Below, one piece after another: positions 1 through 64,000 of a stretch of DNA of 64,000 nt. The translations under genes were made by a program, and so were the position numbers. The stretch covers positions 1,656-65,655 of the forward strand of contig JANPGH010000001.1 of assembly GCA_031423795.1 (NCBI GenBank), in the 5' to 3' direction. The notes under the pieces were generated by a model. The model was not told the origin of the DNA. It made no database searches and saw nothing but the letters and a program-made list of their open reading frames with translations. Origin of the DNA: Elusimicrobiota bacterium (GTDB lineage Bacteria; Elusimicrobiota; Elusimicrobia; UBA1565; UBA9628). Positions within the stretch are counted from its first letter, which is position 1, and each line of letters begins with the position of its first letter.

Positions 1-78
1 CGGTCAACGTCGCCTATGCGGAATTATCCTAGTACGTCTGCGTAGTATGCCCGGTAAGGATTTTTCCCGTTCCAAAGC

Positions 79-84
79 TATAAT
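79..84 (+). promoter_or_regulatory. -10 box TATAAT 6 nt upstream of ATG 91 (predicted leaderless mRNA)
   Basis: TATAAT at 79-84, then spacer GGTGGC, then ATG at 91. There is no room for a Shine-Dalgarno site. Confidence 0.5.
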
Positions 85-90
85 GGTGGC

Positions 91-741
91 ATGGAAGCCG
101 TGGCGGACCTGAAAGCAGAGCAGCAGGCGACGTTGGCTTCACTACGCCGTCCCTACGGCCTGCTCGCGCGGCTGCTCTTCTCTGGGATGGACTTTGTCTA
201 TGGCCGGAAACGCTCGGTTTCGAAGTTTACCGTCCTGGAAGTGATCGCGCGCGTGCCATACCAGGCGTGGGAACATGTCGCCTACATTGCGATGACGCAC
301 ACCTACACTACGCCGGGCTTCGCGCGCCGCGTGTTCGAGTTCATCCGGGAGTCCCGGGCGCAGCAAGACAACGAGCAATGGCATCTGCTGATCCTGGAGG
401 AAATGCTCCAGAAGGACGGCGTCACGGAGAATTTTCTGCTTTACCGGCTGGCCCCGCAGTTCGTCGCTTTCGCCTACTATCACATCAGCTGGCTGCTCTA
501 TGTGATCGATCCGCGCCACAGCTATGCCCTCAATGCCGACTTTGAAGACCATGCGGAGCACGAATATATGGAGTTCGTGCGCGATATCCCTGCGCTCGAG
601 TCGATCCCGTTTAAAAGCGATTTTGAAGACGACTACGGGCACTTTGCCAGTCGCGCCGATCTATTCCGTCAAATCGGTCTCGACGAGCGTCACCATAAAC
701 TAGAAAGTTTGGCTCGCATCGAGATGCCCCGCTTCTCTTGA
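91..741 (+). CDS. Di-iron alternative oxidase, plastoquinol terminal oxidase (PTOX)-like
   Basis: 216 aa. Four-helix di-iron motifs are present: VLEVIARVPY, NEQWHLLILEE, FEDHAEHEY and LDERHH. This matches the E...ExxH...E...ExxH pattern of AOX/PTOX. Confidence 0.85.
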   Translation: MEAVADLKAEQQATLASLRRPYGLLARLLFSGMDFVYGRKRSVSKFTVLEVIARVPYQAWEHVAYIAMTHTYTTPGFARRVFEFIRESRAQQDNEQWHLLILEEMLQKDGVTENFLLYRLAPQFVAFAYYHISWLLYVIDPRHSYALNADFEDHAEHEYMEFVRDIPALESIPFKSDFEDDYGHFASRADLFRQIGLDERHHKLESLARIEMPRFS

Positions 742-965
742 GCGTAAGGAAGCGAGGCGGGCGGCTGATTCTTAGCGCGAAATAGTGCGCGCGAAGTGAA
801 CGACGATAATAACGAGAGGTAAGCCTTCCACAACCAATGCGCAGGCCAGCAAGCTGCGTGCGCGTTTTTCGTTCGTCATCAGAAACGCCAAGCCGGTGGC
901 GACGGCTGCGGCGTATCCGCGGCGATCAACACTAAGCGTTTAAGGGGCGATAGGGCGCTCATTAC

Positions 966-1718
966 TCAGTCGAAGAGATCATCCCAGATCGGTACGGCCG
1001 AGACAATGAACAGAAGTGCTGCCAGCGGGATGCAGGCGCGGTAACCCGCGTTTTTGAAACCGAGCGCTCCGACGATGCCGCCGAGAACGAAAAGGCCGAT
1101 CATCGAGGCGTGAATACGCAGCTTTTCACGGTTAGCGAGCACTTTGTCGGGTGTTTCGGGGTGGTTCCAATAAAAAAACTTACCCAGCTCGATACCCAAG
1201 TCGGTCGTATTGCCGGTCATATGCGTGGTACGAATTTCCGCATTCGATACCTTCGTGATGATGGCGTTCTGCAGCCCCATCATGTAGCAGAGCAGGACGA
1301 CCGTCGTGGGCACCGCCAGTCCGACGAACAGCTTCAGGTTCGCGCCGAGAAATCCGAAGGCCAGCATGAGCACCGCCTCCAGCATGAGGGGAAGCGCGTA
1401 AAGACTATAAAGTTCGCGGCGGCGTGCCCAGTTGATCAGCACGGCAGAAGTGGCCGCGCCGACAACGAACGAAATCCAGGCGGCGAGTCCAGGGAGGACG
1501 AGATCGAATCGTTTCAATGCCAGATTGTCCGACAGAGACGAGAGAATTCCCGTCATGTGCGAGGTGTACTGGGAGACCGCCAAATAGCCGCCAGCGTTGG
1601 CGGCCCCGGCGACGAAAGCCAGCGTCATCCCTAGATGCTTGTTGGCGTCGCGACTGCGTTCACTCCCAGACAGGAAACGAAGATAGCGAATCATCACCGC
1701 TGATTCTATTACTTCCAT
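966..1718 (-). CDS. YoaK/DUF1275-family inner membrane protein
   Basis: 250 aa and multi-TM. GGYLAVSQYTSHMTG and RTTHMTGNTTDLG resemble DUF1275 signature regions. A GGAG-type SD lies upstream. Confidence 0.7.
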   Translation of the reverse strand: MEVIESAVMIRYLRFLSGSERSRDANKHLGMTLAFVAGAANAGGYLAVSQYTSHMTGILSSLSDNLALKRFDLVLPGLAAWISFVVGAATSAVLINWARRRELYSLYALPLMLEAVLMLAFGFLGANLKLFVGLAVPTTVVLLCYMMGLQNAIITKVSNAEIRTTHMTGNTTDLGIELGKFFYWNHPETPDKVLANREKLRIHASMIGLFVLGGIVGALGFKNAGYRACIPLAALLFIVSAVPIWDDLFD

Positions 1719-1817
1719 CAGCGGCCTTTCTCCGGCTATACTTTGACGCGATGACAGATACTCGTGGCAAGCAGATTTTCCTGCGTGGCGTCCTGCTTTC
1801 TCCCGTGAGGAGATAAG

Positions 1818-2231
1818 ATGAGCGACGCGATTAAAAATCTGGAATCAGCTCAGCAGCGGGCAATGGCCATGCGTCCAAAAGTGGGCGGCTTCCCGTACCT
1901 TGCCGAAACACTTTGCCGCGCGGGAGTGACGCGTAATTTCTGGTCGCTTCCTTCCTGCCAAAGCCTGTACCTGACGACAAAGGGACCGGTCGTGATACAA
2001 GGAACGCCACTCGTCTCCGGGATCGTGGACGTGATGCCCTTCAAGCGCGACGCGCTCATCGCGGCGTTGCGCACCGACCAGGCAGGAAAAGGCACGTTTG
2101 CGGAGTTCCTAATGGCGGCATGGAAAGCCGGCGTCATCAGTTACGACGTAGATTTCGCGGCCCGGACGTGCACCTACCACGGTGTCGATGGAGCAAAGTA
2201 CGTTGAATCTTATCCTGCAGTCGAGGTCTAG
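1818..2231 (+). CDS. DUF1398-family protein
   Basis: 137 aa. SD GAGGAG lies 5 nt upstream of the ATG. The sequence style (GFPYLAETL...FAEFLMAAWKAGV..Y.VDF) recalls DUF1398. Confidence 0.6.
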   Translation: MSDAIKNLESAQQRAMAMRPKVGGFPYLAETLCRAGVTRNFWSLPSCQSLYLTTKGPVVIQGTPLVSGIVDVMPFKRDALIAALRTDQAGKGTFAEFLMAAWKAGVISYDVDFAARTCTYHGVDGAKYVESYPAVEV

Positions 2232-2244
2232 CCTCGGTGAGCCC

Positions 2245-2982
2245 TTATTTCCGCCATTTCGAACGACAGAGCGCGCTGTGCGCGCAGTAGGCAATCCGGT
2301 CCAGGGCGATTTTCGCAAAATCCCTGACCTCGCGGTCGGGATCATCCAGAGCTGTTCGCAGCGCGTCGATTGCGGTTTCAGCATTGGCCGCGTAGCGGAT
2401 ATTAGAGAGCTCTTGGGCGGCTTGAAGACGCTCATCTTTATTTGAAGATTCGAGAAGCTTGATGAGCTGGGGCACGACGACGGAGGGTTCGTCGCCGCCG
2501 GGATCGATTCCGGCCGTCTTATTGAGCTCGTCACGACGCAGTTGGCTGGCGGCGGCGGCCTGCCGTGAGAGATTTGCAGCCTCGGTGAGGGTTTCCTCTG
2601 GGACTTTCACGATGGTCGGGACCAGCGCACCCCGCGCGGCCTCTTCGAGCGATTCCCGAGGAGCGACGCTGTCGCGCAAAAGCTTGTCAAAGTTGCCCTG
2701 CGGCGCGACCACGGCGAACATTTTCTCGAGTTTGGGGCCGTCCTTGCTTGCGCGCTTCTTCGTCGCGATTTGGCGCGCGGTGTTTCCTTCGAGGGCGGCG
2801 GCCGGCACTCCTGGGGCGGATACCCACGGCGACTTCGAAGATCGCGAATTCTTAAACATCAATATGAGAAGTACCGCGGCGACGACGACGGGCAGCAAGA
2901 TGCCGGGGCCTTTCGGTGGGGCGGCTTTCGGCACCCCCGTGGGACGTGGGCAATACGGGCAAATGACCGCATCGACGGACAT
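2245..2982 (-). CDS. Membrane-anchored HEAT-repeat protein
   Basis: 245 aa with N-terminal CPYCP, one TM (ILLPVVVAAVLLILMF) and C-terminal HEAT/PBS-lyase-like repeats (DERLQAAQEL...DPDREVRDFAKIAL). Confidence 0.55.
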   Translation of the reverse strand: MSVDAVICPYCPRPTGVPKAAPPKGPGILLPVVVAAVLLILMFKNSRSSKSPWVSAPGVPAAALEGNTARQIATKKRASKDGPKLEKMFAVVAPQGNFDKLLRDSVAPRESLEEAARGALVPTIVKVPEETLTEAANLSRQAAAASQLRRDELNKTAGIDPGGDEPSVVVPQLIKLLESSNKDERLQAAQELSNIRYAANAETAIDALRTALDDPDREVRDFAKIALDRIAYCAHSALCRSKWRK

Positions 2983-3093
2983 GTAATAACCACAGCGAGG
3001 GCACTACACGGTGTCCACTGTCGCAGTGTAAAGCGCCCCACCGGCCTTGTCAATGGCGTTTTGGTCGCTGATCGCGGATACGGTTCTCTCACC

Positions 3094-3122
3094 TTGACAA
3101 AATAATCTGGTCCAATTATAAT
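3094..3122 (+). promoter_or_regulatory. Canonical sigma70-type promoter TTGACA-N17-TATAAT, 7 nt before ATG 3130 (leaderless)
   Basis: TTGACA at 3094-3099, a 17-nt spacer, TATAAT at 3117-3122 and ATG at 3130. Confidence 0.7.
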
Positions 3123-3137
3123 TAACCTAATGGTTAA
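3122..3137. promoter_or_regulatory. Candidate ArsR-family operator: palindrome TTAACC-TAAT-GGTTAA spanning the start codon
   Basis: Perfect 6-bp arms at 3122-3127 and 3132-3137. The palindrome overlaps the end of the -10 box and the ATG of the ArsR-family gene. Confidence 0.4.
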
Positions 3138-3459
3138 GTATAGTCAACACCAGCTCGATCTCTCCTTTGGGGCGCTCTCCCATCCGATTCGCCGTGGTAT
3201 TCTCGCGCGCCTGTCCACCGGTGAGGCCACGGTCGCCGAGCTCGCCAAGCCATTCAAAGTTTCCGCCCCCGCGATCAGCAAACACATGCGTATCTTGGAA
3301 GAGGCTGGACTTCTCTCCCGGCGCAAGGATGGACGCGAGCATCATTGTCGTTTGGAAGCGAAGAAAATGTTGGAAGTCGAACGCTGGATTGAATATCACC
3401 GAAAATTCTGGAGCGATAAATTCGACGCGCTGGAACGGTACTTAAAGGAGAATCCCTGA
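3130..3459 (+). CDS. ArsR/SmtB-family transcriptional regulator
   Basis: 109 aa. Winged-helix HTH: LSHPIRRGILARLSTGEATVAELAKPFKVSAPAISKHMRILEEAGLL. Confidence 0.9.
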   Translation: MVKYSQHQLDLSFGALSHPIRRGILARLSTGEATVAELAKPFKVSAPAISKHMRILEEAGLLSRRKDGREHHCRLEAKKMLEVERWIEYHRKFWSDKFDALERYLKENP

Positions 3460-3461
3460 CC

Positions 3462-4418
3462 ATGACCGCCGCCAAGCCAACCCCGAACGCATCTGATCGT
3501 GAAATCGTCATCAGCCGTCTGATCGACGCACCCGTGGCGCGCGTGTGGCGGGCATGGGCCGACAACGCGGAGATAGTCCAGTGGTGGGGGCCGCACGGCT
3601 TTTCCGATGAAACGTCTTCCCGGGAGTTCAAAGAAGGGGGCATCTGGAAGCACGTAATGATCAGCCCCGACGGCGCGCGCTACCTGAACACGGCGAAGTA
3701 CGTAGAAATCGTCCCGGAGAAGAAAATCGTCGTCAAGAACGGCGGCGGCAAGGAGTTCGACGAGAAGGGCGTGGGCTTCGTGTCGACAATCACTTTCAAG
3801 CCGGTCGGAAACAAGACCGAACTCACGATGCACCTGGAGTGCATCACGGCGGTCATGAAGAAGCGGGCGGTCGAGGAGTTTCACGCGGTCGAGGGCGGCC
3901 ATCAGACGCTTTCACGTCTGGCCGCGCTCGTTCAGGGGGAGTTCGTGATCTCGCATCTGGTGGATGCGCCGCGAGATCGGGTTTGGAGGGCCTGGACCGA
4001 GCCAAGCGAGCTCGGCAAGTGGTTTGGGCCCAAGGACTTCGAGACCATCTATTCTAAACTCGATTTTCGCCCGGGCGGGCGCTATCACTACGGCATTAAG
4101 GGCCACGGCATGGAGATATGGGGCTTATGGGCGTTACGCGAGATCGAGAAGCCCTCGAAGATGCAATTCATCCAGTCGTTTTCGAACAAGGAAGGTGGCC
4201 CGGGCGTCCACCCAATGGCGCCGAATTGGCCCAAGAAGATCTTATCGACGATCTTCCTTCAGGATTTCAGTTCGAAGACCTTGATTACCATCTACTGGGC
4301 ACCCTATGAAGCAACGGCGGTGGAACGCCGCACGTTCGACGAAGGTATGGCGAGCATGAACCAAGGGTGGAGTGGTACCTGGGAGCGGTTAGACGAATAT
4401 CTCCGGAAAGCACCGTAA
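3462..4418 (+). CDS. Tandem SRPBCC/AHSA1 (activator of Hsp90 ATPase-like) domain protein
   Basis: 318 aa. Two repeats each carry the motif (R/H)L(I/V)DAP..RVWRAW(A/T). Pairing with an ArsR-family gene is common. Confidence 0.8.
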   Translation: MTAAKPTPNASDREIVISRLIDAPVARVWRAWADNAEIVQWWGPHGFSDETSSREFKEGGIWKHVMISPDGARYLNTAKYVEIVPEKKIVVKNGGGKEFDEKGVGFVSTITFKPVGNKTELTMHLECITAVMKKRAVEEFHAVEGGHQTLSRLAALVQGEFVISHLVDAPRDRVWRAWTEPSELGKWFGPKDFETIYSKLDFRPGGRYHYGIKGHGMEIWGLWALREIEKPSKMQFIQSFSNKEGGPGVHPMAPNWPKKILSTIFLQDFSSKTLITIYWAPYEATAVERRTFDEGMASMNQGWSGTWERLDEYLRKAP

Positions 4419-4429
4419 AGGGGAAATAC

Positions 4430-4705
4430 ATGGGTTTACTCACAATAATGAACGAGAAGGTGGGGGAGCATCGTCCGAAGATCGAGATGGTTGCTGTGTT
4501 GATGCGCATCGTTAGTTTCTCTTTGGTCAGTTGGCTGGGACCCAAAAGCCCGTTCCTGTTCGTCTGGGCGTTCAATACCGCCGACGCGTTGATGTTGTCT
4601 TGGTGTGCGATCATCCGCAAAGACCGGGCATATACCGTGCTTAACGTTTTCTGGATCGCCGTGGGAGTCGTCGGAATGGCACGGGCGGTCGGGTTCGCGA
4701 AGTAA
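4430..4705 (+). CDS. Small 3-TM membrane protein, unknown function
   Basis: 91 aa from the internal ATG. SD AAGGGG lies 7-12 nt upstream. Three hydrophobic segments are present. Confidence 0.5.
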   Translation: MGLLTIMNEKVGEHRPKIEMVAVLMRIVSFSLVSWLGPKSPFLFVWAFNTADALMLSWCAIIRKDRAYTVLNVFWIAVGVVGMARAVGFAK

Positions 4706-4735
4706 CCCGTCGGCGGGGTGTGCGGGTTGCCCACG

Positions 4736-4744
4736 TGATACAAT
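4736..4744 (+). promoter_or_regulatory. Extended -10 TGaTACAAT 7 nt upstream of GTG 4752
   Basis: TGATACAAT at 4736-4744, spacer TTCGTCA, then GTG at 4752 in frame with the PhyH-like ORF. Confidence 0.5.
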
Positions 4745-4751
4745 TTCGTCA

Positions 4752-5615
4752 GTGACTATTTCGAAAGTCCGTTTCAAAAAATCCGATGTAAAACGATTAT
4801 CCCCGAAAACCCTGCGCGCGGTCCGCTCAGGAATGAAACGCGACGGCGCGGTCGTTTTTGAGAACCTGTTTCCGCTCCCGCTTTTGAATCAGTTGCGCCA
4901 GCACGTGACTGCGCGCTTGCGATCCGGCCAGCTGCGCAAGAACGGGATGGTGCGGGATATCGCGGGTCGTTACGCGGCGCTGGTGCCGTTTGAAGGGCCG
5001 TTTTTGAAGCCCGCGTTCTACGCTAACCCGATGCTGCGCGAGATATTAGACGGCTTGCTGGGAGCCGACTGCCGCATTGGAAGCCTGGAAGTCGTCGTGG
5101 CGGTTCCCGGGGCCAACGACCAGCACCAGCACATCGACGGACCGATACGTTTCGACCAGTCCATACGTGGGTCCACACATAGGTACGCGGGCGATCTTGC
5201 GGATTTGCCGCCATACGCGGTGACCCTTTGCGTTCCGCTCTGTGACGTCGACGAAGAAAATGGTCCGACGGCCATATGGCCCGGCTCCCACCGGACCGCG
5301 CTGCGGCCCAGGCCTCCCAGTCTCTCCGAAGTCAACCGCGAATTCCCGGTCGAACATATGGTCGGAAACTTCGGCCGCTCCTTTCTTTTTGATTTCCGAG
5401 TTTTCCACGGCGGTTGCCCCAACCATTCGCGCGAAGAGCGGCCCATTTTGATGTTCGTGTTCACCCGCAGCTGGTACCGGGACCCGAACCTGGCCGATGT
5501 CACGCCGAGCCTCGTCCTCTCTCCTCGCGATTATAAGCGCGTTCCCCAGAGGCTGCGACACCTCTTCATGCTCGCCCCGGCGGCACGTCGCCCGATGTGG
5601 GGGAAGAAACCATGA
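4752..5615 (+). CDS. Phytanoyl-CoA dioxygenase (PhyH)-family Fe(II)/2-oxoglutarate oxygenase
   Basis: About 287 aa. HQHIDGP provides the HxD facial triad and a distal His is present (FHGGCPN). The ATG at 4605 was rejected because it overlaps the upstream gene and lacks the promoter-to-start geometry. Confidence 0.7.
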   Translation: MTISKVRFKKSDVKRLSPKTLRAVRSGMKRDGAVVFENLFPLPLLNQLRQHVTARLRSGQLRKNGMVRDIAGRYAALVPFEGPFLKPAFYANPMLREILDGLLGADCRIGSLEVVVAVPGANDQHQHIDGPIRFDQSIRGSTHRYAGDLADLPPYAVTLCVPLCDVDEENGPTAIWPGSHRTALRPRPPSLSEVNREFPVEHMVGNFGRSFLFDFRVFHGGCPNHSREERPILMFVFTRSWYRDPNLADVTPSLVLSPRDYKRVPQRLRHLFMLAPAARRPMWGKKP

Positions 5616-6142
5616 TTTTGATCCAGGAACTCGTCACCTGTTGGTCGAAGACCGCTCGCTCCGCAAAGAAGGCGACAGCCAGGAATGCGACCCCGAAAAC
5701 CTTTGTCGTCCCCCAGTCGTTGACGCAGATGAGCGCTAAATACGCGGTCTGCTTGCAGGCGGTGCGTTTCTGCGAAGAGAACTCCTTTGAAGCGCGGGAG
5801 GCGAAACCAAAAATCGAGGCATTGACTACCGGCGGGCTCCACCAGTCGGATTGCCTGACCTTGCGCTTGGCCGATACGAATAAAATCGAGATATCCTTCG
5901 TTTGGACGGTCGATTGCGGGGCGCCGCCGCGAAAGAGACGCGTGCTGGGCGCCATAGATTTAGGACAGTGGGCGTGCTTTACGTTCAACGGCCGCGACGG
6001 GATGGCCTCGCTCACCCGGCACGGCGAATGGGCGTATCACCAGACCGTACTCAACGTCGCTTTCGTGGAGAAGGCGCCGTCGGATCTATTCACAGCCTCC
6101 CGCCCAGTTTTCGCGAAGAAAGACCTCGCGGATTTGTGGTGA
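5612..6142 (+). CDS. Hypothetical protein, translationally coupled to the PhyH-like gene
   Basis: 176 aa. ATGA overlap (ATG 5612 / TGA 5613-5615). No recognisable domain. Confidence 0.5.
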   Translation: MILIQELVTCWSKTARSAKKATARNATPKTFVVPQSLTQMSAKYAVCLQAVRFCEENSFEAREAKPKIEALTTGGLHQSDCLTLRLADTNKIEISFVWTVDCGAPPRKRRVLGAIDLGQWACFTFNGRDGMASLTRHGEWAYHQTVLNVAFVEKAPSDLFTASRPVFAKKDLADLW

Positions 6143-6149
6143 GACGCCG

Positions 6150-6815
6150 TTAAGGCGCCGAGCCGGCGTAAAGATCGGCGGGACTAGGGAGGAGGACGAT
6201 GTCTCTCCCCTGCTTCACCGCGACCTCGCGGCTGTTGTCAGCCTCGGCTTGCGCTCTCATTTCGACATACCGAAGGGTCAACAGACTGAACCGTTTGTTT
6301 AACGGGCCGTCTAAGACCTTTTTTTGGTCCACAAGCTGGTTGTTTTGGGAGTTGGCGGACGCGTGCTCGGCGTCGGTCCTAGTTTTGAAATTTATCGCAA
6401 TCGCCGCGCTCGCTACTTTTTGCAAATGCTCGGCGTTCAAGGCCAATTGACGCAGGGCGCCGATATATTCTTTGGCTTCCGCCATATCCAGGACGGCCTT
6501 GCCCAGCTTTGTCTTCGCGGCATAATTGCGGTACGGACATCGAGAATCAGTGGCGTCGATCGGGATAAATACATTTTTCGAAAAACAAATACTTAGCAGG
6601 TATGTCGGTGCCTTCGCGGCCTTGTCCGAGGCATCGATGGGTCTGCTAGCATAATCCGCGATTTCGTCGATCGTAGGGTCGAATTTTAAATTAGCGGTGG
6701 GGTTCGCAGAGCGAGCCTCCTTTTTGTGTGCCGCAGGAGCTCTAGTTGGGTTTTTGGGCGCGGCGTGAAGCGGAAGGGAGATCGCTATCATGATGACCGG
6801 GATCAGGGGGGCCAT
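6150..6815 (-). CDS. Secreted hypothetical protein
   Basis: 221 aa from ATG 6815. Signal peptide MAPLIPVIMIAISLPLHA. A TATACT -10 box (6822-6827, minus strand) lies 6 nt upstream. Confidence 0.55.
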   Translation of the reverse strand: MAPLIPVIMIAISLPLHAAPKNPTRAPAAHKKEARSANPTANLKFDPTIDEIADYASRPIDASDKAAKAPTYLLSICFSKNVFIPIDATDSRCPYRNYAAKTKLGKAVLDMAEAKEYIGALRQLALNAEHLQKVASAAIAINFKTRTDAEHASANSQNNQLVDQKKVLDGPLNKRFSLLTLRYVEMRAQAEADNSREVAVKQGRDIVLLPSPADLYAGSAP

Positions 6816-6910
6816 GCGGGAAGTATAAAGTCCGTCTGGAAAAGCGTCAATAGCCATGCGATTAATTTTAACGACTATTTTGGCCCCCCCCAATAAGGGG
6901 GCCTTAATCC

Positions 6911-7354
6911 TCAAAATAAGTAGCACCTGATTGTTGAGTCATTTGGTACGTTTTTATCGTTTGGATCTGGACGGACAATATAAACGGACCAAAAGCGCGC
7001 ACCTGGCGCAGGGGCTTCCGGTTCTACTTTGATGCCGGTCAACTGACGCTTATCAAGAAAGGACGTTCTCGCGGTGGTATAGATCCAAGCCCCCTTGAGC
7101 GGCGGCGGAACGGTTACTGAATCAGGAGAGTTCAGATCACTGAGATTGGTCCGGAATAAAAAAGTCATTTTGATCGGACCTTGCAGCACCCTCTTCTCGA
7201 GTATCCCATCACTATTCTTCTCACTATTCTTAGTGAGCATCTCATTTACGTCCAAAGTGATAGTGCAAACTTCTTTCGGTGGCTCCGCAAGCGCGGGTCG
7301 ACCGAGAATAGACGCAGTGAACACCAGTAGCAGCGCGGGGTATATTTTGTCCAT
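6911..7354 (-). CDS. Secreted hypothetical protein (lower-GC gene)
   Basis: 147 aa. Signal peptide MDKIYPALLLVFTASILGRPALA. A TACAAT -10 box (7361-7366, minus strand) lies 6 nt upstream. Confidence 0.55.
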   Translation of the reverse strand: MDKIYPALLLVFTASILGRPALAEPPKEVCTITLDVNEMLTKNSEKNSDGILEKRVLQGPIKMTFLFRTNLSDLNSPDSVTVPPPLKGAWIYTTARTSFLDKRQLTGIKVEPEAPAPGARFWSVYIVRPDPNDKNVPNDSTIRCYLF

Positions 7355-7425
7355 ACGCTGATTGTAACTCCACGCCGAAGGGGACGGCGAGGGCCCTAAG
7401 TCCTAGGCGACCAGGGCCAAAGGTA

Positions 7426-8520
7426 TCAGTCCAGCCAGTCCCGGTCCTTGAGCTTCTTGGGTAGGTATTTGTTCGTCAGGTACTGGAAATCCTTGTTGGC
7501 CAGCGCGTCAAGCTCGTACTTGAGGCCGGAGGAAAGCATGCGCTTGATCTCAACCTGCCACTCCTTCTTCTGGAACCAAGGATAATTCAGCAATTCCTTG
7601 GCGCGGCCGATGTCCTTGTCGTTGAGTTTGATGCCGACGTTGCGCGGCAAGTCGTACTGTTCGGGGTCCGCGGAGGACAGGCCGACGAATTTCGCCTCAG
7701 GGATGGCCATGCGCTGGCTTTCGAAGGCGAGGTTGATCGAGCCCTGCTTGACGACCGAGTAGATGTAATAGCCCCAAGGGTCGTTGTCGACCAGTACGTA
7801 GACGGGCAGCTTCTTTTCCTCATGAAGGCGTCGCGCCAGGCGGCGTACGCCGCGCGGAGGCTGGCCGTTTCCGGTCAGCAGTATGCAGTTGTACTTTTTC
7901 CAGAACTTGTCTTCGGCCAGGCGGTTCCACTGCGTCCCTTTCTCGATGAGCAGGATGAAATCGGCGGTGCACTTCTTGATCTGTAGGTATTCCTCTTCCA
8001 CGATCGAAGGCACCGAGTATCCGCCCTTACCCAGCTTCGAGCAGTCCACTTTGTCGCCGTCGTCCTCGAAGATCACGGGCCCGATCACGGTGCCGGCGTT
8101 CTCCGCGCGGACGTGGAACTCCTCGCGCAGCGCGGCCAGGCCGACCTCCAAGTCCTCAATGACCGGGTCAGACTCTGACTGGTCGTCGAAGGTGTTCTCA
8201 TGGCTGTCGCCCATCGTGTGCTTCGTGCGGTAGTAAATTTCGCGCAGGCTGGTGGTCAGGTCGGCCTTTTGCAGCTCGGCCAGCGCGTCGGCGACCAACA
8301 TGGTCTGCATGAACTTCTTGGCCATCGACACATTGAAAAATGTCCGGAGCTGCTTGTTCGACCCCATCTCGATGAAGCCCTTCTTCTCGTTGAACTTAAC
8401 GTTCGAGAGCGAGCGCACGGGAATGGAGATCGAGGGATCTTTCTTCTTTTGCGCGGCGGCGATGACCATATCGGCCAGGCCGATCAGCTTCTTCTCAACA
8501 GCTGGGTTTCGTTTGGGCAT
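7426..8520 (-). CDS. top6A: DNA topoisomerase VI subunit A (Spo11-like)
   Basis: 364 aa. Catalytic-Tyr region SLREIYYRTKH. Toprim motifs LLIEKG and VLVDNDPWGYYI. Confidence 0.9.
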   Translation of the reverse strand: MPKRNPAVEKKLIGLADMVIAAAQKKKDPSISIPVRSLSNVKFNEKKGFIEMGSNKQLRTFFNVSMAKKFMQTMLVADALAELQKADLTTSLREIYYRTKHTMGDSHENTFDDQSESDPVIEDLEVGLAALREEFHVRAENAGTVIGPVIFEDDGDKVDCSKLGKGGYSVPSIVEEEYLQIKKCTADFILLIEKGTQWNRLAEDKFWKKYNCILLTGNGQPPRGVRRLARRLHEEKKLPVYVLVDNDPWGYYIYSVVKQGSINLAFESQRMAIPEAKFVGLSSADPEQYDLPRNVGIKLNDKDIGRAKELLNYPWFQKKEWQVEIKRMLSSGLKYELDALANKDFQYLTNKYLPKKLKDRDWLD

Positions 8521-8523
8521 GGG

Positions 8524-10485
8524 CTATTTTCGCTTCTTTTTGGCTTTCGCCGGCGCTTTCTTTGCAGCCTTGGCTTTCTTCACCGCTTTTGCGGGAGATT
8601 TTGGCGGCATTGCTTTAGCGGCTGGCACCGGAGGAGCGGCTTCGACGGCCGGGGGGGCCTGAAGTGGAAGTACTCCCTCGATGCCCTCGGCGGTCACGAT
8701 AATGGAGTCTGGCAGGCCGTGCGGGCCAGCTTTCTTGTCGAGTAATTCGTCGGTTTTCTGGCCGCCGGTGAGTTTCTTGGCAATCTCGAGAAGCTGGTCG
8801 CGCAGCTTATCCTCGGCGATTTTGCCGCCCTTGAGGCGCTTGCAGGCCCCGACCACTTCCTCAATATAGAGCTCGAAGATGTTCCGGCGCTTGTTCTCGG
8901 ACAGGGCGCGCTCACGGCGCTTGATGAACACGCCCAGACGTCGGCCGGCCTCGCGCAGGCCCAGGGTGATTTCCTTGCGGATCTCGTCGTAATCGGCGAT
9001 GGCTTCCTTGGACTCGCTGGTGAACGGGACCCAGACTGAGGCCATATGGATGAAAATCGCCATCGGGCCATGCGGCGGCGCGCCGCGAGACTGCGTAACG
9101 CCGTAATTTTTCCAGGTTGTTTCGAGAACGGCCTTGAAGGTTGCGCAGGCCGACTGTTGATACAAGAGGGGGACGCGGTTGGCGTAGCGGATTACGCGCG
9201 CCATCTCGTCGTCGCCTTCGTCGTGGCTTTCGCCTTCGGCTAGAGGGGTTTTGGGGGCGGCGGTGGCCGCGGCGGCGAGCGCTTCCGGGCTGCGTCCGTA
9301 AGCCAATCCGACTTCGATCACGAACGGATTGCCGCGGTACACGGCCGGCGGACGGGTGACGGCGGTGTAAAACTCGCCCTTGATCTGCTTGTATAGTCCC
9401 GCCAGTATCGCCTTCTCGCCGATCGGTGATAGGCAATTCGTTGGCGGGGCCATCAGTTTCGTTTCTTGAATGGTTTTGTAGAGGGCTTCGGCCTCGTTGC
9501 CCATCACGTCGCGCGGACGCATGTGGGGTTTAAGTTCCGCGGCCTTGCAAATCTCCTCGGCGGTTTCCGTAGACACGCGCGAGAAGTCGCCGGACAAGAA
9601 GCCGGACAGCCAATGGCTTTTGGTGTCCTGCAGCATTTTGAGAAGCATGCCCAGCTCAATGCCGTAGGGGTGAGGCTTAATCTCTTTCGGCGGTTCGGGC
9701 AGCTCGTGCAGCGCGCGCGCGAATACCTTGACCTCGCCGTCGGGGGCGTGGTAGGTGAATTGCGCGTGCGGATTGGAGATCGAGGTCAGCTCCATGTATT
9801 CGTCGACCGAGGCGCGACCCTTCTGGTATTTACCTTCGAGCTCGATGGTCACCTGGGTGCCGCGATGACGCTCCCACTCGATCTGCTTCTTCTCGAGGAT
9901 GATCGGCTCGTTCTTTTTGGTGTCGATCTGGACTTCGAAATAATGGGCGGGGGACTTCTCGCCGGTGCGCGAGATGATCTTGACCGGCTTGCCGGTAGTC
10001 AGCTGGCCGTACATGCCGGCGGCCGAAATGCCGATGCCCTGCTGTCCGCGGCTCATGCGCAGCCGGTGGAACTTCGAGCCGTACAGGAGTTTGGCGAACA
10101 CGCGCGGGATCTGGTCGCGCACGATACCGGGCCCATGGTCGATCACAGTCACGCGAAAGCGCGTCGCTTGCGAGACGGCCGGGACCGGAGCGTCGCCGAT
10201 GCCGGCGGCCTCGAGCTTGACGACGATATCGGGAAGGTGGCCGGCTTCCTCGGAGGCGTCAAGCGCGTTGTCGACGGCTTCCTTGACGGCGGTGAGTAAC
10301 GCCTTGCGTGGATTGTCAAAACCGAGCAGGTGGCGGTTCTTGGTAAAGAACTCGGAGACGGAGATCTCCCGCTGCTGTTTGCCCATCTCATCTGCGGATT
10401 TCCCCACCGCAGGCGTTTTGGCTTTCGGTTCCTTGTCTTTCATGGCGCGAGGGGCCATCTTAGCAAACGACCGGCGATTTCGCAC
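8524..10485 (-). CDS. top6B: DNA topoisomerase VI subunit B (GHKL ATPase) with a Lys/Ala/Pro-rich basic C-terminal tail
   Basis: GHKL boxes EAVDNALDA, DHGPGI and GQQGIGISAA. The stop lies 3 nt before the top6A start. The start is uncertain (GTG 10485, ATG 10458 or ATG 10443). Confidence 0.9.
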   Translation of the reverse strand: MRNRRSFAKMAPRAMKDKEPKAKTPAVGKSADEMGKQQREISVSEFFTKNRHLLGFDNPRKALLTAVKEAVDNALDASEEAGHLPDIVVKLEAAGIGDAPVPAVSQATRFRVTVIDHGPGIVRDQIPRVFAKLLYGSKFHRLRMSRGQQGIGISAAGMYGQLTTGKPVKIISRTGEKSPAHYFEVQIDTKKNEPIILEKKQIEWERHRGTQVTIELEGKYQKGRASVDEYMELTSISNPHAQFTYHAPDGEVKVFARALHELPEPPKEIKPHPYGIELGMLLKMLQDTKSHWLSGFLSGDFSRVSTETAEEICKAAELKPHMRPRDVMGNEAEALYKTIQETKLMAPPTNCLSPIGEKAILAGLYKQIKGEFYTAVTRPPAVYRGNPFVIEVGLAYGRSPEALAAAATAAPKTPLAEGESHDEGDDEMARVIRYANRVPLLYQQSACATFKAVLETTWKNYGVTQSRGAPPHGPMAIFIHMASVWVPFTSESKEAIADYDEIRKEITLGLREAGRRLGVFIKRRERALSENKRRNIFELYIEEVVGACKRLKGGKIAEDKLRDQLLEIAKKLTGGQKTDELLDKKAGPHGLPDSIIVTAEGIEGVLPLQAPPAVEAAPPVPAAKAMPPKSPAKAVKKAKAAKKAPAKAKKKRK

Positions 10486-10497
10486 ATCGGCCGATGG

Positions 10498-12192
10498 TCA
10501 TTGCCCGAATATCCGGATTTTGGTGCGCGGGTCGATTGCCGCCTGCGAGACGTCGGCGTGGGGATCCACGTCGAGGATCTGCGCGGAAATGGATCCGCGC
10601 AGGCGCGAAGGACCGGCGACGATGACTTGCTGGAGAGAACGGACATGGATTGTCGAGGTCAGGTCGAGGACGACGATTGGTCCCGCGGAGAAGATCTCGC
10701 CGGAGTTGGAGTAGCCAGGCCCGAGAACCACGATGGTGAGCGGATTGTCGTTGATATAACGGCGTCCATCGCCGTCGAGAGGTTTGCCGTTGAGTACGAC
10801 GAACCGGACGTCCGAGACGCGTGGCAACCGGCGTTGGGAGAGGAGCTCGGCCAATCGCGCGCCGATGAGCGGCCGGTTCCGGGATATTTGGCTGAGCGGG
10901 AAACCGCGCGTCATGTTGCCCAAGAAAATAAGCGGAGGGGATTTCACGTCGATCCCGTAAAAAGTCATGCCGGAGGCGCCCGGATTCACGATCGACGGCG
11001 CAGCGAAGAATCGAAGGGTGTGGCCTTGGGTCGTGAATACGTCCCCGGAAGAGCTCGCGCGCGACGTCACGACGCGTCCGGTGATATAGACGAAGCCCTG
11101 CTTGTCGCGATGTGGCGTGTAGATGAAGGAAGCGGGGCCGGATTTTTCTGACGGCGCGACATCGAGACGTTGCTCTTTGCCGAGCGGCAACTCGCGGCGG
11201 GTGTTCGGCACGCGAAAATCTATTTTTTGGCCGGCGAATTGAACGCGAAGCAACGTCGATCCTAGCGCCGCAGGGATCGAAACCATCTGGATCTGCCCGC
11301 TGAGCGTCTGGGCGAACGCGCCGAGGCTGGAGACGTTCCAGAATTCGTCGTTATACAATCCGCTCCAATGCTTCGCGAATAATCCGGCCACGGGTTTGGC
11401 CGTCGCCGAATGGCGGGGCGGCGTGAGGCTCCCGGCGAGGGACTCCATTCCAGAAAACCAACTGGGCACGTCGCCTGCGTATTGCGGGGCAGGGGCCACG
11501 GGAAGAGGCGTGACATCATATTTGTAACGGCCTCTGGTACGAGATGGTCGGACCACTTCAACGATCGTCGAATCCCGAGGGCCGTTATTTGTCGCAGTAA
11601 GCGCTGCAGCGATCTCGCCGGCTTTAGATACCTGAGCCGCTTGAACCGCAGCGTGCAAGGATGCGAATGTGTTCGAGACCCGCTCCCCGTAGATTAGGTA
11701 AGGCGCGAGACCTTCGAGTTCCGCCCGCAATTGCGCAGAGCTGATCCGGCCTTGTTCAAAATCCTGCCTTAGCTGCAGGTTGCGGTCTTGGACGGCCTCC
11801 TCGACTCGATATCGTGCGCTCGCAAAAGCTTCTTGAAAGACGCTCTCGATATCTTTCAAGATGAATCGGCCGCCGGGCGAATTTCTTACGGATTGAGCGA
11901 GGTCGATTTTCGTCGCAAAATCATCGGGCAAATGGGCGGCTACGACGCCTAAAGCCGAGAGGAAGCCGGGCGAGATCGCGGAGAGGTCGACGTCCGCAAA
12001 CTTGGATAAATGGCCGAGCTGGGACTTCTGGGAGACCAATGGTGCGACTGCGGCGAGGGCCGTGAACATTTCCGGACTCATCGCGCGGGTTTCGACCCAC
12101 GAAGTTCGCCTCTGACCGGGGATGGGAGCCGCATCGGCGCGGCAGGCGAGCGCGAAGAAAAGACCCACGAAGGCCGTCGAGAAAAAACGCAT
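10498..12192 (-). CDS. Secreted hypothetical protein
   Basis: 564 aa from ATG 12192. Signal peptide MRFFSTAFVGLFFALACRADA. A TATACT -10 box (12199-12204, minus strand) lies 6 nt upstream. The gene ends 12 nt before top6B. Confidence 0.6.
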   Translation of the reverse strand: MRFFSTAFVGLFFALACRADAAPIPGQRRTSWVETRAMSPEMFTALAAVAPLVSQKSQLGHLSKFADVDLSAISPGFLSALGVVAAHLPDDFATKIDLAQSVRNSPGGRFILKDIESVFQEAFASARYRVEEAVQDRNLQLRQDFEQGRISSAQLRAELEGLAPYLIYGERVSNTFASLHAAVQAAQVSKAGEIAAALTATNNGPRDSTIVEVVRPSRTRGRYKYDVTPLPVAPAPQYAGDVPSWFSGMESLAGSLTPPRHSATAKPVAGLFAKHWSGLYNDEFWNVSSLGAFAQTLSGQIQMVSIPAALGSTLLRVQFAGQKIDFRVPNTRRELPLGKEQRLDVAPSEKSGPASFIYTPHRDKQGFVYITGRVVTSRASSSGDVFTTQGHTLRFFAAPSIVNPGASGMTFYGIDVKSPPLIFLGNMTRGFPLSQISRNRPLIGARLAELLSQRRLPRVSDVRFVVLNGKPLDGDGRRYINDNPLTIVVLGPGYSNSGEIFSAGPIVVLDLTSTIHVRSLQQVIVAGPSRLRGSISAQILDVDPHADVSQAAIDPRTKIRIFGQ

Positions 12193-12272
12193 CGAAGGAG
12201 TATAGACGCCTTTCAAGCGGAGGCGATAGGGTCGTCAGGCCTGTTTTGCGCAGGCCGGAGGACCTAGGGCGG

Positions 12273-13115
12273 TTAGCTTAGATCGAGGCCGAAGTCGAGG
12301 GCGGGGGCGCTGTGGGTGAGGCGGCCGACGGAAATCCGGTCGGGATCCAATCGAACAATCGCGCGGAGATTATTCAGGGTGATGCCGCCAGAAACTTCGA
12401 TCTTGACGCGGGGGGCTTGGCGGCGAAGCCGCGGAATCTCGCGGCTCAGGCGGGCTGGGGACATATTGTCAAGAAGGATCACGTCTGGCTTGAGTGAAAG
12501 CGCACGTGTGGTTTGGACGGATGTGTCGCATTCAATGATAAGCGGTACTCGGGGAAAGCGGCGGCGCAACTCGTCGACGCCCGCGGCGAGCCGGCCGCCC
12601 ATGTAGTGGTTGTCTTTGACCATCACCGCGTCGTAAAGGCCCATTCGATGATTCATTCCTCCGCCGCAGCTGACCGCGTATTTCTCCAGGGTTCGCCAAC
12701 CTGGCAGCGTCTTGCGTGTGTCGAGGATGCGCGCGCGCGTTCCGCGCGCGGCGTCAACGTACTTTCGCGTCAGCGTGGCGACTCCCGAGAGGTGCTGAAT
12801 GAAATTGAGCGCGGTGCGTTCAGCGGTCAGCAGTCCGCGACCACCCGCGATGGTCATGACCGTTTGACCCGGCCGGACTTTGGCGCCGTCCCGCGTGAGA
12901 ACGCGTACTCGGGCTGCTGGCGCGCAGGCTTTAAACGCAGCGGCGGCGATGTCGAGCCCGCAAACGACGCCCGCCTCGCGGCTGACGACTCGCGCACGGA
13001 AGCGGGCGGATTGCGGGACGAAGAGCCGCGTCGTTAAATCACCGTGCGTACCGAGGTCCTCGCGCAAGGCGGCGCTCAGCAAAGGCTTCCACGCGGCGCA
13101 GGGGAGCTTCTTCAC
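12273..13115 (-). CDS. nadC: Nicotinate-nucleotide pyrophosphorylase (quinolinate phosphoribosyltransferase)
   Basis: 280 aa. Motifs LREDLGTHGDLTT, TRKTLPGWR, CGGGMNHRMGLYDAVMVKDNH. Confidence 0.9.
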   Translation of the reverse strand: MKKLPCAAWKPLLSAALREDLGTHGDLTTRLFVPQSARFRARVVSREAGVVCGLDIAAAAFKACAPAARVRVLTRDGAKVRPGQTVMTIAGGRGLLTAERTALNFIQHLSGVATLTRKYVDAARGTRARILDTRKTLPGWRTLEKYAVSCGGGMNHRMGLYDAVMVKDNHYMGGRLAAGVDELRRRFPRVPLIIECDTSVQTTRALSLKPDVILLDNMSPARLSREIPRLRRQAPRVKIEVSGGITLNNLRAIVRLDPDRISVGRLTHSAPALDFGLDLS

Positions 13116-13121
13116 TCGTTG

Positions 13122-13165
13122 ATTCTACCGCTTCCGGACTGTGGGCTCAATGCACGTGATAGAAT
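13122..13165. promoter_or_regulatory. Back-to-back divergent -10 boxes for nadC (minus) and the 2OG-Fe oxygenase gene (plus)
   Basis: Minus strand: TAGAAT (13122-13127) 6 nt before GTG 13115. Plus strand: TGaTAGAAT (13157-13165) 5 nt before GTG 13171. Confidence 0.5.
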
Positions 13166-13170
13166 GAAGC

Positions 13171-13884
13171 GTGTTCGAAACTGAATTAGAGCGTCTGGTG
13201 AAACGCGACGGTTTCACATTCGCGCGTGGCAACCAAGTTCGGGAAAGGCTGGAGCGTGACGGACCGTTAATAGATGGGGATGCATTTCGCGCCTCTTGGA
13301 GTGACCTCGGCTCCGATGAATATATGGCGGACGGCGGGCGCTACCGGCGGCGGCGGCACGCGGTTTTTGCCGCCGGAGCGGGGGACGCTTTCGCGCGGCG
13401 AGCGCCCCGACAACCGCATTACCAAAGCCGGGAATACAATCCTCTTAACGGAGGGCTTGAGCGCTGGTTTTCTCCCATCGCTGAAGCAGTCTCAGAAGGA
13501 CCGACGATGCTCGCGGTACTCAGTTTCGGTCTGTCATTTTTCGCACGGCTGCGCCCGGGTGCTTCCTGGAAAATCGAAGTCCACCAATTCCGGATCGAGG
13601 CCAAGGCTGGGCAACCCGGGCGGCCGACCCCGGAAGGGGCGCACCGCGACGGTGTCGACGGCGTGATCGTGCTGATGGTGCGGCGCGAGAACGTCGCCAG
13701 CGGGACGACGATGGTCTGCGATTTATCAGGATGTCCAAAGGGCGAATTCACGCTGACCGACCCATTTGATTGCGCAATCGTCGACGATGCGCGCGTGATG
13801 CACGGCGTTACTCCCGTCGTTCCTCTCGATCCGACGCGGCCCGCATACCGGGATGTGTTAGTCGCGACGTATCTTAAGACGTGA
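13171..13884 (+). CDS. 2OG-Fe dioxygenase family protein (2OG-Fe_Oxy_2-like)
   Basis: 237 aa with a GTG start. SDEYMADGGRYRRRRH and PEGAHRDGVD are typical of this family. Confidence 0.65.
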   Translation: MFETELERLVKRDGFTFARGNQVRERLERDGPLIDGDAFRASWSDLGSDEYMADGGRYRRRRHAVFAAGAGDAFARRAPRQPHYQSREYNPLNGGLERWFSPIAEAVSEGPTMLAVLSFGLSFFARLRPGASWKIEVHQFRIEAKAGQPGRPTPEGAHRDGVDGVIVLMVRRENVASGTTMVCDLSGCPKGEFTLTDPFDCAIVDDARVMHGVTPVVPLDPTRPAYRDVLVATYLKT

Positions 13885-13893
13885 GGCGATGAC

Positions 13894-14424
13894 TCACTTC
13901 CACTTGATCGTACAGCCGATCGCGTGCGTCTCGGGAACGTGCACGGGCCGTCCGGCGATCAAGTCATCGAGCGCGTCGCGCAAGTAAAGCTTTTCTGGGA
14001 CTTTGCGCGTCTTGTAGTTTGAATCGTCGTCGATAGCTCCGGTATAGGCCAGGCGCAGGTTGGCGTCAAAGACGAAAATGTGCGGGGTACGCGTTGCGGC
14101 GTACGCGCGCGCGGTCTTCTGGTCAGCGTCGTGGAGGTACGGGAAGGGGAACTTCTTTTCCGCGGCGCGCTTCTTCATTTCCACGAAGGAATCCTCGGGG
14201 TAGGCGACGGAGTCGTTGGAGTTAATCGCAACCAACGCCACACCCCGCGCATTGTAATCCGAGGCGACCTTGATCAGGCGGTCTTCGTTGAGCACCACGT
14301 ATGGGCAGTGGTTGCAGGAGAAGACGACGATCGTCGCGTGGTTGCCCTTGACCGCCTGTAGCGAATGGGTTTTGCCGTCGGTTCCGGGAAGAACGAATTC
14401 AGGCGCTTGTTCGCCGGCGTTCAT
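13894..14424 (-). CDS. Thioredoxin-fold redoxin (AhpC/TSA-like thiol-disulfide oxidoreductase)
   Basis: 176 aa. APEFVLPGTDGKTHSL and FSCNHCPYV are present. A 4-nt overlap links it to lysC. Confidence 0.8.
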   Translation of the reverse strand: MNAGEQAPEFVLPGTDGKTHSLQAVKGNHATIVVFSCNHCPYVVLNEDRLIKVASDYNARGVALVAINSNDSVAYPEDSFVEMKKRAAEKKFPFPYLHDADQKTARAYAATRTPHIFVFDANLRLAYTGAIDDDSNYKTRKVPEKLYLRDALDDLIAGRPVHVPETHAIGCTIKWK

Positions 14425-15752
14425 GATGGCTCCTTATGAAAAAAGTGTTGATGCAGGGCCCGAACGGCTTTTTCGACGTCGGCATCGTCGACGACAAACG
14501 CGACGTTATTTTTCGACGCGCCTTGGGAAATCATCCGAACGTTGACATTGGCGGATCCGACCGCGGCGAACACTTCCCCGGCCACGCCGGGCATGGAGAG
14601 GATTCCGTCGCCGACGGCGCAGATCACCGCCAGATCGCGCTCGACGCTCATTTCGAAATCGGTGGAGAGCTCGGCGGTTAGGCGCGCGACTCCCTTCTCG
14701 CTGGCGGTGGTGGCGGAGACGGAGACCTCGGAGGTCGCGAGCATGTCCACATCCACTTCGTGTCGGGCGAATGCGTCGAAAATGCGGGCCAGAAAACCCG
14801 GTCCTGAGGTCATGCGTGGGCTCGACGCTGAAACGATCAATTGATGGCGCTTAAACGCGATCGATTTCAGTGTGGCTCCCTCAGTGCGTGGAGGATGGGC
14901 GACGACGAGCGTGCCGGGATGCTCGGGCTTGAAGGTATTGAGAACCCGCACGGGAATATTTTTGGCCATTGCCGGTACAAGTGTGTGAGGATGTAGGACC
15001 TTGCCGCCATAATAGGCTAACTCGCATGCTTCTGCGAAGCTGAGCGAGCCGAGGGGTAAAGCGGTGGGAACGATGCGCGGATCGGCGGTCATGATGCCGT
15101 CAGTGTCCGACCAGATCTGGATTTCCTCGGCGCCGAGTGCTGCGCCGAGGATGGCCGCTGAGTAATCGGATCCGTTGCGGCCCAGCGTCGTGATTTCGCC
15201 AGCGCGCGTGCGCCCGATGAACCCAGTGACTACTGGTATAGTTTCGTTTATTAAAAAGTGCGCCCGAAGCGCGTCGTCGGCTTCGGGCAGCGGTGTTGCC
15301 GCACCGAAGCGGGCGTCGGTGATGAGCCCCGCTTCGAAGGCGTCGACCGCGCGTGCTACGATCCCGTTCTTGGTGAACGCGGCAGCTATCAGGCGCGCCG
15401 ACAGGCGCTCGCCGAAACTGGCCATGCGGTCGAGCGTGCGCGGCGTTAACTCTTGGATCAAGGAGATCCCCCGCGTCAGCGCCGCCAATTCCTCGAACAA
15501 AGGCTCAAGGGGGGCGCAATCGACACCGAGGTCGGCAGCCGCCGCTTGGTGCCGCTTAACGATCGCATCGAGTTTCGAGCGATCGCCGTGCAAAGACTCG
15601 CGCGCGAGGCCTAGTAAATCATCGGTGACGCCACGGAAGGCCGAGACCACAAGCAAAGGTCGGCGCGCGGCCCGACCGCGGACGATTTCCGCGACGCGGC
15701 GAATCTTTTCGGCGCCCGCGACGCTAGACCCGCCGAATTTCATGACAATCAT
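14421..15752 (-). CDS. lysC: Aspartate kinase
   Basis: 443 aa. The N-terminus has MKFGGSSV. ACT-type C-terminal regions are present. A GATAAT -10 box (15759-15764, minus strand) lies 6 nt upstream. Confidence 0.9.
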   Translation of the reverse strand: MIVMKFGGSSVAGAEKIRRVAEIVRGRAARRPLLVVSAFRGVTDDLLGLARESLHGDRSKLDAIVKRHQAAAADLGVDCAPLEPLFEELAALTRGISLIQELTPRTLDRMASFGERLSARLIAAAFTKNGIVARAVDAFEAGLITDARFGAATPLPEADDALRAHFLINETIPVVTGFIGRTRAGEITTLGRNGSDYSAAILGAALGAEEIQIWSDTDGIMTADPRIVPTALPLGSLSFAEACELAYYGGKVLHPHTLVPAMAKNIPVRVLNTFKPEHPGTLVVAHPPRTEGATLKSIAFKRHQLIVSASSPRMTSGPGFLARIFDAFARHEVDVDMLATSEVSVSATTASEKGVARLTAELSTDFEMSVERDLAVICAVGDGILSMPGVAGEVFAAVGSANVNVRMISQGASKNNVAFVVDDADVEKAVRALHQHFFHKEPS

Positions 15753-15782
15753 GGAAAAATTATCCGGAGGCGACGCCGATGC

Positions 15783-16049
15783 TTAGATCCCGAGCGTCGT
15801 GAGTTCGCGGCAAATTTCGACGATTGTGGCGGCGATGTTGGGGTGGGACGTCTCCAACTCTGCGGCGGAAGCTTCAAGGCCCTTGAGCGCTTCCGACATG
15901 AGCTTCGGCGAGCGCTCTTTGCGCCTCGCTTCCTTGGCGGCCGTGAGGGCATAACTGGCCGCTTTTTTGGCTTTGTCCGCGTGCGTCGGCTCGAGCAGGC
16001 CCAGTTCCTTTTTCAGTTGATCGATTTTCTGCTGTATTCTGTCGGCCAT
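15783..16049 (-). CDS. Small helical protein, DUF4404-like
   Basis: 88 aa. SD GGAG lies 6 nt upstream. The C-terminal HPNIAATIVEICRELTTLGI resembles DUF4404. Confidence 0.45.
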   Translation of the reverse strand: MADRIQQKIDQLKKELGLLEPTHADKAKKAASYALTAAKEARRKERSPKLMSEALKGLEASAAELETSHPNIAATIVEICRELTTLGI

Positions 16050-16094
16050 GGATTACTCCGTATAGGGAGAATAGCTTTAATAACTAGGATGTGG

Positions 16095-16589
16095 CTAGAG
16101 ACTGATTGTTTCGCTTGTTTTTTGCAGAGCCCGATAGAGGGTTCGAATCTCTGCGGGCTCCAATCGCGGCGCATCCACGTTCTTCCATAAGGGTTTGCCG
16201 TCTTTTCCGTAAATAATGGCGGAACGAGGGGACTTGTTCTCATCGCCAAAAATAACGTCCAGGTATTTCAGGACGTTTTCCTGCTCATCGAAATAGTAGC
16301 TGAAATCGTGGCTCCAGGTTTCATGGCCGACGTGGATGAGGCATGCGGTGAGCTTCTGCGATTCGGCATCGAAATAAAACTTAAACCCAGGAGGAACGCC
16401 CTCGGTCGCATCATTGTAGTCATACGCGACATCGAGGTGGGGAAGATCTTTATTTTTGACTTGAATCCGTTTTTGAATTTTTTCGACTTTGTCGTTTATT
16501 TCTGCGACCGTGGCGCCTAACGCGGGAATTCGCGCAGCGAGAAAAAGCAACCCGCACAATAGGATGATAAGAGAGTTAGTTTGTTTCAT
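16095..16589 (-). CDS. Secreted hypothetical protein (low-GC gene)
   Basis: 164 aa from the internal ATG. Signal peptide MKQTNSLIILLCGLLFLAARIPALGA. The longer ORF to 16703 would overlap uvrB. Confidence 0.5.
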   Translation of the reverse strand: MKQTNSLIILLCGLLFLAARIPALGATVAEINDKVEKIQKRIQVKNKDLPHLDVAYDYNDATEGVPPGFKFYFDAESQKLTACLIHVGHETWSHDFSYYFDEQENVLKYLDVIFGDENKSPRSAIIYGKDGKPLWKNVDAPRLEPAEIRTLYRALQKTSETISL

Positions 16590-16599
16590 GGCGGTTTTT

Positions 16600-18624
16600 T
16601 CACCTCGATACTGAACGGCGTTTTCGCGGAGAAGATTTCGCGCGTGAGGCGGACATCGACTTGAGCTCGAACAGCTGGTCGCGCAGCAACACCGCGGCCT
16701 CAAAATCGAGCGCGTCGGCTGCCGCCTTCATCCGACCTTCGACCTCGGCGACGATGCCGGGCAAATCCTTGGCCGACATCGGCTTCTCCGCATCGCGCAG
16801 CAGCATCAGCCCTTCACGCTTGGCCGTGGAATGGAACTCTTCGAGATCCTCGACCGCCTTGATGATGGTCTTCGGGGTGATTTTGTGGGCGACGTTGTAA
16901 GCGACCTGCTTCTGGCGGCGCCGGTCCATTTCATCCAAAGCGCGCTTCATCGAGCCGGTCACGGTGTCGGCATATAAGATCACCTGGCCGCCGACGTTGC
17001 GCGCCGCGCGTCCCGAGATCTGGATCAGCGTCGTTTCCGATCGAAGAAATCCCTCGTGGTCGGCACCGAGAATGGCCACCAGTGATACCTCGGGAAGGTC
17101 GAGGCCCTCACGCAGTAAGTTAATGCCGACCAACACGTCGAAGACGCCAGCGCGCAAATCCTGCAGGATCTGTATGCGTTCCAAGCTGTCGATGTCGGAA
17201 TGCAGGTAGCGGGCACGCACGTCCTTGGTCAGAAGCCAGGACGTCAAGTCCTCGGCCGTGCGCTTGGTGAGAGTCGTGACCAGCACACGTTCCTTCTTTT
17301 TCGCGCGATCGCGTATTCGAACCAATAAATCGTCGAGTTGTCCTTCGCTTGGCTTGATAATGGTCTCTGGGTCGATGAGACCGGTCGGACGCACGACCAT
17401 TTCGACGATTTCACCCTGCGTCTTTTTTAGTTCGTAGGGTCCCGGTGTGGCCGACACGAATACTGTCTGTCCGGCCAGCGCCTCAAATTCGGAGAATTTG
17501 AGTGGCCGGTTGTCGAGCGCAGAGGGCAAACGCCACCCGAAGTCGACCAAGGTCTGCTTGCGCGCGCGGTCGCCCTGGTACATGCCGCCGATCTGAGGGA
17601 CCCCGACGTGGCTTTCGTCGACGACGAGCAGGTAATCCTTCGGAAAAAAATCGATCAGGCAATTCGGGCGGTCGCCGGGAGCGCGGCCCGAAAGGGGGCG
17701 CGAGTAGTTCTCGATACCGTGGCAGAATCCGATTTCGCGCAGCATTTCCAAATCATAATGGGTCCGCTGTTCGATGCGCTGCGCCTCGAGCAATTTGCCC
17801 TGGGATGAGAAATAGGCGATTCGCTCCTTCAGCTCATCCTCGATGACGGTGATCGCGCGTTCGCGCTCGGGTCCGCCCGTCACGAAGTGCTTGGCGGGAT
17901 ACACCCATTCCCGCTGCAGGTCCTTAATTTTCTTTCCCGTCAACGGATCGAATTCGATCAGGGATTTCACGACCCCGTCTTCCAGGGTCGCGCGCAACGC
18001 GACCTCCATGTAAGCGGGGAAGACGTCCACCACACCGCCCTTCATGCGGAATTTTCCCCGCACGAATTCCATCTCATTGCGCTCGTAATGGATTGCGACA
18101 AGGCGCTCGGCAAACTCATCCCGGGTGACCTTCCAACCGACCTCAAGCGGGATCGCCCTTTTTTCATATTGGTCGGGAGAGCCGATGTTGTAGATACACG
18201 ATACCGACGCCACCACGATTACGTCTCGCCGCGACATCAGCGAACTCGTTGCCTTGAGTCGCAGGCGGTCAATCCGGTCGTTAATCGAGGAGTCTTTTTC
18301 GATAAACGTGTCCGTGGACGGCACATAGGCTTCGGGCTGGTAGTAGTCGTAGTAGGAGATGAAAAATTCCACGGCGTTGTCCGGGAAAAAGGCCTTGAAC
18401 TCGGCGTAAAGCTGAGCGGCGAGAACCTTGTTGGGGGACATCACAAGTGTTGGCCGATCGAGATTCTTGATCACGTTGGCGATCGCGAATGTCTTTCCGG
18501 ACCCGGTCACTCCCAACAGGGTTTGTGCCGGCGCGCCTTCCCGAATTCGGGAAATGAGCGATGCGATCGCCTCAGGCTGGTCGCCGGCGGGCTTAAAAGA
18601 TGAACGCAGGCGAAACAGGCTCAT
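16600..18624 (-). CDS. uvrB: Excinuclease ABC subunit B
   Basis: 674 aa. Walker A GVTGSGKT, helicase motifs and a C-terminal UVR domain (FEAAVLLRDQL). Confidence 0.95.
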   Translation of the reverse strand: MSLFRLRSSFKPAGDQPEAIASLISRIREGAPAQTLLGVTGSGKTFAIANVIKNLDRPTLVMSPNKVLAAQLYAEFKAFFPDNAVEFFISYYDYYQPEAYVPSTDTFIEKDSSINDRIDRLRLKATSSLMSRRDVIVVASVSCIYNIGSPDQYEKRAIPLEVGWKVTRDEFAERLVAIHYERNEMEFVRGKFRMKGGVVDVFPAYMEVALRATLEDGVVKSLIEFDPLTGKKIKDLQREWVYPAKHFVTGGPERERAITVIEDELKERIAYFSSQGKLLEAQRIEQRTHYDLEMLREIGFCHGIENYSRPLSGRAPGDRPNCLIDFFPKDYLLVVDESHVGVPQIGGMYQGDRARKQTLVDFGWRLPSALDNRPLKFSEFEALAGQTVFVSATPGPYELKKTQGEIVEMVVRPTGLIDPETIIKPSEGQLDDLLVRIRDRAKKKERVLVTTLTKRTAEDLTSWLLTKDVRARYLHSDIDSLERIQILQDLRAGVFDVLVGINLLREGLDLPEVSLVAILGADHEGFLRSETTLIQISGRAARNVGGQVILYADTVTGSMKRALDEMDRRRQKQVAYNVAHKITPKTIIKAVEDLEEFHSTAKREGLMLLRDAEKPMSAKDLPGIVAEVEGRMKAAADALDFEAAVLLRDQLFELKSMSASRAKSSPRKRRSVSR

Positions 18625-19040
18625 TAGCGCGCGGTCGCGGGAAGGGGACCCCGGATCTTCATCAGCGTGCGGTCGCCGTCCAGCGCGTTGATCTCGATCT
18701 TAAATTTGGCGCCTTGATCGACCACAGTCACGGTATTGATGTCGACGTGCGCCGCCAGTCGTCCCTTAAACGACTCGCTTTGCGGGGCGATCGTAAGCAA
18801 AGTCGCGAGATCGTTCGCGTAATGGCCGCGAGAGGATTTGTACTTCACTTGAAGGTCATAGAGAGCGAGCATGTCAGACATTGCGTCGTAGCGTCGCCGA
18901 ACTAGGCTCTCCTGGGTCCGGGCGTGCCGCCACGTGGCGATGGCTGCTACTGCGCTGCCGATCCAGAGGATGCATAGGACGGAAATTAAGATTTTTGACG
19001 AAAAAAATCTTTGCTTCCATTGCGGCGGCGACTGCGTCAT
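18624..19040 (-). CDS. Membrane-anchored hypothetical protein
   Basis: 138 aa with one N-terminal TM. It overlaps the uvrB start by 1 nt. Confidence 0.5.
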   Translation of the reverse strand: MTQSPPQWKQRFFSSKILISVLCILWIGSAVAAIATWRHARTQESLVRRRYDAMSDMLALYDLQVKYKSSRGHYANDLATLLTIAPQSESFKGRLAAHVDINTVTVVDQGAKFKIEINALDGDRTLMKIRGPLPATAR

Positions 19041-19046
19041 GGGTTC

Positions 19047-19075
19047 ATTATGGAACTGAAGGCCCGTGCTGTCAA
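19047..19075 (-). promoter_or_regulatory. Canonical promoter TTGACA-N17-CATAAT, 6 nt before ATG 19040 (leaderless)
   Basis: Read on the minus strand: TTGACA (19075-19070), a 17-nt spacer, CATAAT (19052-19047), GAACCC, then ATG. Confidence 0.65.
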
Positions 19076-19106
19076 GTTATCGCCATGGAACGCGCTGACA
19101 CGAAGG

Positions 19107-20717
19107 TTAAAAGGCTTGCCCGGCCAATATCGAGAGCGACCATCGCGAGCTGGTATGATTATCATTGAGCGCATATGCCAGGTCGATGCGAACTGGGGTG
19201 TTGTCGCTGGAGCGCGAGGCCGCCATGCGCAAACCAATGCCCACGCTGCTTTTCAGGTCGTTGACGTTGAGCGGCGCCGAGACGGGCCAAACGTTGCCGG
19301 CATCGAAGAAGGCGACAGTGCCGACGTCGATCAGGCGCCAAAGATTGTCCCACACGAAAACGCGATCTTCAAAGTTCACGAGAAAGCGGCGATCGCCGGT
19401 GAATGTGTTTAAGCCATAGCCGCGCAAGCCGCTGGCCTCTCCTAAGGAAAGCAGCGAAGTGGAGTCCATACGCCACCCCATATCGCAGGAGGTGTGAAAG
19501 GCCAGGGTTTGATAACGCAGCCCGCGGATATAATAGGTTGCTTCGCCGGAAACGATCCGATTGGAGTTGGCCCCGTTCACATACTTTGAACGGTATCCGC
19601 CGTTGAATAACAGCAATTGATCCGGCCATGTCAGTCCTTTGCGCACGAGCAGCTTGGGGAGCCATTGCGATTCGGTCGTGTCAAAATTCCGTATGAAAGG
19701 CGCCCAGCCAATGCTCGGCTTCACGGAGAGGCCCAGGTTGAAGTCCTCGTCGCGAGTGAATTTTTGAATACGGCGAGCCGTCAGGAAGTCCAACTCCTCC
19801 CACTCGCCCCCGAGTTGGAAAACGGCATAGTGTTCCCGGTTCGGCATTGGTACCAGAGGCTGCCCCGGAATGCTCGTGTATTGCGCATCATGTCCGGTCA
19901 CCCCGAAGAGGATGCGACGAGTGTGTTCCGTCGAAGTCGCGAAGGCGACGCCAAAATTTGCCCCTACTTCCGCGACCTTCCTGCTGACCAGGCCGGTCGT
20001 ATTTGTCGAGTCGGTCGACCCGATTTCGTTTTTGACGTAACTGGCGTTTCCTCCCGCGGACCAACGAACGATCGAAGCGAAAAAAGGGCGGTTCAATGAA
20101 AGAGAATAGTTCTGGACGCCGGGGGCCGTGAGGCCGTTCGCCGAAAAAATCAAATGCCTTGTGTGGAAGAACTGCGGATCTTGGTAACCAAATGATTTGG
20201 AATCCGAATTTCCATTACGTTCGCCCACAACGGAGGCCAGCTTCCCTTGGCCCAAAAAATTTTGGTCGGTGATCCCAGCTTTCATGGTTGTGGCGCTGCC
20301 GGCGCGTTTGTAATCCGCGACGACGGCGAGGCTCCAGGAATCGTAGGTGCGGATGATGATGTCGACGGTACCGCGCGCGTTGATCGTCGCATAGGCCCGG
20401 GCGCGGCGGATAAACGAAAGCGCGCGCAGATTGCGCTCCGTCTCGGCGACCAAGGACGGATCATACCGGTCGCCCACGGCAAACAGCAGTTCCCGGGAAA
20501 TGATCATTTCCCACGTGCGTATGTGGATGCGGTTGGCCATACGGTAGAGAAGCTTGTTTTCGGGAGGAGCGTCCGTTTGAAAGACGTTATTGCTTTCGAT
20601 TTTGATCGACGCGATGATTCGTCCCGTCGGGCCCATTAGCGCGCTGCGGGGTTTAGCCGCGACGGGGACGCTGAACAATAAAAAAAGAAAGATCAGCGAT
20701 CGCTGGAGCACAGCCAT
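19107..20717 (-). CDS. Omp85/BamA-family outer-membrane beta-barrel (surface antigen D15)
   Basis: 536 aa from ATG 20717. Signal peptide MAVLQRSLIFLFLLFSVPVAA. C-terminal barrel motifs are GLRGYG..F.GDRRFLVNFEDR and a terminal ...AGQAF. SD AAGGA lies upstream. Confidence 0.75.
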   Translation of the reverse strand: MAVLQRSLIFLFLLFSVPVAAKPRSALMGPTGRIIASIKIESNNVFQTDAPPENKLLYRMANRIHIRTWEMIISRELLFAVGDRYDPSLVAETERNLRALSFIRRARAYATINARGTVDIIIRTYDSWSLAVVADYKRAGSATTMKAGITDQNFLGQGKLASVVGERNGNSDSKSFGYQDPQFFHTRHLIFSANGLTAPGVQNYSLSLNRPFFASIVRWSAGGNASYVKNEIGSTDSTNTTGLVSRKVAEVGANFGVAFATSTEHTRRILFGVTGHDAQYTSIPGQPLVPMPNREHYAVFQLGGEWEELDFLTARRIQKFTRDEDFNLGLSVKPSIGWAPFIRNFDTTESQWLPKLLVRKGLTWPDQLLLFNGGYRSKYVNGANSNRIVSGEATYYIRGLRYQTLAFHTSCDMGWRMDSTSLLSLGEASGLRGYGLNTFTGDRRFLVNFEDRVFVWDNLWRLIDVGTVAFFDAGNVWPVSAPLNVNDLKSSVGIGLRMAASRSSDNTPVRIDLAYALNDNHTSSRWSLSILAGQAF

Positions 20718-20742
20718 GAATCCTTGAAGAAGTGCCGACGCA

Positions 20743-21051
20743 TCAGGGTGCTCCTTTTTTGGGCGCAGGAGCGCTTCCGCCAAAGAAGGCCTCTCCTTTT
20801 GCGCGTATCCCCTCGTCGGGACCAGGTTTGCGGGAGACTGGTTTTTTCTTGCGCCGCTTAGCCGGGATCTTTTTTGGGGGCGATTTTTTCGCCTTTGTTT
20901 TCGGCGGCAACGATGGACCCGTCGAAGTCTTGGGCGGGGCGACGGCTGGGTCGGCGACGGGTAGGGACTGGGCGTTTGCCGCCGCAATTGTGAAGGTCAA
21001 AAGCGCCACGCGCGTGATGAGGCCGTACCGGTCAATTAAAGGTGTTTTCAT
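20743..21051 (-). CDS. Secreted Lys/Pro-rich basic protein
   Basis: 102 aa. A signal peptide ends in AANAQ. It is followed by PPKTKAKKSPPKKIPAKRRKKKPVSRKPGP. Confidence 0.5.
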   Translation of the reverse strand: MKTPLIDRYGLITRVALLTFTIAAANAQSLPVADPAVAPPKTSTGPSLPPKTKAKKSPPKKIPAKRRKKKPVSRKPGPDEGIRAKGEAFFGGSAPAPKKGAP

Positions 21052-21150
21052 ATATAGGACTTAGGACCTATTCTGAGAGGTGTCCTTTCATTGGGTCACG
21101 AGGACCCGTTGGCCCACCCCTCAAGTCAATCTCCATGTTACCATGAAAAT

Positions 21151-21483
21151 ATGACGAGCATGGAACTGTACGTCAAGTTTATGTTCACGCTGGCCATCGG
21201 CCTGGTGGGCCTGAGCCTGGTATTATTCACGCTGCTTGAGACGGTATTGGCCTACTGGGACCCGGTGGTCGACGCGCGTCACTGGTGGCGCCGGGTCACG
21301 CAGCACCGTTCGGGAGTCGCCTCGATCCGCGCGGAAGATATTCTCTCCGAAATTGAAGGCCGGCAACGCGGTCTTACGGTTCGGCTGACCGAAAGCCCGA
21401 TCGATCAACGCCGCGAAGTCCTTCGCGATGTGCGCGAGGCCGAGAGTCGCCTCGCTTCCCCCGCACCTTTCGAACCGCTATAA
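21151..21483 (+). CDS. Small membrane protein, unknown function
   Basis: 110 aa with one TM. An extended -10 TGtTACCAT (21136-21144) lies 6 nt before ATG 21151. Confidence 0.45.
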   Translation: MTSMELYVKFMFTLAIGLVGLSLVLFTLLETVLAYWDPVVDARHWWRRVTQHRSGVASIRAEDILSEIEGRQRGLTVRLTESPIDQRREVLRDVREAESRLASPAPFEPL

Positions 21484-21492
21484 TCGCCCCGC

Positions 21493-23121
21493 GTGCGAAC
21501 CGCGTGGATAGCCGGTCCTCTCCTGCTTTGTTTGGCGTTGTCGTCTTTTTTCGGGATCGGGTTAATCAGGTCGGCTTCGCCGACATATGATGAGCCGGTT
21601 CATTTGGCCGCAGGCTACACCGACTTGGTCCAGGGGCGCTACCGGCTCAACGCGATGGACCATCCGCCGTTGGGGGAGATGTGGGCGGCCCTGCCACTGT
21701 TGGGTATGTCGCTCGACCGCTTTGCCGCCCATCCTGCCTGGATTGACGCCGCGGTGTACCATTATGGGGACCTTTTCCTCTATCATAACCGAATTTCATC
21801 CGACGTCCTTTTAGCCGCGTCAAGGTCGTGGTCGCTGCTCACGTGGACCTTGCTCGTGGCGTGGTTCCTGATGGTCTGGTCGGCGCGGCTCGAAGGTCCG
21901 CCCGGAGCCTGGGGCGCGGCGGTAGCACTCGGGTGTTGCGTGCCCTGGTTTTCGAACGCGGCATTGATCACGACCGACGCGCCTTCGGCGGCTTTATTTT
22001 TTGCCGCGTGCGCCTTGTTCGCGATTCCAGGAAGGTCTCGGCGTACCTATATGCTCGGAGGGACGATCGTCGGGGCGGCGTTGGCGGCGAAGTTCAACAT
22101 GATCTTGCTGCCTCCGCTAATCGTATTTTCGCTCATCGTCGATCCGCGCGCGGAGGACGCGCGGCGCAATCGATGGCCGCGCATCGCGCTGGCCGTCGCG
22201 GTCGCCGTCGTCGCGCTCGCGGCGGCCTATCGTTTCGCTTATTTCGACTTGTATTTCCGCGGGCTGTCCGCGACGTTGTCGCGGCTGGCACAAGGCCGCG
22301 GCGCATATTTGCTCGGAAACCATTCGACGACCGGGTGGCTTTGGTATTATCCGGCGGCGGTGCTGGTGAAAACGCCGTTGGCGCTTCTCTTGCTGTCGGG
22401 CTGGGGATTGTGGAAGGCGGTCCGTCAGCCGCGCGGCGAAGCGGCCTGGCTGCTGATTCCGCCGTTGGGGTATGCCGCCGTCGCCTTGTTTTCGAAAACG
22501 CAGATCGGCTACCGCCATGTGCTTCCGATTTATCCGTTTATTTGCCTGTGGGCGGGTTTGGGCGTGGCCGACTTGTGGCGGCGCGCAAACCCCGGACGGG
22601 CGCTGGCATGCGCCATGGGCGTTTGGGCGGCGGTTTCCGTCGCAATGAACCACCCGCAGCATTTGTCCTACTTCAATGAAATCGCCCGCGGCCGGAGCGA
22701 ACAGTGGCTGTCCGATTCGAATTTGGACTGGGGACAAGATCTCCCCACCTTGGCGCGAGAGCTCGCGGCTCGGGGAAATCCTCCCTTCGTGCTTTGCTAC
22801 TTTGGAAGCGGTGATCCGGCCGCATACGGGTTGCGCTATGTTCCCTTGGGGATCTTGGCGACCGTGACAAGGAGCGGAAACGCGGTTCTCGAGAGAGGCG
22901 CACCGGTGCTGTTTGCCGTGTCCGAGACCAACTTGGTCGGAACCTATATGCGGGACCCGGCCGTGTTCGATTGGCTTAGGAGCCGAACGCCGGCGGCGAT
23001 TCCGGGCGGTTCCATCTGGCTTTATGACCTGACGCAGGACCGAGAAGGCCGTGCCCGCTTGGCGGCGATGTTGGCCTCCCTCGGCCGGCTCGGCGACGCG
23101 GACGTGGTCGGGAGATTCTAA
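21493..23121 (+). CDS. GT39/ArnT-like (GT-C fold) membrane glycosyltransferase
   Basis: 542 aa and multi-TM. The N-terminal YDEPVHLAAGY...MDHPPLGEMW is typical of PMT_2/GT39 proteins. GTG start 8 nt after TATAAT (21479-21484). Confidence 0.7.
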   Translation: MRTAWIAGPLLLCLALSSFFGIGLIRSASPTYDEPVHLAAGYTDLVQGRYRLNAMDHPPLGEMWAALPLLGMSLDRFAAHPAWIDAAVYHYGDLFLYHNRISSDVLLAASRSWSLLTWTLLVAWFLMVWSARLEGPPGAWGAAVALGCCVPWFSNAALITTDAPSAALFFAACALFAIPGRSRRTYMLGGTIVGAALAAKFNMILLPPLIVFSLIVDPRAEDARRNRWPRIALAVAVAVVALAAAYRFAYFDLYFRGLSATLSRLAQGRGAYLLGNHSTTGWLWYYPAAVLVKTPLALLLLSGWGLWKAVRQPRGEAAWLLIPPLGYAAVALFSKTQIGYRHVLPIYPFICLWAGLGVADLWRRANPGRALACAMGVWAAVSVAMNHPQHLSYFNEIARGRSEQWLSDSNLDWGQDLPTLARELAARGNPPFVLCYFGSGDPAAYGLRYVPLGILATVTRSGNAVLERGAPVLFAVSETNLVGTYMRDPAVFDWLRSRTPAAIPGGSIWLYDLTQDREGRARLAAMLASLGRLGDADVVGRF

Positions 23122-23125
23122 GCGC

Positions 23126-26100
23126 ATGTCCTTGGGCGACAGGGCGCGTCGTTGGCGCGCGCAGCGACGCCGGACGATTCTTTTCGAGTCTTTTGCCTCC
23201 TCGGTGGGTTTAGCCACTTGCTGGTTCGTCGCGGTGGCGTTGCTCGACCGCTGGGCAGCGCTTGCCAAGCCCGCGCGAATCGGGGCATTTGCAGCGGGTA
23301 TAATCGGATGCGGCTGGCTGTTGGTCGTTCGACTGTGGCGTCCGTGGCGAGCGCTGACTTGGGACGATATTTTCAATGCCTCGTCAGCACGGTGGCCAGA
23401 GTCTCGGCCGTATTTTTCTTCTGCGTGGGCGCTGCGCGCTAAGCCGTCCATCACCGGAACGTCCGAGGCGTTAAGGCAAGAGCATCTGGCCCGCGCCGAC
23501 CGCGTGGCCGCCGAACAGACCGAAAAGATCTTGTTCAAGTGGTCGCCATCATCCGGCGTGCGGCGCTTGGCAATCGTCGCGGTCACGTTGTTGGCGGCGC
23601 AGTCGATATTCGGAGACAGGTCCTCTTGGTCGCGCGCGGTCGCCCCCTGGCGAGATGCGGCATTGGACGAGTACGTGGCGGTGGAACCTGGAGATGCGCG
23701 GATCGATTGGGGCGCGGGGGCGACGGTGTTCGCCCGCTTAAAGGCGGGAGCACGGGAGCACGGATTGACACCGGGGAGCTTGGTTTTGGAATCGCGCACG
23801 CGCGACGAGCGATGGCAGCCGCTCGGATGGACTCGCTTCGATCGGGAATCGGCGGAGCGGCGGTTCGATTCAGTATCGGCCGACATCGATTATCGAATGC
23901 GATGGCGGGATTTGGTCGGCCGGTCCTACCGCTTGGAACCCGTGCCGCCGCCGCGGTGGGCGAAGGCGACGGCCGTCGTCAAAGACGTGAGGGGCGAGCG
24001 TCGATTCGAACTGGGAAAAGAGGCAATTATTAATGCCCGAAAGGGCGATTGGATAGCGATCGAAGCGCAATCCGATCAACGCTTGGCCTCCGCCACGCTT
24101 CGAATTCCTGAACATACCGCGGGTATAACGATGAATCGCGAGGTCGGGCAGTGGCGCGGCGGCTTTCTTGCCCAATCGGAAGGTGTCCTTTCGTTCGAAT
24201 TGGTCGGTGTCGACGGCCGCCGCGACCCGTCGCCGCCGACTTACACATTGTCCATCACCATCGATGCGCCGCCGACGGCCGAACTTCTTTCTCCGCAAGT
24301 GGCGCTGGTCGCCTCACTGCAGGAGGTAATCCCGGTGACGTACGCGTTGCGCGACGATTCCGCGGTGAGCCGCGCGGCGCTGATTTTCACGGTCGATGCA
24401 AAAGCGGAGGTAGCACTCCCGTTGCCGGTCCCGGCTGCGGCTCGCACCGACGTGGTCGCGGATTTCTCTTGGGCATTGACGACTCAATCCCCGGGCTCGC
24501 ACGTCGAATTTTGGATTGAGGTTTGGGACGACGCCGTGCCGGCACAGCGGGGCGTTTCCGAAAAAGGGACGATCGAGATCGTCAACGCCGCCGCCGACCA
24601 CGCGGCGGCCCTCTCGGCACGAGAAGCAGCCGATGCCAACGTGGAGAAGGCCGCCGCGGCGGCTGAAGCGGCCCGAGATGCCGCTCGCCGTGGCGATCTC
24701 GCGGCGTCGCGCAAGCTTACCGAAGAATTGCGCGCCCAGTGGAAGCAGGCGAGTGCCGCTCTAAAGGAGTGGGGGGATCGATCCTCGGCCGATTCGCGCG
24801 GCGATCCCGGAATCGCGCAAGAGGCTCAGCGCTCCGCTGAAGAATTTGAACAAGCGGGGCAGGACGGCCTTCCCGCCGCCGAGAACGCGTTAGCGAAAGC
24901 TGATTCCGCCGCGGCCGCGCGTGAGCAGGACGCGCTCGCCCAGCAAGCGCGCGGGGTCCAGAAGTCCATGCGGGAGGGCGCGGGCGTTCAAGCGCTGCAG
25001 GATCACTCCCGGGCGATGAGCCAGGCCGGCCAAACGAGCGAAGGCTTGGCCGCACAGGCGGAGGCCCTGGCCGCGCGCGGCCGCGAGGGGACGGTCACGG
25101 GGGCGGAGCTCGAAAAACTCGAAGCCGCGCTTTCCGAGATCGAGGGTCAGCTCGAGTCGCTGCGCCGCGCCGTCAAGGCGATGCCGGAAATTTCTGCCGA
25201 GGAAGCCGAAGGAGGGACGCGCGAGCTTCCTTTGGAAGACGCCCGGCAATCCGCCGCAGAGCTTCGCCACGCGCTGCAATCCGGAGATGTGAAGGCCGCC
25301 GCCAGCGCCGCGCGCAAACTCGCCGAACGTTTAAAGACGCTGGCCAAAACCCTGGACTCGGTGGGTCAGCGCGCCGCCCAGCAGCACGGACGCCATTCGT
25401 CCGAGGCCGCCTCTCGCGTGCGTCGCGCGTGGCAGGACGCTGTCGACGCGCAGACGACAGCCGTCGAAGCGGCGCGCAAAATCGAAGAGGACCGATTGGC
25501 GGAGTTGCTGGCGCGGCAACGCGAGATGTTGAAAACCGAAGCCGCCGGATTCTCGGCTGCAGCCGCGGCCGCGGGTGTCCAGTCTTCGGAATTTTCGTCC
25601 CCGTTCGCGGAGATCGCCAGGAGTCTGGCTGTCGGCGACGCGGCCGGTGCGGCCAATGTCATGCGTGGGGTTTCTGCGGCGCTGAAGCGCGACGCCGCGA
25701 CGGCCAAGGGACTTTCTCCCGCTGCGCGCGCCTTGGCCGCGGATCTGCAAGCACGTGCCGCGCGCCTCGAGAGCGGACCCTCCGCTCCTGGCGCGGATTC
25801 CGCGCGCTCCGCCGCCGCGGCTGGGGACCAACGAGCGGCCCTGGCGAAGACGCAATCTTTGCGCGCGGAAGTGTCTGGCGCGGCTAAGGACGGATATTTA
25901 TCTGGGCGGGTGGCCTCTCTAGTGGACCAAGCGATCGCCGAACAGGGAGCGGGCGAGGCGGCGCTGACTAGGGGAGATTCCGGAGAGGGATTGAAACGCG
26001 CCGAAGCGGCTCTCGCGATTCTGCAGTCCGGCGACTCGACGTCGTCCGGCGCCGAAAGTGCTGCGGGCGGCGCGCAAAAGTCGATGGGCGCCGGATCTTC

Positions 26101-26302
26101 CCCCGGCGGGACGATGACGATGCGCGCTGGCGGCTCGCGAGGCCGGTCCGGCCTGCGCTTCGAACACGTACGCCTGCCTTCGGCCAACGATTACCAGCCG
26201 CCGCGCGAATTACGCGAAGAACTGCAGAAGTCCTTACATGAATCGCGACCAGCCGCATTTGATCCAGCTATAAAAGAGTACTTCAAACGGCTTTCTCGGT
26301 GA
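23126..26302 (+). CDS. Large Ala-rich membrane-anchored protein, DUF4175-like
   Basis: About 1058 aa. Two N-terminal TMs, a beta-rich middle region and a long Ala/Glu/Arg coiled-coil C-half ending in IKEYFKRLSR. Confidence 0.55.
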   Translation: MSLGDRARRWRAQRRRTILFESFASSVGLATCWFVAVALLDRWAALAKPARIGAFAAGIIGCGWLLVVRLWRPWRALTWDDIFNASSARWPESRPYFSSAWALRAKPSITGTSEALRQEHLARADRVAAEQTEKILFKWSPSSGVRRLAIVAVTLLAAQSIFGDRSSWSRAVAPWRDAALDEYVAVEPGDARIDWGAGATVFARLKAGAREHGLTPGSLVLESRTRDERWQPLGWTRFDRESAERRFDSVSADIDYRMRWRDLVGRSYRLEPVPPPRWAKATAVVKDVRGERRFELGKEAIINARKGDWIAIEAQSDQRLASATLRIPEHTAGITMNREVGQWRGGFLAQSEGVLSFELVGVDGRRDPSPPTYTLSITIDAPPTAELLSPQVALVASLQEVIPVTYALRDDSAVSRAALIFTVDAKAEVALPLPVPAAARTDVVADFSWALTTQSPGSHVEFWIEVWDDAVPAQRGVSEKGTIEIVNAAADHAAALSAREAADANVEKAAAAAEAARDAARRGDLAASRKLTEELRAQWKQASAALKEWGDRSSADSRGDPGIAQEAQRSAEEFEQAGQDGLPAAENALAKADSAAAAREQDALAQQARGVQKSMREGAGVQALQDHSRAMSQAGQTSEGLAAQAEALAARGREGTVTGAELEKLEAALSEIEGQLESLRRAVKAMPEISAEEAEGGTRELPLEDARQSAAELRHALQSGDVKAAASAARKLAERLKTLAKTLDSVGQRAAQQHGRHSSEAASRVRRAWQDAVDAQTTAVEAARKIEEDRLAELLARQREMLKTEAAGFSAAAAAAGVQSSEFSSPFAEIARSLAVGDAAGAANVMRGVSAALKRDAATAKGLSPAARALAADLQARAARLESGPSAPGADSARSAAAAGDQRAALAKTQSLRAEVSGAAKDGYLSGRVASLVDQAIAEQGAGEAALTRGDSGEGLKRAEAALAILQSGDSTSSGAESAAGGAQKSMGAGSSPGGTMTMRAGGSRGRSGLRFEHVRLPSANDYQPPRELREELQKSLHESRPAAFDPAIKEYFKRLSR

Positions 26303-26306
26303 GAAC

Positions 26307-26329
26307 GGCGCCAGATGATTTTATCACCG
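26307..26329. repeat. Inverted repeat, copy at the transposase 3' side
   Basis: GGCGCCAGATGATTTTATCACCG. 21 of 23 positions match the reverse complement of 27924-27946. Confidence 0.75.
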
Positions 26330-26560
26330 TCGGGACCGCGGCGGATTGACCGCCGCTTAGCCTCGCTCCGCGGCTGATATAGACGAGCCCGTCAAGTTCC
26401 TGCGTTCACGCTCACGACGTTAAGTCCTTGCTGGTCCGTCCCTGGGAAGCCCCGGACCCGGAAGCGAAGCTGTTCTCGACGGTCGATCAAACTGATATTC
26501 GCGGGTTGCTCCGGCCGAGGGCCGGTGCCGAGCCGCATGATTTCGATTCGTCGGGAGCTG

Positions 26561-26602
26561 CCTCGATCTAAAATCGTGCATGGCGCCCAAAGGGCGCTGC
26601 AC
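26561..26602 (-). terminator. GC-rich hairpin plus U-tract about 75 nt downstream of the transposase stop
   Basis: On the minus strand: GUGCA-GCGCCC-UUU-GGGCGC-(CA)-UGCAC, followed by GAUUUUAG. It could instead be part of an IS-encoded RNA. Confidence 0.35.
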
Positions 26603-26675
26603 AGAGCCGCTTGCGAGGGTTCTCCTTACCGTTGCTCCGCTTCCAGGACCGCGACTTCCCAAGGTCACGACTTTC

Positions 26676-27785
26676 TCACCCTCGAACCTCCTGACTAAGC
26701 CGTCCGATATGCCACACGAAGCCCGCCAACTCGCGCGCGGCTGCGACCACCGCTTTCTGTCGCGGCTTTCCGCGTCCCGCCATCTTCCGGAATTTCCGAC
26801 ATAACCGCACCTGCGCCCGCTTTCCCGTCGCTACCGCTTCTTGCGATCCACCCTCACGACGCTTGAGCAACGTCGGTCCCGTCTTTTCTGATTGACCGTA
26901 CGCCCACGCCGACTCGACCAACACTCGCCGCAGATGCGCATTGCCAACCTTCGTGATTCGTCCGCGCTGTACGCTTTGGCCCGAACTGTATTCACGGCTG
27001 ACCAGGCCCGTATAGCCCATAAATGCACTCGCCGATTGGAAGCGACGGAAATCTCGAACCTCAACAGCCATAGTCACCGCGTTCAAAGTGTCCACGCCTT
27101 TCAGACATCTCAGATTGGCCACTATTGTCTTCCAAACGTCTTTCCGGGACAATACCAACACTTCTTGATCTAATTCTTCCAGACGCGCCTCGGCTTCCTC
27201 CAACCCTCTTATGTACGACCCGAAGGTTCTCGACTGAGATTCTAAATCGAAACGCAACGCTCGTAGCCATTTCCGGTGCGTCACGCCCCAGGCCTTCGTC
27301 TGACGCCAGCTCAGGCCGTGCCTCAGAAGGAATTTCGACATCCGATGCCGCGCGCGTAGCCGCTCGCCCAGTACGTCCTCGCGCGCCCGCACCAGGTCAC
27401 GATCTGCCTCATCTTCGCGTGTCGGCACGTTTACTGCCGTCAGCTGGCCGGAACGATAGAATTGGGCGAGCTTCTCGGCGTCGCGCCGATCCGTTTTTAC
27501 CTTGTCTCCAGGCCGTCGTGGGATTAAGCCGGGCGCTATTACCGTGCAGTCCTGTCCCTGTGCCGTTAGGTCACGGTGGACTTGATAGCCGCACGGTCCG
27601 GCTTCGTAAACGAACGTCAGCGATCCCCTCGAACTTTGGCGCTCCACGAATTTCTTGAGCGCTGCCGGATTGTTTTCAATTTTTACCACAGTGACTACGT
27701 TATCCGTATCGGGCGGTAGAATTGCCGCGACGATGGAATCCTTGTGGACATCTAGACCTATGACCGTCTTGGTATAATCGAACAT
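26676..27785 (-). CDS. IS110-family transposase/recombinase (DEDD RuvC-like N-domain plus Tnp_20 C-domain)
   Basis: 369 aa from ATG 27785. Motifs VIGLDVHKDS, LKGVDTLNAVTMAVEV and YSSGQSVQRGRITKVGNAHLRRVL. SD GGAGG lies upstream. Confidence 0.9.
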   Translation of the reverse strand: MFDYTKTVIGLDVHKDSIVAAILPPDTDNVVTVVKIENNPAALKKFVERQSSRGSLTFVYEAGPCGYQVHRDLTAQGQDCTVIAPGLIPRRPGDKVKTDRRDAEKLAQFYRSGQLTAVNVPTREDEADRDLVRAREDVLGERLRARHRMSKFLLRHGLSWRQTKAWGVTHRKWLRALRFDLESQSRTFGSYIRGLEEAEARLEELDQEVLVLSRKDVWKTIVANLRCLKGVDTLNAVTMAVEVRDFRRFQSASAFMGYTGLVSREYSSGQSVQRGRITKVGNAHLRRVLVESAWAYGQSEKTGPTLLKRREGGSQEAVATGKRAQVRLCRKFRKMAGRGKPRQKAVVAAARELAGFVWHIGRLSQEVRG

Positions 27786-27923
27786 AGAGTCAGTAGCCTC
27801 CGTTTGTTGGATAGGCTCCCGGGCAACTGGGAGCAACCCACGATATAACGCAGGCTACTGGCTCGTCTATTTAATCTAAAGGCGGAATCACGGATTTGAC
27901 GCCGTCGTCGCTCGAAATCCCTC

Positions 27924-27946
27924 CGGCGATAAAATCATCCGGCGCC
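27924..27946. repeat. Inverted repeat, copy at the transposase 5' side
   Basis: CGGCGATAAAATCATCCGGCGCC, the partner of 26307-26329. Confidence 0.75.
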
Positions 27947-27989
27947 TACTCGCCCCGCGAACGGTGGAACGGCGAGGAAACCAGATAGT

Positions 27990-28105
27990 GAGCTCGATAT
28001 ATCGCCTGGAGGGGCGTCGTCGGTCGCGCCTGGTGCTGCGGTGGCGCGACCGATGCCGAGCGCGGCTCAAAGCCGCGCGTCCCCGACAGGCGATGTATCG
28101 AGCTC
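27990..28105 (+). other. 116-nt three-way-junction palindromic element (structured RNA or REP-like DNA)
   Basis: The outer stem pairs 27990-28008 with 28087-28105 (19 bp including one G-U). Next come a GA/GA internal loop and GGGG/CCCC pairing. Inner hairpin 1 is 28021-28030 with 28043-28052. Inner hairpin 2 is 28060-28067 with 28071-28078. Confidence 0.5.
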
Positions 28106-28146
28106 ACGGGCTGTTATCGATCTTGGCTCCGCGACCCCGGAACGCT

Positions 28147-28152
28147 TATAAT
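28147..28152 (+). promoter_or_regulatory. -10 box TATAAT 6 nt upstream of ATG 28159
   Basis: TATAAT, then CTTCAG, then ATG. Confidence 0.5.
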
Positions 28153-28158
28153 CTTCAG

Positions 28159-28803
28159 ATGTCCTTCCAAGGCGAGATCGAAACGAAATGTGCCGTTTGC
28201 AAAGAATCATTTGAGGCTCCCGTATGGAGTTTCGTCTCAGGCGCGGACGAGGCGCAGCGCAACCAAATCAAGGCGGGCGAATGCAATTTGCTGTTGTGTC
28301 CACATTGCGGAGCGGCGTTCATGCCGGACGCGTCGTGGATCTATTTCGAACCCGAAGCCGAAATCCTGGCGTTCGTCTTTCCGGAATCGTGGCACGCGGA
28401 AGAAGCGAAGTGGCGCGAGAAAATGAAGACGGATTTCGCCGCAATGCGCGAGGCGCTCGGCGACCGCCTCCCGTTGACCCAGGAGCCGCTGGTGTTTTTC
28501 GGCCAAGAAGGATTGGGCGAACTCCTTCAGCACGTGGATTGGAAAATCGACGAGCGCGACGTGATGGAATTTCACGCCAAGGAGCTCGGTTTGTCGGTGT
28601 ATCGCGCCAGTCCCGCCTGGGCGCGGGCGCATAACGCGCCCACGGAATTCCCCTACGTCGGAAAGCCGACGCGCGAATCGCTGATCGCAGGGATGGAAGC
28701 TCTCTTGGCGACTAACGACCGGCTTACGACGTGGGGTGATTTCTTGGCCGCGTTTCGCAATGACGCATCCGCAGCGCTGCCGCCCCCGGCACTTAAAAGG
28801 TGA
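28159..28803 (+). CDS. CpXC-domain zinc-ribbon protein
   Basis: 214 aa. KCAVCKESF...LLLCPHCGAAF matches the CxxC...CPxCG pattern. Confidence 0.65.
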   Translation: MSFQGEIETKCAVCKESFEAPVWSFVSGADEAQRNQIKAGECNLLLCPHCGAAFMPDASWIYFEPEAEILAFVFPESWHAEEAKWREKMKTDFAAMREALGDRLPLTQEPLVFFGQEGLGELLQHVDWKIDERDVMEFHAKELGLSVYRASPAWARAHNAPTEFPYVGKPTRESLIAGMEALLATNDRLTTWGDFLAAFRNDASAALPPPALKR

Positions 28804-29930
28804 GCAAGGAGCCGACGGTCGCCGTTCCGGCCGCGGCGTCGAGGCTTCTCAAGCTCGTGGCCGCGGAAGCTCGCCGCCTCGGTTTTGAATTGTACGCGGT
28901 GGGCGGGCCGGTTCGCGACTGGATCCTGCGGCGACCCACATTCGATCTCGACGTCGCCGTCGTCGGCGATCCGGACCCGATCGCGGCGCTGTGCGCCAAA
29001 CTGCTGAAGGGAACCTCCGAGCCGTTCGGCCGTTTCGGGACGCGGCGCGTGATCGGACGGGGGAAATTTCGGATCGATGTGGCCACGACGCGAGTCGAAA
29101 AGTACGCCGGGCCCGCGGCGCTGCCCGAGGTGACCGCCACCGGGGTGCCGATCGAGAAGGATCTTTTCCGCCGGGATTTCACCATCAATGCGATGGCCGT
29201 GCGCCTCGACGACAGATCAAACCTGCTCGTGGATCCGTACGGCGGCCGGCGCGACCTCAAAGCCCGAACACTTCGCGTCCTGCATCCCGCCAGTTTCCGC
29301 GACGACCCGACACGTGTGTTCCGCGCCGCGCGCTTCGCCGCGCGATTGCGTTGCGCGCCGGCAGACGGGATGGGAGGAGAAGCGCGCGATGTGTTGAAGA
29401 TGGGAGAGGCGGCCAAGCTTTCCCGGCATCGGCTTATGCATGAGCTGCTGAGTTTGCTCAACGAAAAAAATCCGGCCAACGCGTTCGGACTATTGGAGGC
29501 GTGGGGATACCTTCCGCTGCTGCATCCCGAATTGCCCTGGCGTGAGCGCCTTCCCGCCGGTGTCGAGCCGCGTTTGGCGGCGATGGCCTTGGCGCTGGGT
29601 CCGCAAAAAGGTCGCGAATTCGTCGACTCGTTTCCTTTCGAGCATCGCCTGCGCGCCGAACTGCATGAAATTTTAACGTTGGCGGCGTCCGACAAGGCGC
29701 CGCGCGTCAAGCCGTCTGCCTTTATTGCGACGGCGGTCCGCCGCGCTCAACCCAAGCTCGCGGCCGCTGCGCTGAAGCCGTGCTTTTTGCGCGGACAAGA
29801 CCTAATCGCCCGCGGCCTGAAGCCGGGGCCCGAGTTCCACCAAATTCTCGACGAGGCCGCGCTTCTGCAACGGCATGGCCGGGTGCGCTCTCGGTGGGAA
29901 GCGCTCGCTTGGTTGAAAAAGCGCGGTTAG
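28800..29930 (+). CDS. cca: CCA-adding enzyme / poly(A) polymerase-family tRNA nucleotidyltransferase
   Basis: 376 aa. Motifs YAVGGPVRDWIL, DLDVAV, RRDFTINAMA and DPTRVFRAARFAARL. The GTG start overlaps the upstream stop. Confidence 0.8.
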   Translation: MSKEPTVAVPAAASRLLKLVAAEARRLGFELYAVGGPVRDWILRRPTFDLDVAVVGDPDPIAALCAKLLKGTSEPFGRFGTRRVIGRGKFRIDVATTRVEKYAGPAALPEVTATGVPIEKDLFRRDFTINAMAVRLDDRSNLLVDPYGGRRDLKARTLRVLHPASFRDDPTRVFRAARFAARLRCAPADGMGGEARDVLKMGEAAKLSRHRLMHELLSLLNEKNPANAFGLLEAWGYLPLLHPELPWRERLPAGVEPRLAAMALALGPQKGREFVDSFPFEHRLRAELHEILTLAASDKAPRVKPSAFIATAVRRAQPKLAAAALKPCFLRGQDLIARGLKPGPEFHQILDEAALLQRHGRVRSRWEALAWLKKRG

Positions 29931-31117
29931 ACCGGCGTCTCTGGATCGGGGCCGCCGCCGTCTTGGCCTTGGCGGCCGCGATTTTCATTCCCGTTGGGCG
30001 CACGCAGTGGGATTTGAAAGTGTACCTGGAATGCGCGCGCGTGCTCGCGTCGGGGACAGATCCGTACACGACCCAGCCGATCGTCGGCGGCGACCCTTAC
30101 CAGTGTCTGTACCCGCCTCTCGCGACCGATCTCTATCGTCCATTCGCGGCGTTATCGCGGGCCTTCGGGGGCCATGCCGGCGAAAGGCTTTGGGCCGCGC
30201 TGAAGGCCATTTCACTGGTTTTCATTTTGTTCCTATGGCGGCGCTGGGTCATGAAGCCCGGTCCCGATCTGTGGCGAATATTATTCGTCATCGTTGGTTT
30301 CGGTAATCCGTTTTGGATGGATTTCCTGTCCGGAAACGCGGGTTCCTTCGAGCATGCGGCGCTGTGGGGCGGACTGACTGCGTTCATTTGCGGACGCGAC
30401 GCCCTCTTTGCCGCGCTGATCGCCGTCTCAGCTCAGCCAAAATTGCTGCCGCTCGCGTTCCTCGCGCTGGCTTTCGCGTCCCCGCGTCCCAAATGGAAGA
30501 TATTTTTCGGCGGCGTGGCGTTGAGCCTCGCGTTGTTCGCACTCAATGAGCTCGTCCATCCCGGCCTGTTGCGCGGATTTTTCGAACAGCTCACCGATCC
30601 GAAGCAGGCCTGGCGCTACGAGCGTGGCCCCAACAATTGCGCTGCCGTCGGGTTTTTCCAGCACGTGCTGGAAACGATATGTGGCCATCGCCCTTGGGCG
30701 GCTACCGGCGCGATGCGAATGTATATTCCCTGGGTGATAAGCATCGTGGGCGCCACCGGATTTTCTATTTACCGCATCATCAAAGGAGATGGCGACGCCG
30801 TCGATAAGCGACGTCGGATCCTGTTTGTCTTCATTGCTGCTTACGCATTGCTGGTCCCGCGCCTCAAGGACTATTCGTTCCTGCTATTGATTCCGCCGAC
30901 GCTGGCCGCGCTCGAGTCCGACGCTCCTCTCGCTTTGCGCGTAGCCATCGTCCTGTTTGCAGTCATGAACTCGACCAAAACCTTCGCCCTCAAAATGGGT
31001 CTCGGTCCCTGGTCTCTGTTGTTTGGCTACTACAAGCTTTACGCCGTCTTCCTCGTTTGGATAGCCCTTCTCCTCAATACCCCGAAGAAATCCGTCGCCC
31101 CAGAGGAATCAGTATGA
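29909..31117 (+). CDS. DUF2029/GT87-like multi-TM glycosyltransferase-type membrane protein
   Basis: About 402 aa. The start is uncertain; TTG 29909 was chosen because the longer ORF overlaps cca. It has about 10 or more TMs and the motif DPY....YPPL. Confidence 0.55.
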   Translation: MVEKARLDRRLWIGAAAVLALAAAIFIPVGRTQWDLKVYLECARVLASGTDPYTTQPIVGGDPYQCLYPPLATDLYRPFAALSRAFGGHAGERLWAALKAISLVFILFLWRRWVMKPGPDLWRILFVIVGFGNPFWMDFLSGNAGSFEHAALWGGLTAFICGRDALFAALIAVSAQPKLLPLAFLALAFASPRPKWKIFFGGVALSLALFALNELVHPGLLRGFFEQLTDPKQAWRYERGPNNCAAVGFFQHVLETICGHRPWAATGAMRMYIPWVISIVGATGFSIYRIIKGDGDAVDKRRRILFVFIAAYALLVPRLKDYSFLLLIPPTLAALESDAPLALRVAIVLFAVMNSTKTFALKMGLGPWSLLFGYYKLYAVFLVWIALLLNTPKKSVAPEESV

Positions 31118-31208
31118 ACAAGTTCGCCGCACTTCGAGTGATTTCTTGTGCCACTCCAGTCGTCGCCAAATCCGTTCCGCCCGAAATTTATATCGACAGC
31201 GGACTAAA

Positions 31209-31233
31209 CTTAGTTAGTTGCTCCTGAAAAAGT
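31209..31233. repeat. Terminal inverted repeat (left)
   Basis: CTTAGTTAGTTGCTCCTGAAAAAGT. Confidence 0.8.
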
Positions 31234-31325
31234 GACCAAAAAACCAACCAACAACGCGCACCTATAGTTGCCGGGGAGACACACCTCACCCCTTCTCCCG
31301 CCGTCGGGCGACACGCCCCCGGCCA

Positions 31326-32645
31326 CTACGGACTACGGCCGTATCGGTACAGGTTCGCCGCGATCACGACCCAGCCGACCCATATCCCTGTCCCCACGTC
31401 GCCACGGAACATGCTGCGCTTGAGCCCGAACTTGCGGTTGAGAAAGCTGAGCGAGCCTTCGATCCCGGCCCGGAACGCCATGAGAGCCTTGAACCACGCG
31501 CGCCCCTGTTTTGCCCGAATGTCCGGCGGAGCGTTGCCGCGCCAGGCCATCCCAATGCGTCGAACGCCGCCAGCCTTGAGCAGTTTGTGGTTGTCGCTCG
31601 ATGAGAACCCCATGTCCGCGGCAAATACCTTGAGCGCCCTCGGGAACTGGCGCTTATGTTTCTCAACGATGCCCGGGAGAAGCGTCACATCGCCAGGATT
31701 GCCGTTATGAACGCCGTACTGAGTGAAGTAGCCGCTCTCGTCCTGAGTGATCTGCCCGACGCGGCCGAACTCAACGGGATTGGCGAGTTTGCCTTTGACG
31801 ATCGACCGGGCCCCAGGGTCGGCGAGGCTTACGACTTTGTCTGCGGGTTTGCCGCCGGCAAGGCGCTCCTCGGTCTGTCCCGCCACCCTGTCGGTGAGGC
31901 CCAACGTCGTTTCCAAATGGCCGCGCACCTTCGGATCTTTGACCCTTCGCAGGACGCGCTTGACTTTGATGCCCGTCTTGCGCACGATGCGCAGGATCTT
32001 GCGGTTGAGACGCTTGACCCGCTCTCGGGATTTCGCGTCCGGCTTACGCAGCGACTGAGCGATGGAGAAGATCATCTTCTTGGCTTTCGTCATCGTTCGG
32101 CCTAGCCGCAGCCCAATGCCCGGGACTTTGATCAGCTTCTGGCGCAGGCGACGCAGGCCGTCAAACAGCAGGCCAGCGTCGGTCGGATAATGAATGTCCG
32201 AGGCGATCACCGTCGTGTCAGTGCGAATCTTGCGCCCGCGCACCAGCTTGCGCTGGCGAAGGTTGTCGATGACGAGACAATTGACCTCGGCGATGGTTTC
32301 ATCGCCGAATTTGTGGGTGAGCTTGATCAGCGTCGAGGCGTCGGGGACGCGTTGCTGGTAGCCGATGCCGCAGAATCGGCGCCAGGCGATCGAGTCGGAG
32401 ACTTCTTCAACAAGGGTTTCGTAGCCGAGCTTGTAACGAAACTTGAGGTACATCAGTCGCAGGTACGTCGAGATCGGAACGCCGGGGCGGCCTTGCGTCT
32501 GGTTGAATCTCCGCAGGAACGGCTCCATGAGCCGTTCGTCTTGGAGCAGGATGTCCACGCGAGCCAGTTCCTCCGGAAGCTTGCGTAATTCTGCGGGAAG
32601 AATGCTGTCCCAGAGGTCCGGCGTTTCGGGTTTCAGTAGGAGCAT
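31326..32645 (-). CDS. DDE transposase with InsH-type N-terminal domain (IS5/IS1182-like)
   Basis: 439 aa. Motifs TYLRLMYLKFRY, TDTTVIASDIHYPTDAGLL, FAADMGFSS and RAGIEGSLSFLNRKFGLKR. SD GGAG lies upstream. Confidence 0.85.
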   Translation of the reverse strand: MLLLKPETPDLWDSILPAELRKLPEELARVDILLQDERLMEPFLRRFNQTQGRPGVPISTYLRLMYLKFRYKLGYETLVEEVSDSIAWRRFCGIGYQQRVPDASTLIKLTHKFGDETIAEVNCLVIDNLRQRKLVRGRKIRTDTTVIASDIHYPTDAGLLFDGLRRLRQKLIKVPGIGLRLGRTMTKAKKMIFSIAQSLRKPDAKSRERVKRLNRKILRIVRKTGIKVKRVLRRVKDPKVRGHLETTLGLTDRVAGQTEERLAGGKPADKVVSLADPGARSIVKGKLANPVEFGRVGQITQDESGYFTQYGVHNGNPGDVTLLPGIVEKHKRQFPRALKVFAADMGFSSSDNHKLLKAGGVRRIGMAWRGNAPPDIRAKQGRAWFKALMAFRAGIEGSLSFLNRKFGLKRSMFRGDVGTGIWVGWVVIAANLYRYGRSP

Positions 32646-32760
32646 GGGGTTCTCCGTTCGACGATGGGATATTCTACGACGCGGAGATGGGGCGCGTCTA
32701 ATCGAATCTCAACGGAGAAATCAGCTACTCTCGTCGAGAAATAGGTCGCAAGTCAGGGCG

Positions 32761-32785
32761 ACTTTTTCAGGAGCAACTAGTTAAG
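32761..32785. repeat. Terminal inverted repeat (right)
   Basis: ACTTTTTCAGGAGCAACTAGTTAAG. Confidence 0.8.
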
Positions 32786-32794
32786 CGCGAGCTT

Positions 32795-33790
32795 ATGACC
32801 CTAGTAATTGTATTGGGCATGCTCGGCGTTTTGTCGCTAGTCTGTTCCGCGAATGATGCCTATATCGGTTTTAGCGGCGGCGCCGCGAAATTAATGGACG
32901 ACCATCCGAGCATATCGATGACCGACGAGCATGTTCGGGTTGATATTTTTAAAGATTCCTATACGGTTCGTGCGAGCTTTAATTTTTCAAACGACGGAAA
33001 AGAGACGCGCGTCTCGGTGGGCTTCCCAGTCCGGGGGAGCAAGCCCCAGGCTATTTTAAAGTTTAATACATGGGTTGACGGCAAGAAAGTAACGACTGAA
33101 AACAGCCCCCTCGATCCGAAGCCGGACGACGAAGGCAATTATAGTTATTGGAAAATAAAATCAGTCGTATTCCCGGCGAAAATAAATATTTCCTCCATCG
33201 TGGAGTTTTCCGCCCCGCTTGGTGATTCGTCCATAGGGCATCATTTTGTCGATTATGTCTATGGAACGGGGAAGTCCTGGCGTGGCTCGATAGCACGAGC
33301 AGTCTTCGATTTCCGTTTCAACGAAGAAAACCGGATTGATCGCGCGAGCTATGGCATATACAACTCTACTTATGTTTTTTCGATCGCGCATCGAGCTAAG
33401 GGGCAGATCGTCTATGAGGTGAAAGACCTTGAGCCGACATCCGAATGGGACTCGATACACTTCAGTTTCTGTCCATCCGAGCCTGATTGGAATCAGGAAA
33501 GGCGACGCTGCCACGAATGGCTAGATCGGGCCGAAAGGTATCGTGAGGATTTGGGAGATTTGCGTGAACTTTCCCTTGGAGATTTAAGAATACTGCGGAA
33601 CATGGTTTTCGCCCGAAGGGGAAAAGTGTTTAAGGACCCAGAACTGCAGAAGCTATTCGAGGCGACAAGTTGGTATAAACCTAACGAAGCCAACGACCCC
33701 GAAAATATTTCTGTCGATGAAAAGAATCTGGTCGAACGGTTGTCAAAACAAGAGGCGCTTATTCGTTCGGCGGCGCCCTATCAGGAATGA
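32795..33790 (+). CDS. Secreted protein with a C-terminal YARHG domain (low-GC gene)
   Basis: 331 aa with a signal peptide. The C-terminal LRILRNMVFARRGKVFKD..LQKLFEATSWYKP matches the YARHG pattern. The N-terminal part resembles DUF4424. Confidence 0.6.
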   Translation: MTLVIVLGMLGVLSLVCSANDAYIGFSGGAAKLMDDHPSISMTDEHVRVDIFKDSYTVRASFNFSNDGKETRVSVGFPVRGSKPQAILKFNTWVDGKKVTTENSPLDPKPDDEGNYSYWKIKSVVFPAKINISSIVEFSAPLGDSSIGHHFVDYVYGTGKSWRGSIARAVFDFRFNEENRIDRASYGIYNSTYVFSIAHRAKGQIVYEVKDLEPTSEWDSIHFSFCPSEPDWNQERRRCHEWLDRAERYREDLGDLRELSLGDLRILRNMVFARRGKVFKDPELQKLFEATSWYKPNEANDPENISVDEKNLVERLSKQEALIRSAAPYQE

Positions 33791-33842
33791 AGCGCGACCC
33801 CCCGTATCGGCTGCGAATCACGGTTGCCTGTATGATATTCTG

Positions 33843-33872
33843 TTGGAATTTCCGCTGTTAAAACGGTAGAAT
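33843..33872 (+). promoter_or_regulatory. Promoter TTGGAA-N18-TAGAAT, 10 nt before the trpS ATG
   Basis: TTGGAA at 33843-33848 and TAGAAT at 33867-33872. No SD lies before ATG 33883. Confidence 0.5.
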
Positions 33873-33882
33873 CCCCGTCGTA

Positions 33883-34956
33883 ATGAAGCGTCAAGACGTC
33901 GTGTTCTCGGGCATGCGTCCGACCGGACGTCTTCATATCGGCAATTATTGGGGCGCGCTGAAGAATTGGGTGGCATTACAGGACCAATTCAGCTGTTTTT
34001 ACAGCATTGTCGATTGGCATATGCTCACCACCGGCTACGGTGACACCTCGTCGCTGAAGGAGAATGTCCATGAAATGGCGCTGGACTGGCTTGCGGCCGG
34101 TCTTGACCCGGCGAAATGCGTCATTTTCCGCCAGTCCGACGTTCCCGAGCATGCCGAATTGGCCTTGATGTTATCCATGGTCACGCCGCTATCCGCCGTC
34201 GAGAACAATCCGACGTGGAAAGAGCAATTGCAGGAACTGGCCAAGACCAAAGCGGGCCTCGCCGCCGAAGGCGGCTCGACGAAGTATGAGGAAAACAAGG
34301 CCGGCGCGAACTATGAGCTGCGCACCTACGGTTTCCTCGGCTATCCGGTGTTGCAGGCGGCGGATATCCTGCTTTACCACGGCACGAAGGTCCCCGTCGG
34401 CCATGACCAGCTGCCGCACTTGGAGCTGTCGCGCGAGATCGCGCGCAAGTTTAATCACGCGTTCGGCGCGGTCTTCGCCGAGCCTCAGCCGATGCTGACG
34501 CCGACGCCGAAGGTGCCCGGCATCGATGGGCGTAAGATGTCGAAGTCTTACGCGAATTCGATCGAGATTTACGAGACGGCGGCCTCCTTAGAAACGAAAA
34601 TCAAGAACATGTACACCGATCCGACGCGCAAGAAGGCGACGGATCCGGGCCATCCGGAGCCATCGCCGGAAAATCCGCCGGGCTGCTCGGTATACGCGAT
34701 GCACAAACTTTACGCTGACGAGGCGTTCGTGAAAAGGCGCGGTGAGGAATGCCGCGCGGGTGCCATCGGGTGCATGCCGTGCAAGAAGGATTTGATCGCC
34801 GAGATGTCGGGGCCGTTCGATGAATTTCGACGCCGCCGCGATGAGTACGCCGCTGCGGGCGGCGTTGATAAGATTTTGGCCGACGGGGCGCGCAAGGCGC
34901 GCGCCGTCGCGTCGCAGACCATGGACGAAGTCCGCCGCGCGATGAGGTTGAGATGA
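33883..34956 (+). CDS. trpS: Tryptophan--tRNA ligase
   Basis: 357 aa. The class I HIGH-type motif is present (GRLHIGNYWG), as is KMSKS. Confidence 0.95.
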   Translation: MKRQDVVFSGMRPTGRLHIGNYWGALKNWVALQDQFSCFYSIVDWHMLTTGYGDTSSLKENVHEMALDWLAAGLDPAKCVIFRQSDVPEHAELALMLSMVTPLSAVENNPTWKEQLQELAKTKAGLAAEGGSTKYEENKAGANYELRTYGFLGYPVLQAADILLYHGTKVPVGHDQLPHLELSREIARKFNHAFGAVFAEPQPMLTPTPKVPGIDGRKMSKSYANSIEIYETAASLETKIKNMYTDPTRKKATDPGHPEPSPENPPGCSVYAMHKLYADEAFVKRRGEECRAGAIGCMPCKKDLIAEMSGPFDEFRRRRDEYAAAGGVDKILADGARKARAVASQTMDEVRRAMRLR

Positions 34957-35735
34957 CGACGACCGAAAAGACCTATCAGGTGACGCTCGAGCTATTCGAG
35001 GGTCCGCTGGACCTTCTGCTGTTTCTGGTGAAAAAGGACGACCTTGACATCCACAACATCCCGATCGCCCACATCACCAGGGAGTACCTCTCGTACCTCG
35101 ACTTGATGAAGGAGTTCAATCTCGACGTCGCCGGCGAGTTCCTGGTGATGGCCGCAACCCTGATGGCCTACAAGTCGCGTGCGCTTCTTCCCAGCCAGGA
35201 GACCCTGGAAGACGAGGGGCCCGACCCGACGGCGGAGCTGGCGCAGAAGCTCTTGGAGTATCAGAAGTTCAAGGAAGCCACCAAATATCTGTCGACGAAG
35301 TCCGCGGAAATGGATGACGTATTCTTCCGTGGGGCGCCGCACTTCGAAGAGGCCGAGAAGTCTCCAAACCTATCCCTGTTTGAGCTGATGGACCACATTC
35401 GCGTGATTTTGGAGAACGCGGAAGACGATTCGCGCGAGGTTGCCGGCGAGGAATTCCCGATTGAGGAAAAGATTGAGAAAATCCTTTTCCTCTTGTCGGA
35501 GAAATCGGTGATCGCGTGGGAAGAATTGTTCGCGGATGAACGTAAGCGACGCGGCATTATCGCCTGCTTCCTGGCGATGTTGGAGCTGGCTAAGCTGCAG
35601 AAGATTTTCATCCGACAAGACGCCAACTTCGGAAAGATCCGCATTTTTAAGAAGGAGGCCACCGCCGATGAAGAACAACGTGTCCCTGAAGCCGGAAACC
35701 CTGGAAATCACGGAGAGCCCAATGTCCAATCCTGA
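34953..35735 (+). CDS. scpA: Segregation and condensation protein A
   Basis: 260 aa. Motif LELFEGPLDLLLFLVKKDDLDIHNIPIA. ATGA overlap with trpS. Confidence 0.9.
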   Translation: MTTTEKTYQVTLELFEGPLDLLLFLVKKDDLDIHNIPIAHITREYLSYLDLMKEFNLDVAGEFLVMAATLMAYKSRALLPSQETLEDEGPDPTAELAQKLLEYQKFKEATKYLSTKSAEMDDVFFRGAPHFEEAEKSPNLSLFELMDHIRVILENAEDDSREVAGEEFPIEEKIEKILFLLSEKSVIAWEELFADERKRRGIIACFLAMLELAKLQKIFIRQDANFGKIRIFKKEATADEEQRVPEAGNPGNHGEPNVQS

Positions 35736-36516
35736 GGCCGAAGCCGTCCGAGCCGAACTCGGAATCGACACGCCCGATGTCGTCGGTCCCGCCGCCGATT
35801 TAGTCGCGCAGGCTCCTGCCGCGACGCCTAATAATGACCCGGTTCTGTTACGCAGGACGTTAGAGGGACTGCTCTTCATCACCGACCGACCGCTCTCGGC
35901 GGCCGAACTGGGTAAGCTCGTCAATGTGCGCGACCAAGACCGTATCGTCGCGGTCGTCGAGGACATGCGCCGGGAGCTTGAGGAGCGCTGCGTCGGGTAT
36001 CGCCTGATCGCCGTAGCGGAGGGTTGGCAGATGGCCACTAGGTCCGAGCTCGCGCCTTATGTCCGGAAATTGTTCGCCGATCGCGCGACCATGCGCCTGT
36101 CGACCGCGGCTCAAGAAACATTATCGATCATCGCCTACCGCCAACCGCTGACGCGCGCCGAGATCGAGACGATTCGCGGTGTCGAAGTAATCGCAGCGCT
36201 CGAGACGCTGCTTGAGAAACGGTTGACGAAGGTGGTCGGCCGCAAGGAGACCGTCGGTCGGCCCTTGATGTACGGAACGACGTCCGAGTTCCTGCGTCAT
36301 TTCGGCCTGCGCACGCTGGAAGACTTGCCACCGCTGGACAGTTTCATCGTCTCGCAGCCCATCGCGGCGACTGAAGGTGGGACGATGATCGTGGACGCTC
36401 CGATTGTTGAGGAGACAATCGCGATCGAAGCGGCCGCAGAATCAGCGCTCTCAGAAGCGCAGACGGCGCCGGACGAGAGCAAGGGGGAGCCCGGCGATTC
36501 CCACTGGCCGAAGTGA
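35722..36516 (+). CDS. scpB: Segregation and condensation protein B
   Basis: Motifs LEGLLFITDRPLS, ETLSIIAYRQPLTRAEIE.IRGV and GRPLMYGTT.EFL. The start is ATG 35722 or ATG 35668; both overlap scpA. Confidence 0.85.
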   Translation: MSNPEAEAVRAELGIDTPDVVGPAADLVAQAPAATPNNDPVLLRRTLEGLLFITDRPLSAAELGKLVNVRDQDRIVAVVEDMRRELEERCVGYRLIAVAEGWQMATRSELAPYVRKLFADRATMRLSTAAQETLSIIAYRQPLTRAEIETIRGVEVIAALETLLEKRLTKVVGRKETVGRPLMYGTTSEFLRHFGLRTLEDLPPLDSFIVSQPIAATEGGTMIVDAPIVEETIAIEAAAESALSEAQTAPDESKGEPGDSHWPK

Positions 36517-37952
36517 AAATACTTTTCATCGCCAGCGAGGCGGTCCCGTTCTGTAAGACGGGAGGGCTTGCGGACGTGGTGGGCACGCTCGCGCAGCGCC
36601 TCGGAGTCGCCGGCCATGACGTGTGTCTGTTCCTGCCGAAGTATAGCGCGGTTCGCGCCACGCCCCTCGACGAGGGTCAGGCGCGTCCGGTCCGCGTGCC
36701 GTTCGCAGACGGCAGCGTCGAGGTGGGTCTGCGATTCTTGCATCGCCGTTCGGTGTCCAATTACTTCGTCGATTACCCGCGGTTTTTCGACCGTGAGGGG
36801 TTGTACGGCGTCTCTGGTCATGACCACGAGGACAACGACCGTCGTTTCGCGCTGTTCTGCCTCGCCGCACTTCAGGGAGCCAAGGCGATCGGTTTTAGGC
36901 CGGACATCATCCATGCCCATGACTGGCAGACCGGCCTGGTGTGCGCGCATCTCAAGCGCCGGTATGCCCGCGACCCGTTTTTTTCCGGGACGCGCTCCAT
37001 CTTCACCGTCCACAATTTAGCCTACCAAGGCAATTTTCCGCGCGCGGCGCTGGAAATCGCCGGTTTCGGCCCCGAGGATTGGACATCCGACGGACTGGAG
37101 TACTACGGCAAAGTCAGCTACCTTAAAGCCGGCCTTGCTTATGCGGATCGGATCACTACCGTGAGCCCTACCTATGCTTCGGAAATCCAAGGGGCGCAGC
37201 ATGGATTTGGTTTCGAGGGTCTTTTGCAGCGGCGCCAGAAAGTCCTCAGCGGCGTGCTCAATGGGTTGGACACTGATTTATGGGATCCGACGCGTGACTC
37301 TTCCCTCACGCGCCGATACGGCGCCCCCGATGCCGCCGCCGGCAAAGCGGCGTGCAAAGAAGCTTTGCAAAAAGAGTGCGGTCTTGAAGTCCGGCCCGAC
37401 CGAGCATTGATTGGCGTCGTTTCGCGCTTAGACTATCAGAAGGGGCTCGACCTTGCCGTGTCCGCCGTCGAACCTCGATTGGATCGCGCCCAGTTTGTGG
37501 TCGTGGGCACCGGTGATCCTGCGCTGACCGAGCAATTCGCGGCGTTCGAGCGCCGTCATCCGGGCCGGGTGTACTTTCATCGACAATTCGACGAGTCGTT
37601 CGCCCATCGCGTATACGCGGCGACGGACATTTTCTTAATGCCATCTAGGTTCGAGCCCTGTGGGCTCGGTCAAATGATCGCGATGCGCTACGGGGCGGTT
37701 CCCGTTGCAACAAACACCGGCGGCCTTGCCGACACGGTGTTCGAACAGCCCTCCGGGGAAATGCGCGCAAACGGCTTTCTCTGTCGGCCGAACGATGCCG
37801 TCGACCTTGCTGCGGCATTGGACCGCGCGCTTGAGGCACGCCGCTCGGGGAATTGGGACGCGCGCGTCCAGGCGGCACTGGCCGGTAATTATTCCTGGGA
37901 TCGCTCGGTCGAAAAGTATCTGGACGTTTATAAAGAAGTGCTGCGCCAATGA
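36513..37952 (+). CDS. glgA: Glycogen (starch) synthase
   Basis: 479 aa. Motifs MKILFIASEAVPFCKTGGLADVVG and PSRFEPCGL. GTGA overlap with scpB. Confidence 0.9.
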   Translation: MKILFIASEAVPFCKTGGLADVVGTLAQRLGVAGHDVCLFLPKYSAVRATPLDEGQARPVRVPFADGSVEVGLRFLHRRSVSNYFVDYPRFFDREGLYGVSGHDHEDNDRRFALFCLAALQGAKAIGFRPDIIHAHDWQTGLVCAHLKRRYARDPFFSGTRSIFTVHNLAYQGNFPRAALEIAGFGPEDWTSDGLEYYGKVSYLKAGLAYADRITTVSPTYASEIQGAQHGFGFEGLLQRRQKVLSGVLNGLDTDLWDPTRDSSLTRRYGAPDAAAGKAACKEALQKECGLEVRPDRALIGVVSRLDYQKGLDLAVSAVEPRLDRAQFVVVGTGDPALTEQFAAFERRHPGRVYFHRQFDESFAHRVYAATDIFLMPSRFEPCGLGQMIAMRYGAVPVATNTGGLADTVFEQPSGEMRANGFLCRPNDAVDLAAALDRALEARRSGNWDARVQAALAGNYSWDRSVEKYLDVYKEVLRQ

Positions 37953-39499
37953 ATAGGATCGAAATATTGCTGGCAGCACCGGTGCTGGCGCTCGCTTTGC
38001 TCGCCGCCGGAACCGCCCCGCAGCGTGTCGGCGTCCGGTCGGTATTGGCTGCTGTCGACGCGGAGTCTTTCGCCGCACTCGCCGCGCTGCGCCCGGAGAC
38101 CGCCGGTGATTTGTGGGATCGTCTCAAGGCGATGGGCGTTTCGGCAGCCATTTTGCGTGAGGAGTCGCTGGCCGACTTGGCGGCGCGCGGCGAAGTGCTG
38201 AATTTCACGCGCGCGGAAGTTGAGAGATGGCGGGCGGCAGGGTTGATCTCTCAGTCATCGAGCTTGAGAGGCGGCACGCTGTGGTCTAAAGATGCGAAGT
38301 CGCTCGTTCGTGCGATGGAGGCATTTGCGGCCGCGGGCATTGACGCGACGACCACGACGATCTCAGGCGCTCGCGGCCTGGACGTTCCGCCCGGAATTGA
38401 GCTCGGCCGCATACCCGCAGGGTTCGATCCAGCCGCGGTTGCAGCGCTTTCTTCGGCCGGGCTCATCCCGGTTGCCGCCTCGACCGATTCCGTGGCCTCG
38501 TTGGCGGGACAGCGCCTGTGGGTGCGTACTTTAGGCGTCGGCGCGCGTCCCGGAGAGATTTTGCGCGCAGCGATGAGCCGACCGATGCGCCTGATCGTAT
38601 TCCATCCGCGCCTGGACGCGGGCCTTGACGCCAATCTTGAACACTTGCGCGGGGCGCTACGAACCTTGCGCGACGTCGACCAGCCGTCGACCCTTCCCGA
38701 CGAGCCGCCACCATTGGCGGAGGGAAAATTTGAAAGCGGAGCGCGCTTGTTGCTGGTGTGGTTTCTGGGGGCGGCGGGGCCGCTTCTCGCAGTGCGCGCG
38801 GCCCTGCACGTTGCGCGTTCGTTACGCAGGAAAGTGGAGGAATTGGCTCCGCTTTCGTCGCCGGTGCCGCAAGTCGTCGCTGGACTTGGCGCCGCGTGGG
38901 CCACGGCTGCGTTTGTCGCGCTGGCCGTCGTCGGAGCGGCGCCGATCGGTTGGCGCGACGGCGGCGCGCGCGGGTGGATGATTTGGACATGGTGCGCGCC
39001 GGTCGTCGTCGGCGCGATCGCCATTTTTTCGGCGGCCGGCCCGAAATGGTCCGAAAGCTGGTCGACGCCCGTGCGCCGTCGGGATCTCGCAGCACTCGCG
39101 GTGCTTGCGGGCGCCGCGACGTTGCTTCTTGGGCCGCGCGCCGCCGTGCGCATCTCTGCGTTTTGGGAATCCTTCGATCAAATTTCCGCGGCGGGAGCCT
39201 TCTGGTGGTGGCCGTGGCATTGGCGCGCGGCGTTGGTTGGCGTGCCAAGTCTGGCACTTGCGTTGGCATTCGTCGAAAAGTGCGATGCGGTCGAAGGCCC
39301 GCACTCAATAGGCGTCGATCCGCGCAGCTGGCTTGCGCTCGGATTGCTCGGTCCGGCAGGCCTCGTGGCGGTCGTCGGCGGAGGCGGTTCGACGCTTACT
39401 GATGCGCTGGCCCACGGAGGGTGGGCGTGGTTGATTGGGATGGCGGTCGCGGGGCTCCTGGTGTTGGCGCGCAACCTCGCTGATCGCTGGATATCGTAG
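37949..39499 (+). CDS. Membrane protein with a soluble N-domain and a multi-TM C-half (possibly DUF5693-like)
   Basis: 516 aa. ATGA overlap with glgA. The family call is tentative. Confidence 0.5.
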   Translation: MNRIEILLAAPVLALALLAAGTAPQRVGVRSVLAAVDAESFAALAALRPETAGDLWDRLKAMGVSAAILREESLADLAARGEVLNFTRAEVERWRAAGLISQSSSLRGGTLWSKDAKSLVRAMEAFAAAGIDATTTTISGARGLDVPPGIELGRIPAGFDPAAVAALSSAGLIPVAASTDSVASLAGQRLWVRTLGVGARPGEILRAAMSRPMRLIVFHPRLDAGLDANLEHLRGALRTLRDVDQPSTLPDEPPPLAEGKFESGARLLLVWFLGAAGPLLAVRAALHVARSLRRKVEELAPLSSPVPQVVAGLGAAWATAAFVALAVVGAAPIGWRDGGARGWMIWTWCAPVVVGAIAIFSAAGPKWSESWSTPVRRRDLAALAVLAGAATLLLGPRAAVRISAFWESFDQISAAGAFWWWPWHWRAALVGVPSLALALAFVEKCDAVEGPHSIGVDPRSWLALGLLGPAGLVAVVGGGGSTLTDALAHGGWAWLIGMAVAGLLVLARNLADRWIS

Positions 39500-39510
39500 A
39501 CTCCCCTTCG

Positions 39511-40251
39511 ATGAGCGCAAAATCGCGAGCCGTTTGGATCTTTGCCGTCGCCGCTCTGGCGGCGTTGACGGTGCAAAGCCTTTTGATCGTGGAAGGCCAG
39601 TGTCGCCGTCTTGAGTCGGCGCTCAGCGATGATTTTCGCGTGGTCTTCTTCCTGCATGGACCGATCGAGGACGCCAAGCGCCTGGTGATCGAGGAAAAAA
39701 TTCGCGCGGACCCCGAAGCGGCGGAGGTCCGTTACGTCTCACCGGAGGAGGCCCTGGCGTCGCTAAAGCGGGAGGATCCCGACCTCGTGGATTCGATCGC
39801 GTTCGTCGGAAACAACCCGCTGCCCGGCGCCTTCGAGATCCGCCCCTCCGCGAAGGTTTTGACGCGCTTGGCGGCATGGATTGGGTCCTTACAGGCGGTC
39901 GGATCCTGGTCAGACGTGCGTTGGAAGCCCGCGCAGCTGCAAGCCATCCTCCGCGCGCGGCTGTATGCGCACTGGCTGAGGCTCATTTTGAGCACGATAA
40001 TTTGCGGAGCGGCCGCGCTGACTTTGTGGGTGCTGTGGATTTCGCTCTACGGCCACGGCCGCGATCGGCGGCTGGTTTGGGCCGGTGCTCTGGGCGGAAT
40101 AGCGGGACTGGCGATAGCTGCACTCTTTGCCTGGCCGTTGCGGCGCGACCTCCTCTTGTGGGCCTGGCCGCCAATCTGGACGCAGTTCGTCGTCGTCGCC
40201 GCGTGCGCGGTCCTGGGTGGATGTTTGTCGATATGGCGCGCCGAGGCCTGA
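39511..40251 (+). CDS. FtsX-like cell-division permease-like protein
   Basis: 246 aa. The order is TM, then an FtsX-type extracellular domain (VRYVSPEEALASL...GNNPLPGAFEI), then C-terminal TMs. Confidence 0.6.
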   Translation: MSAKSRAVWIFAVAALAALTVQSLLIVEGQCRRLESALSDDFRVVFFLHGPIEDAKRLVIEEKIRADPEAAEVRYVSPEEALASLKREDPDLVDSIAFVGNNPLPGAFEIRPSAKVLTRLAAWIGSLQAVGSWSDVRWKPAQLQAILRARLYAHWLRLILSTIICGAAALTLWVLWISLYGHGRDRRLVWAGALGGIAGLAIAALFAWPLRRDLLLWAWPPIWTQFVVVAACAVLGGCLSIWRAEA

Positions 40252-41363
40252 TCCTCCTGGTCGCTGCCGGTTTGGCGGTCTCACCTGCGGCCGCGCAAAA
40301 ACGCCAGAAGGAAGAGCTTTCGCGCATCCAGAGCGAGCTGCGCAAAACCCTATCGGAGTTGGAAACGCTGCGCACGTCCGAATCGGCCCTGGGCAAAGAC
40401 GTCAGTCGCCTTGAGGATCTTGACGCCTCCTCCCGCCTGCGCGTCGAAAAACTACAGGCCGTTATCCGTCGCGCCGAGACGCGCAAATCTGAGCTCAAGA
40501 GTCGCCTTGACGCGGCGAGCCGCGTCCATGAATATTGGATGGCGTCGCTGTCGGTCGAGGTCGCGCGCCACTGCGCCGCCGCGTCGGGCCGGGCCGATTT
40601 CTATGGCACCCCCGAGATTTGGGCCGACGAACTGCGCCGCGCCGCGATCCTCGAAAAAAGTCGGCACTTGCGCGGACTGAAGGGTTTCCAGAAAAAGACG
40701 GAGAAGGCGGAGGCGGTTGAACGTCGGCGCGCCGAGGACCTGGCGACCAGCCGGCGCCGCGTCGAAGGCGAACGCGAAAACCGCCGCAAGGAGTACGAGG
40801 CTAAAAAGACCCAGCTCGAGCATGCTCAGACCCAGGTGGCCGAAGCCGCGCGCCGGGCCAAGGAGCTCGAGGAAAACGCGAAAGCCCTCACCTCATTGCT
40901 CGAAAAACTCAGCAAGGCCGCACGCGTCCGTAAGCCCGCCGGCGTCAAGGCGACGCTCGATATGCCGCCGCATTCCCTACCGTGGCCGGCGGCAGGACGG
41001 GTGCTGACCGGATTTGGTCGCGAAAAAGACAGAGAACTCGGGACTTGGACGGTTCACCAGGGAATGACGATGGCGACCGACGCAGGTGCCGCGGTGAAGG
41101 CGGTTGCCGCGGGGCGGGTAATTTTCTCCGGACCTTTCCGCTCATACGGCAAGGTACTGATCGTCGATCACGGCAGCGGATTTTTCAGCGTGTATGGAAG
41201 CCTGGGCGACGTTGGAAAAGAAAAAGGATCGGAGGTTCGTGCCGGCGAGCGGTTGGCCGCGGCGGGTGCCGGACCCAACGGTTCCGGGGGACGGGTTTAT
41301 TTGGAAATCCGACGCGGGACCGAGGCGTTAGACCCGGCGGAGTGGCTGGAGAAAGGCAAATGA
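40233..41363 (+). CDS. EnvC-like murein hydrolase activator (coiled coil plus M23 peptidase domain)
   Basis: 376 aa from ATG 40233. It has a signal peptide and a long coiled coil. The C-terminal part reads GRVIFSGPFRSYGKVLIVDHGSGFFSVYG. Confidence 0.8.
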   Translation: MARRGLILLVAAGLAVSPAAAQKRQKEELSRIQSELRKTLSELETLRTSESALGKDVSRLEDLDASSRLRVEKLQAVIRRAETRKSELKSRLDAASRVHEYWMASLSVEVARHCAAASGRADFYGTPEIWADELRRAAILEKSRHLRGLKGFQKKTEKAEAVERRRAEDLATSRRRVEGERENRRKEYEAKKTQLEHAQTQVAEAARRAKELEENAKALTSLLEKLSKAARVRKPAGVKATLDMPPHSLPWPAAGRVLTGFGREKDRELGTWTVHQGMTMATDAGAAVKAVAAGRVIFSGPFRSYGKVLIVDHGSGFFSVYGSLGDVGKEKGSEVRAGERLAAAGAGPNGSGGRVYLEIRRGTEALDPAEWLEKGK

Positions 41364-42697
41364 AATCAAACATGAAGACATCGCTGTTCCTTTTACTTTC
41401 CTTCGGCCTGATGGCTGTGGCGGCCCCTGCGCATGCGGCCGCCAAGTCCGCGACGGACAACACTTATGAGCAAATGAAGTTGCTCGTGGACGTGCTCGGC
41501 TACATCCAAGACAATTACGTCGACGACACGCAGACGCAGAAACTCGTTTACGGGGCGGCGGAAGGGATGGTGCGAACTCTCGATCCGTTTTCCCAGTTCC
41601 TCGAGCCCGAGATGAACCGCGAGATGAAAACCGAAACCGAAGGGCAGTTCGGCGGGGTCGGCCTGCGGTTGAACTTGAAAGAGGAATGGCTGACCGTGAT
41701 GACGCCGATGCCGGGATCTCCGGCTTATCGTCTCGGCATCCTGCCCAACGACCGGATAGCTGAAATCGAGGGGACTCCGACCAAGGATATGGACATGGAA
41801 GACGCGCTCAAAAAAATGCGCGGCGCTCCCGGCACCAAGGTCAAGATCAAGGTGTACCGTTCCACCGGCGAAGCTCGGGACGCGGTGTGGAAGCCGAAGG
41901 ATTTCGAGATCACTCGCGAGCTGGTCAAGATCGAGTCGGTCGTCGCCAAGAAGCTGGAAGGCGGTGTGGGCTACGCGCGCATCATCGAATTCAGCGCGAA
42001 GACCTCCGACGATGTGAACGAGGCGCTGCGGGCGTTGGCCAAGGACGGCATGACAAGCCTGATCCTCGATTTGCGCAACAATCCCGGTGGACTGCTGTCC
42101 GCGGCGGTCGAAGTTTCCTCATTATTTCTGGGCGAAGGTAAGCTCATCGTTTACACGCAGGGCCGCAAGCCGGAAAGCCGACAGGATTTTACTTCAGGAT
42201 TGAAAGCTCCGTACGCGAATCTGCCTCTGGTCATCTTGATCAACGGGGGGTCGGCGTCGGCCTCCGAAATCGTATCCGGGGCGATGCAGGATCACAAACG
42301 GGCTGTCGTCGTCGGCCAACGCAGCTACGGCAAGGCGAGCGTCCAGTCTCTAATTCCGCTGCCGGATGGTTCCGGCCTGCGGCTGACGGTCGCAAGGTAC
42401 TACACGCCACTGGGCCGCTCAATTCATCGCGACGAGAAGAACAAGACCGGAGGAATTCCGCCTGATATCGCGGTCACGATGTCTTCCGACGACGAAGCCA
42501 AGCTTTACGAGCAGTGGGAAATGATCTACGCCAAGGACCGCAAGCCTCAGTCCGCGGTCAAGCCTGAGGACGCCGTACGCGACGAGCAGCTCGACCGCGC
42601 GGTGGAATTACTCAAGGCGCGCGACGTCTTGGGAGCGCTTAAGACTAGCGTCGAGATATCCTCGCCTGCGGCTGCCGGAGCCCACCCCCCGAAATGA
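41360..42697 (+). CDS. S41 carboxy-terminal processing protease
   Basis: 445 aa. ATGA overlap with the upstream gene. A PDZ region is present, with motifs LILDLRNNPGGLL and LINGGSASASEI. Confidence 0.9.
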   Translation: MKSNMKTSLFLLLSFGLMAVAAPAHAAAKSATDNTYEQMKLLVDVLGYIQDNYVDDTQTQKLVYGAAEGMVRTLDPFSQFLEPEMNREMKTETEGQFGGVGLRLNLKEEWLTVMTPMPGSPAYRLGILPNDRIAEIEGTPTKDMDMEDALKKMRGAPGTKVKIKVYRSTGEARDAVWKPKDFEITRELVKIESVVAKKLEGGVGYARIIEFSAKTSDDVNEALRALAKDGMTSLILDLRNNPGGLLSAAVEVSSLFLGEGKLIVYTQGRKPESRQDFTSGLKAPYANLPLVILINGGSASASEIVSGAMQDHKRAVVVGQRSYGKASVQSLIPLPDGSGLRLTVARYYTPLGRSIHRDEKNKTGGIPPDIAVTMSSDDEAKLYEQWEMIYAKDRKPQSAVKPEDAVRDEQLDRAVELLKARDVLGALKTSVEISSPAAAGAHPPK

Positions 42698-43689
42698 GGG
42701 TACTCGGCATCGAGACCTCCTGCGACGACACGTCGGCGGCGGTGGTCGAAAACGGCCGCTTGCTGTCGAACGTGGTTTCGTCGCAAACCAAAATTCATCG
42801 TCCGTTCCGCGGAGTCGTGCCGGAGCTAGCGTCGCGTGCCCACTTGACCAACCTGCTTCCGGTTTTGGAAAAAGCGCTGGCCGACGCCGGTCGAGGCCGC
42901 GTGGACGCCGTCGCGTTTACCCGCGGCCCAGGGCTGATGGGGCCGCTTTTGGTCGGCAAGGTCGCCGGAGAGACGCTCGCGCGGCTTTACGGATGTCCGG
43001 CGGTCGGGATCAACCATCTCGAGGGCCACATATTGGCGTCCGAACTCGAGCACCGGTTGCGCTTGCCGTTGATCGCCTTGATCGTGTCGGGCGGACACAC
43101 CGATTTGGTTCACGCCACCGCGGTCGGGCGCTACCGAGTTCTCGGACGGACCTTGGACGACGCAGCAGGCGAGGCCTACGATAAAGTTGCGCGCCTTTTC
43201 GGCCTCGGTTACCCGGGAGGACCCGAAATCGACAAGTTGGCGGCAAACGGGAACCCGAAAGCCGTCGCCTTCCCGCGCTCGGCTCCGGGGACCGGCTGGG
43301 ATTTCTCGTTTTCCGGGCTTAAAACCGCAGTTCTTTATCACTTGCGCGACAATCCTAGACCAATGACTGGGAAACGCCGCGCCGATTTGTGCGCGTCTTT
43401 TCAAGAAGCGGTGGCGGAGACTTTAGTAAACCGAACGTTGGCGGCCGCCCAGAAATTTTCCGTCAAGGATATCGTAATCGGGGGCGGCGTCGCCGCGAAT
43501 TCGCGCTTACGCGCGCTATTAAAAACCCGCGGCGAAGCCGCGGGTTATGCCGTCAGACTGCCGTCACGGATTCTTTGCACCGATAATGCGGCGATGATCG
43601 CGCATGCCGGCTGGCGACGGATTTCTTCAGGACGTCCCATCAGTTCCGGCCGAGTCGATCCCAGCTTGGCGTTGCGCAGTTGGGCATGA
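42694..43689 (+). CDS. tsaD: tRNA N6-adenosine threonylcarbamoyltransferase
   Basis: 331 aa. Motifs MRVLGIETSCDDTS, INHLEGH and SGGHT. Confidence 0.95.
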   Translation: MRVLGIETSCDDTSAAVVENGRLLSNVVSSQTKIHRPFRGVVPELASRAHLTNLLPVLEKALADAGRGRVDAVAFTRGPGLMGPLLVGKVAGETLARLYGCPAVGINHLEGHILASELEHRLRLPLIALIVSGGHTDLVHATAVGRYRVLGRTLDDAAGEAYDKVARLFGLGYPGGPEIDKLAANGNPKAVAFPRSAPGTGWDFSFSGLKTAVLYHLRDNPRPMTGKRRADLCASFQEAVAETLVNRTLAAAQKFSVKDIVIGGGVAANSRLRALLKTRGEAAGYAVRLPSRILCTDNAAMIAHAGWRRISSGRPISSGRVDPSLALRSWA

Positions 43690-45278
43690 GGGCCGTGGCG
43701 GCCGTGTTCGCCTCGGTGTTCCTTCTTTATCTCGGATGCCTCTATCCGGCGATCGCGCCGCGTGATAGCGCGGACATGGCGACCGCCGCCATGACTTTAG
43801 GAGTCGCCCACCCGCCCGGCTATCCTTTATATAGCCTGCTCGGACACGCTTGGTTGAGTGTTTTCCCTTGGGCGAACGCGGCCTATCGCTTGAACGTCCT
43901 TTCCGCCGTGGCGGGGGCTGCGGCGGTAACAGTGCTTTTCGTCTTCCTGCGTCGCCGTGCCGGAACTTTGGCTGGTGTTACGGCGGCAGCACTTTGGGCA
44001 TTGTCGGCGCCGCTGTGGAAATTCTCGCTACTGGAAGAGAAGTACGCGCTCCACGCTTTGTTTGCCGTGTCGTTGCTGGCATTGGCGGAGGGGGATCGGA
44101 AAAACGTGTTTGCCCGGGCGCGGATTTCCGGATTGCTTTTGGGACTGGGGTTGGTGAATCACCAGAGTTTATTGTTTGCGATCCCGGGACTTGCCTGGTT
44201 GTGGCGTGAAGAGGCGAAGCGAACGGATGTGTCCACACCGCGGTTGTTTACCGCGGTGGTGCCACCATTATTTTCCGGATTAGCGATGTACGCGTTCCTC
44301 TGGGTGCGATTGGGCGCCCTCGCTCCGGCCATGGAGACGGTGCTGCGGCGGCAATATGGCGCAGGGACATTGTCTACGGCACTCGCCGGCGCGTTAACGC
44401 CCGAATCTGCCGGAACATTATTTATTTACGCCTTGCGCGAATCGGCCCGAGCGGTGAGCTGGCCGGCGGCAGCCGCCGGGGTGATCGGCGCGGCTTGGGT
44501 CTGGAGCCAACGCCGCGCGCGCGTAGTTGGTTGGATGCTCGTCGCCGCGGCGGGGCCCGTATTCGTTTTGCTCTCGCGTATCGATCCTGACCAATGGGTC
44601 GCCCGTTCCGTGCTCGAGCCCGCATTCTTAATTCCCACGCTCATCCTAGCTATCTTCGCGGGCGAGGCGGTGGGAGCTTTGCGCGCGCAAAAACCGCTTC
44701 AAGCGCTGGCTGTGGCCGTGCTATTGCCCGCGGCGAGCCTGGTTTTGAGAGCGCCCCTTCCTGAGCATCGCGATGATTTTTTGGCCTACGATTTCGTCCG
44801 CGATTTGCGCCGCGCGGTACCGCCCGGCGGGGCATTGCTGAGCGCAGGCGACACTTCGTCCTTTGGCTTGCACTGGCTGAACTTGATGGCGCCCGGAGAG
44901 CCGCGCGAGATCGCCGCCGCAAAATTAATCGACAGCCGAGATTGGATATCAAAGCATGTCGGCAACGCCGACATATTCGTCAACGGTATGGGACCGGCGG
45001 ATCTCAGAAAATTAGGGCTGCCATCGACGACCACGCCGCTTTGGCCGGAAGGACTGGTCCAGCGTGTGGGGGGGAGGATGACCGCGCCCGCGCCTTCAGT
45101 GTTGCGACGCCCGCGTTCGTGGACGCGCGACGAGAGTTACGCGCGTGACGCCAAATTATCATACGCGTTCGCCTCCTGGCTGAGCGCGCGGCTATTGGAA
45201 GCGCAAGGGATGCAGCCCACGTCCTCATTTGATCTTTTCGCCCTCGCCGCCGATCCCGAGGATTATCATTGGCGCTGA
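43686..45278 (+). CDS. DUF2723-family (TMEM260-like, GT-C fold) membrane protein
   Basis: About 530 aa. ATGA overlap with tsaD. RDSADMATAAMTLGVAHPPGYPLYSLLG is typical of DUF2723. Confidence 0.7.
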   Translation: MRAVAAVFASVFLLYLGCLYPAIAPRDSADMATAAMTLGVAHPPGYPLYSLLGHAWLSVFPWANAAYRLNVLSAVAGAAAVTVLFVFLRRRAGTLAGVTAAALWALSAPLWKFSLLEEKYALHALFAVSLLALAEGDRKNVFARARISGLLLGLGLVNHQSLLFAIPGLAWLWREEAKRTDVSTPRLFTAVVPPLFSGLAMYAFLWVRLGALAPAMETVLRRQYGAGTLSTALAGALTPESAGTLFIYALRESARAVSWPAAAAGVIGAAWVWSQRRARVVGWMLVAAAGPVFVLLSRIDPDQWVARSVLEPAFLIPTLILAIFAGEAVGALRAQKPLQALAVAVLLPAASLVLRAPLPEHRDDFLAYDFVRDLRRAVPPGGALLSAGDTSSFGLHWLNLMAPGEPREIAAAKLIDSRDWISKHVGNADIFVNGMGPADLRKLGLPSTTTPLWPEGLVQRVGGRMTAPAPSVLRRPRSWTRDESYARDAKLSYAFASWLSARLLEAQGMQPTSSFDLFALAADPEDYHWR

Positions 45279-45317
45279 AATTAATAATTCACATGCTTTG
45301 TCTATAATGGGCCGATC

Positions 45318-46676
45318 ATGAGCCTGCGCGCCCTGACGTCCATTCTCGTTCTTGCGGCGACGCCGGCTTGGGCAGTATTCGATGACGCCCCTTTCGGCGC
45401 GCGGGACGCCGCAATGGGGGGAGCGTTCGTAGCTGTTCACGACGACGTGGCCGCGCTCGCTTATAATCCCGCCGCCCTCGGCCATGCTCCCTCAATCGAA
45501 GCGGAAGCTTCCTATTTGCGCGATTTTCACTTTCCCGCCGGCAGTCTCGACCGTGACATCACTCGCGGCGCGGTCGCCATTCCGGTGCGCCAAGAGATTT
45601 TTAACGGCGCGTTCGGTTTCGACGTACGCTATGACCGCCGCTCGCAAATCGCCAAGGACCGCCAAATCGGTGTCTTTTACGGAACCCGGGGACTGCTTGA
45701 AACTGAGGGTGGAGGCCTCGATTTCGGCGGCGGGCTCAAGTGCCTGCAAAGCCGAATAGAATCTGGCGGGAGTACGAAGACGAAGCCCGCGTTGGACTTG
45801 GGAACTTTGTGGCGCGTTGGAGACAAAAGGTCGCTGGGCGCCTCATTGCTTAACTTTGGCGGTGCGAAATTTAGCGGGCCGGGATATTCCGACCGAGCTC
45901 CGCTGATCCTGAAAATTGGCGCGGCTGAATCGGTGCACGGCTCGCTTCTGGCCGTCGATGCCTCGATGCGCGAGGGTTCCTCGGGACTGAGCCGTTCGGT
46001 GACACTGGCCGCCGGCTTCGAGCGTTGGTGGTCGACCGCCCGCAATGGCTCCTACGCGATTCGCAGCGGCCTGTCGCTTGGCGATTTGTCGCGTACCTGG
46101 CATTGGGGATTAGGCTGGAAGCTGGGCGGCGGCCGCGCGGACTATGCGATGACCGTCCCGCTGTCTGGCAACAAGCAGTTCGGCCACGCGCTGACGATTT
46201 CGATTCGGTTCGGTCGGTCGGATCCGGAAGCGGAATATGAGCGGCTACTCGAAGGCGAGATGAACGATCGTCACCGACTGGGAGAATCCCTGGCGGCGAG
46301 CGCCTTGCGCCAGCAGGAACTATCCGAAGAAATCGGGCGTTTGCGCGATGAGATCGCCAAATTGCACCACGCTCTCTCCGAGAAGCGCGCGTCGGCAGAC
46401 GAGGCGCGGCGCAAAATATCGGAACTTGAAGCGCGCCATAAAAAAGCCGTCGCGTCTTTCGACAAGCTGCAGGCGGAGCACGCGCGCAACGCGGCGAAAA
46501 CAAAGTCGGAGTTATTCCATGAAGAATGGGCCGCCTATCAACGCGCCAAGCTCGACGGCGCGCCCGACGCCGCCCTTCTCCAGCGCCTTCAGCGCCTGAT
46601 GACCGAGTACATGGACGCCGGCGTCGACTTGGGCGACGCCAACCAGGAATTGCGCCGTCTCCAGCAAGAGCACTGA
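45318..46676 (+). CDS. PorV-like outer-membrane barrel fused to a C-terminal coiled-coil extension
   Basis: 452 aa with a signal peptide. The N-terminal motif GARDAAMGGAFVAVHDDVAALAYNPAAL parallels the PorV-like gene at 52917. The last ~150 aa are heptad-like and Glu/Arg/Leu-rich. TATAAT lies at 45303-45308. Confidence 0.55.
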   Translation: MSLRALTSILVLAATPAWAVFDDAPFGARDAAMGGAFVAVHDDVAALAYNPAALGHAPSIEAEASYLRDFHFPAGSLDRDITRGAVAIPVRQEIFNGAFGFDVRYDRRSQIAKDRQIGVFYGTRGLLETEGGGLDFGGGLKCLQSRIESGGSTKTKPALDLGTLWRVGDKRSLGASLLNFGGAKFSGPGYSDRAPLILKIGAAESVHGSLLAVDASMREGSSGLSRSVTLAAGFERWWSTARNGSYAIRSGLSLGDLSRTWHWGLGWKLGGGRADYAMTVPLSGNKQFGHALTISIRFGRSDPEAEYERLLEGEMNDRHRLGESLAASALRQQELSEEIGRLRDEIAKLHHALSEKRASADEARRKISELEARHKKAVASFDKLQAEHARNAAKTKSELFHEEWAAYQRAKLDGAPDAALLQRLQRLMTEYMDAGVDLGDANQELRRLQQEH

Positions 46677-46817
46677 TCCGATTACGGCACTTATCCGCAA
46701 ATATTTCTCGCGATCGACCCCCGGCACTTTTAAAAGTTTTCTGTGAATAACCGCGCGGAAAATCATAAATCTCCCCCCCATTGAGGAAATGATGTTTTCC
46801 TGTTACACTGAGAGAGC

Positions 46818-47021
46818 GTGGTTCATAAAATAAGCATTATTCGACGCGGACAGTTTCCCGACTCGAGCGCGGACAACCTTGCCTACTGGCTTTCGAGACC
46901 TGCAGGCGAGCGGATTGCCGCCGTTGAAGAACTGCGTCGCAACACTTATCGCCTCGTTCACGGGTGTGTGCTCCCACAAATGTTGAGGAGCGCGAAAGTA
47001 CTTAAGCGCGGCGATGAGTAA
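46818..47021 (+). CDS. Small hypothetical protein, first gene of a two-gene cassette
   Basis: 67 aa with a GTG start. An extended -10 TGtTACACT (46801-46809) ends 8 nt upstream. The gene overlaps the next gene by 8 nt. Confidence 0.4.
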   Translation: MVHKISIIRRGQFPDSSADNLAYWLSRPAGERIAAVEELRRNTYRLVHGCVLPQMLRSAKVLKRGDE

Positions 47022-47487
47022 CGCCCCCAAGGAGCAGCAGTCCGAATTCGAGCAGCTCATCGCCGCGTTCAATTCACGCGATGTCGAGTACGCGATCATC
47101 GGGGGCTACGCGGTCGCCCATCATGGCCATGTCCGCAACACTCAGGATCTCGATATATTTGTGCGCGCGACGGCGAAAAATGCGAAACGGATTGTCCTGG
47201 CCTTGCGCGACGTGGGGTTTCGCGAATCCGAAATAACCGAAGAAGCTTTTACGCATGACAACGGCGTTCGCCTCGGCGCCGTTCCCACCCAAATCGATGT
47301 CATCGCCTATTTGCCCGGCGTCGATCAGGACGGAGTGTGGTCAAGACGGGAAAACGGCAAATTTGGCGTGGAGACAGCCTATTTCATTTCCCGCGAGGAT
47401 CTTCTCGATAATAAGCGTTTCGTCGCTCGTCCTCAGGATCTGGCTGACGCGAAGACTCTCGAATCTATCAAATCAAAGAAGACGTGA
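47014..47487 (+). CDS. Nucleotidyltransferase-fold protein (minimal NTase-like)
   Basis: 157 aa. VEYAIIGGYAVAHHGHVRNTQDLDIFV resembles the G(G/S)...D.D NTase core. Confidence 0.55.
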   Translation: MSNAPKEQQSEFEQLIAAFNSRDVEYAIIGGYAVAHHGHVRNTQDLDIFVRATAKNAKRIVLALRDVGFRESEITEEAFTHDNGVRLGAVPTQIDVIAYLPGVDQDGVWSRRENGKFGVETAYFISREDLLDNKRFVARPQDLADAKTLESIKSKKT

Positions 47488-47550
47488 TCGGGACAGGCGC
47501 TTAACAATTCTGTTAACTTATTTCCAAGCGCCGGCTTTATAATAGACGCT

Positions 47551-49395
47551 GTGTCGGATCACTCCCCCGAGGACTTAAGCCGCGAGATCGACCGCCTGTG
47601 GGCGCGGGTTGGTTCCGCGATGCCCGAGGCGACAAGCGTCGCGGCGATCTCGGCGACCACGGCGACGAGCAGCGTCGTCGGTGCTGAGGTCGCGTGGGAG
47701 ACCGTGGGACTGCTCAAGCGTCAGATGCGCCAAAGCGAAAGCTCTTGGCGCCAAACCATGGACGCTCGCGACGAGGCGATGCGCGTGTTGCGCGCGCGGC
47801 TAGAATCCGCCGAGAACGAATTGTCCGGGCTTCGCGCCCACGCCGACAACGAGGACCAGCGTATTTTGGTCGACACACTCGATGCTCGCGAAAAAGTCGA
47901 AACCGCGCAGAAAGCCCTGAATTTGGCTCAGGCGCGGTATAACGATGAGCGCCGGATTCTCGAGGAGGCTATGCAAAGCCTCAGGGAGCGCCTGGCCGCC
48001 GAAAATTCCCGCTCACGCTCGACCGAAGCGCGTTGGCAGAGCCGGGAGCAGCAGTATGTGATCGATCTTCAAGAGCTCCAAAACATTGCCGCGCGGCGCG
48101 AGAAGGAGGCGGCGCAGGCCCAAAGTGCTGCACGCGCGCTGCAAAACAATCTCGCTGAGGCCAAGAATGCGCTCGAGAAGACGCTGGCTGAGCTTTTGCT
48201 TGAGCGCAAGGAACGCGAGCGCGCTCACGGCGAGCGCGAGGCCGCGCAGAAGAACGTCGCTGAGCTGCGCACGCATGTCGACGAACTTTCGAAGATTTGG
48301 GAAGAGGAGCGCGCGCAATGGAAAGAGCTCTGGGACCGTGAGCGCGCGTCCTGGGAGTCGCGGCGCGCGGAACTTGCCAAATGGGAAGAGGATCTGCGTC
48401 GCGAGCGCGAGGCGTGGCACGCGGAGCTTAAAGTCAAAGAAGCCGCGCACCTGGCCATTACCGACGATTTGTCCGGGAAAATCCGCGAGACCGCCCAAAA
48501 CGCTGAGAAAATGACGGAATTGATCGAGACTTTCGATCGCAAAACGACCGATGACACGCACCGCGCCGCCGAAAGTTTGGTCGCGATGGCCGCTAATGAG
48601 CGGTCGCGCCAGCGTAGAGTACGGCGCTGGGCGACCTTCGTTGTGACAGTGGTCATCGCTGGTGCTGCTTTCATACCGGTTCAGCGCGCCGCGCAAACTT
48701 GGCGTTACACCGCTGAGTCCGGCACGCCGGCGCCGGTACCCAATCCGTCGGCAATGGGCTTCGACGGAGATTTGTTATGGATCGCCGATTGGGGCGGCCG
48801 GCTCGTCGGGGTTGATCCGGCCGATCCGCGCCGCGTGCTGCGCCAAGCCAATCCCGCTCCCGCCGGTCCCTACCACCCGACCGCGATCGCTGCCGGCGGT
48901 GGCCTGCTGTGGACATTAGACGCGGCACAGCCCCGCCTGTTGCGTCATTCCGCGGGCAATCCCGAAAAAATATTATCGGTGCGGCCGTCGCCGGGTGCGG
49001 CTCCAACCGCGCTGGCCTATGACGGCGAAACCGTGTGGTCCTATGACGCGGTCGATCATGCGTTGACGCGACATGGCGGCGACGATGCGCCCGCGCAGAA
49101 ATTTGCCTTCCCCGACGACGCCGTCCCCAACGCGATGGCTTGGTCGAGGGGACGCCTGTGGGTCCACGACGCGAAGGGCCACCGAATATTAGTCTATTCA
49201 GTCGACGGCGCTCGCCTGTGCCGCGTCGATATGGCTCCTGCCCCGGAAGCCGGAGCGCTCGGCATGGTCGTCGCCGACGGCGCCTCCGCCCGCGAGCGCC
49301 GCGTGCGTTTCCTGCTCGGTCCGACCGGCGCGCGCCTGGCCGCAGAAGTCGTCCGCTACCGTATTCGCCGCTGGCTACCTTTTGCCCATTATTAA
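47551..49395 (+). CDS. Bitopic protein: N-terminal coiled coil, one TM, C-terminal beta-propeller-like repeats
   Basis: 614 aa with a GTG start 7 nt after TATAAT (47538-47543). TM WATFVVTVVIAGAAFIPV. The C-terminal part has repeated G..LW..D blades. Confidence 0.6.
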   Translation: MSDHSPEDLSREIDRLWARVGSAMPEATSVAAISATTATSSVVGAEVAWETVGLLKRQMRQSESSWRQTMDARDEAMRVLRARLESAENELSGLRAHADNEDQRILVDTLDAREKVETAQKALNLAQARYNDERRILEEAMQSLRERLAAENSRSRSTEARWQSREQQYVIDLQELQNIAARREKEAAQAQSAARALQNNLAEAKNALEKTLAELLLERKERERAHGEREAAQKNVAELRTHVDELSKIWEEERAQWKELWDRERASWESRRAELAKWEEDLRREREAWHAELKVKEAAHLAITDDLSGKIRETAQNAEKMTELIETFDRKTTDDTHRAAESLVAMAANERSRQRRVRRWATFVVTVVIAGAAFIPVQRAAQTWRYTAESGTPAPVPNPSAMGFDGDLLWIADWGGRLVGVDPADPRRVLRQANPAPAGPYHPTAIAAGGGLLWTLDAAQPRLLRHSAGNPEKILSVRPSPGAAPTALAYDGETVWSYDAVDHALTRHGGDDAPAQKFAFPDDAVPNAMAWSRGRLWVHDAKGHRILVYSVDGARLCRVDMAPAPEAGALGMVVADGASARERRVRFLLGPTGARLAAEVVRYRIRRWLPFAHY

Positions 49396-49461
49396 CATTC
49401 TCTTAATCCTCCTGAAACGTACGTAGTGTATAATCCGGTTCGCACAAAAAATGACAACAAC

Positions 49462-52400
49462 ATGTTTCGCCACCACCGCAGTCTGAAGTCCGCCTTCGTC
49501 CTCGTCGCTCTCGCGATGATTTCCTCCGTTTTTGCCACCGCAGGATCCGTACAAGTGGCGGTCAATACGGCTTTCATCGTCGATAGCAGCGGACTCGGGG
49601 CGACCTGCGCCGTTACTGCGGGTAGCGGTGGAACGGCCTATTATGATTGCTTGGCTCCCGACGTCGGCGCCAATGTCCCGACGCCGCAAAATCATTTCAT
49701 CGCCAACGATCCAGAAATTCAATTTGCTGATAATGGCCTCAGTCGCTGCAACCTCGCTGGGGCAGCAGCTAATCCAAATATCCCAGGCACAATCGGCCGC
49801 AATGTCTGCAACTCACAGCTTCTTCTCTGCGCGCAGGTCAGCGTCAACCAGGATGCTGCCCCAGCGTCTTTGGCGTTGGATAAAGTCTCTTTTGAAGTTT
49901 TTCGCTACATCGATGGGTCAAATCCCCTGGATCCTGCTTCCACCCCACCCTTGCGCACCATGTTTATCGATTCCGCCGGATCCGTGTCCGGCCCCGGTTT
50001 TCTTCCTTCCTCGGGGCACGCTTATTGCGTGATGTGGGATGGATCCCAGTCAATCCAGGGTTCGTTAGGAAAAATAAATGGTCAGTACGGCTTTCGCGTG
50101 GCGGTGGAAACCAACCAGCAAGGCGCCAGCGGTCAAATCGTCATTACCGCCGTCAGGGCCTATCCTTCCGGTGGCGTGACATACGACGGTTCGGGCGGCC
50201 CGCCCTACACGGCCGTCGCGCCGAAAGCCATTACGGTCAACGTCAACGACGTTCACGTCGTACGGTCGACCCCCACCATCGTCGGCCAGATCACGGGCGT
50301 TGCGGCGGAGCCCTACAACTTTACTTATCGCCTGTCGAAAGGCGCGACCATGTACCTCAATGTCAGCCAGTCGAATCCACCCTATTCATTGATCCGAACC
50401 GTCGTTCCCGCTCTGCAGAGGACCGGCGAGGGCGACCTCGGAACTCAGAACGCGGTTCCTATCGTCAACGGTGATTCCTGGGACGGTCGCGATTCAAACG
50501 GGAATTTCATGCCCGCTGGCAACTATTTGGCGTCATTCCAGTCTAACTCGATGACGCTGTACTCGAATACTCTTGTACAGGGAGACCTGTCGGCGCCGAC
50601 CACGGTTCAAATCGGCCTTGATCCTCTGCAAATCACCGATATACGAGTCCAACCGCTGCTGGGAGGAGCGACGTCGCTCGCCGTGCTCTCCTATATGTTG
50701 ACCGAGCCGGCGACGGTCTATATAGAAGTATATTCGCCGGGAACGCAGTTCTGCAATGACTCGAACAATATAGCGGCTTTAAACGACCTGCCTACCTCCG
50801 CTATTCCGGGAGTCAATTATTTGAGCGCCAGCTCCGGCGGATGTATTCCGGGCGGAGGAGCTGTGGCACCCGTTCAGCCGTTGCGCTCGATTGTCCAGCA
50901 GCAGACATTCCGCACTCCTATCCTTTCCTATTGGGATGGTCGGGATTCCTCCGGTAATTTGGTCGGTGACGGTGATTATGTGTTCGTGATTTACGCGACA
51001 CTCCCTTCACAGCGGGGAGCCATCTTCGACGGTAACGCCGCAGATCGCAGAATTTGGACCACACAAGGAAAAATAGGGTTTATTTCCGTTTTGCGCGGAC
51101 TTGTGGGGCTGACTCAGGTGACGCCCACGACCACGGTCATCGGTTCCAGTCCGGCAATCTCCGGGCTCAATCCCTTCTCGTTCCGCTATCAACTGTCGCG
51201 CGACGCGACCGTCTCCTTGAAGATTTTCGACGCGACCGGAAGCATTCTGATAAAAACGATCGTGGATCGAGAGACACGCCCCGGTTTCTTCAATAACGTC
51301 GAGCCATGGGTTGATGGAACCGGCAATGACGGCCGCGCTCTCTCCTCGGGCACTTATCTCGTTCAGCTGACTGCCTACGACCCGGCCTTCCCTGCGAGAA
51401 TCTCGACGACTACCGCCCTTTTCCCGATCAACATGTACCGCATCACCGACGTATCGATCGTTCCACTGCTCGCGGGCGCATCAGACCAGGTTGTGCTCAG
51501 CTATCAGCTGTCGCAGCCGATGTTCGTTGCCTGGAACGTGTATCCGCCGGGTTCGATCGTGGTCAACAGCACCGGTGCGTGGCCTCCGTGCGTCGGCCAG
51601 TCCCCGCCCAGTGCCTGCACAAGCGCATCCGTCGTCAATCCAAGCGGGATACCCGTCAGTCCCGTGGTCACCTTCCACGGAATGCGCCCCGGCCGCCTGC
51701 GCATCTCCGAATTCTGGGACGGTCGGGATACAAACGGACTGTTCGTCCCAGACGGAAATTACGTTTTCACCTTGGTCGCGCAGACCACGACGACGCCGCA
51801 GTACTACACGTCCGACCATATTTTTGGAACCATCACCGTCGCGCGTGGCTCAATCATCTTCCTGAACTTCAGCGTGACTCCCGACGTTCCCGTCCTTTTC
51901 AACTCGAGCAACACGATCACGCTGCATCCTTACACGATCAGCTACACGCTTTCGCGCCAATCCTCGGTCACCATTCAAATTTTGAACACGACCCTTCCCG
52001 CGGCCGTCGTGCGCACACTGGTATCGGGCTCGGTGCGCGAGGGATCGATCCTGCAAACCGATATTTGGGATGGCCGCGACGATAGGGGTAATTTCTTGCC
52101 CGCAGGCTTCTACCTGGTGCGGGCGGTGGCCTCCGACGTGGCGTCAGCGCTGACTTCAGGGACGACGGCGCAGGCAGCCATCTCCTACGATCCACTGCGC
52201 ATTTACGATCTTGCGGTGACGCCGATCACCTTTGGAGGTGGTGGCGCGATAATCGCGTATCAAGTCTCCGAGTCGATGAAGGTATCGATCAAAATCTACA
52301 AACCAGGGACCACCTTCGACTCGGCGGGAACGCCATCTCAACCCGACTCCGTATCCTTGGTTCGCCGCATCGTCGGAATTCGGCCGGGCCGCACGCTGAT

Positions 52401-52920
52401 CCAGGACGTATGGGACGGCCGCGACTTCCGAATGGCCCTGGTTCCGGACGGCGTTTATCGCTTCAAGATCGTCGGCTCGACCGATCCGACCGCCATCGAC
52501 AGCATTACCGGCAATATTTTAAATCCGGCGGTGTTGGCCACAGACCGCCCCATCGACGATATCCCCGTCGCAACCGACGGTGCGGCTGGGGATGCCGGCA
52601 CAAATTTTGATCACGATACTTTCGTCTATCCCAATCCAGTCACCGGGAATTCGGCGGTCGTCAAGATTTTCATGCCGTATACCGGCCGAGCGATTTTCAA
52701 TCTTTACACCATCGCCGGACAATTGGTTTACAGCCGAACTATGGAGGGCATGTCCGCCAATCACCTCTGTTCAGGAGACTGCAATTCGTTCACCTGGAAC
52801 AAGGTCAACGCCAGCGGACGCACCCTTGCTCGTGGTTTGTATTACGCCGTCATCCGTGTCGAGGAAACTCAAGGCAGCGGGACCGTTTATCAAACGGTTA
52901 AGAAGGTGTTGATCCCGTGA
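49462..52920 (+). CDS. Large surface protein: about 7 FlgD-Ig-like repeats plus a T9SS type A C-terminal sorting domain
   Basis: About 1152 aa from ATG 49462, with a signal peptide. The recurrent motif is WDGRD..G..(V/M)P.G.Y. The C-terminal VYPNPVTGNSAVVKI...LYTIAGQLV...GLYYAVIRV...KKVLIP fits the Por_Secre_tail pattern. Confidence 0.8.
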   Translation: MFRHHRSLKSAFVLVALAMISSVFATAGSVQVAVNTAFIVDSSGLGATCAVTAGSGGTAYYDCLAPDVGANVPTPQNHFIANDPEIQFADNGLSRCNLAGAAANPNIPGTIGRNVCNSQLLLCAQVSVNQDAAPASLALDKVSFEVFRYIDGSNPLDPASTPPLRTMFIDSAGSVSGPGFLPSSGHAYCVMWDGSQSIQGSLGKINGQYGFRVAVETNQQGASGQIVITAVRAYPSGGVTYDGSGGPPYTAVAPKAITVNVNDVHVVRSTPTIVGQITGVAAEPYNFTYRLSKGATMYLNVSQSNPPYSLIRTVVPALQRTGEGDLGTQNAVPIVNGDSWDGRDSNGNFMPAGNYLASFQSNSMTLYSNTLVQGDLSAPTTVQIGLDPLQITDIRVQPLLGGATSLAVLSYMLTEPATVYIEVYSPGTQFCNDSNNIAALNDLPTSAIPGVNYLSASSGGCIPGGGAVAPVQPLRSIVQQQTFRTPILSYWDGRDSSGNLVGDGDYVFVIYATLPSQRGAIFDGNAADRRIWTTQGKIGFISVLRGLVGLTQVTPTTTVIGSSPAISGLNPFSFRYQLSRDATVSLKIFDATGSILIKTIVDRETRPGFFNNVEPWVDGTGNDGRALSSGTYLVQLTAYDPAFPARISTTTALFPINMYRITDVSIVPLLAGASDQVVLSYQLSQPMFVAWNVYPPGSIVVNSTGAWPPCVGQSPPSACTSASVVNPSGIPVSPVVTFHGMRPGRLRISEFWDGRDTNGLFVPDGNYVFTLVAQTTTTPQYYTSDHIFGTITVARGSIIFLNFSVTPDVPVLFNSSNTITLHPYTISYTLSRQSSVTIQILNTTLPAAVVRTLVSGSVREGSILQTDIWDGRDDRGNFLPAGFYLVRAVASDVASALTSGTTAQAAISYDPLRIYDLAVTPITFGGGGAIIAYQVSESMKVSIKIYKPGTTFDSAGTPSQPDSVSLVRRIVGIRPGRTLIQDVWDGRDFRMALVPDGVYRFKIVGSTDPTAIDSITGNILNPAVLATDRPIDDIPVATDGAAGDAGTNFDHDTFVYPNPVTGNSAVVKIFMPYTGRAIFNLYTIAGQLVYSRTMEGMSANHLCSGDCNSFTWNKVNASGRTLARGLYYAVIRVEETQGSGTVYQTVKKVLIP

Positions 52921-53900
52921 GTAAATTGATCAGATTTTTCTTGGCGATCAACGTCCTCCTAGCGACCACTTCGTCCGCGGCCTGGGCGATTGATTCCGCA
53001 GCGGGCACCAGTGCTGCCCAATTTATGAAGATCGGCCAAGGATCTGCTCGCGCGATGGCTCTGGGAGGAGCTTACGTCGCATTGGCCGAAGGCTCGGACG
53101 CGATGTCCTGGAATCCGGCCGGTCTGGCCGCGACCCAGCAGCGGGAATTCGCCTTCTCATATCTGCGCCATCTTCAAACCCTCGATTCGCCATTATATCT
53201 GGGATACGCGCATCCGATGGGTCGCACGACCTGGGGCGGGAATTTCGGTTACATGTCCGACAGCTTGACGGGCACCGACGTCCGTGACACTTCTGGCTAT
53301 ATCCAGCAGGGTACGAACGTTACTGTTCGTGATTTTTACGGAGCGATCGGCTTGGCGAGGTCGTTCATGTATGAAAAACTCTTTTTGGGCGCGGCGATCC
53401 GGGAAGTTCATGAAGAGATCGCGGGCTCCAAACATGACACGTTTGCGGGGGACTTCGGCGTCATTTTCAAACCGACGAACATACTATCCCTGGGTTTCGC
53501 CCTCCAGAATTTCGGCGCCAGCGATGCCAATATCGCGCGAGTCCTGCGCGGCGGGGCGGCGCTGCGGCTCAACGATTTCGTGACATTCTCCGGTGAATTG
53601 AATAAAGCGACCGATGACGGCACGCACATCGCGCTCGGCGGCGAATTCCAGTTGCCGGAAGAATATCTAGACGTGGGACAAATCACCATGCGCATCGGAT
53701 ATAAGAGCGGCCAAGGCTACGGCCAGAGCTTTTCTGGCGTGCTTAAATCTCTGAAGTTGGACCAGAGCAGCGGATTGTCTTTTGGACTAGGCGTGTACAC
53801 GTCGCAGGCGTTCGGTTACGGAGTCGCGATCGATTACGCGTTCGTGCCATACGGGGCGCTGGGGACGGTCGACCAGATTTCATTCAAGTTGAAATTTTAA
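52917..53900 (+). CDS. PorV/PorQ-family outer-membrane beta-barrel
   Basis: 327 aa with a signal peptide. Motif GSARAMALGGAYVALAEGSDAMSWNPAGLA. GTGA overlap with the upstream cargo gene. Confidence 0.7.
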   Translation: MSKLIRFFLAINVLLATTSSAAWAIDSAAGTSAAQFMKIGQGSARAMALGGAYVALAEGSDAMSWNPAGLAATQQREFAFSYLRHLQTLDSPLYLGYAHPMGRTTWGGNFGYMSDSLTGTDVRDTSGYIQQGTNVTVRDFYGAIGLARSFMYEKLFLGAAIREVHEEIAGSKHDTFAGDFGVIFKPTNILSLGFALQNFGASDANIARVLRGGAALRLNDFVTFSGELNKATDDGTHIALGGEFQLPEEYLDVGQITMRIGYKSGQGYGQSFSGVLKSLKLDQSSGLSFGLGVYTSQAFGYGVAIDYAFVPYGALGTVDQISFKLKF

Positions 53901-53921
53901 TGGTTTATTAATGGCAATGTA

Positions 53922-53950
53922 TTGACACTGATATGGACGGCTGTTAAACT
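53922..53950 (+). promoter_or_regulatory. Promoter TTGACA-N17-TAAACT, 7 nt before the first pilin ATG (leaderless)
   Basis: TTGACA at 53922-53927, TAAACT at 53945-53950 and ATG at 53958. Confidence 0.6.
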
Positions 53951-53957
53951 GACGGCG

Positions 53958-54137
53958 ATGCGAAAGCGGTTTATACCTCGGACATTATTAGGGAAGAAGG
54001 GCCAGACGGTCGTGGAGTACCTTTTGACGACGCTGACGCTCGTGACATTGTTCGCGGGGATGTACGGATTCTTGCAGGGGCAGCTTAAGACCTTGTTTCG
54101 CATCGCCGGGATTAAAATTTTGACGCCGTATTACTAA
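53958..54137 (+). CDS. flp: Flp-type pilin 1
   Basis: 59 aa. The class III signal is KKG/QTVVEYLL, matching G/xxxxEY, and a hydrophobic helix follows. Confidence 0.7.
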   Translation: MRKRFIPRTLLGKKGQTVVEYLLTTLTLVTLFAGMYGFLQGQLKTLFRIAGIKILTPYY

Positions 54138-54168
54138 CGTGAAATCGCAAGAAGGAGAGAGCGCGACC

Positions 54169-54381
54169 ATGAAATTGACTGAGTTCGGAGCGGTAATTCG
54201 ACGCCGGCTTACCAGCCGGCGTGGGCAGAACACCGTCGAATACTTGCTGATGTTGACTGTCGTCGTCGGTGTCGTTCTGGTGGCAGGAGTGGCGTTGAAG
54301 AAATTCATGCCGACTCTGTTTAACCAGATCCAGCAAATGATCTCGGGAGCCGCTGGACAGATGGGCTCGGGCGGCGGCTGA
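54169..54381 (+). CDS. flp: Flp-type pilin 2 (Gly-rich C-terminus)
   Basis: 70 aa. SD AAGGAGAG lies about 9 nt upstream. The signal is RRG/QNTVEYLLML. Confidence 0.75.
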   Translation: MKLTEFGAVIRRRLTSRRGQNTVEYLLMLTVVVGVVLVAGVALKKFMPTLFNQIQQMISGAAGQMGSGGG

Positions 54382-54390
54382 TCCGTCTTC

Positions 54391-54426
54391 CGCTCCGGTC
54401 CGCATGGACCGGGGCGGAGGCGGTTT
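54391..54426 (+). terminator. Hairpin (11 bp, GCAU loop) with a weak U-tract after the pilin genes; possible attenuator
   Basis: CGCUCCGGUCC-GCAU-GGACCGGGGCG at 54391-54416, followed by GAGGCGGUUUAA. Confidence 0.4.
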
Positions 54427-54444
54427 AAGCGTCACAAATGATTC

Positions 54445-54882
54445 GTGAGGAGTCGAATAAAATGTCGGTCTGGTCAAGTGGTCGTCGAAATGTTGCTGAT
54501 CCTTCCCGTATTCCTGGGAATGATCTTCATGATCATGGAAATCGGCTACGTGTCGTTTCGTTTGATCGTTCTCAACCATGCGACGTACGAAGTGGCGCGC
54601 GTTGGCGGGATGACGTGGTTTTCGCCAGTCGGAGGGCCGAGCAAGGTCGCAGGCGTAATGCAGAGGATTCTGCCCGAGGCAGTAGTGCAATGCCTTCCGG
54701 ACAAGACCATGCGCGATCCGCAGGCGGACCAGGACAATTTCGATTTGGTGTGTACGGGAACGGAAGACGTGGCGTTGATTTTTCCCATCAGCAGCGTCGT
54801 CCTCGCCAAACCGGCGCGCAGCGGCAAGCGCCGGCTGGTGGCGGTCGTAAGAATGCCGATTGAGCAGCCATTGAGGAAGTAA
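54445..54882 (+). CDS. TadE-like pseudopilin
   Basis: 145 aa with a GTG start. The signal is RSG/QVVVEMLLILPVFL, and HATYEVARVG is present. Confidence 0.65.
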   Translation: MRSRIKCRSGQVVVEMLLILPVFLGMIFMIMEIGYVSFRLIVLNHATYEVARVGGMTWFSPVGGPSKVAGVMQRILPEAVVQCLPDKTMRDPQADQDNFDLVCTGTEDVALIFPISSVVLAKPARSGKRRLVAVVRMPIEQPLRK

Positions 54883-54904
54883 ATAGCGGACCAGGACACA
54901 AACC

Positions 54905-55660
54905 ATGGAAAAGAAAGGCGTGCTGATTCCGACGGTGTTGGCGATAGTTGCGGCGGTGTTCTACATGATCGTGCTGATGAGCAAGGAGAAATCCCTCACC
55001 GCCGACTATGAGAAGACGACCGTGCTTATCGCCCGCGCCGATATCCCGGAGCGCACCGTGCTGCGCGAAGACATGGTCGACAAGCTGGAAATCCCGCGCA
55101 AGTTCATGCAACAGGACGATTTCGAGGTTAAGACCCAGTCCGACATGAAGCTGATCGTTAATTTGGTGACGCGCACCCGCATCCCTAAGGGCAATCAGGT
55201 CACGATGTCGTCCTTGGTGTCGATGTCGCCGGAGTCCGGCCTCAGCGTGAAGATCCCTCCCGGATACCGCGGCGCGATGCTACCAATCGAGCCAGAAATG
55301 AAAATCCTGGTTAAGCCGGGCGATCGCGTCGACGTGCTGGTGACTTTCGAGGCGATGATGAACGACGGCCGCAAGGAAAAAGTCACCGCGACGATCCTGC
55401 AGAACGTGCTGGTGATCGCGGTGGGCACCAATCTCGGCCAGGGCATGAACGCCAAGCAGTTTAAGAACGCCCAAGCCACCGAGGAGAAAACGGCGGCCTT
55501 CGCGGAGAAGGCGACCGTCAGCCTGGCCTTAAATCCGACCGAGGCGCAGTATCTGGCGCTCGCTCTCAAGCAGGGCGATCCGACCGTGATCATGCGCGGC
55601 CTCGGCGACATCGAGATGCATCCGCTCGAGATGGCCAGCTTCCGCAAGCTTTTCCGATGA
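54905..55660 (+). CDS. cpaB: Flp pilus assembly protein CpaB/RcpC (SAF domain)
   Basis: 251 aa. An N-terminal TM is followed by VLIARADIPERTVLREDMV. Confidence 0.8.
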   Translation: MEKKGVLIPTVLAIVAAVFYMIVLMSKEKSLTADYEKTTVLIARADIPERTVLREDMVDKLEIPRKFMQQDDFEVKTQSDMKLIVNLVTRTRIPKGNQVTMSSLVSMSPESGLSVKIPPGYRGAMLPIEPEMKILVKPGDRVDVLVTFEAMMNDGRKEKVTATILQNVLVIAVGTNLGQGMNAKQFKNAQATEEKTAAFAEKATVSLALNPTEAQYLALALKQGDPTVIMRGLGDIEMHPLEMASFRKLFR

Positions 55661-56406
55661 AGAAGACTTTTTGGACGGCGATGGCTCTTCTCGCGCTGAC
55701 CGCGCCACGGGCCTCCGCGCAGCCGGAGGACTCTTTAATCGCGATCTCAGCCGACATCGTCGAGATCTCGGGATCTTACGAGAGGGACCTCGGATTTGCG
55801 TGGACTCCGTTTCAAGCGGGGGTCAATTTCGCCGAAAAGGCCATCCCCGTGGGGAGCATCATCAGGATCGGGGACTTCGCCCGACAAACCCAACTGCAAA
55901 GCTCGCTGAAGTTGCTGGAGACGGAGGGCAAAGCGCAGTTGCTGTCCAATCCGAAGGTCATTGTGCAGGCGCAGTCTCAGGCTAACTTTGTGGTCGGAGG
56001 CGAACAGCCTTATCCGACCGCTAACGGCAACGGAACCGTGACGACCGATTTCAAGAAGTTCGGCGTGATCATGAATATCGTGCCGGTGATCAACCCCAAT
56101 AAGAAGGACACGATTCGCGCGGAATTACAGCTCGAGGTTTCCAACGTTGATTTTTCCAAGACGGTCCAAGTCGGCAACACGGCGGTGCCCTCAATCGTTA
56201 CGCGCCAGCTGCAGACCGCCGTGGAAGTCAAAAGCGGCGAGACGCTGGTGATCGGGGGACTTAAGTCCAGCACCAAGAACTCGTCGAAGACGAAAGTTCC
56301 CTTTATCGGCAGCATCCCGATCATTGGCCTGCTGTTTACCCAGACGCAGGTCACCGAAACCCAGGTCTCTTTGTTTCTGTTCATCACGATGGAAATCGTG
56401 AAGTAA
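55657..56406 (+). CDS. Minimal secretin (secretin core only, 249 aa)
   Basis: It has a signal peptide. Motifs are LLSNPKVIVQAQSQANFVVGGE, FGVIMNIVP and VPFIGSIPIIGLLF. ATGA overlap with cpaB. Confidence 0.8.
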   Translation: MKKTFWTAMALLALTAPRASAQPEDSLIAISADIVEISGSYERDLGFAWTPFQAGVNFAEKAIPVGSIIRIGDFARQTQLQSSLKLLETEGKAQLLSNPKVIVQAQSQANFVVGGEQPYPTANGNGTVTTDFKKFGVIMNIVPVINPNKKDTIRAELQLEVSNVDFSKTVQVGNTAVPSIVTRQLQTAVEVKSGETLVIGGLKSSTKNSSKTKVPFIGSIPIIGLLFTQTQVTETQVSLFLFITMEIVK

Positions 56407-56419
56407 GAGTCACCCAACC

Positions 56420-58747
56420 ATGGCCGATACGCAGGCGAGCTCCGAGGCGTTCGTCCAGACCTCCGTCAAGGAGCCTGGGCGAGTCGTCGTATTTACCGGC
56501 CCGAAAGAAGGCGTCGGTAAAAGCACGACATGCCTGAATCTTGCGCTCGCGTGGGCCGGCAGCCAAAACCGCAAAGTCGTGATCGTGCACATGGACCCAC
56601 TGTGCCGCAACGACATTAGTTTCGTGCTCGGGGGGAGCTCTCCGTCGCTAGCGAGCATGGCCAATTTGGTGGGGGAAAGCCCAACTGGAGGACTCGGCCG
56701 CTTGCTGAAAGGGCGCATTCCGATCTCGCAGTGGGGAGTGGGACTTCTGCCGCTGGCGGCGTCGCGCGCGGAATTTTCAAAACTCACGCCGAATTTGGTC
56801 GCGAAGATCCTGGGGTCCTTGGCCGAGAGTTACGACCTCTTCATCGACGTGGATCCCTATTTCCCGCTGCAGATTTTCTCGTTCGATCTGGCTGATCTCA
56901 TTTTTTGGGTGTGTCTGCCCCAGCGGGCCCATTTTGAGGCCACGTACTCTCTGTTTAACGATATCAAAGCCCTCCATTTCCCGCTCGAAAAATTTGAGAT
57001 CGTCATCAACCAGGCGAACCTCCCGGGCGCGTTGGCCCCGAAAGAGGTCGGTCGATTTTTCCACGCGATGCAGAAAACCGTGCTGGCCTACATGCCCTGG
57101 GACGACTACATTCCGGAGTATTGGAACACCCAGCGCATTCTCGTCGTCGAGCAGCTCCAAAGCGAGTGGGTGAAATCCCTGCGCACCTTGCTCGGCCGGG
57201 TCATGGAGATGAAACCTTCGGTCAAGCAGTGGGAAAGCAGCATGGGCGCCGACGAGTTCGTTTCCTCATCGGAGCTATTATGGAGGCCCACCGCGGCGGT
57301 GGCGGCCGCCAATGCAGCAGAGGCAACTAAGGCAATCAAGCCGACCGCAGTCGGGCCGGTACCCGATTTCTGGGATGAGTTGAAGGGCAAAATGCACAAA
57401 TTCGTCGTCTCGGCGATGGAGACCGAGCGCATCCGAATTTCTGAGGACCCGAAGCAAAACGAAGACAATCGGTCGAAGGTCAGCCAGATCATCGATAATC
57501 TCCTGCAGCGAGAGGAAAATCTGGCGCTTTCTCGTGCGCAACGCCAGCAGTTCGTCGTTGAATTGGTTGACGAGATTCTGGGTTTCGGGCCGCTTCAACA
57601 GTTGCTGCGCGACCCCACGATCAACGAAATCATGGTCAACGGCTACGATCGAATTTACATCGAGCAGAAAGGCCAACTGATTCTTCTTCCGACCCGCTTT
57701 CGCAACGATGAGCAAGTCGTGCAGGTCATCAAGCGCATCGTCGCCCCGGTGGGACGGCGCATCGACGAGTCGGTGCCGCTGGTCGACGCGCGGCTCAAAG
57801 ACGGGTCGCGCGTGAACGCGATCATTGCACCCCTAGCGATTTCGGGGCCCACGCTGACGATTCGTCGTTTCTCAGCCAAGCCGTTCACACACAAGCAGCT
57901 GGTTGCCTTCGGCTCCTGCACGCAAGGATTCATCGACTTCCTTAGCGCGACGGTGATCATCAAGAAGAATATTTTGATCTCCGGCGGCACTGGCACTGGT
58001 AAGACGACATTTTTAAATATGCTTTCGAATTTCATTCCCGAGGGCGAGCGCATCGTAACCGTGGAAGATACGGCCGAATTGCGGCTGCTCGCCGATCATT
58101 GGATTCGCCTGGAATCTCGCCCTCCGAATATCGAGGGCAAGGGGGAGATCACGATTCGCGACCTGATCAAGAACTGCTTGCGCATGCGCCCGGACCGGAT
58201 CATCGTCGGCGAGTGTCGCGGCGGCGAGGCGTTGGACATGCTTCAGGCGATGAACACGGGGCACGAAGGCTCGCTGGCGACCCTGCACGCAAATACTCCG
58301 TCGGACGCCATTTCTCGCTTGTCGGCGATGTGTTTGATGGGCGGTACCGATCTTCCGATGAGCGTTCTAGTCGACATGATCTCGAGCGCGGTCAACGTGT
58401 TCATCCAAATAACCCGCTTCCCGGACGGCAAGCGCCGCGTGACTTACATCACTGAGTGCGTGGGACGCGACGGCGCGAAAATCCTGACCCGCGATATTTT
58501 TCGCTTCATTCAGACGTGGATGGACGAAAAGGGAACGACTTACGGTTATTTCACCGCGTGCGACTATATCCCCAAGTTCATGGAGGAGATAAAGCTCAAG
58601 GGCATCACCATCCCAAAAGAGGCCTTCATCAGCGAGCGCACCAAGAAAAAGAATGGGCTTGCGAATGCGATCGACGACATGTTGAGGGCTGGTCTGCCGG
58701 TTCCCGACGACGCCGAGGCAGTTGCGTCGTCGAAAGGAGTGTTCTGA
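56420..58747 (+). CDS. Fusion of a TadZ/CpaE-like ParA/MinD ATPase and a TadA/CpaF secretion ATPase
   Basis: 775 aa. The N-terminal part has [16 protein letters not shown]. An Ala-rich linker follows. The C-terminal part has [24 protein letters not shown] and [13 protein letters not shown]. Confidence 0.85.
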
Positions 58748-60267
58748 TGCGCGCTCTGGCGCTTCTTGCCGTCTTGACTCTCGCCGCCGGGGCTCCCGTT
58801 TGCGCGCAGCAAGTCTTCACACGCGAACAAGGCCAGGCCCTATTCGACAAGAAGGACGGCGCTGAATTCAAGGTCCAGGTTTTCTACCACTACTTTAAGC
58901 GCGACCGCGATCCCAGCGTGCCAGCGCCGAAATGGGTCGCAGCGACGCTTGACGCGATGCTCAAGCGCGCCGTCTGGCAGGACCCCGATGAGGGTGTGCT
59001 CAACGAGGCCCAACTATGGCAGGCGCCGGTGTCCGTCCTATACGAGTTCTTCGAATTGGTACGCAAAAGCCTGCCGCCCGATCCATACGGGGGGCAACTA
59101 ATACCGCCGGGCAACCTCGTACGCGATTACGAGGACAACCGCGTACGTTTCCAGATGTCGCTCGATCGACTCGTCCGGTCGCGGTTGGGAAGTTCTCTTG
59201 GCGGACGCGGGCGCGCGGTGATTGCGCACTTCGACTTGATCAACAAGCAGCTCGACTCCGTAATGGACGGCCTAATCAACGGGGATACGCAGCGCTACAA
59301 GGACGGGGTCATCGCCATCGGAGCGTTGAGCAATGGGGCGTTCGACGTCCTGCAGGCAGCGCCCCGCGGCTACAATGACCCGTCGATAACAACCGACAAG
59401 AGCGCCAAGGACATAGCACTCTTCTTCCTTTGCTTTGGCATCATCGCGATGGCCATCGCGGGCTTTATGCTGGGGACGTTGAATGAGGAAAAAATCAGCA
59501 TTGGCATTGCCCGCTACCGCACGAAGGCCACGGAATGGGCGCACGAATATGAGCGCCAATTCATTGCGATCAAAATCCATTATTTGGTCGGCGTGCCAAT
59601 CGTCCTGGGAGCCTTGGCGGGCCTGCTGTCCTTTGACATTTTCGGCTTCCTGATTTTCACCGGTTTCGGTGTGTATGCGGGGCTGACTATTCCGGGCTGG
59701 CTTTTGCGCAACATCCGTTTCCGTCGCGGGCAGAAAGTCGAGGCCCAGCTCATGGACGCGATGATCTTGATGTCAAACGGGCTCAAATCGGGCATCGACT
59801 TGATTGGTTGCATTGAGATGGTGACCAAGGACTGCGCGCCGCCGATTTCAGAAGAGTTCGGTTTGTGCCTCAAGAATTACCATTTGGGCACGCCGCTTGA
59901 GCGCGCGCTTGAGGGCGTTGAGGAGCGTGTGCAGAGCCGGCTCTTGTCGTACATGATCAAGGCCGTCAATATCCAGCGCTCGGTCGGCGGCAACCTAACC
60001 AAGATCTTTGACCGCATCGTCGAAAACATCCGCGAGGAATCGAAGCTGACGGAGAAAACGGCGGCGATGACCGCCCAGCAGCGCATCCAGGCCATCGTCG
60101 TCGGAGTGATGCCGTGGATCATGCTGATCATCATGTTCGTCTTTCAACCGCAAACGATGCGCGATTTCTATTTCTCGCCCATCGGTTTTTTCACGCTCCT
60201 GTTCTGCACCGTTTGGATCTCAATTGGCATGAAAATCGTCAATAAGCTCGGGGATATTAGCGTCTGA
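58747..60267 (+). CDS. tadB: TadB-like platform protein with an N-terminal ~200-aa secreted domain
   Basis: 506 aa from ATG 58747 (TGATG overlap). The order is a signal peptide, a soluble domain, TMs, and then a GspF/T2SSF-like region (LMSNGLKSGIDL...LERALEG). Confidence 0.7.
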   Translation: MRALALLAVLTLAAGAPVCAQQVFTREQGQALFDKKDGAEFKVQVFYHYFKRDRDPSVPAPKWVAATLDAMLKRAVWQDPDEGVLNEAQLWQAPVSVLYEFFELVRKSLPPDPYGGQLIPPGNLVRDYEDNRVRFQMSLDRLVRSRLGSSLGGRGRAVIAHFDLINKQLDSVMDGLINGDTQRYKDGVIAIGALSNGAFDVLQAAPRGYNDPSITTDKSAKDIALFFLCFGIIAMAIAGFMLGTLNEEKISIGIARYRTKATEWAHEYERQFIAIKIHYLVGVPIVLGALAGLLSFDIFGFLIFTGFGVYAGLTIPGWLLRNIRFRRGQKVEAQLMDAMILMSNGLKSGIDLIGCIEMVTKDCAPPISEEFGLCLKNYHLGTPLERALEGVEERVQSRLLSYMIKAVNIQRSVGGNLTKIFDRIVENIREESKLTEKTAAMTAQQRIQAIVVGVMPWIMLIIMFVFQPQTMRDFYFSPIGFFTLLFCTVWISIGMKIVNKLGDISV

Positions 60268-60268
60268 T

Positions 60269-61177
60269 ATGGCACCTATCGAACCTGCCCTGCATTGGAT
60301 GTTGTTCGTCATCGGCTTCTTGGGGTCGGCGGCGGCGTATACCGCGGTCAGCCGCTTGGCTGCGCCGACCGACGAGGGTGACGCCACCGACCTGTCAAAG
60401 CTCGCGAAGAGCCAAGTGGGAATGTCGTCTGCATTCTCCAGCCTCAACCCCAACGGCGGGTTCCTCGACCGGGTGGACCTGTTCTTGCTTCGCACCCTCT
60501 CCCTTGACGTAAAACTCGAGGAAATGAACATGATGATGGGTCGGCCGACGAAGCCGACGCCTATCGAGATGCTGCACATGAAGGAGTTCTTCGCTGGTTT
60601 TTTCGCCCTCGTACCGTTTTTCGTCACCGGCGAGTGGATATTCCTTATTTTCGGCGTGCTCGGCTTCCTGCTCCCCGATGTGTTTTTCAACAGTCGCATC
60701 CGCCAGCGCCAGCAGGACATCATGCGCAACTTTCCGACGACGGTCGATTTGATGGCACTTACCATCGAGGCGGGACTCGATTACATGGCGGCGATCGAGC
60801 GCATCCTCAAAAACGTCCGCGCGGAGCAGCGCACCGAGCTCGAAAAGGAGCTCGAAAAGATGCTCAACGAGGTCCGTCTCGGCTACACGAGGCGAGACGC
60901 GCTGAAAAGGCTGGCGATGCGCACGGGGATCCCTGCGGTCCGCTCGTTTGTCGGCCTGATCATCCAATCCGATGAGCTGGGAACCAGCCTCGTCGAACTC
61001 CTGCGCAACTACGCCGCTGACATGCGCTTCCGGCGCTTGAATAAGGCCGAGAAGCTCGCTGCGCAGGCGTCGACCAAAATGCTGATCCCGCTGTTCTTGT
61101 TCATTTTCCCGACTGTGTTCATCATGATGCTGGCGCCGATGATGAAGAGCCTCATCCAAGGAGGCCTCGGATTCTGA
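60269..61177 (+). CDS. tadC: TadC-like platform protein
   Basis: 302 aa. T2SSF-like region: FPTTVDLMALTIEAGLDYMAAIERI...GTSLVELLRNYA. Confidence 0.75.
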   Translation: MAPIEPALHWMLFVIGFLGSAAAYTAVSRLAAPTDEGDATDLSKLAKSQVGMSSAFSSLNPNGGFLDRVDLFLLRTLSLDVKLEEMNMMMGRPTKPTPIEMLHMKEFFAGFFALVPFFVTGEWIFLIFGVLGFLLPDVFFNSRIRQRQQDIMRNFPTTVDLMALTIEAGLDYMAAIERILKNVRAEQRTELEKELEKMLNEVRLGYTRRDALKRLAMRTGIPAVRSFVGLIIQSDELGTSLVELLRNYAADMRFRRLNKAEKLAAQASTKMLIPLFLFIFPTVFIMMLAPMMKSLIQGGLGF

Positions 61178-62538
61178 TGATGTCCTCGCTTTTCGCCGTT
61201 ATGCTGGTGTCCGCAGCCTTGACTCCGGCCTCCGCCCAAAGCCAAGAGGCAGCCACCGCGAAGATCAAGGAGACCGAAGGGTTATTCCTGGACATGTCCA
61301 AGCTTAAGCTTGGCACCGTCACAACCGAGGACGACAAGAAAAAATACGTCTACACGATCCAGCTCGAGAAGGCGCGCCTGACGCGCAAGACGCTGAAAAT
61401 CGTCTACGAAAATGCGTACGAACTTTACCGTGCGGGGCAGTACGAGGAAGCCAACGAGCTCACGCGCCGCATTCTGTCGATCGATCCCGGCTATGAGGAC
61501 GCGTCGATTCTTAACCGTGCGACGTTAGATCTGAAGGGGTCCGCTGCGCCGCGAATGTCGGAACGCCGTTTGTTGGACGATCGGTTCGAAGAAGGCCTGG
61601 CCCTGTATCGTCAGGGGCGCCTCCCTGAGGCCGCCGAAAAGTGGGACGAAGTCGTCAAGTTGTCGCCGGGCAATTTAAAGGCGCGTTATTGGCTGAGGAA
61701 GGCGCGCGGAGAGATGGCCGAAGAGCACTTTCGCCGTGGACAAAAGGCGTATCGCCAGCATCGGCTGCGGGAAACCCTGGATCAATGGTATGCGGCCCTG
61801 GTCTTGAATCCTCGTTATCCAAAATTGACTCAGGCGATCGCCAAAGTCGAGGCCGAGGAGCGTGAGCAGGAAGCCAATGAGAAGTTGCAGTCGGCGCTCA
61901 ATCTTTACAGCCAGGGGTTGGTCCTTGAGTCGCTCAAAATGCTCGACCAGGTGCTTGAGGCTGGCCCCGGCAACGTGAAGGCTCAGAAACTTCAAGCCGA
62001 GATTCGCGCCGAAGTCGCCAACCAGCACGTGGCCGAAGGGCGAAGGTTGTATGAGTCTCGCCAATACGAAAAAGCGATTTCCGAATGGAAAGTTGCAGTC
62101 GATTACGGCTACGATCCGAAGGCGTCTTCCCAACTCGTCGCGCGGGCCAAGGAGCAGATGCGTCGCGAGGAAGCGGCGCGCAAACGCGCCTCCGAAATTG
62201 CCAAGGAGAAGGAAGAGGACGCCAAGAAGAGGCAAGAGGAAGAGGCTAAGCAGGCGGCTGTCGACGCCAAGAAGGCCGAGGAGGATAAAGCCAAGGCCGA
62301 GGCTGACGCGAAGGCCGCGGCGGCTTCGGGCCAAGCCCCGGCCAACCCTGGTGCCACGTCGGACACCGCCAAGCAACAGTCCAACCAGGCGTATGGCGAC
62401 GGCATGATATTCTTCCAGCAAGGTAACTACGATAAAGCCCGCGAGAAATTCCTCCAGGCCAAGCAGCTGGATCCCGGCAACGCCGACGCGGCCAGCGGTC
62501 TGGAACGCATCGAAAAACTTTACGGAGCTGGGCAGTGA
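61177..62538 (+). CDS. Secreted TPR-repeat protein with a Lys/Glu/Ala-rich insert (TadD-like role possible)
   Basis: 453 aa with a signal peptide and several TPR units. The charged insert is KEKEEDAKKRQEEEAKQAAVDAKKAEEDKAKAEADAKAAA. Confidence 0.7.
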   Translation: MMSSLFAVMLVSAALTPASAQSQEAATAKIKETEGLFLDMSKLKLGTVTTEDDKKKYVYTIQLEKARLTRKTLKIVYENAYELYRAGQYEEANELTRRILSIDPGYEDASILNRATLDLKGSAAPRMSERRLLDDRFEEGLALYRQGRLPEAAEKWDEVVKLSPGNLKARYWLRKARGEMAEEHFRRGQKAYRQHRLRETLDQWYAALVLNPRYPKLTQAIAKVEAEEREQEANEKLQSALNLYSQGLVLESLKMLDQVLEAGPGNVKAQKLQAEIRAEVANQHVAEGRRLYESRQYEKAISEWKVAVDYGYDPKASSQLVARAKEQMRREEAARKRASEIAKEKEEDAKKRQEEEAKQAAVDAKKAEEDKAKAEADAKAAAASGQAPANPGATSDTAKQQSNQAYGDGMIFFQQGNYDKAREKFLQAKQLDPGNADAASGLERIEKLYGAGQ

Positions 62539-63656
62539 AACTCTCGTACAAATGGTTTCTTTGGTTCACGGGCATCGGTATTTATGTGATGTTCTTGGGC
62601 GGGATTTTCTACTACAACCTCTTCAAGTGGACTTTCGACGAGAAGCTCAAGCAAGAGTCAATTGATATGGTGCGCCTCTACGCCCCAACATTGATCGAGG
62701 GGCTTTCGCGCAACCAAGGCGTGATCACGATGGGCGAGTTCGACACCGTGTCCCGATTTTCGAAGGACGATCGGATCGCGTCGCTTGTCTACCTTAATAA
62801 ATACGGCGAAGTCCGCTGGTTTAAGGACGCCTCGATGATCACCAAGACGTTCGAGGATTTCACCAAGCAGGTGACGCTGCCGACCGACGCCATCGAGCAG
62901 GCCTGGCTGTCGAAAACCCCGATCGTGCGCGCGGTGCCGAACATGCCCTTGTATGACATCGCAATTCCACTAGCGTTGCGCGGCGACGTGCTGGGCGTTC
63001 TCGACATGCAGGTGAGCCGCGAGGGCGTGGTCAAGGTCATCAACAAGGCGATGAACAAGTACGCCATCGGTGCGGTCGGCGTTTTGCTGCTGCTCGGCAT
63101 ACCGTTGTATTTTTTCCTGCATCATTTCGTCTTAAGCCCGATTTTAAATCTGCGCGACGCGGTCGAATCGATTTCCTTTAAGACTTTGGACCTAAGGTTC
63201 ACTCCACCCGGCGACGAAATCGGGGAACTCGCCGGCGTGCTGGGCATCTTCCTTTCCAAAGTAAAGGCCGAGATCGCCAATTCGATGGTGAAGGAAAAAC
63301 AGCGGGGCGCCGCCGAAGCACGTTGGTGGGAGTCGATCCTGCGCGCGGTCGTTTCTAAAAATCACCGCGCGATCGTGGTAGACGAGGACAACACCGTTCT
63401 CTACACGAGTTTCTCGATCACCGGAACCGGGACGAGCGACGGTAAAATGCACTTGCTCGACGTAATCGACAGCCAGCAACAGGAAGTGCTACGTTTGGTT
63501 AGCGTCGCCCTGGATAATCCCAATCAGGTAAAGGAAGCCGATACCATGTTCCGTGCCGAGCCCTGCCACGTCAAGGCCGTCCATCTGGTGGAAGATGGCG
63601 ATATCAAGCGCACGCTGATCCTCTTCGAACCGAAAGCCGTCGGCGCCCGCCGCTGA
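62535..63656 (+). CDS. Membrane sensor module (periplasmic domain, HAMP, PAS-like) without a recognisable output domain
   Basis: 373 aa with two TMs. The HAMP region is LSPILNLRDAVESISFKTLDLRFTPPGDEIGELAGVLGIF. No HisKA, HATPase, GGDEF or MCP signalling motifs were seen. GTGA overlap with the upstream gene. Confidence 0.65.
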   Translation: MKLSYKWFLWFTGIGIYVMFLGGIFYYNLFKWTFDEKLKQESIDMVRLYAPTLIEGLSRNQGVITMGEFDTVSRFSKDDRIASLVYLNKYGEVRWFKDASMITKTFEDFTKQVTLPTDAIEQAWLSKTPIVRAVPNMPLYDIAIPLALRGDVLGVLDMQVSREGVVKVINKAMNKYAIGAVGVLLLLGIPLYFFLHHFVLSPILNLRDAVESISFKTLDLRFTPPGDEIGELAGVLGIFLSKVKAEIANSMVKEKQRGAAEARWWESILRAVVSKNHRAIVVDEDNTVLYTSFSITGTGTSDGKMHLLDVIDSQQQEVLRLVSVALDNPNQVKEADTMFRAEPCHVKAVHLVEDGDIKRTLILFEPKAVGARR

Positions 63657-63660
63657 CGCC

Positions 63661-63999
63661 ATGACCGCACTTCTCACCGCCGCCGAGTGCTTCAAATGCC
63701 TTCACCCGCTGGTGTTGCGCGCGGGCCAATGCGCGGAGTGCGGACACCCGCCCATGAAGGTTCTCGACCATGCCGACGAGCTGCCGCTGCAGTTTCTCGT
63801 TTCCGTCGCGGACAGGATGGGTTTGAGTCAGCTGATCCGCGAAGCGAAACTTGGCAGCGTCCAAGTCGACTTTAATTTCAACGAACTGTCGCGCGGCAAA
63901 TTCGAGGCCCTCCTCACTCGGTTCGAACGCGCGCCCACCGCCTACAATGAGCTTGCATTGAAGATCGCGGAGCATCCGCTCGCGACGCCAAGTCCCAAT
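63661..63999 (+). CDS. Partial CDS (runs off the window): zinc-ribbon protein
   Basis: I translated this frame myself: MTALLTAAECFKCLHPLVLRAGQCAECGHPP... It has CxxC-N11-CxxC and no stop before position 64000. It is absent from the supplied ORF track. Confidence 0.45.
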   Translation, partial: MTALLTAAECFKCLHPLVLRAGQCAECGHPPMKVLDHADELPLQFLVSVADRMGLSQLIREAKLGSVQVDFNFNELSRGKFEALLTRFERAPTAYNELALKIAEHPLATPSPN

Positions 64000-64000
64000 G

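Follow-up and report, generated by a model that had tools for sequence, protein, structure and literature searches.

Introduction

Experiments in Deinococcus and Mycobacterium have tied a TANNNT motif next to the start codon to mRNAs that lack a leader (PMC12340547, PMC6028130, PMC3160421). In Deinococcus-Thermus, this arrangement was described as the "-10-motif adjacent to ORFs" (de Groot et al. 2014, D. deserti; Zhong et al. 2025, PMC12340547), and 167 of 262 genes with mapped transcription start sites were affected in D. deserti, according to the figures quoted in PMC6028130. The same kind of gene was called "TA-led" by Zheng et al. 2011 (PMC3160421). In the GeneMarkS-2 classification (Lomsadze et al. 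2018, PMC6028130), genomes with a Pribnow-box motif 6 to 8 nt from operon-first starts and with Shine-Dalgarno (SD) ribosome binding sites at internal or leadered genes form group C, which was predicted for 1028 of 4769 bacteria. Most prominent in this group are Actinobacteria (90% of which belong to it) and Deinococcus-Thermus (97%). For mycobacteria, the leaderless share of transcripts is given as between about a quarter and 40% (Cortes 2013 and Shell 2015, as cited in PMC6028130 and PMC5397173).

Here, we examined a 64-kb window, by which we mean the whole stretch of DNA that was analyzed. Unlike Deinococcus, the host is an uncultured sediment bacterium that is probably affiliated with the Planctomycetota, to which its nearest labeled relatives (MAGs) belong.

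Results

Hexamers next to the start codons of first genes

An initial annotation of the window had paired 18 hexamers with the start codons of first genes, and the coordinates were correct for all 18 pairs. A 19th case was missing from that list: TAGACT at 39497-39502 on the plus strand, 8 nt before ATG 39511 of an FtsX_ECD-like gene (39511-40251; whole element, 39497-39513). Among the 18, the gap between hexamer and start codon was 5 nt once, 6 nt nine times, 7 nt four times, 8 nt twice, and 9 and 10 nt once each; a range of 4 to 10 nt had been claimed and 5 to 10 nt was measured, with 13 of the 18 gaps at 6 to 7 nt, in line with the claim that most were of this size. In terms of codon identity, the 19 starts comprised 13 ATG, 6 GTG and 0 TTG. 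The GTG starts (4752, 13171, 21493, 46818, 47551, and 13115) had been undercounted as five.

The label TAnnnT applied to 16 of the 18 hexamers. The exceptions, 15759-15764 (GATAAT) and 19047-19052 (CATAAT), did not have the canonical first T, and each matched TATAAT at five of six positions. At least five matches were present in 14 of the 18 hexamers, and those at 21139 and 46804 had only four and were without a good -35.

A perfect TTGACA at 17-nt spacing was seen in all three promoters in which it had been reported. At the arsR-family regulator gene (3130-3459, plus strand), TTGACA at 3094 was followed by a 17-nt spacer, TATAAT at 3117-3122, a 7-nt gap, and ATG 3130 (3094-3132). This promoter was a 12/12 match, and residue 13 of the protein aligned to position 5 of the NCBIfam profile. 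A palindrome, TTAACC-TAAT-GGTTAA (3122-3137), was centered on the same start codon. On the minus strand, TTGACA at 19075-19070, a 17-nt spacer, CATAAT at 19052-19047, and a 6-nt gap preceded ATG 19040 (19038-19075) of a hypothetical gene (18624-19040) heading uvrB; the promoter was an 11/12 match, ATG 19040 was the first start codon of the ORF, and the exact protein was present in NCBI and Logan calls. The third promoter, on the plus strand, joined TTGACA at 53922 through a 17-nt spacer to TGtTAAACT (hexamer 53945-53950), which lay 7 nt before ATG 53958 (53922-53960) of the Flp pilin gene that heads a Tad pilus locus. The pilin had a G/QTVVEY motif, and the longer "ORF start" of its gene, TTG 53922, was the -35 box itself.

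An extended TGn was present in five promoters (4739, 13160, 21139, 46804, and 53945) rather than in the four counted initially, and three of the five had a poor -35. All lay on the plus strand. TGaTACAAT (hexamer 4739-4744) was separated by a 7-nt gap from GTG 4752 (4739-4754) of a PhyH-family dioxygenase gene (4752-5615), and TGaTAGAAT (hexamer 13160-13165) by a 5-nt gap from GTG 13171 (13160-13173) of a 2OG-Fe dioxygenase gene (13171-13884), whose first start codon this was and whose exact protein was in NCBI and Logan calls. TGtTACCAT (hexamer 21139-21144), the weakest -10, was 6 nt from ATG 21151 (21139-21153) of a membrane protein gene (21151-21483); this start was uncertain by up to three codons. 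TGtTACACT (hexamer 46804-46809) was 8 nt from GTG 46818 (46804-46820), which opened a 67-aa ORF overlapping a nucleotidyltransferase gene (47014-47487). This ORF had no family match and was the least secure gene of the set.

The 2OG-Fe dioxygenase gene diverged from nadC (12273-13115, minus strand), where TTGAGC at 13150-13145, a 17-nt spacer, TAGAAT at 13127-13122, and a 6-nt gap led to GTG 13115 (13113-13150), the first start codon of the ORF. Residue 13 of NadC aligned to position 2 of TIGR00078. The remaining minus-strand elements were TTGACG at 6850-6845, a 17-nt spacer, and TATACT at 6827-6822, 6 nt from ATG 6815 (6813-6850) of a secreted hypothetical (6150-6815; promoter match, 10/12); TACAAT at 7366-7361, 6 nt from ATG 7354 (7352-7366) of a hypothetical gene (6911-7354) whose first start codon it was and whose exact protein was in NCBI calls; TATACT at 12204-12199, 6 nt from ATG 12192 (12190-12204) of a hypothetical (10498-12192) at the head of a topoisomerase VI B/A operon; and GATAAT at 15764-15759, 6 nt from ATG 15752 (15750-15764) of the aspartate kinase (AspK) gene (14421-15752), residue 1 of which aligned to positions 1 to 4 of aspartate-kinase profiles.

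On the plus strand, TATAAT at 79-84 was 6 nt from ATG 91 (79-93), the first start codon of an AOX-like gene (91-741) with its exact protein in NCBI and Logan calls. TATAAT at 21479-21484 was 8 nt from GTG 21493 (21479-21495), likewise the first start codon of its ORF, a hypothetical (21493-23121) with the same two calls. A CpXC protein gene (28159-28803) was preceded by TTGGCT at 28123, an 18-nt spacer, TATAAT at 28147-28152, and a 6-nt gap to ATG 28159 (28123-28161); the promoter was a 10/12 match, the CpXC domain began at residue 10, and coding potential reached its maximum with the start at 28159. The trpS gene, heading a long operon, had TTGGAA at 33843, an 18-nt spacer, TAGAAT at 33867-33872, and a 10-nt gap to ATG 33883 (33843-33885). 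Position 3 of TIGR00233 aligned to residue 5 of the protein, and Logan called the same 357-aa form. TTAATA at 45281, a 16-nt spacer, TATAAT at 45303-45308, and a 9-nt gap preceded ATG 45318 (45281-45320) of a PorV-like outer-membrane protein gene (45318-46676; promoter match, 10/12; exact protein in NCBI and Logan calls). Finally, TATAAT at 47538-47543 was 7 nt from GTG 47551 (47538-47553) of a conserved hypothetical, hyp614 (47551-49395).

Spacing and promoter character

We placed starts mechanically, at the longest ORF and blind to the -10 box, and found TAnnnT at gaps of 5 to 8 nt in 10 to 13 of 57 genes compared to a background of 2.8%, which is the share of all ATG/GTG in the window with TAnnnT at these gaps (binomial P, 4 × 10⁻⁶ to 5 × 10⁻⁹). 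Counts per gap with these starts were 3 to 7 at gaps of 5 to 8 nt and about 0.5 on average at gaps of 11 to 54 nt. A start-agnostic test gave 17 observed versus 3.7 expected at gaps of 5 to 8 nt (P, 4 × 10⁻⁷), with a sharp peak at 6 to 7 nt; the same test on 74 control loci (1.25 Mb) from other phyla was flat, with 59 observed versus 61 expected. Of 15 exact TATAAT sequences on both strands of the window, 6 lay 6 to 9 nt 5' of an ATG/GTG that opened an ORF longer than 100 aa. The spacing pattern is far beyond chance and, as in group C, a -10-like TANNNT was localized about 6 to 8 nt upstream of starts.

A -35 with at least four of six matches accompanied 10 of the 18 promoters compared to 14% of control sites (bootstrap P < 5 × 10⁻⁵), and the perfect TTGACA at 17-nt spacing that we found three times is expected by chance at 0.07% of sites. 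When the window was scanned for promoters in an unbiased way, six of the eight best sites (at least 10 of 12 matches) ended 6 to 9 nt before the claimed starts. The pattern corresponded to that of sigma-70 (RpoD-type) promoters, namely, T-12, A-11, and T-7 with a -35 at 16 to 18 nt or a TGn, and the hexamers behave as putative sigma-70 promoter -10 elements.

First genes versus internal genes

The motif was present at 18 of 28 first genes versus 2 of 29 internal genes (Fisher P, 5 × 10⁻⁶), and a near-consensus hexamer at a gap of 4 to 10 nt was found at none of the 29 internal genes. The initial annotation had assigned SD motifs or overlaps to internal genes, and this agreed with our data: an overlap of 1 or 4 nt with the preceding stop codon was seen at 14 of the 29, and AAGGAG-type motifs were present at many. 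The motif was restricted to operon-first genes, with SD sites or coupling at internal ones, as in group C, and the window did not have the same A/T-rich motif upstream of all genes, internal ones included, that characterizes group B. In total, 19 of about 29 transcription units in the 64-kb window (~65%) fitted the architecture. The two insertion sequence transposases had the GGAG(G) sites described for them. The IS110-family transposase gene (ATG 27785) had GGAGG about 11 nt upstream, and the IS5-like gene (ATG 32645) had GGAG 6 nt upstream and TAGAAT 25 nt upstream. SD motifs were absent 3' of the hexamers at the putative leaderless genes, at which a lack of room for such a site had been noted.

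Support for the start codons

Independent public gene calls contained the exact protein for 14 of the 18 cases, although agreement with NCBI is not fully independent because the NCBI caller itself models leaderless starts. Public gene callers did not select the starts at 21151, 28159, 46818, and 53958; the Flp pilin start at 53958 was rescued by orthologue conservation despite the differing calls. Profile coordinates supported the starts of AspK, TrpRS, ArsR, and NadC, and the N-termini of the Flp pilin and of the protein with a signal peptide did so as well. Three starts had been chosen initially with the help of promoter geometry. The start at 4752 was also picked by a coding-potential maximum and gives the 287-aa protein called by NCBI (Logan, 260 aa), and the start at 12192 gives the 564-aa protein called by NCBI. 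The start at 6815 was backed by the 221-aa Logan call and by a signal-peptide-like N-terminus at this Met, but NCBI called 258 aa.

Conservation in related metagenome contigs

Orthologues with 34 to 77% identity were compared in related metagenome contigs. TAnnnT at a gap of 4 to 10 nt was kept at 39 of 44 orthologue starts of the leaderless class compared to 3 of 62 starts outside this class. The hexamer and its distance were retained while the spacer sequence drifted. For hyp614, 22 of 23 orthologue loci (34 to 66% identity) kept TAnnnT 6 to 7 nt (10 nt in four) before the homologous start codon, which was GTG in 19 and ATG in 3, and the spacer was not conserved. All nine Flp pilin orthologues had TACACT 7 to 8 nt before the same ATG. 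Four AspK orthologues (L001, L002, L004, and L006) had TAnnnT 7 to 10 nt before the same MIVMKFGG start, and a fifth (L003) had a comparable, but non-TAnnnT, hexamer. The nearest labeled aspartokinase relatives include a "Brocadiae clade II" MAG, nzgw515 (Planctomycetota). In three FtsX_ECD-like orthologues (L084, L088, and L091), TAGAAT and a 7-nt gap preceded ATG at the homologous start; the same arrangement was found before a 250-aa ORF in L096, which was placed in the FtsX_ECD-like family by size and motif. About 10 loci had TATAAT and a 7-nt gap before the ATG of an ORF of about 451 to 455 aa, which is the PorV-like size, and N-terminal homology was confirmed for four of them.

Generic enrichment in the relatives' flanks was marginal when collapsed by family (11 versus 6.4 families; P, 0.06) and was not seen in the longest-ORF version of the test, so any "genome-wide" or "lineage-wide" statement rests on 64 kb and five orthologous gene families.

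Alternative explanations

We weighed whether TAnnnT and start codons might simply co-occur by chance in AT-richer intergenic DNA. TAnnnT is a loose motif, and the 2.8% background shows that it does precede start codons at these gaps. However, the binomial tests, the local peak relative to gaps of 11 to 54 nt in the same upstream regions, the flat control loci, the three perfect -35 boxes, and the geometry conserved in orthologues refuted this explanation, which retains next to no probability. Another concern was that the true starts lie downstream (or upstream) of those assigned, that the promoters are real, the mRNAs are ordinary leadered ones, and 5' UTR was mistaken for N-terminal coding sequence. 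The use of geometry to pick three starts could have produced such an artifact, 4 of the 18 proteins were absent from public calls, two others differed between callers, and several genes were hypotheticals without family support. Against this, 11 of the 18 starts were the first start codon past the upstream in-frame stop, the enrichment persisted with mechanical starts, and no SD motif lay downstream of the hexamers. In addition, AspK, TrpRS, ArsR, and NadC aligned to full-length profiles from their first residues, and conservation among the orthologues of hyp614, the Flp pilin, the PorV-like protein, and AspK began at the RTG adjoining the hexamer. We consider misplaced starts very unlikely.

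It is also conceivable that the hexamers are SD-independent translation signals (A/U-rich, unstructured, and S1-binding, as in Bacteroidota group B) and that they lie in normal 5' UTRs, with the promoters farther upstream. Non-SD genes in several phyla are known to have A/U-rich sequence at -20 to -10, the one Planctomycetes genome analyzed in PMC5397173 was grouped with low-SD taxa, and upstream promoters may exist here. Such signals would fit poorly with the specific T-A-n-n-n-T information pattern, which was often a perfect TATAAT, with the accompanying TTGACA at 17 nt or TGn, and with the absence of near-consensus hexamers at internal cistrons, since group B motifs precede all genes (PMC6028130). 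AAGGAGG-type SD sites were clearly used elsewhere in this organism. Moreover, the divergent region between nadC (13115) and the dioxygenase gene (13171) was only 55 bp, too short for upstream promoters and for two 5' UTRs. Taken together, this evidence made a purely translational role of the hexamers very unlikely indeed.

Proposed mechanism and relation to known systems

RNA polymerase normally starts about 7 nt (range, 6 to 9 nt) past the last T of the -10, with a preference for a purine. The hexamers sat 6 to 7 nt from a purine-initial RTG codon, that is, at the normal start position of the polymerase, and the mRNAs are probably leaderless because the -10 box is this close. It is very probable that the hexamers serve as -10 boxes in housekeeping (sigma-70/RpoD-type) promoters placed for leaderless or near-leaderless first-cistron mRNAs, and the sequence-level predictions of this reading that we tested each agreed with the data. 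RNA polymerase would begin the transcript at the A or G of the start codon (ATG/GTG) or no more than about 3 nt away from it, and the first cistrons of about two-thirds of transcription units would become leaderless or near-leaderless. For gaps of 8 to 10 nt (21493, 46818, 45318, 33883, and 39511), a 1- to 3-nt leader is likelier than a strictly leaderless mRNA, and the 10-nt gap of trpS implies a leader of about this length. The 5'-terminal AUG/GUG would be recognized directly by the ribosome and initiator tRNA without an SD site. Established promoter geometry and the experimentally studied Deinococcus and Mycobacterium genomes suggest both transcription from the start codon and translation of such mRNAs; no RNA run was found to contain the window or its relatives, and three small groundwater metatranscriptomes gave no matching reads. 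On the same transcripts, translation of the downstream cistrons would begin at standard SD sites or be coupled to that of the preceding gene where stop and start overlap by 1 or 4 nt. A minority of the first genes, with both transposase genes among them, would be transcribed from a regular promoter, with a 5' UTR of about 20 to 40 nt, and be translated from an SD site.

The leaderless interpretation, which appears correct, is not new because the group C or TA-led architecture is known (PMC6028130, PMC3160421, PMC12340547); a known architecture is met here in a new lineage. As in Deinococcus-Thermus, the ORF begins about 6 to 7 bp past TANNNT, other genes form a separate class with a GGAG ribosome binding site, a high proportion of transcription units is involved, and orthologues retain the motif, which is useful for start-codon correction. 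Unlike in Deinococcus, the hexamers here often match the consensus in the middle as well (TATAAT, TATACT, and TAGAAT), and a recognizable TTGACA or TGn is common. The ~65% of transcription units, in a small sample of 64 kb, exceeds the 25 to 50% typical of group C. Mycobacterial leaderless transcripts share the 5'-terminal ATG/GTG start, the frequent GTG (6 of 19 here), and the lack of an SD motif, but mycobacterial promoters usually have no recognizable -35. Archaeal group D and Bacteroidota group B likewise have many genes without SD interaction. Neither fits here: in group D, a different polymerase reads a TATA box located about 22 to 26 nt upstream, and in group B, mRNAs are leadered and every gene, internal genes included, is preceded by an A-rich motif. 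The chances seem evenly balanced that an uncultured groundwater/sediment lineage affiliated with the Planctomycetota has about two-thirds of its transcription units leaderless, with the geometry held in orthologues down to 34% identity. If so, it would represent a Deinococcus-like extreme of leaderless initiation beyond the two phyla in which this is known.

In two places, the stop codon of an upstream gene was embedded in the -10 box of the next gene: a TAA in the hexamer at 21479-21484 and a TAG in that at 39497-39502. We attributed this to tight genome packing.

Promoter-like hexamers adjoin the start codons of first genes

The 64-kb window (~59% GC) contained arsR, nadC, aspartate kinase, and uvrB genes, topoisomerase VI A and B genes, two IS transposase genes, a long trpS-scpA-scpB-glgA...tsaD operon, a PorV-like gene, and a Tad/Flp pilus locus; tRNA and Rfam scans of the full 64 kb produced no matches. 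The gene table was curated and backed by Pfam and NCBIfam, and a composition-based caller missed several real genes (arsR, the 2OG-Fe dioxygenase gene, and two genes for secreted hypotheticals at 6150-7354, among others). The window sequence was found in a single DNA run (from a freshwater-sediment metagenome), and the window proteins were present in the NCBI and Logan gene calls.

A coordinate check located all 18 pairs of -10-like hexamers and start codons reported in the initial annotation, and the observation was confirmed. The hexamers had been described as TAnnnT-type, which held for 16 of them; the remaining two (GATAAT at 15759 and CATAAT at 19047) were missing the first T and matched the consensus at 5 of 6 positions. 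The gap between the end of the hexamer and the start codon was mostly 6 or 7 nt, as reported (13 of 18 pairs; full range, 5 to 10 nt), and the three perfect TTGACA elements at 17 nt were real. Two of the reported counts were too low, as there were five rather than four promoters with an extended TG (TGn) and six rather than five GTG starts. Both IS transposase genes had leaders with GGAG(G), as the initial annotation had stated. The IS110-family gene had GGAGG about 11 nt ahead of ATG 27785, and the IS5-like gene, which is a normal leadered gene, had TAGAAT followed by 25 nt containing GGAG and then ATG 32645.

The regions upstream of the 18 hexamers had the character of promoters. The mean -35 score was 3.8, compared to 2.7 in the control; a -35 element matching at least 4 of 6 positions was found at 10 of the 18 hexamers, compared to 14% of control sites, and a perfect -35 element was found at three, compared to an expected frequency of 0.07%. 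Of the promoters with TGn, three (4739, 13160, and 21139) had no good -35 element; in σ70 promoters with TGn, a weak -35 element is expected.

Chance, start codon placement, and ribosome-binding motifs as explanations

Chance co-occurrence of hexamers and start codons was rejected, as the counts in the window were above background in several tests that were independent of the starts chosen in the initial annotation. When the starts of 57 genes were placed mechanically at the longest ORF, TAnnnT was found at gaps of 5 to 8 nt in 10 genes with ATG, GTG, and TTG allowed (P = 4e-6) and in 13 genes with only ATG and GTG allowed (P = 5e-9), against a background of 2.8% of all ATG and GTG codons in the window. 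At gaps of 11 to 54 nt in the same upstream regions, the TAnnnT counts averaged ~0.5 per gap. In a start-agnostic version, we counted strong -10 hexamers for which an ATG or GTG (RTG) located downstream at gap g opened at least 100 codons. This count peaked at g = 6 to 7 in the window, with 17 occurrences observed at gaps of 5 to 8 nt compared to 3.7 expected (P = 4e-7), and it was flat in a control set from other phyla (74 loci, 1.25 Mb), with 59 occurrences compared to 61 expected. Furthermore, 6 of the 15 exact TATAAT sequences on the two strands were located 6 to 9 nt before an RTG opening an ORF of >100 aa, and a consensus scan for two-hexamer promoters yielded eight sites with at least 10 of 12 matches in 60 kb, six of which ended 6 to 9 nt before claimed start codons.

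Wholesale mis-annotation of the start codons was rejected on the basis of ORF-first starts, profile alignments, and public calls. Eleven of the 18 starts were the first start codon past the upstream stop. Residue 1 of aspartate kinase aligned at profile positions 1 to 4, residues 4 to 5 of TrpRS matched profile position 3, and the ArsR and NadC alignments began within 8 to 12 residues of the profile N terminus. The 6815 product had an N-terminal signal peptide, and the 53958 product was a Flp pilin with a G/QTVVEY processing motif. Public gene calls from other sources included the exact protein for 14 of the 18 starts, and the Logan calls agreed for 11; the NCBI pipeline itself models leaderless starts. 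Four starts were missing from the public calls and two more differed between callers; the starts at 21151 and 46818 are the least secure. The hexamer could also be read as a non-SD ribosome-binding motif of the Bacteroidota (group-B) type. Such a motif precedes all genes (PMC6028130), whereas the hexamer preceded 18 of 28 genes that were first in their transcription units and only 2 of 29 internal genes with the loose pattern, or 0 of 29 with the near-consensus pattern (first versus internal, P = 5e-6). The internal genes had AAGGAG-type motifs or a 1- or 4-nt overlap with the upstream stop (14 of 29), which bore out the earlier claim about them, and the group-B motif was therefore excluded.

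Conservation of the geometry in orthologues

Comparison with orthologues on metagenome contigs is the strongest independent support for the putative leaderless geometry. In four loci (L001, L002, L004, and L006), the aspartokinase gene had TAnnnT 7 to 10 nt ahead of the same MIVMKFGG start, and three of them (L001, L004, and L006) had a -35 box of the TTGAnT/TTGCTT type 17 to 18 nt upstream. A fifth locus (L003) had a comparable AT-rich hexamer that was not TAnnnT, and orthologues in Sorangium and other phyla had SD motifs instead. A metagenome scan with the protein of the conserved hypothetical gene at 47551-49395 (+) yielded 24 loci with 34 to 66% identity. TAnnnT, mostly TATACT, preceded the homologous GTG or ATG in 22 of the 23 loci that included the N terminus, with gaps of 6 to 7 nt, but 10 nt in four. 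The spacer was unconserved, and protein conservation started at the RTG adjoining the hexamer.

When every window gene that had orthologues in these loci was considered, the geometry was kept at 39 of 44 starts for the leaderless class (the 47551 gene, 22/23; Flp pilin, 9/9; PorV-like, 4/6; and aspartokinase, 4/6) and was found at 3 of 62 starts for the other genes (e.g., TsaD, 0/9; TMEM260-like, 0/10; CpaB, 0/9; and second pilin, 0/9). This distribution showed that the putative leaderless geometry was under purifying selection across deep divergence. In the flanks of the relatives, the start-agnostic test gave a signal that was marginal after collapse to gene families (11 versus 6.4 families, P = 0.06), and the longest-ORF test showed no enrichment (7 of 129, P = 0.33), likely because longest ORFs over-extend at 65 to 70% GC. 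The lineage-wide claim therefore rests on the conserved orthologous cases and not on whole genomes. A search of RNA runs yielded none for the window or for one orthologous locus (L093), and another locus (L088) had zero reads in the only runs found for it, three tiny SOLiD groundwater metatranscriptomes.

Predicted leaderless first cistrons

Transcription starts about 7 nt past the -10 hexamer, and a purine is preferred. With a gap of 6 to 7 nt, the A or G of the ATG or GTG would be the transcription start nucleotide, and we infer that the 5' ends of these mRNAs are at the start codons. Because the start-codon purine is the expected +1 at these gaps, the first cistron was predicted to be leaderless in ~19 of 29 transcription units, and its 5'-terminal start codon would be used directly for translation; the cistrons after it would be translated from SD sites or by coupling. 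In the four or five cases with gaps of 8 to 10 nt, a 1- to 3-nt leader seems likelier. The divergent nadC and 2OG-Fe dioxygenase starts were 55 bp apart, each with its own TAGAAT 5 to 6 nt from a GTG, and there was therefore no room for 5' UTRs. The leaderless interpretation was supported at the sequence level.

This architecture is already well known, and the lineage represents a new occurrence without a new mechanism. "TA-led genes" have TANNNT about 10 bp upstream of the start (PMC3160421), and GeneMarkS-2 "group C" genomes (1,028 of 4,769 bacteria, mainly Actinobacteria and Deinococcus-Thermus) have a Pribnow box 6 to 8 nt from first-gene starts and RBSs elsewhere (PMC6028130). The window had the defining sequence features of both, as judged from sequence alone, and matched the Deinococcus "-10-motif adjacent to ORFs," which is located 6 to 7 bp upstream, with GGAG used for other genes (PMC12340547). 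Apart from a hint in a single genome, the literature searched contained no account of the architecture in Planctomycetota or anammox-related lineages.

The main use of these results is in annotation of the window's lineage, in which the -10 box can be used to call start codons and operon boundaries. It corrected or decided starts such as 6815, 28159, and 53958 and revealed putative internal promoters at 21493 and 39511. SD-based gene callers are expected to mis-start a noticeable share of genes in this lineage; of the 18 starts, 4 did not appear in the public calls and another two depended on the caller.

Affiliation of the window

Among the matches listed for the aspartokinase (GTDB species representatives), the closest was in an Elusimicrobiota-labelled MAG (71% identity), and the next were in several MAGs labelled Planctomycetota/Planctomycetales (56 to 59% identity), one of which, nzgw515, has been described as a "Brocadiae clade II" MAG from groundwater. 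Based on the labels of the closest relatives, the organism probably belongs to the Planctomycetota, and the known range of promoter-adjacent leaderless starts would thus extend to a probably Planctomycetota-affiliated uncultured group. A PorV/PorQ-family outer-membrane protein was encoded at 45318-46676 (+), and a large protein with matches to FlgD_ig, CHU_C, and Por_Secre_tail was encoded at 49462-52920 (+), which suggests type-IX-secretion-like components or cargo. Such genes are unusual for a planctomycete, so the phylum assignment stays uncertain. Topoisomerase VI, an enzyme characteristic of archaea and plants that only some bacteria have, was encoded by neighbouring genes for its subunit B (8524-10485, -) and subunit A/Spo11-like (7426-8520, -), located behind a putatively leaderless hypothetical gene (10498-12192).

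Individual sites and neighbouring elements

The orthologue analysis added a 19th promoter-adjacent start (TAGACT 39497-39502, +, 8 nt before ATG 39511), which belonged to an FtsX_ECD-like gene within the apparent single long operon at 33883-45278. This hexamer included the TAG stop of the preceding gene. TAGAAT was located 7 nt before the homologous ATG in three loci (L084, L088, and L091) and 7 nt before an ATG preceding a 250-aa ORF in a fourth (L096). Similarly, the TATAAT at 21479-21484 (+), which served GTG 21493, included the TAA stop of the upstream gene (21481-21483), and the transcription units meeting there abutted without true intergenic DNA.

A perfect 6-4-6 palindrome (TTAACC-TAAT-GGTTAA, 3122-3137) was centred on the start codon of the arsR-family gene. 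It is probably an autoregulatory operator, because its position over the predicted +1 is where the operator of an autorepressor is expected. A like palindrome (TTAACA-ATTC-TGTTAA, 47501-47516) was located 35 to 50 nt upstream of GTG 47551, and a related element of ~18 nt (GTAACAATTCCGTCAAC / GTTCATATTTCCGAAAAG) was kept at the same position upstream of orthologues of the 47551 gene (L083 to L105). The window contained two matches to the palindrome element, compared to 0.09 expected by chance.

On the minus strand, a strong promoter-like site (TTGACA-17-TACACT, 3053-3025) was followed after 6 nt by a 4-codon mini-ORF (GTG GAC ACC GTG TAG), 42 nt upstream of ATG 2982 of a HEAT-repeat gene that itself had no SD. 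This arrangement (3053-2982) may represent either a leaderless mini-ORF upstream of the gene or an ordinary promoter with a leader. Another minus-strand site (TTAACA-18-TATCAT, 33861-33832, 10 of 12 matches) in the YARHG-trpS intergenic region faced the end of the YARHG gene in the antisense direction and could produce an antisense transcript or be a chance match. An extended -10 element, TGTATAAT (49427-49434, +), was located 27 nt ahead of ATG 49462, the start of the gene for the 1152-aa FlgD_ig/secretion-tail protein; the leader was A-rich and lacked an SD, and this first gene appears to be leadered yet SD-independent.

In the Tad/Flp pilus locus (53958-63656, +), two Flp pilin genes (53958-54137 and 54139-54381, +) were followed by genes for CpaB, secretin, a CpaE-CpaF fusion, TadB, TadC, and a TPR protein. 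A promoter-adjacent start was confined to the first of the pilin genes and was kept in 9 of 9 related loci; the true start of the second pilin is likely to be ATG 54169, which is located behind a GGAG.

Follow-up and report, generated by a model that had tools for sequence, protein, structure and literature searches.

Genes for both subunits of topoisomerase VI (topo VI), lying side by side in a bacterial contig, raise the question of whether such a pair belongs to its host, whether it could still act as a topoisomerase, and what it would do there. The locus lies in a stretch of 64,000 nucleotides of contig JANPGH010000001.1 from an Elusimicrobiota bacterium (hereafter the window). Here, top6B and top6A are translationally coupled, both full length, and located in a bacterial chromosome. 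Judged from sequence, they very probably encode a functional type IIB topoisomerase native to this bacterium, with the mechanism, role and origin proposed below.

Identification of an intact top6B-top6A operon

The original prediction of an intact bacterial top6B-top6A operon is borne out by family models, structure alignments, catalytic residues, host markers and codon usage, all of which agree. The two ORFs are exactly where they had been placed, both products align end to end with archaeal structures, every motif quoted for Top6A and Top6B can be located in the translations, and the 3-nucleotide spacer is visible at the junction (...AAA TAG CCC ATG...). The longest top6B ORF encodes 653 amino acids from a GTG at 10485. 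Related Top6B proteins start approximately 14 to 26 residues ahead of a conserved GK(S/T)ADEMG motif, and the called start of one orthologue (L031) aligns at about window position 10443. Based on these alignments, the true start is probably the ATG at 10443 (639 amino acids) or the ATG at 10458 (644 amino acids). The gap to the upstream ORF, predicted to encode a secreted protein, would therefore be 54 or 39 nucleotides; the 12 nucleotides given previously apply from the GTG, and not from these likelier starts.

Table 1. Features of the top6BA locus, in window coordinates
Feature	Position	Strand	Description or basis
top6A, DNA-cleaving subunit of topoisomerase VI	7426..8520	-	Winged-helix/CAP and Toprim domains; 364 aa from ATG
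Top6A Toprim metal-binding residues E193, D245/D247	7771..7947	-	Three archaeal Top6A structures
Top6A active-site motif LREIYYRTK	8221..8247	-	Alignment to 1d3y_A
top6B, ATPase subunit of DNA topoisomerase VI	8524..10485	-	GHKL, H2TH and transducer
Top6B tail (aa 605-653), Pro/Ala linker then Lys-rich run	8527..8673	-	Sequence composition
Top6B transducer elements	8998..9114	-	K492 in SESKEAI (8998-9018); WKNY (9103-9114)
Ala/acidic low-complexity loop of about 29 aa in Top6B transducer	9205..9291	-	Absent from M. mazei and S. shibatae Top6B
Top6B Bergerat-fold ATP-binding motifs and KGR loop	9853..10284 (KGR 9808-9825)	-	2q2e_B and 2zbk_B alignments
Predicted secreted-protein ORF	10498..12216	-	572 aa from TTG; 564 aa from ATG 12192

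Conservation of catalytic residues

Family matches of both subunits lie far beyond chance (Pfam E-values from 3e-8 to 4e-61). Top6A scores 580 bits against the NF003333 equivalog (cutoff 465; profile positions 10-367 of 367) and falls below the cutoffs of the other five Top6A sub-models in NCBIfam, and is therefore a member of one specific subfamily. Its Pfam domains are TOP6A-Spo11_Toprim (PF21180; 3.7e-61, profile positions 1-170 of 170), TP6A_N (PF04406; 3.3e-16) and Topo_VI_alpha (3.4e-8), and it aligns with the solved structures 2zbk_A (2.7e-78), 1d3y_A (6.4e-57) and 2q2e_A (3.3e-56). Within the active-site motif, EIYYRTK occupies residues 94-100 (8221-8241), and R93 and Y97 align with R99 and Y103 of the M. 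jannaschii structure 1D3Y, the latter being the catalytic tyrosine in the numbering of Nichols et al. 1999, as well as with their equivalents in 2ZBK and 2Q2E. The Toprim motifs IEKG (residues 192-195; 7936-7947) and DNDPWG (residues 245-250; 7771-7788) supply E193, D245 and D247, which match the glutamate and DxD in each of the three archaeal Top6A structures aligned.

Top6B exceeds the cutoffs of both of its family models (NF003218, 670.6 bits against 274; TIGR01052, 512 bits against 380.7), with Pfam matches to Topo-VIb_trans (PF09239; 1.4e-54) and HATPase_c (3.2e-9). The ATP-binding boxes are all present: the N-box KEAVDNALDA, including E69 and N73 (residues 68-77; 10255-10284), the G1 box DHGPGI (116-121; 10123-10140), the G2 box SRGQQGIGISAA with its GQQGIG core (145-156; 10018-10053) and the G3 box HRGTQ (207-211; 9853-9867). 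The alignment to the Methanosarcina mazei structure 2q2e_B (E 2.9e-146) runs unbroken through chain residues 6-363 and again through 368-479, and its first segment spans the H2TH region, where residues 270-320 of the query include KPHPYGIELG; the H2TH assignment comes from this alignment, and no Pfam model specific to H2TH matched Top6B. In the transducer, SESKEAI corresponds to residues 490-496, with K492 aligned to the GKE lysine of S. shibatae (K427), and the WKNY of the stalk, a WKxY motif, aligns with WKQY of M. mazei. Both subunits thus keep all the residues that catalysis is known to require.

The two archaeal structures resemble the bacterial enzyme in different ways, and their ranking differs by subunit. 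Top6A is nearest to that of Saccharolobus (Sulfolobus) shibatae, a crenarchaeon without gyrase, which is its top structural match (2ZBK; 266 bits over residues 24-363), and whose Top6B also ends without an Ig-like domain. That Top6B is, however, far more distant (291 bits versus 492 for M. mazei) and has no basic tail. Top6B is nearest to M. mazei (2Q2E), with which it shares the GHKL, H2TH and transducer domains and the DNA-sensing KGR-loop and WKxY motifs; the M. mazei Top6A likewise matches at the catalytic Tyr, Arg, Glu and DxD. Unlike M. mazei, the Elusimicrobiota Top6B has an additional transducer loop and a disordered-looking Lys-rich tail. Query residues 399-425, within the loop, fall in a gap in both PDB alignments, and equivalent loops are found in the orthologues of Nitrospira and of one further relative (L029). 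Since the M. mazei alignment stops at chain residue 479, there is no counterpart of its immunoglobulin-like C-terminal domain.

Distribution and phylogeny

Topo VI had been described in the original prediction as only sporadic in bacteria, which understates its occurrence: the gene is common in environmental Elusimicrobiota and Nitrospirota and is carried by at least 25 species-representative genomes. The best 120 matches to Top6A are all full length and at least about 81% identical; among those with names, identity reaches 91% in Elusimicrobiota MAGs, which are numerous, and is 81% in Nitrospira. In most relatives top6A comes after top6B at a distance of -4 to +14 nucleotides, and the complete genome of Ca. 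Nitrospira inopinata (LN885086.1) has the same arrangement. The borders of the operon are also the limits of DNA homology to relatives. The pair is native and intact but ordinary, being already widely annotated in Elusimicrobiota and Nitrospira.

The 17 bacterial families for which Allen & Maxwell 2024 list topo VI include Nitrospiraceae, with N. moscoviensis as the Nitrospira example, and Elusimicrobiota are not among them; one of the bacterial clusters in that survey lies near DPANN (PMC11302465). In our Top6A trees, built by neighbour joining from 353 columns, with outgroups that are mostly metagenomic sequences lacking labels and with an unsettled deep branch order, the bacterial clade was recovered in 100 of 100 bootstrap replicates. 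The nearest labelled outgroups were Woesearchaeota, Parvarchaeota (Ca. Rehaiarchaeum), Aenigmarchaeota and Diapherotrites, whose Top6A proteins match over the full length at only 45-50% identity; these differ in having archaeal hosts and, in several cases, intein-sized insertions (833-923 amino acids) that the bacterial proteins lack.

The Nitrospira enzymes are much closer. They share the fully supported bacterial clade, a Top6A 81-82% identical to that of the window, gene order, coupling, Top6B domains and the acidic loop, and differ in phylum, in gene neighbours and, in Ca. N. inopinata, in a Top6B tail that is short and Arg-containing rather than Lys-rich. Only 8 of 100 replicates grouped the Elusimicrobia as a clade without Nitrospira. 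The position of the Nitrospira sequences among those of Elusimicrobia suggests transfer of topo VI between the phyla, and makes the enzyme a poor marker of lineage, contrary to the expectation that its presence would be notable for lineage placement. The pair was probably acquired from archaea long ago, with DPANN-like lineages as the nearest relatives, and later moved between Elusimicrobiota, Nitrospirota and Rokubacteria.

Proposed activity and role

If the enzyme works like its archaeal counterparts, it would be an A2B2 heterotetramer of two Top6A and two Top6B subunits. Binding of ATP at the GHKL sites (E69, N73 and G1-G3) would dimerize the B subunits and trap one DNA duplex; K492 would sense the gamma-phosphate, and the transducer helix would signal to Top6A. 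There, Tyr97 of both A subunits, aided by Mg2+ bound at E193, D245 and D247, would then cut a second duplex with a 2-nucleotide 5' stagger, through which the trapped duplex would pass before the break is resealed. The net result would be the relaxation of supercoils and the unlinking of catenated chromosomes.

Extrapolating from published surveys, topo VI would be the decatenase of this cell, working beside DNA gyrase and replacing topo IV. Every surveyed bacterium with topo VI also possesses gyrase, and topo IV is missing from those that do not belong to Pseudomonadota or Terrabacteria (PMC11302465). Topo IV probably shares the same cellular task, ATP-dependent decatenation and relaxation, but it is a type IIA enzyme of unrelated architecture, with a GyrA/ParC-type cleavage core, a GyrB/ParE-type ATPase-Toprim subunit and a 4-nucleotide stagger. 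The locus itself does not encode a bacterial topo IV (ParC/ParE), as Pfam gives only type IIB domains for both proteins; the name 'DNA topoisomerase IV subunit A' that the NCBI pipeline prints on NF003333 matches mislabels what is topo VI subunit A. No type IIA (gyrase or topo IV) domains were found in the ORFs of more than 600 amino acids in the window or in the other ORFs scanned.

A true topo VI could instead be an auxiliary third type II enzyme beside both gyrase and topo IV, with a specialized or redundant role. The operon is disrupted or split in some relatives, one of which (L005) has a 2-kb insertion and another (L002) no top6A within 8 kb, and this hints at dispensability. We nevertheless consider an auxiliary role unlikely: genomes with all three enzymes were confined to Pseudomonadota and Terrabacteria in the survey (PMC11302465), and the high codon adaptation of the pair, along with its 81-91% sequence conservation, suggests a heavily used gene.

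Gene neighbourhood

The pairing of top6BA with a gene for a secreted protein had been singled out as odd, but a functional link between them finds no support. The secreted ORF has an N-terminal signal-like hydrophobic segment, ends 12 nucleotides before the GTG at 10485, and has host-like codon usage (GC3 0.69, in-frame CAI 0.655). Among 5.8 billion proteins its only match was its own record, and searches of Pfam (even at E ≤ 10), NCBIfam and PADLOC yielded no meaningful match to this ORF or to the two downstream ORFs. An AlphaFold2 model of the 564-residue protein, computed without an alignment, was unusable (mean pLDDT 36.6, pTM 0.24). None of 28 other distinct loci examined has this ORF beside top6BA. 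Indeed, the neighbours differ in each genome examined, and all-against-all ORF clustering of the 28 loci, together with the gene tables of six further places, gave no conserved neighbours besides the two top6 genes and shadow ORFs. Given that the secreted ORF lacks homologues and is absent from all related loci, the pairing is most likely accidental.

It is accordingly very unlikely that the three genes form a functional unit in which the secreted protein aids or regulates topo VI, even though they share a strand, with 12-54 nucleotides and no terminator-like site between the secreted ORF and top6B. The ORF is missing from all 25 genome-contig loci and from further loci, DNA homology ends at the top6B start before reaching it, and a signal-peptide protein would occupy a different compartment from a nucleoid enzyme. 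Read-through transcription from the secreted ORF into top6B is possible; in a promoter and terminator scan of 5900-12500, counts were not above those in shuffled controls. A cluster of histone, IHF-like and topo VI-like genes has been described for some Elusimicrobiota (PMC11390915). Among the top6BA loci with precomputed Pfam annotation, none has a histone-fold or IHF-like (HU/IHF-family) domain in its gene table.

Comparison with related enzymes

Top6A, Spo11, topo VIII and JetD have a common Toprim/winged-helix core, and the window contains two transposase genes, at 26.7 and 31.3 kb, so one could propose that the pair is not a housekeeping enzyme but a Spo11-like break-maker, a topo VIII-like enzyme of a plasmid or provirus, or a defence system with a Toprim nuclease (Wadjet JetD). 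This is highly improbable. In topo VIII and Mini-A, which reside on plasmids or integrated elements, the B and A modules are fused, whereas here a stop codon and the 3-nucleotide spacer separate two ORFs for two polypeptides. Both proteins exceed topo VI equivalog cutoffs, none of five proteins of the region matched a PADLOC defence model at E ≤ 0.01, and no mobile-element genes were found within 16 kb of top6BA, a chromosomal context. Top6B also retains the complete set of ATP-binding boxes, together with the H2TH region and the transducer lysine, features that the topo VIB-like partners of Spo11 lack (PMC11302465).

Host of the operon

The genes flanking the operon encode UvrB, Omp85, aspartokinase, NadC, TrpRS, GlgA, ScpA/B, TsaD and a Tad pilus secretin, and the named matches among the best 120 to the UvrB of the window are all from Elusimicrobia or Elusimicrobiota MAGs (74-90% identity). 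The top6 genes had the highest codon adaptation to the host among the genes tested (top6A GC3 0.84, CAI 0.81; top6B GC3 0.77, CAI 0.76). The only sequencing run that contains the sequence is a DNA run of a freshwater sediment metagenome, and a second, independent assembly from that sample matches window positions 4426-10293 at 100% identity, reproducing the junction of the operon with its downstream bacterial flank. Although topo VI is typical of archaea, and DPANN archaea are the nearest relatives outside the clade, it is scarcely credible that the operon is archaeal DNA misassembled or misbinned into a bacterial contig. Identity to the DPANN proteins is only 45-50%, against 81-91% for proteins encoded on Elusimicrobiota contigs as long as 278 kb, and similar copies are present in megabase-scale Nitrospira records, among them the Ca. 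N. inopinata genome of 3.3 Mb. No other codon usage in the region is as host-like, bacterial genes lie on both sides, and the second assembly has the same junction; contamination, thought unlikely from the flanks at the outset, is thus rejected on identity, codon usage, UvrB and assembly.

The basic tail of Top6B

The sole mildly new feature of the locus is a recurrent Lys/Ala/Pro-rich basic tail, which in this Top6B has 13 lysines, one arginine and one acidic residue in 49 positions. A basic tail of 34-89 amino acids follows a conserved SIIVT.EG.EG motif in 24 of the 25 relatives on genome contigs, and one (L013) is without it; the tail sequence itself varies and is not conserved. From its composition, the Lys-rich tail probably adds non-specific DNA affinity.

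A bolder and rather doubtful proposal is that the tail and the clade-specific acidic loop together are a bacterial adaptation of topo VI, with the tail acting as a histone-H1-like DNA tether, within a cassette recently moved between Elusimicrobiota, Nitrospirota and Rokubacteria. The Top6B of gyrase-bearing archaea has an Ig-like C-terminal domain, and the plant enzyme has accessory proteins; if the proposal is true, the tail would replace one or the other, and might raise the capture of DNA crossings or processivity, an effect that lysine-repeat tails have in actinobacterial topoisomerase I.

Conclusions

The role of bacterial topo VI beside gyrase is an acknowledged open question (PMC11302465), and we found no biochemical characterization of a bacterial topo VI in the literature. 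Standard annotation already recognizes these genes automatically, and the overall picture is unchanged; the label 'topoisomerase IV subunit A' could, however, mislead counts of topo IV genes. The practical value of the locus is modest, as a clean expression candidate with a natural basic tail, and it counsels caution in using topo VI for lineage placement. To the 2024 survey, which covered cultured or complete genomes, the locus adds the phylum Elusimicrobiota, where the gene pair is common and well adapted to its host and seems to have been exchanged with Nitrospira.

An intact topoisomerase VI gene pair

The window encodes both subunits of topoisomerase VI (topo VI) as intact, coupled genes with conserved catalytic residues in a bacterial host. 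The original prediction of a bacterial topo VI is real and was read correctly: every motif that it quoted is present, including EIYYRTK (aa 94-100), IEKG (aa 192-195) and DNDPWG (aa 245-250) in Top6A and the N, G1 and G2 boxes in Top6B, and its 3-nt spacing between the genes is borne out by the junction AAA-TAG-CCC-ATG. Top6B also has a G3 box (HRGTQ, aa 207-211) and the transducer lysine K492.

Features of the window and their coordinates. Aa, amino acids; ORF, open reading frame.
Feature	Coordinates	Strand	Description
ORFs downstream of top6A	6150-7354	minus	147 aa, signal-like N-terminus; 258 aa
top6A	7426..8520	minus	364 aa, ATG start
top6B, longest ORF	8524..10485	minus	653 aa, GTG start
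Top6B basic tail	8527-8673		aa 605-653
Top6B Ala/acidic loop	9205-9291		aa 399-427
Upstream ORF	10498..12216	minus	572 aa from TTG; 564 aa from ATG 12192
uvrB	16600..18624		host marker
Overlapping candidate ORFs	21493-23886		large, no Pfam domain
ORF	23051-26302		1083 aa, no Pfam domain
IS110-family transposase	26676-27836	minus
DDE transposase	31326-32645	minus	DUF772/DDE_Tnp_1
scpA, scpB	34953-36516	plus	SMC condensin partners
ORF	47551-49395		614 aa, no Pfam domain
FlgD/CHU_C protein	49426-52920		1164 aa
Tad/Flp-type pilus cluster	54905-62538	plus

All three Pfam domains expected of the A subunit, TP6A_N, Topo_VI_alpha and TOP6A-Spo11_Toprim (3.7e-61), were found in Top6A, and the transducer (1.4e-54) and GHKL ATPase domains in Top6B. 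Scores against the NCBIfam equivalogs far exceed the curated cutoffs for Top6A (NF003333, 580 bits versus 465) and Top6B (NF003218, 671 versus 274; TIGR01052, 512 versus 381). Over almost its whole length, Top6A aligns with the structures from Saccharolobus shibatae (2ZBK_A, 2.7e-78), Methanocaldococcus jannaschii (1D3Y, 6.4e-57) and Methanosarcina mazei (2Q2E_A, 3.3e-56), and Top6B aligns with 2Q2E_B (2.9e-146) and 2ZBK_B (2e-85). In these alignments R99 and Y103 of M. jannaschii Top6A correspond to R93 and Y97 here, and the Toprim residues E193, D245 and D247 are kept, as are the ATP-site residues E69 and N73, the glycine boxes, the KGR loop, the WKxY stalk motif and the transducer Lys of Top6B. 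The alignment with M. mazei Top6B is unbroken through the H2TH region, which sets true Top6B apart from the topo VIB-like partners of Spo11 (PMC11302465).

The ranking of the structures differs between the subunits: Top6A is nearest S. shibatae (266 bits versus 194 for M. mazei), and Top6B is far nearer M. mazei (492 versus 291 for S. shibatae). Unequal rates of evolution, or differing histories of the two genes, may account for this.

The GTG at 10485 is probably not the start of top6B. Relatives start 14-26 residues ahead of a conserved GK(S/T)ADEMG motif, and the called start of the orthologue at L031, a further related locus, aligns near window position 10443; we therefore favor ATG 10443 (MKDKEPK..., 639 aa) or ATG 10458 as the likely start. 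Shine-Dalgarno sequences were of no help in this choice, since a clear one is absent from most window genes checked, including all top6 start candidates.

A bacterial host

Because the top6 genes could themselves have been transferred, UvrB was used as an independent host marker. Its best 120 matches are 74-90% identical, and all of those with a taxon name are Elusimicrobia or Elusimicrobiota. Other window genes code for Omp85, aspartokinase, NadC, TrpRS, glycogen synthase, ScpA/ScpB, TsaD and an S41 protease, and there is a Tad-type pilus cluster that includes a secretin. Codon usage of top6A (GC3 0.84, CAI 0.81) and top6B (GC3 0.77, CAI 0.76) is the most host-like among 20 genes compared. 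In addition, a second, independent assembly of the sample, a freshwater sediment, matches window positions 4426-10293 at 100% identity and likewise has top6BA linked to the bacterial flank downstream. Archaeal contamination, which had been considered unlikely from the outset, is rejected on the UvrB matches, the flanking bacterial genes, the codon usage and the second assembly.

Distribution and phylogeny

A search with Top6A returned 7962 proteins at E<=1e-20, of which the best 120 are nearly all 81-91% identical and essentially full length. Those among the 120 with a taxon name are mostly Elusimicrobia(ota) metagenome-assembled genomes (MAGs) on contigs of up to 278 kb; Nitrospira proteins (81-82% identity) are also present, including matches in the 3.3-Mb genome of Ca. 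Nitrospira inopinata and a 4.1-Mb Nitrospiraceae record. Scanning species-representative genomes confirmed at least 25 loci (L001-L025), 22 labeled Elusimicrobia(ota), two 'bacterium' only and one Rokubacteria. The topo VI of the window is of a known, already annotated kind. The NCBI pipeline names these proteins 'DNA topoisomerase IV subunit A' (NF003333 and related models), a wrong name for what is subunit A of topo VI, and the mislabeled subfamily could give false positives in name-based genome screens for topo IV (ParC).

Representatives at 50% identity were searched exhaustively with HMMER, which gave 2927 relatives. Outside the window protein's own clade, the nearest labeled full-length representatives are all DPANN archaea, with identities of 49-50% to Aenigmarchaeota and Diapherotrites (both carrying insertions of intein size), 47% to Woesearchaeota and 45% to Ca. 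Rehaiarchaeum/Parvarchaeota; Hydrothermarchaeales (36%) and Nitrososphaeraceae (34%) are more distant. Phylogenetic placement, proposed originally as a check, was carried out for Top6A by neighbor joining (353 columns, 100 bootstrap replicates). The window protein belongs to a tight clade of bacterial sequences (100/100), with DPANN sequences as nearest labeled outgroups. Within the clade, Nitrospira is monophyletic (100/100), and Elusimicrobia without Nitrospira is monophyletic in only 8/100 replicates; the tree does not resolve the deep branches. The DPANN-near position agrees with the second, DPANN-proximal cluster of bacterial topo VI described by Allen and Maxwell (2024, PMC11302465).

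Several long homologs have unusual architectures. In five DPANN proteins of 833-923 aa from Aenigmarchaeota and Diapherotrites (P0129-P0131, P0136 and P0139 of the protein search), the query matches in two separated stretches, the pattern expected for intein insertions. In four others of 950-1061 aa (P0174, P0213, P0263 and P0268) the whole Top6A match lies at the C-terminus, and these could be B-A fusions.

Nitrospira does not appear among the best 120 UvrB matches, which reach down to 74% identity, and yet Top6A is 81% identical to its Nitrospira counterpart. Together with the tree, this gives moderate support for movement of the operon from one bacterial phylum to another.

Gene neighborhood and the upstream ORF

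In relatives, top6B precedes top6A, and at most loci the spacing is -4 to +14 nt; the two genes overlap by 4 nt in Ca. N. inopinata. The operon is interrupted in some Elusimicrobiota MAGs: roughly 2 kb with two reverse-strand genes splits the pair at L005 (7931-9921), top6A is absent within 8 kb downstream of top6B at L002 (5116-12981), and spacers of 257 and 62 nt are found at L016 and L010.

Conservation ends at the borders of the pair. DNA similarity to relatives is confined to window positions 7425 to about 10457, tblastn of eleven window proteins against 25 loci matched Top6A and Top6B only, and clustering of all ORFs from 28 loci yielded no common gene besides the top6 pair. In gene tables of further contigs from Elusimicrobiota and Nitrospira, the top6 neighbors differ every time. 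Clusters of 'IHF histone', IHF-like and topo VI-like genes have been described in Omnitrophota, Wallbacteria, CG03 and Elusimicrobiota (Schwab et al. 2024, PMC11390915); no such IHF neighbors were seen in the window or the related loci examined.

The ORF upstream of top6B, given originally as 564 aa (the length from its ATG), has a signal-like N-terminus and host-like codon usage. Its product has no family match at any threshold, its own record is the sole match among 5.8 billion proteins, and a single-sequence AlphaFold model is uninformative (pLDDT 36.6). The 12-nt gap reported previously holds from its stop to GTG 10485; measured to the likely top6B start it becomes 54 nt (ATG 10443) or 39 nt (ATG 10458). 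Its pairing with topo VI had been flagged as odd; nothing points to a functional link, the protein being without homologs and the neighbors unconserved. The protein is best regarded as a lineage-specific orphan adjoining the operon by chance, and the pairing is most likely coincidental; read-through transcription into top6BA is possible.

The two ORFs downstream of top6A have unusually low G+C (0.49 for the 147-aa and 0.53 for the 258-aa ORF) and weak codon adaptation, and family searches gave no matches. The gene caller of another assembly omitted the former and began the latter at 6815 (221 aa).

Elsewhere in the window, the two transposases enclose genes for a CpXC protein, a poly(A) polymerase/CCA-adding head domain protein and a GT87-like protein. 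The FlgD/CHU_C protein combines FlgD Ig-like repeats with a C-terminal CHU_C (type IX secretion) domain. The pilus cluster encodes RcpC/CpaB, a short secretin (249 aa), two T2SSF-family proteins, a TPR protein and a 775-aa CpaF-like ATPase fused to a ParA/MinD-like N-terminal domain. ScpA and ScpB, which also act in chromosome segregation, are encoded 25 kb from top6BA and unlinked to the operon.

An acidic loop and a basic tail in Top6B

In its transducer domain Top6B has an Ala/acidic loop (about 29 aa) that is lacking in M. mazei and S. shibatae but present in orthologs from Nitrospira and the related locus L029. It recurs through the Elusimicrobiota-centered clade (L001-L025 and L029), with its sequence unconserved.

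Following the conserved SIIVTAEGIEG, Top6B ends in a 49-aa tail with 13 K, 1 R and a single acidic residue, in which a Pro/Ala linker leads into a Lys-rich run. Basic tails of 34-89 aa occur in 24 of the 25 species-representative relatives, conserved in composition and not in sequence, and several relatives have a similar Lys/Ala/Pro-rich N-terminal extension. By contrast, the tail of Ca. N. inopinata is shorter and has Arg but no Lys, and M. mazei Top6B has an immunoglobulin-like C-terminal domain at this position. Lysine-repeat tails are found in actinobacterial topoisomerase I, and by analogy the Top6B tail probably adds non-specific DNA affinity. The immunoglobulin-like domain is reported to be absent from bacterial Top6B, and neither Lys-rich tails nor the acidic loop are mentioned in the 2024 topo VI survey (PMC11302465); the basic tail is a small feature without earlier description.

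Predicted mechanism and role

By analogy with the archaeal enzymes, Top6A and Top6B would assemble as A2B2. ATP would dimerize the GHKL domains, capturing one duplex, and the signal would be relayed through the Top6B transducer. Tyr97 and Toprim-bound Mg2+ would then cut a second duplex with a 2-nt stagger, and the captured duplex would go through the break before resealing. For the M. mazei enzyme, complementation of a temperature-sensitive E. coli parE or parC strain is reported as unpublished work (PMC11302465).

In the published pattern for topo VI bacteria outside Pseudomonadota and Terrabacteria, gyrase is present and topo IV is absent (PMC11302465). No type IIA topoisomerase domain was found in the ORFs scanned within the 64-kb window, which lies on a contig of 66.8 kb. 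Extrapolating from the published pattern, topo VI in this organism would serve as decatenase and relaxase beside gyrase, replacing topo IV. Allen and Maxwell (2024, PMC11302465) record topo VI in 17 bacterial families, Nitrospiraceae among them; Elusimicrobia are unmentioned in their text and supplement, and our literature search found no paper on topo VI in Elusimicrobiota as such. Its presence in Elusimicrobiota adds one phylum to the published list.

What the first reader, a model, noticed from the sequence alone, without database searches (positions are those of the whole stretch)
49462..53900. T9SS-type cargo with FlgD-Ig repeats, translationally coupled to a private PorV-like barrel
The ~1150-aa secreted protein carries about 7 copies of a module ending in WDGRD..G..VP.G.Y (nt about 50040-52600). 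It also has a C-terminal domain matching the T9SS type A sorting pattern (VYPNP...GLYYAVIRV...KKVLIP). Its stop overlaps the GTG of a PorV/PorQ-like barrel gene (GTGA at 52917-52920). PorV is the outer-membrane shuttle for CTD cargo in Bacteroidota. No other T9SS core gene (PorK/L/M/N, SprA/Sov, PorU) occurs in the 64 kb. A one-cargo/one-shuttle cassette may therefore be an autonomous two-partner-like export or anchoring module.
Basis: partly seen in the sequence, partly recalled or inferred. Interest (0 to 1): 0.7.

Follow-up and report, generated by a model that had tools for sequence, protein, structure and literature searches.

The report
Surface protein, private barrel, pilus operon
An Elusimicrobiota bacterium makes a long surface protein with a type-IX-style C-terminal tag together with its own PorV/PorQ-like outer-membrane barrel. 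The pair always sits at the head of a Tad-type pilus operon, which suggests tag-plus-barrel anchoring works in a phylum where type IX secretion has not been described.

Summary
The gene at 49462-52920 encodes a 1152-aa all-beta protein with a signal peptide, seven FlgD-Ig-type modules and a T9SS-like C-terminal domain (CTD). Its stop overlaps (GTGA) the start of a 327-aa PorV/PorQ-family barrel gene (52917-53900), modelled as a 14-stranded FadL-type barrel.

- The pair is not free-standing. In every related locus with enough sequence (about 54 Elusimicrobiota genomes and 35 metagenome contigs, barrel identity down to 34%) it lies directly upstream of the same Tad/Flp pilus genes. The RTGA overlap is kept in 49 of 51 orthologous loci.
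- "CTD protein followed by PorV-like barrel" recurs as a cassette at ten other paralogous loci in barrel-centred samples. In an unbiased CTD sample, 3 of 5 were paired.

By HMM score the CTDs resemble the C-terminus of PorZ and the barrels resemble PorQ. The closest known cases are therefore non-covalent CTD-to-barrel anchors (PorZ-PorQ, PorU-PorV, SprB-SprF).

My best reading is a surface fibril docked on a dedicated barrel as an accessory of the Tad-like machine. "Autonomous export" is untested, because I could not scan these genomes for SprA, PorK/L/M/N or PorU. I rate it a new variant of a known kind, of moderate to high interest.

The parts
49462..52920 (+). Cargo gene. It encodes a 1152-aa secreted all-beta protein: signal peptide, variable N-terminal domain, seven FlgD-Ig-type modules, linker and T9SS-like CTD.
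   Evidence: ORF. Pfam FlgD_ig E = 9.3e-31. AF2 gives an all-beta model with mean pLDDT 78.9. Orthologues in Elusimicrobiota are 50-71% identical.
49462..49542 (+). Sec-type signal peptide of the cargo (aa 1-27).
   Evidence: Sequence MFRHHRSLKSAFVLVALAMISSVFA. pLDDT is below 50 for residues 1-27. Reading it as a signal peptide is my inference from its composition.
49828..52503 (+). Seven tandem FlgD-Ig-type modules (aa 123-1014), each ending in WDGRD..G..VP.G.Y.
   Evidence: Motif positions and module HMM hits. Modules 4-7 are the most conserved part of the protein.
52618..52917 (+). C-terminal domain (aa 1053-1152), T9SS type-A-like and most similar to the PorZ and PorU C-termini.
   Evidence: TIGR04183 28.6 bits against a cut-off of 23. 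PorZ and PorU C-terminal matches and Pfam CHU_C 30.1 against 27. Seven predicted beta-strands.
52917..52920 (+). GTGA: the barrel start codon overlaps the cargo stop codon (translational coupling).
   Evidence: Sequence. RTGA is conserved in 49 of 51 orthologous loci.
52917..53900 (+). PorV/PorQ-family outer-membrane barrel, 327 aa, with a signal peptide ending in AWA and a C-terminal KLKF.
   Evidence: NF033709 87 bits, aligned full length. Profile hit to PorV 6H3I_F at E = 1.6e-6. 14-strand AF2 model. Foldseek hits to FadL and PorV.
53922..53950 (+). Promoter-like site (TTGACA-17-TAAACT with a TG) between the barrel stop and the first pilin gene.
   Evidence: Consensus scan only. This is not evidence of function.
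53958..54137 (+). Flp-type pilin 1 (MRKRFIPRTLLGKKG/QTVVEYLL...).
   Evidence: ORF and sequence motif. A small gene is called at the same position in related loci.
54139..54381 (+). Flp-type pilin 2 (...RRG/QNTVEYLL...).
   Evidence: Pfam Class_IIIsignal and Flp1_like, both weak.
54445..54882 (+). TadE-like pseudopilin.
   Evidence: Pfam TadE E = 2e-9.
54905..55660 (+). CpaB/RcpC.
   Evidence: Pfam RcpC. TIGR03177 101.8 bits against a cut-off of 71.
55657..56406 (+). Unusually short secretin (249 aa): a secretin domain with almost no N-domains.
   Evidence: Pfam Secretin E = 4e-40 at aa 86-249. Matches only the C-terminal parts of PilQ and GspD.
56420..58747 (+). TadZ-like ParA/MinD domain fused to a CpaF/TadA ATPase.
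   Evidence: Pfam CbiA plus T2SSE.
58750..61177 (+). TadB and TadC platform proteins. TadB starts at about 58750 and ends at 60267; TadC runs 60269-61177.
   Evidence: Pfam T2SSF in both. The TadB start is approximate and inferred from orthologue length.
61177..63656 (+). TPR protein (61177-62538) and a conserved 373-aa protein of unknown function (62535-63656). These are the constant 3' end of the cluster.
   Evidence: Pfam TPR. Synteny in all loci.
45318..46676 (+). Second, divergent PorV-family barrel with a C-terminal coiled coil. It is often but not always present upstream.
   Evidence: NF033709 44 bits at aa 26-298. Synteny.
47551..49395 (+). 614-aa protein with an N-terminal coiled coil, one hydrophobic segment and a C-terminal beta-propeller-like region. 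It is usually present just upstream of the cargo gene.
   Evidence: Sequence. Weak sub-threshold PQQ_2 and NHL hints. Synteny.

Best explanation
The two genes encode a 1:1 pair.
- **Cargo.** A Sec-exported rod-like protein about 1150 aa long. It has a variable N-terminal tip, seven FlgD-Ig-type beta-sandwich modules and a T9SS-type C-terminal domain.
- **Barrel.** A dedicated 14-stranded PorV/PorQ-family (FadL-superfamily) outer-membrane barrel.

The RTGA stop/start overlap couples their translation, so they are made together. I infer that the CTD docks non-covalently on or in the barrel. In Bacteroidota, the CTDs of PorZ and PorU dock on PorQ and PorV in this way, and type-B CTD proteins dock on PorP/SprF barrels. 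Docking would leave the Ig-module rod anchored by its C-terminus on the cell surface.

The pair is not an independent island. It is the constant first part of an Elusimicrobiota-specific Tad/Flp pilus gene cluster: two Flp pilins, TadE, CpaB, a minimal secretin, TadZ-CpaF, TadB, TadC, a TPR protein and a 373-aa protein. It most likely serves as an outer-membrane or surface accessory of that machine, either as an adhesin or as a surface scaffold working with the pilus.

**Shown:** domain identities, the barrel fold, conserved coupling, conserved synteny and the recurrence of the cassette.

**Inferred:** CTD-barrel binding, surface location and functional cooperation with the pilus.

**Unknown:** the route across the outer membrane.
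For: **Domain and family calls**
- FlgD_ig E = 9.3e-31; TIGR04183 28.6 bits against 23; CHU_C 30.1 against 27.
- PorV_fam 87 bits over the full length. Profile hit to PorV 6H3I_F at E = 1.6e-6.
- 14-strand AF2 model with FadL and PorV as structural neighbours.

**Coupling.** RTGA overlap in 49 of 51 orthologous loci.

**Synteny.** The order cargo, barrel, flp, tadE, cpaB, secretin, cpaF, tadB, tadC, TPR, 373-aa protein is found wherever the contig reaches. This covers about 54 species-level Elusimicrobiota genomes and 35 metagenome loci found through the secretin. It holds down to barrel identity 34-43% and cargo identity 30-42%. It also holds where the upstream genes differ (L051-L054 and L058).

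**Conservation.** In L004, TsaD is 62% identical, the barrel 64% and the cargo 52%. That is comparable to a housekeeping gene.

**Cassette recurrence**
- Nine paralogous barrels in L060-L068, plus one in L033, each follow a protein with a CTD-type C-terminus.
- Three of five unbiased CTD hits do the same.
- The paralogous CTDs score best against the PorZ C-terminus (39-57 bits). The paralogous barrels pass PorV_fam (128-178 bits) and score best against PorQ.

**Polarity of conservation.** The N-terminal domain averages 38% identity, modules 4-7 average 65-71% and the CTD 48%. This fits a rod anchored at its C-terminus with an exposed, variable tip.

**Co-variation.** After controlling for CpaF and TadC distances, barrel distances co-vary with the cargo passenger (partial r 0.57) and the CTD (0.41). 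Both exceed the CTD's co-variation with CpaB (0.21) or the secretin (-0.07). This is weak evidence.

**Precedent.** Cognate, gene-adjacent FadL-family barrels anchor CTD proteins in Bacteroidota (Gorasia et al. 2022, PMC9143113).
Against: - No physical evidence of binding exists.
- The main barrel falls 3 bits short of the curated PorV_fam cut-off.
- The CTD passes TIGR04183 only in the context of the full protein (28.6 bits). Alone it scores 21.8 bits, and it fails Pfam Por_Secre_tail.
- A promoter-like site separates the barrel gene from the pilin genes. Co-transcription with the Tad genes is therefore not established, and adjacency alone does not prove a shared function.
- Paralogous cassettes lie away from Tad genes.
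- Two of five sampled CTD proteins lack an adjacent barrel.
- One barrel (L069) follows a glycosidase-like ORF without a recognisable CTD.
- The mirror-tree signal could simply reflect the shared faster evolution of surface-exposed proteins.
Confidence: 0.55

Rival explanations
1. This is ordinary T9SS cargo plus a PorV/PorQ component. These Elusimicrobiota would encode a complete type IX system (SprA/Sov translocon, PorK/L/M/N motor and ring, PorU sortase) elsewhere in the genome. The pair here would be one substrate with its collecting or anchoring barrel, as SprB-SprF is in Flavobacterium.
For: - The CTD and barrel belong to T9SS-associated families.
- NCBI names related proteins "T9SS type A sorting domain-containing protein" and "PorV/PorQ family protein" in Elusimicrobiota MAGs.
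- T9SS genes are scattered in Bacteroidota, so their absence from 64 kb is uninformative.
- CTD proteins without an adjacent barrel exist, and those would need a general pathway.
- In Bacteroidota, cognate barrels still depend on SprA (PMC9143113).
Against: - The one systematic survey I could read found T9SS in no clade other than Bacteroidetes (Abby et al. 2016, PMC4793230).
- No paper in the library links T9SS or PorV with Elusimicrobia.
- No T9SS core family was hit in the window.
- Many private barrels per genome, each translationally coupled to its own cargo, is not how type-A cargo is organised in Bacteroidota.
Confidence: 0.22
2. This is an autonomous two-partner-like module. The PorV-family barrel, with BAM, would itself carry its cognate CTD protein across the outer membrane and then hold it there. 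No SprA-type translocon would be needed. This would be analogous to Slam/T11SS or type V systems, and the adjacency to Tad genes would be only regulatory or historical.
For: - One barrel per cargo is seen at many unrelated loci, with conserved translational coupling.
- CTD-only mini-proteins of 95-129 aa sit in front of barrels.
- Some barrels are fused to TPR or OmpA-like periplasmic domains.
- T9SS is not reported outside Bacteroidetes.
- From my own knowledge: Slam barrels are 14-stranded, carry a TPR domain, lie next to their cargo genes and recognise a C-terminal beta domain.
Against: - No FadL, PorV or PorP-type barrel is known to translocate a folded or 1150-aa protein.
- In Bacteroidota the homologous barrels collect cargo from SprA rather than translocate it.
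- Whether the T9SS core is absent from these genomes was not tested.
- The strict linkage of this pair to a secretin-containing machine argues against full autonomy for this particular pair.
Confidence: 0.13
3. The Tad-like machine is really a type-II-like secretion system. The cargo would be pushed out through the minimal secretin and then captured at the surface by the barrel through its CTD.
For: - The cargo-barrel pair is invariably linked to the secretin, ATPase and pseudopilin genes over deep divergence.
- The secretin is unusual, with only 249 aa.
- From my own knowledge and Denise et al. 2019 (PMC6668835): Tad, T2SS and T4P are homologous, and function has shifted repeatedly within this superfamily.
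Against: - There is no direct evidence.
- The Flp-type pilins with the G/xxxxEY motif are typical of adhesive Tad pili.
- Other CTD-barrel cassettes are not next to Tad genes.
- The CTD residual distances do not co-vary with those of the secretin (partial r -0.07).
Confidence: 0.07
4. The adjacency has no functional meaning. The barrel would be a FadL-type transporter of hydrophobic substrates and the upstream gene an unrelated adhesin, or a FlgD hook-cap protein as JGI annotates it.
For: - FadL, TbuX and TodX are the top Foldseek hits by E-value.
- JGI names the cargo "flagellar hook assembly protein FlgD".
Against: - The 4-nt overlap is conserved in 49 of 51 loci.
- Pairing recurs at ten paralogous loci.
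- The best family-specific HMMs are PorV_fam and PorQ, and the best TM-score and identity are to PorV.
- Only the Ig-like domain of FlgD is present, in seven copies, and the FlgD equivalog models are far below their cut-offs (75 against 230 bits).
- The window contains no flagellar genes.
Confidence: 0.03

Closest known systems
PorZ-PorQ and PorU-PorV pairs of the Porphyromonas gingivalis T9SS attachment complex
   Same: A protein with a retained type-A-like CTD is held on the cell surface by a 14-stranded FadL-family barrel. Here the CTDs score best against the PorZ C-terminus and the barrels best against PorQ. The barrel profile hits PorV 6H3I_F.
   Different: From my own knowledge, porQ and porZ are not adjacent or translationally coupled in P. 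gingivalis, and they are single-copy parts of a roughly 20-protein system with the SprA/Sov translocon. Here the genes are fused into a cassette that is multiplied across the genome, occurs in Elusimicrobiota and in one case is embedded in a Tad pilus operon. The cargo is a seven-module Ig rod rather than the beta-propeller protein PorZ.
Type-B CTD cargo with cognate PorP/SprF-like barrels (SprB-SprF, PG1035-PorP) in Bacteroidota
   Same: The logic is one cargo and one barrel, with adjacent genes. The barrel is a 14-stranded FadL-family protein that anchors its own CTD protein. Some barrels are linked to TPR/propeller/OmpA proteins (PorE) (PMC9143113). Here some paralogous barrels are fused to TPR or OmpA-like domains. 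Pfam CHU_C, the type-B CTD model, is weakly hit (30.1 against 27).
   Different: The barrel matched PorV/PorQ-family models, and no PorP/SprF model appeared among its NCBIfam hits at E up to 1. The CTD likewise hits the type-A model TIGR04183, and no type-B CTD model appeared. In Bacteroidota these pairs still need SprA, and whether that is so here is unknown.
Tad/Flp (type IVc) pilus systems (Aggregatibacter tad, Caulobacter cpa)
   Same: Flp pilins with the G/xxxxEY motif, TadE, CpaB/RcpC, secretin, TadZ, CpaF/TadA, TadB, TadC and a TPR protein are all present and in the usual order. Tad systems in Elusimicrobia were noted by Denise et al. 2019.
   Different: As far as I know, no described Tad locus includes a CTD protein plus a PorV-family barrel. 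The secretin is minimal at 249 aa. TadZ is fused to CpaF. No prepilin peptidase was recognised in the cluster.
Slam/T11SS and two-partner secretion (T5bSS)
   Same: Cargo and a dedicated outer-membrane barrel are encoded side by side. For Slam, the barrel is 14-stranded and there is a C-terminal beta-domain signal (my own knowledge).
   Different: There is no sequence relationship. No Omp85/POTRA, TPS or DUF560 model hit either protein. The analogy is only functional.

Membership tests
T9SS type A C-terminal sorting domain (TIGR04183 / PF18962) | HMM score above the curated cut-off | tested here: inconclusive
   TIGR04183 scores 28.6 bits against a cut-off of 23 on the full protein, but 21.8 bits on the isolated CTD. 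It covers only model positions 1-37 of 72. Pfam PF18962 scores 17.5 against 27. Paralogous CTDs pass at 23.5-32.4 bits over the full model length.
T9SS type A C-terminal sorting domain (TIGR04183 / PF18962) | Located at the extreme C-terminus of a protein with a Sec signal peptide | tested here: met
   The domain covers the last 100 aa, and the N-terminal signal-peptide-like sequence is present.
T9SS type A C-terminal sorting domain (TIGR04183 / PF18962) | About 7-stranded beta-sandwich fold | tested here: met
   The AF2 model has seven strands between aa 1054 and 1151, with block pLDDT 63-90. This is a prediction only. The expected fold is from my own knowledge.
T9SS type A C-terminal sorting domain (TIGR04183 / PF18962) | Secretion depends on the SprA/Sov translocon, and the CTD is removed by PorU | not testable with these tools
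   This needs whole-genome scans and experiments. No T9SS core gene is present in the window.
PorV/PorQ family (NF033709) | HMM score above the curated cut-off | tested here: inconclusive
   87.0 bits against a cut-off of 90, aligned 1-326 of 326. Paralogues in related genomes score 128-178 bits. The equivalog models for PorQ (44 against 220) and PorV (24.5 against 250) are not met, so this is not an orthologue of either.
PorV/PorQ family (NF033709) | 14-stranded FadL-type outer-membrane barrel with an N-terminal plug-like segment | tested here: met
   The AF2 model has 14 strands, mean pLDDT 74.7 and short helices at aa 33-72. Foldseek gives FadL at 7.7e-8 and PorV 6h3i_F at TM 0.59 and 18% identity. 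The profile hits PorV at E = 1.6e-6.
PorV/PorQ family (NF033709) | Binds the CTD of a T9SS substrate or component | not testable with these tools
   This is inferred only from conserved gene pairing and coupling.
Complete type IX secretion system | SprA/Sov, PorK/L/M/N, PorT, PorU and PorW present in the genome | not testable with these tools
   None is in the 64-kb window. The genome could not be scanned. The literature survey found T9SS only in Bacteroidetes.
Type B CTD / PorP-SprF cassette | Type-B CTD model and PorP/SprF-family barrel | tested here: not met
   Only Pfam CHU_C is weakly hit (30.1 against 27). No NCBIfam type-B CTD or PorP-family model appears at E up to 0.1 (whole cargo and barrel) or E up to 1 (isolated CTD). 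The barrel is PorV/PorQ-like.
Tad/Flp pilus system (the flanking cluster) | Flp pilin with G/xxxxEY, TadE, CpaB, secretin, TadZ, CpaF, TadB and TadC in one locus | tested here: met
   with the pilin motifs read from the sequence. No prepilin peptidase (TadV) was found in the cluster.
FlgD flagellar hook cap | FlgD equivalog score, N-terminal FlgD domain and flagellar gene context | tested here: not met
   The best FlgD equivalog scores 75 bits against a cut-off of 230 and matches only the Ig-like domain. Pfam lists only FlgD_ig. The window contains no flagellar genes.
Two-partner secretion (T5bSS) | Omp85/POTRA transporter and a TPS domain in the cargo | tested here: not met
   No such Pfam or NCBIfam hits in either protein.

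The most novel reading that the evidence does not exclude
CTD-plus-PorV/PorQ-barrel cassettes in Elusimicrobiota (and WOR-3) work without any SprA/PorKLMN machinery. On this reading a FadL-type barrel and its cognate CTD protein form a self-contained surface-display or export unit, perhaps fed in this locus by the minimal Tad secretin. That would be an ancestral or stripped-down relative of type IX secretion and, in effect, a new outer-membrane protein-display pathway.
Probability: 0.2. Interest if true: 0.85.

Novelty: new variant of a known kind. Interest (0 to 1): 0.6.

Why it matters
CTD-to-barrel anchoring is known only as part of the Bacteroidota type IX secretion system. Here the same two parts appear as translationally coupled gene cassettes in a phylum where T9SS has not been reported. 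One of these cassettes is locked into a Tad pilus operon across deep divergence.

If the T9SS core is truly absent, this would show that the CTD/FadL-barrel pair is an independent, portable module. That would bear directly on how T9SS originated. It would also give a small, testable system of two genes for studying how CTDs are recognised.

Even if a T9SS is present, the finding adds an unrecognised outer-membrane accessory pair to Tad pili. It also corrects the database labels "FlgD" and "hypothetical protein" for a large, conserved family of Elusimicrobiota surface proteins.

Tried and rejected
- **Direct sequence search of the PDB.** Searching with the barrel and with the cargo found nothing useful. 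Only the orthologue profile reached PorV.
- **Foldseek on the whole cargo model.** It returned only generic multi-Ig or macroglobulin-type proteins at TM 0.1-0.18, which says nothing beyond "tandem beta-sandwiches".
- **Literature.** Searches for T9SS or PorV in Elusimicrobia, or outside Bacteroidetes, found nothing relevant.
- **T9SS core sequences.** I could not obtain any to search with, and I could not scan a complete Elusimicrobiota genome. The key question of autonomy therefore stays open.
- **Rfam and tRNA scans of the window.** Both were empty.
- **Rejected readings.**
  - FlgD hook cap.
  - Type-B CTD/PorP cassette.
  - Two-partner secretion.
  - "Unrelated FadL transporter", given the conserved coupling.
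- **Weak leads.** Sub-threshold hints of a beta-propeller in the 614-aa upstream protein and of a HAMP-like segment in the 373-aa downstream protein were not pursued.

Full report
**1. What is in the sequence**

The region holds two + strand genes, 49462-52920 and 52917-53900. The longest ORF for the first gene starts at GTG 49426. ATG 49462 gives a classical signal peptide (MFRHHRSLKSAFVLVALAMISSVFA) and agrees with the N-termini of the orthologues.

The stop of the first gene and the GTG start of the second overlap as GTGA at 52917-52920. The window has about 59% G+C, and no tRNA or Rfam family was found in it.

Every close homologue of both proteins that carries an organism name comes from an Elusimicrobiota (Elusimicrobia) metagenome-assembled genome. 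The window is therefore from that phylum, not from Bacteroidota.

**2. The cargo**

Pfam finds FlgD_ig at E = 9.3e-31 in five significant stretches. Six WDG[RS][DQ] motifs and one degenerate copy lie between nt 50035 and 52411. A module HMM delimits seven modules between aa 123 and 1014.

AlphaFold2, run with 38 orthologues, gives an all-beta chain of sandwich domains with mean pLDDT 78.9. A Foldseek search with the whole model returns only generic multi-Ig or macroglobulin-like proteins at TM below 0.2 and adds nothing.

The last 100 aa score as follows:

| Model | Score | Cut-off |
|---|---|---|
| TIGR04183 (T9SS type A sorting domain), whole protein | 28.6 bits | 23 |
| TIGR04183, isolated CTD | 21.8 bits | 23 |
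| Pfam Por_Secre_tail | 17.5 bits | 27 |
| Pfam CHU_C | 30.1 bits | 27 |

This region also aligns locally to the C-terminal domains of PorZ and PorU. Seven strands are predicted there with good confidence.

The FlgD label that JGI gives this family is wrong. Only the Ig-like domain matches, and the FlgD equivalog models are far below their cut-offs.

Conservation along the protein is polar. Mean identity to the window protein is 38% for the N-terminal domain, 65-71% for modules 4-7 and 48% for the CTD. This is what I would expect for a rod held at its C-terminus with a free, exposed tip.

**3. The barrel**

- NCBIfam PorV_fam scores 87.0 bits, 3 bits below its cut-off of 90, with an end-to-end alignment. 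PorQ (44 bits) and PorV (24.5 bits) are the next families.
- A profile of 33 orthologues finds Flavobacterium johnsoniae PorV (6H3I chain F) at E = 1.6e-6.
- The AF2 model (pLDDT 74.7) has 14 strands preceded by a short helical, plug-like segment.
- Foldseek finds FadL, TbuX, TodX and PorV. PorV gives the highest TM-score (0.59) and identity (18%).

PorV, PorQ and PorP are themselves FadL-family barrels (PMC9143113).

**4. Surroundings, which change the picture**

Immediately downstream lies a complete Tad/Flp-type pilus cluster:
- two Flp pilins with the G/QxxVEY motif;
- TadE;
- CpaB (TIGR03177 101.8 bits against a cut-off of 71);
- a minimal 249-aa secretin;
- a TadZ-CpaF fusion;
- TadB and TadC;
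- a TPR protein;
- a conserved 373-aa protein.

Upstream are a second, divergent PorV-family barrel with a coiled-coil tail (45318-46676; 44 bits) and a 614-aa coiled-coil and propeller-like protein.

The order cargo, barrel, pilins, tadE, cpaB, secretin, cpaF, tadB, tadC, TPR, 373-aa protein is found in every locus that reaches far enough. This was checked in three sets:
- three contexts retrieved by exact protein identity, including a complete 3.8-Mb chromosome;
- about 54 species-representative Elusimicrobiota genomes;
- 35 metagenome loci retrieved through the secretin rather than the barrel, down to barrel identity 34-43% and cargo identity 30-42%.

The order persists where the genes upstream of the cargo differ (L051-L054 and L058).

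The pair is about as conserved as a housekeeping gene. In L004, TsaD is 62% identical, the barrel 64%, the cargo 52%, CpaB 72% and the secretin 75%.

The stop/start overlap is RTGA in 49 of 51 orthologous loci. The other two have spacers of 1-2 nt.

**5. The cassette recurs**

The same genome scan also returned barrels only 23-30% identical to this one, in Elusimicrobiota and in one WOR-3 genome. Each of these nine (L060-L068) lies directly after a gene whose product ends in a CTD-like sequence (...ASGVYL...KKL.I.R). Several have the same 4-nt overlap. A tenth pair lies on the opposite strand of L033.

These paralogous barrels pass PorV_fam clearly (128-178 bits) and resemble PorQ more than PorV. 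Their CTDs pass TIGR04183 and score best against the PorZ C-terminus at 39-57 bits.

Some barrels carry C-terminal TPR or OmpA-like extensions. This recalls the PorP-PorE link in Bacteroidota.

For a less biased sample I searched with a CTD profile and looked at five hits on long contigs.
- Three were followed by a PorV/UPF0164-type barrel.
- Two were not.

Pairing is therefore common but not universal. One barrel (L069) follows a glycosidase-like ORF with no recognisable CTD.

**6. Mechanism**

*Shown:*
- a secreted Ig-rod protein with a T9SS-type CTD;
- a PorV/PorQ-family 14-strand barrel;
- conserved translational coupling;
- conserved membership of a Tad-like cluster;
- recurrence of the cassette.

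*Inferred:*
- The CTD docks non-covalently on the barrel. PorZ-PorQ, PorU-PorV and SprB-SprF work this way (the last documented in PMC9143113; the first two from my own knowledge).
- The rod is displayed on the surface.
- It works with the pilus, as an adhesin or as a surface scaffold.

A weak mirror-tree analysis agrees with cargo-barrel co-evolution. After controlling for CpaF and TadC, the partial correlations are barrel-passenger 0.57, barrel-CTD 0.41, CTD-CpaB 0.21 and CTD-secretin -0.07.

*Unknown:* how the cargo crosses the outer membrane. Three routes remain open:
- an undetected T9SS translocon elsewhere in the genome;
- the barrel itself, acting with BAM;
- the Tad secretin.

**7. 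The "autonomous module" claim**

No T9SS core family is hit by any sizeable ORF I scanned in the window. This says little, because T9SS genes are dispersed.

I could not scan a whole Elusimicrobiota genome, and I had no T9SS core sequences to search with. The only evidence is indirect.
- A systematic survey found T9SS in 60 of 97 Bacteroidetes genomes and in no other clade (Abby et al. 2016).
- No paper in the library connects T9SS or PorV with Elusimicrobia.

I therefore treat autonomy as an open and attractive possibility, with a probability of about 0.2 when combined with the secretin-route variant. It is not a finding.

**8. Comparison with known systems, and novelty**

- It works like the PorZ-PorQ and SprB-SprF anchor pairs.
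- It is not an orthologue of PorV or PorQ, because the equivalog cut-offs are not met.
- It is not a type-B CTD/PorP cassette.
- It is not FlgD.
- It is not two-partner secretion.

What is new:
- the phylum;
- the fusion of a type-A-like CTD gene and a PorQ-like barrel gene into a translationally coupled, multiplied cassette;
- the fixed place of one such cassette at the head of a Tad pilus operon, which to my knowledge has not been described for any Tad system.

I rate it a new variant of a known kind with interest 0.6. The interest would rise sharply if whole-genome scans show that no SprA or PorKLMN is present.

Noticed in passing
window 53958-63656: A complete Tad/Flp-type pilus cluster lies directly downstream of the finding. 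Its secretin is unusually small (249 aa, essentially only the secretin domain) and TadZ is fused to CpaF. The TPR protein and the secretin both hit the NCBIfam Amuc_1098 family (a TPR-secretin fusion), as if that protein were split in two here.
   Followed up: partly
window 45318-46676 and 47551-49395: A second, divergent PorV-family barrel with a 150-aa C-terminal coiled coil lies upstream. Next to it is a 614-aa protein with an N-terminal coiled coil, one hydrophobic segment and a propeller-like C-terminus. Both usually travel with the cluster but are missing in its most divergent members.
   Followed up: partly
L060-L068, L033:603-3586 (-), L070, L072, L153: "CTD protein followed by PorV/PorQ-like barrel" cassettes occur at many unrelated loci in Elusimicrobiota, WOR-3 and unnamed metagenome bacteria. 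Some of the CTD proteins are only 95-129 aa long, and at least one (L072) appears to be little more than the CTD domain. Some of the barrels are fused to TPR or OmpA-like domains.
   Followed up: partly
window 7426-10485 (-): Genes for topoisomerase VI subunits A and B, an archaeal/eukaryotic-type enzyme that is uncommon in bacteria. Both have very strong NCBIfam matches (579.7 and 670.6 bits).
   Followed up: no
window 26676-27836 (-) and 31326-32645 (-): IS110-family and ISNCY-family transposase genes. They flank a stretch whose GC skew is negative, opposite to the flanking regions.
   Followed up: no
window 47014-47487: A nucleotidyltransferase-like ORF (DUF6036 / aminoglycoside adenylyltransferase-like) sits in the spacer between the coiled-coil barrel gene and the 614-aa gene. 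In the closely related locus L002 that spacer is only about 140 nt, so the ORF looks like an insertion.
   Followed up: no
window 53922-53950: A near-consensus sigma-70-like site (TTGACA, 17 nt, TAAACT, with a TG) lies just after the barrel stop and just before the first pilin gene. It suggests a separate strong pilin promoter inside the cluster.
   Followed up: no
L069:310-4527: In a low-GC Elusimicrobia MAG, a PorV-like barrel directly follows a 1104-aa glycoside-hydrolase-like ORF that has no recognisable signal peptide or CTD. This is an exception to the cassette rule.
   Followed up: no
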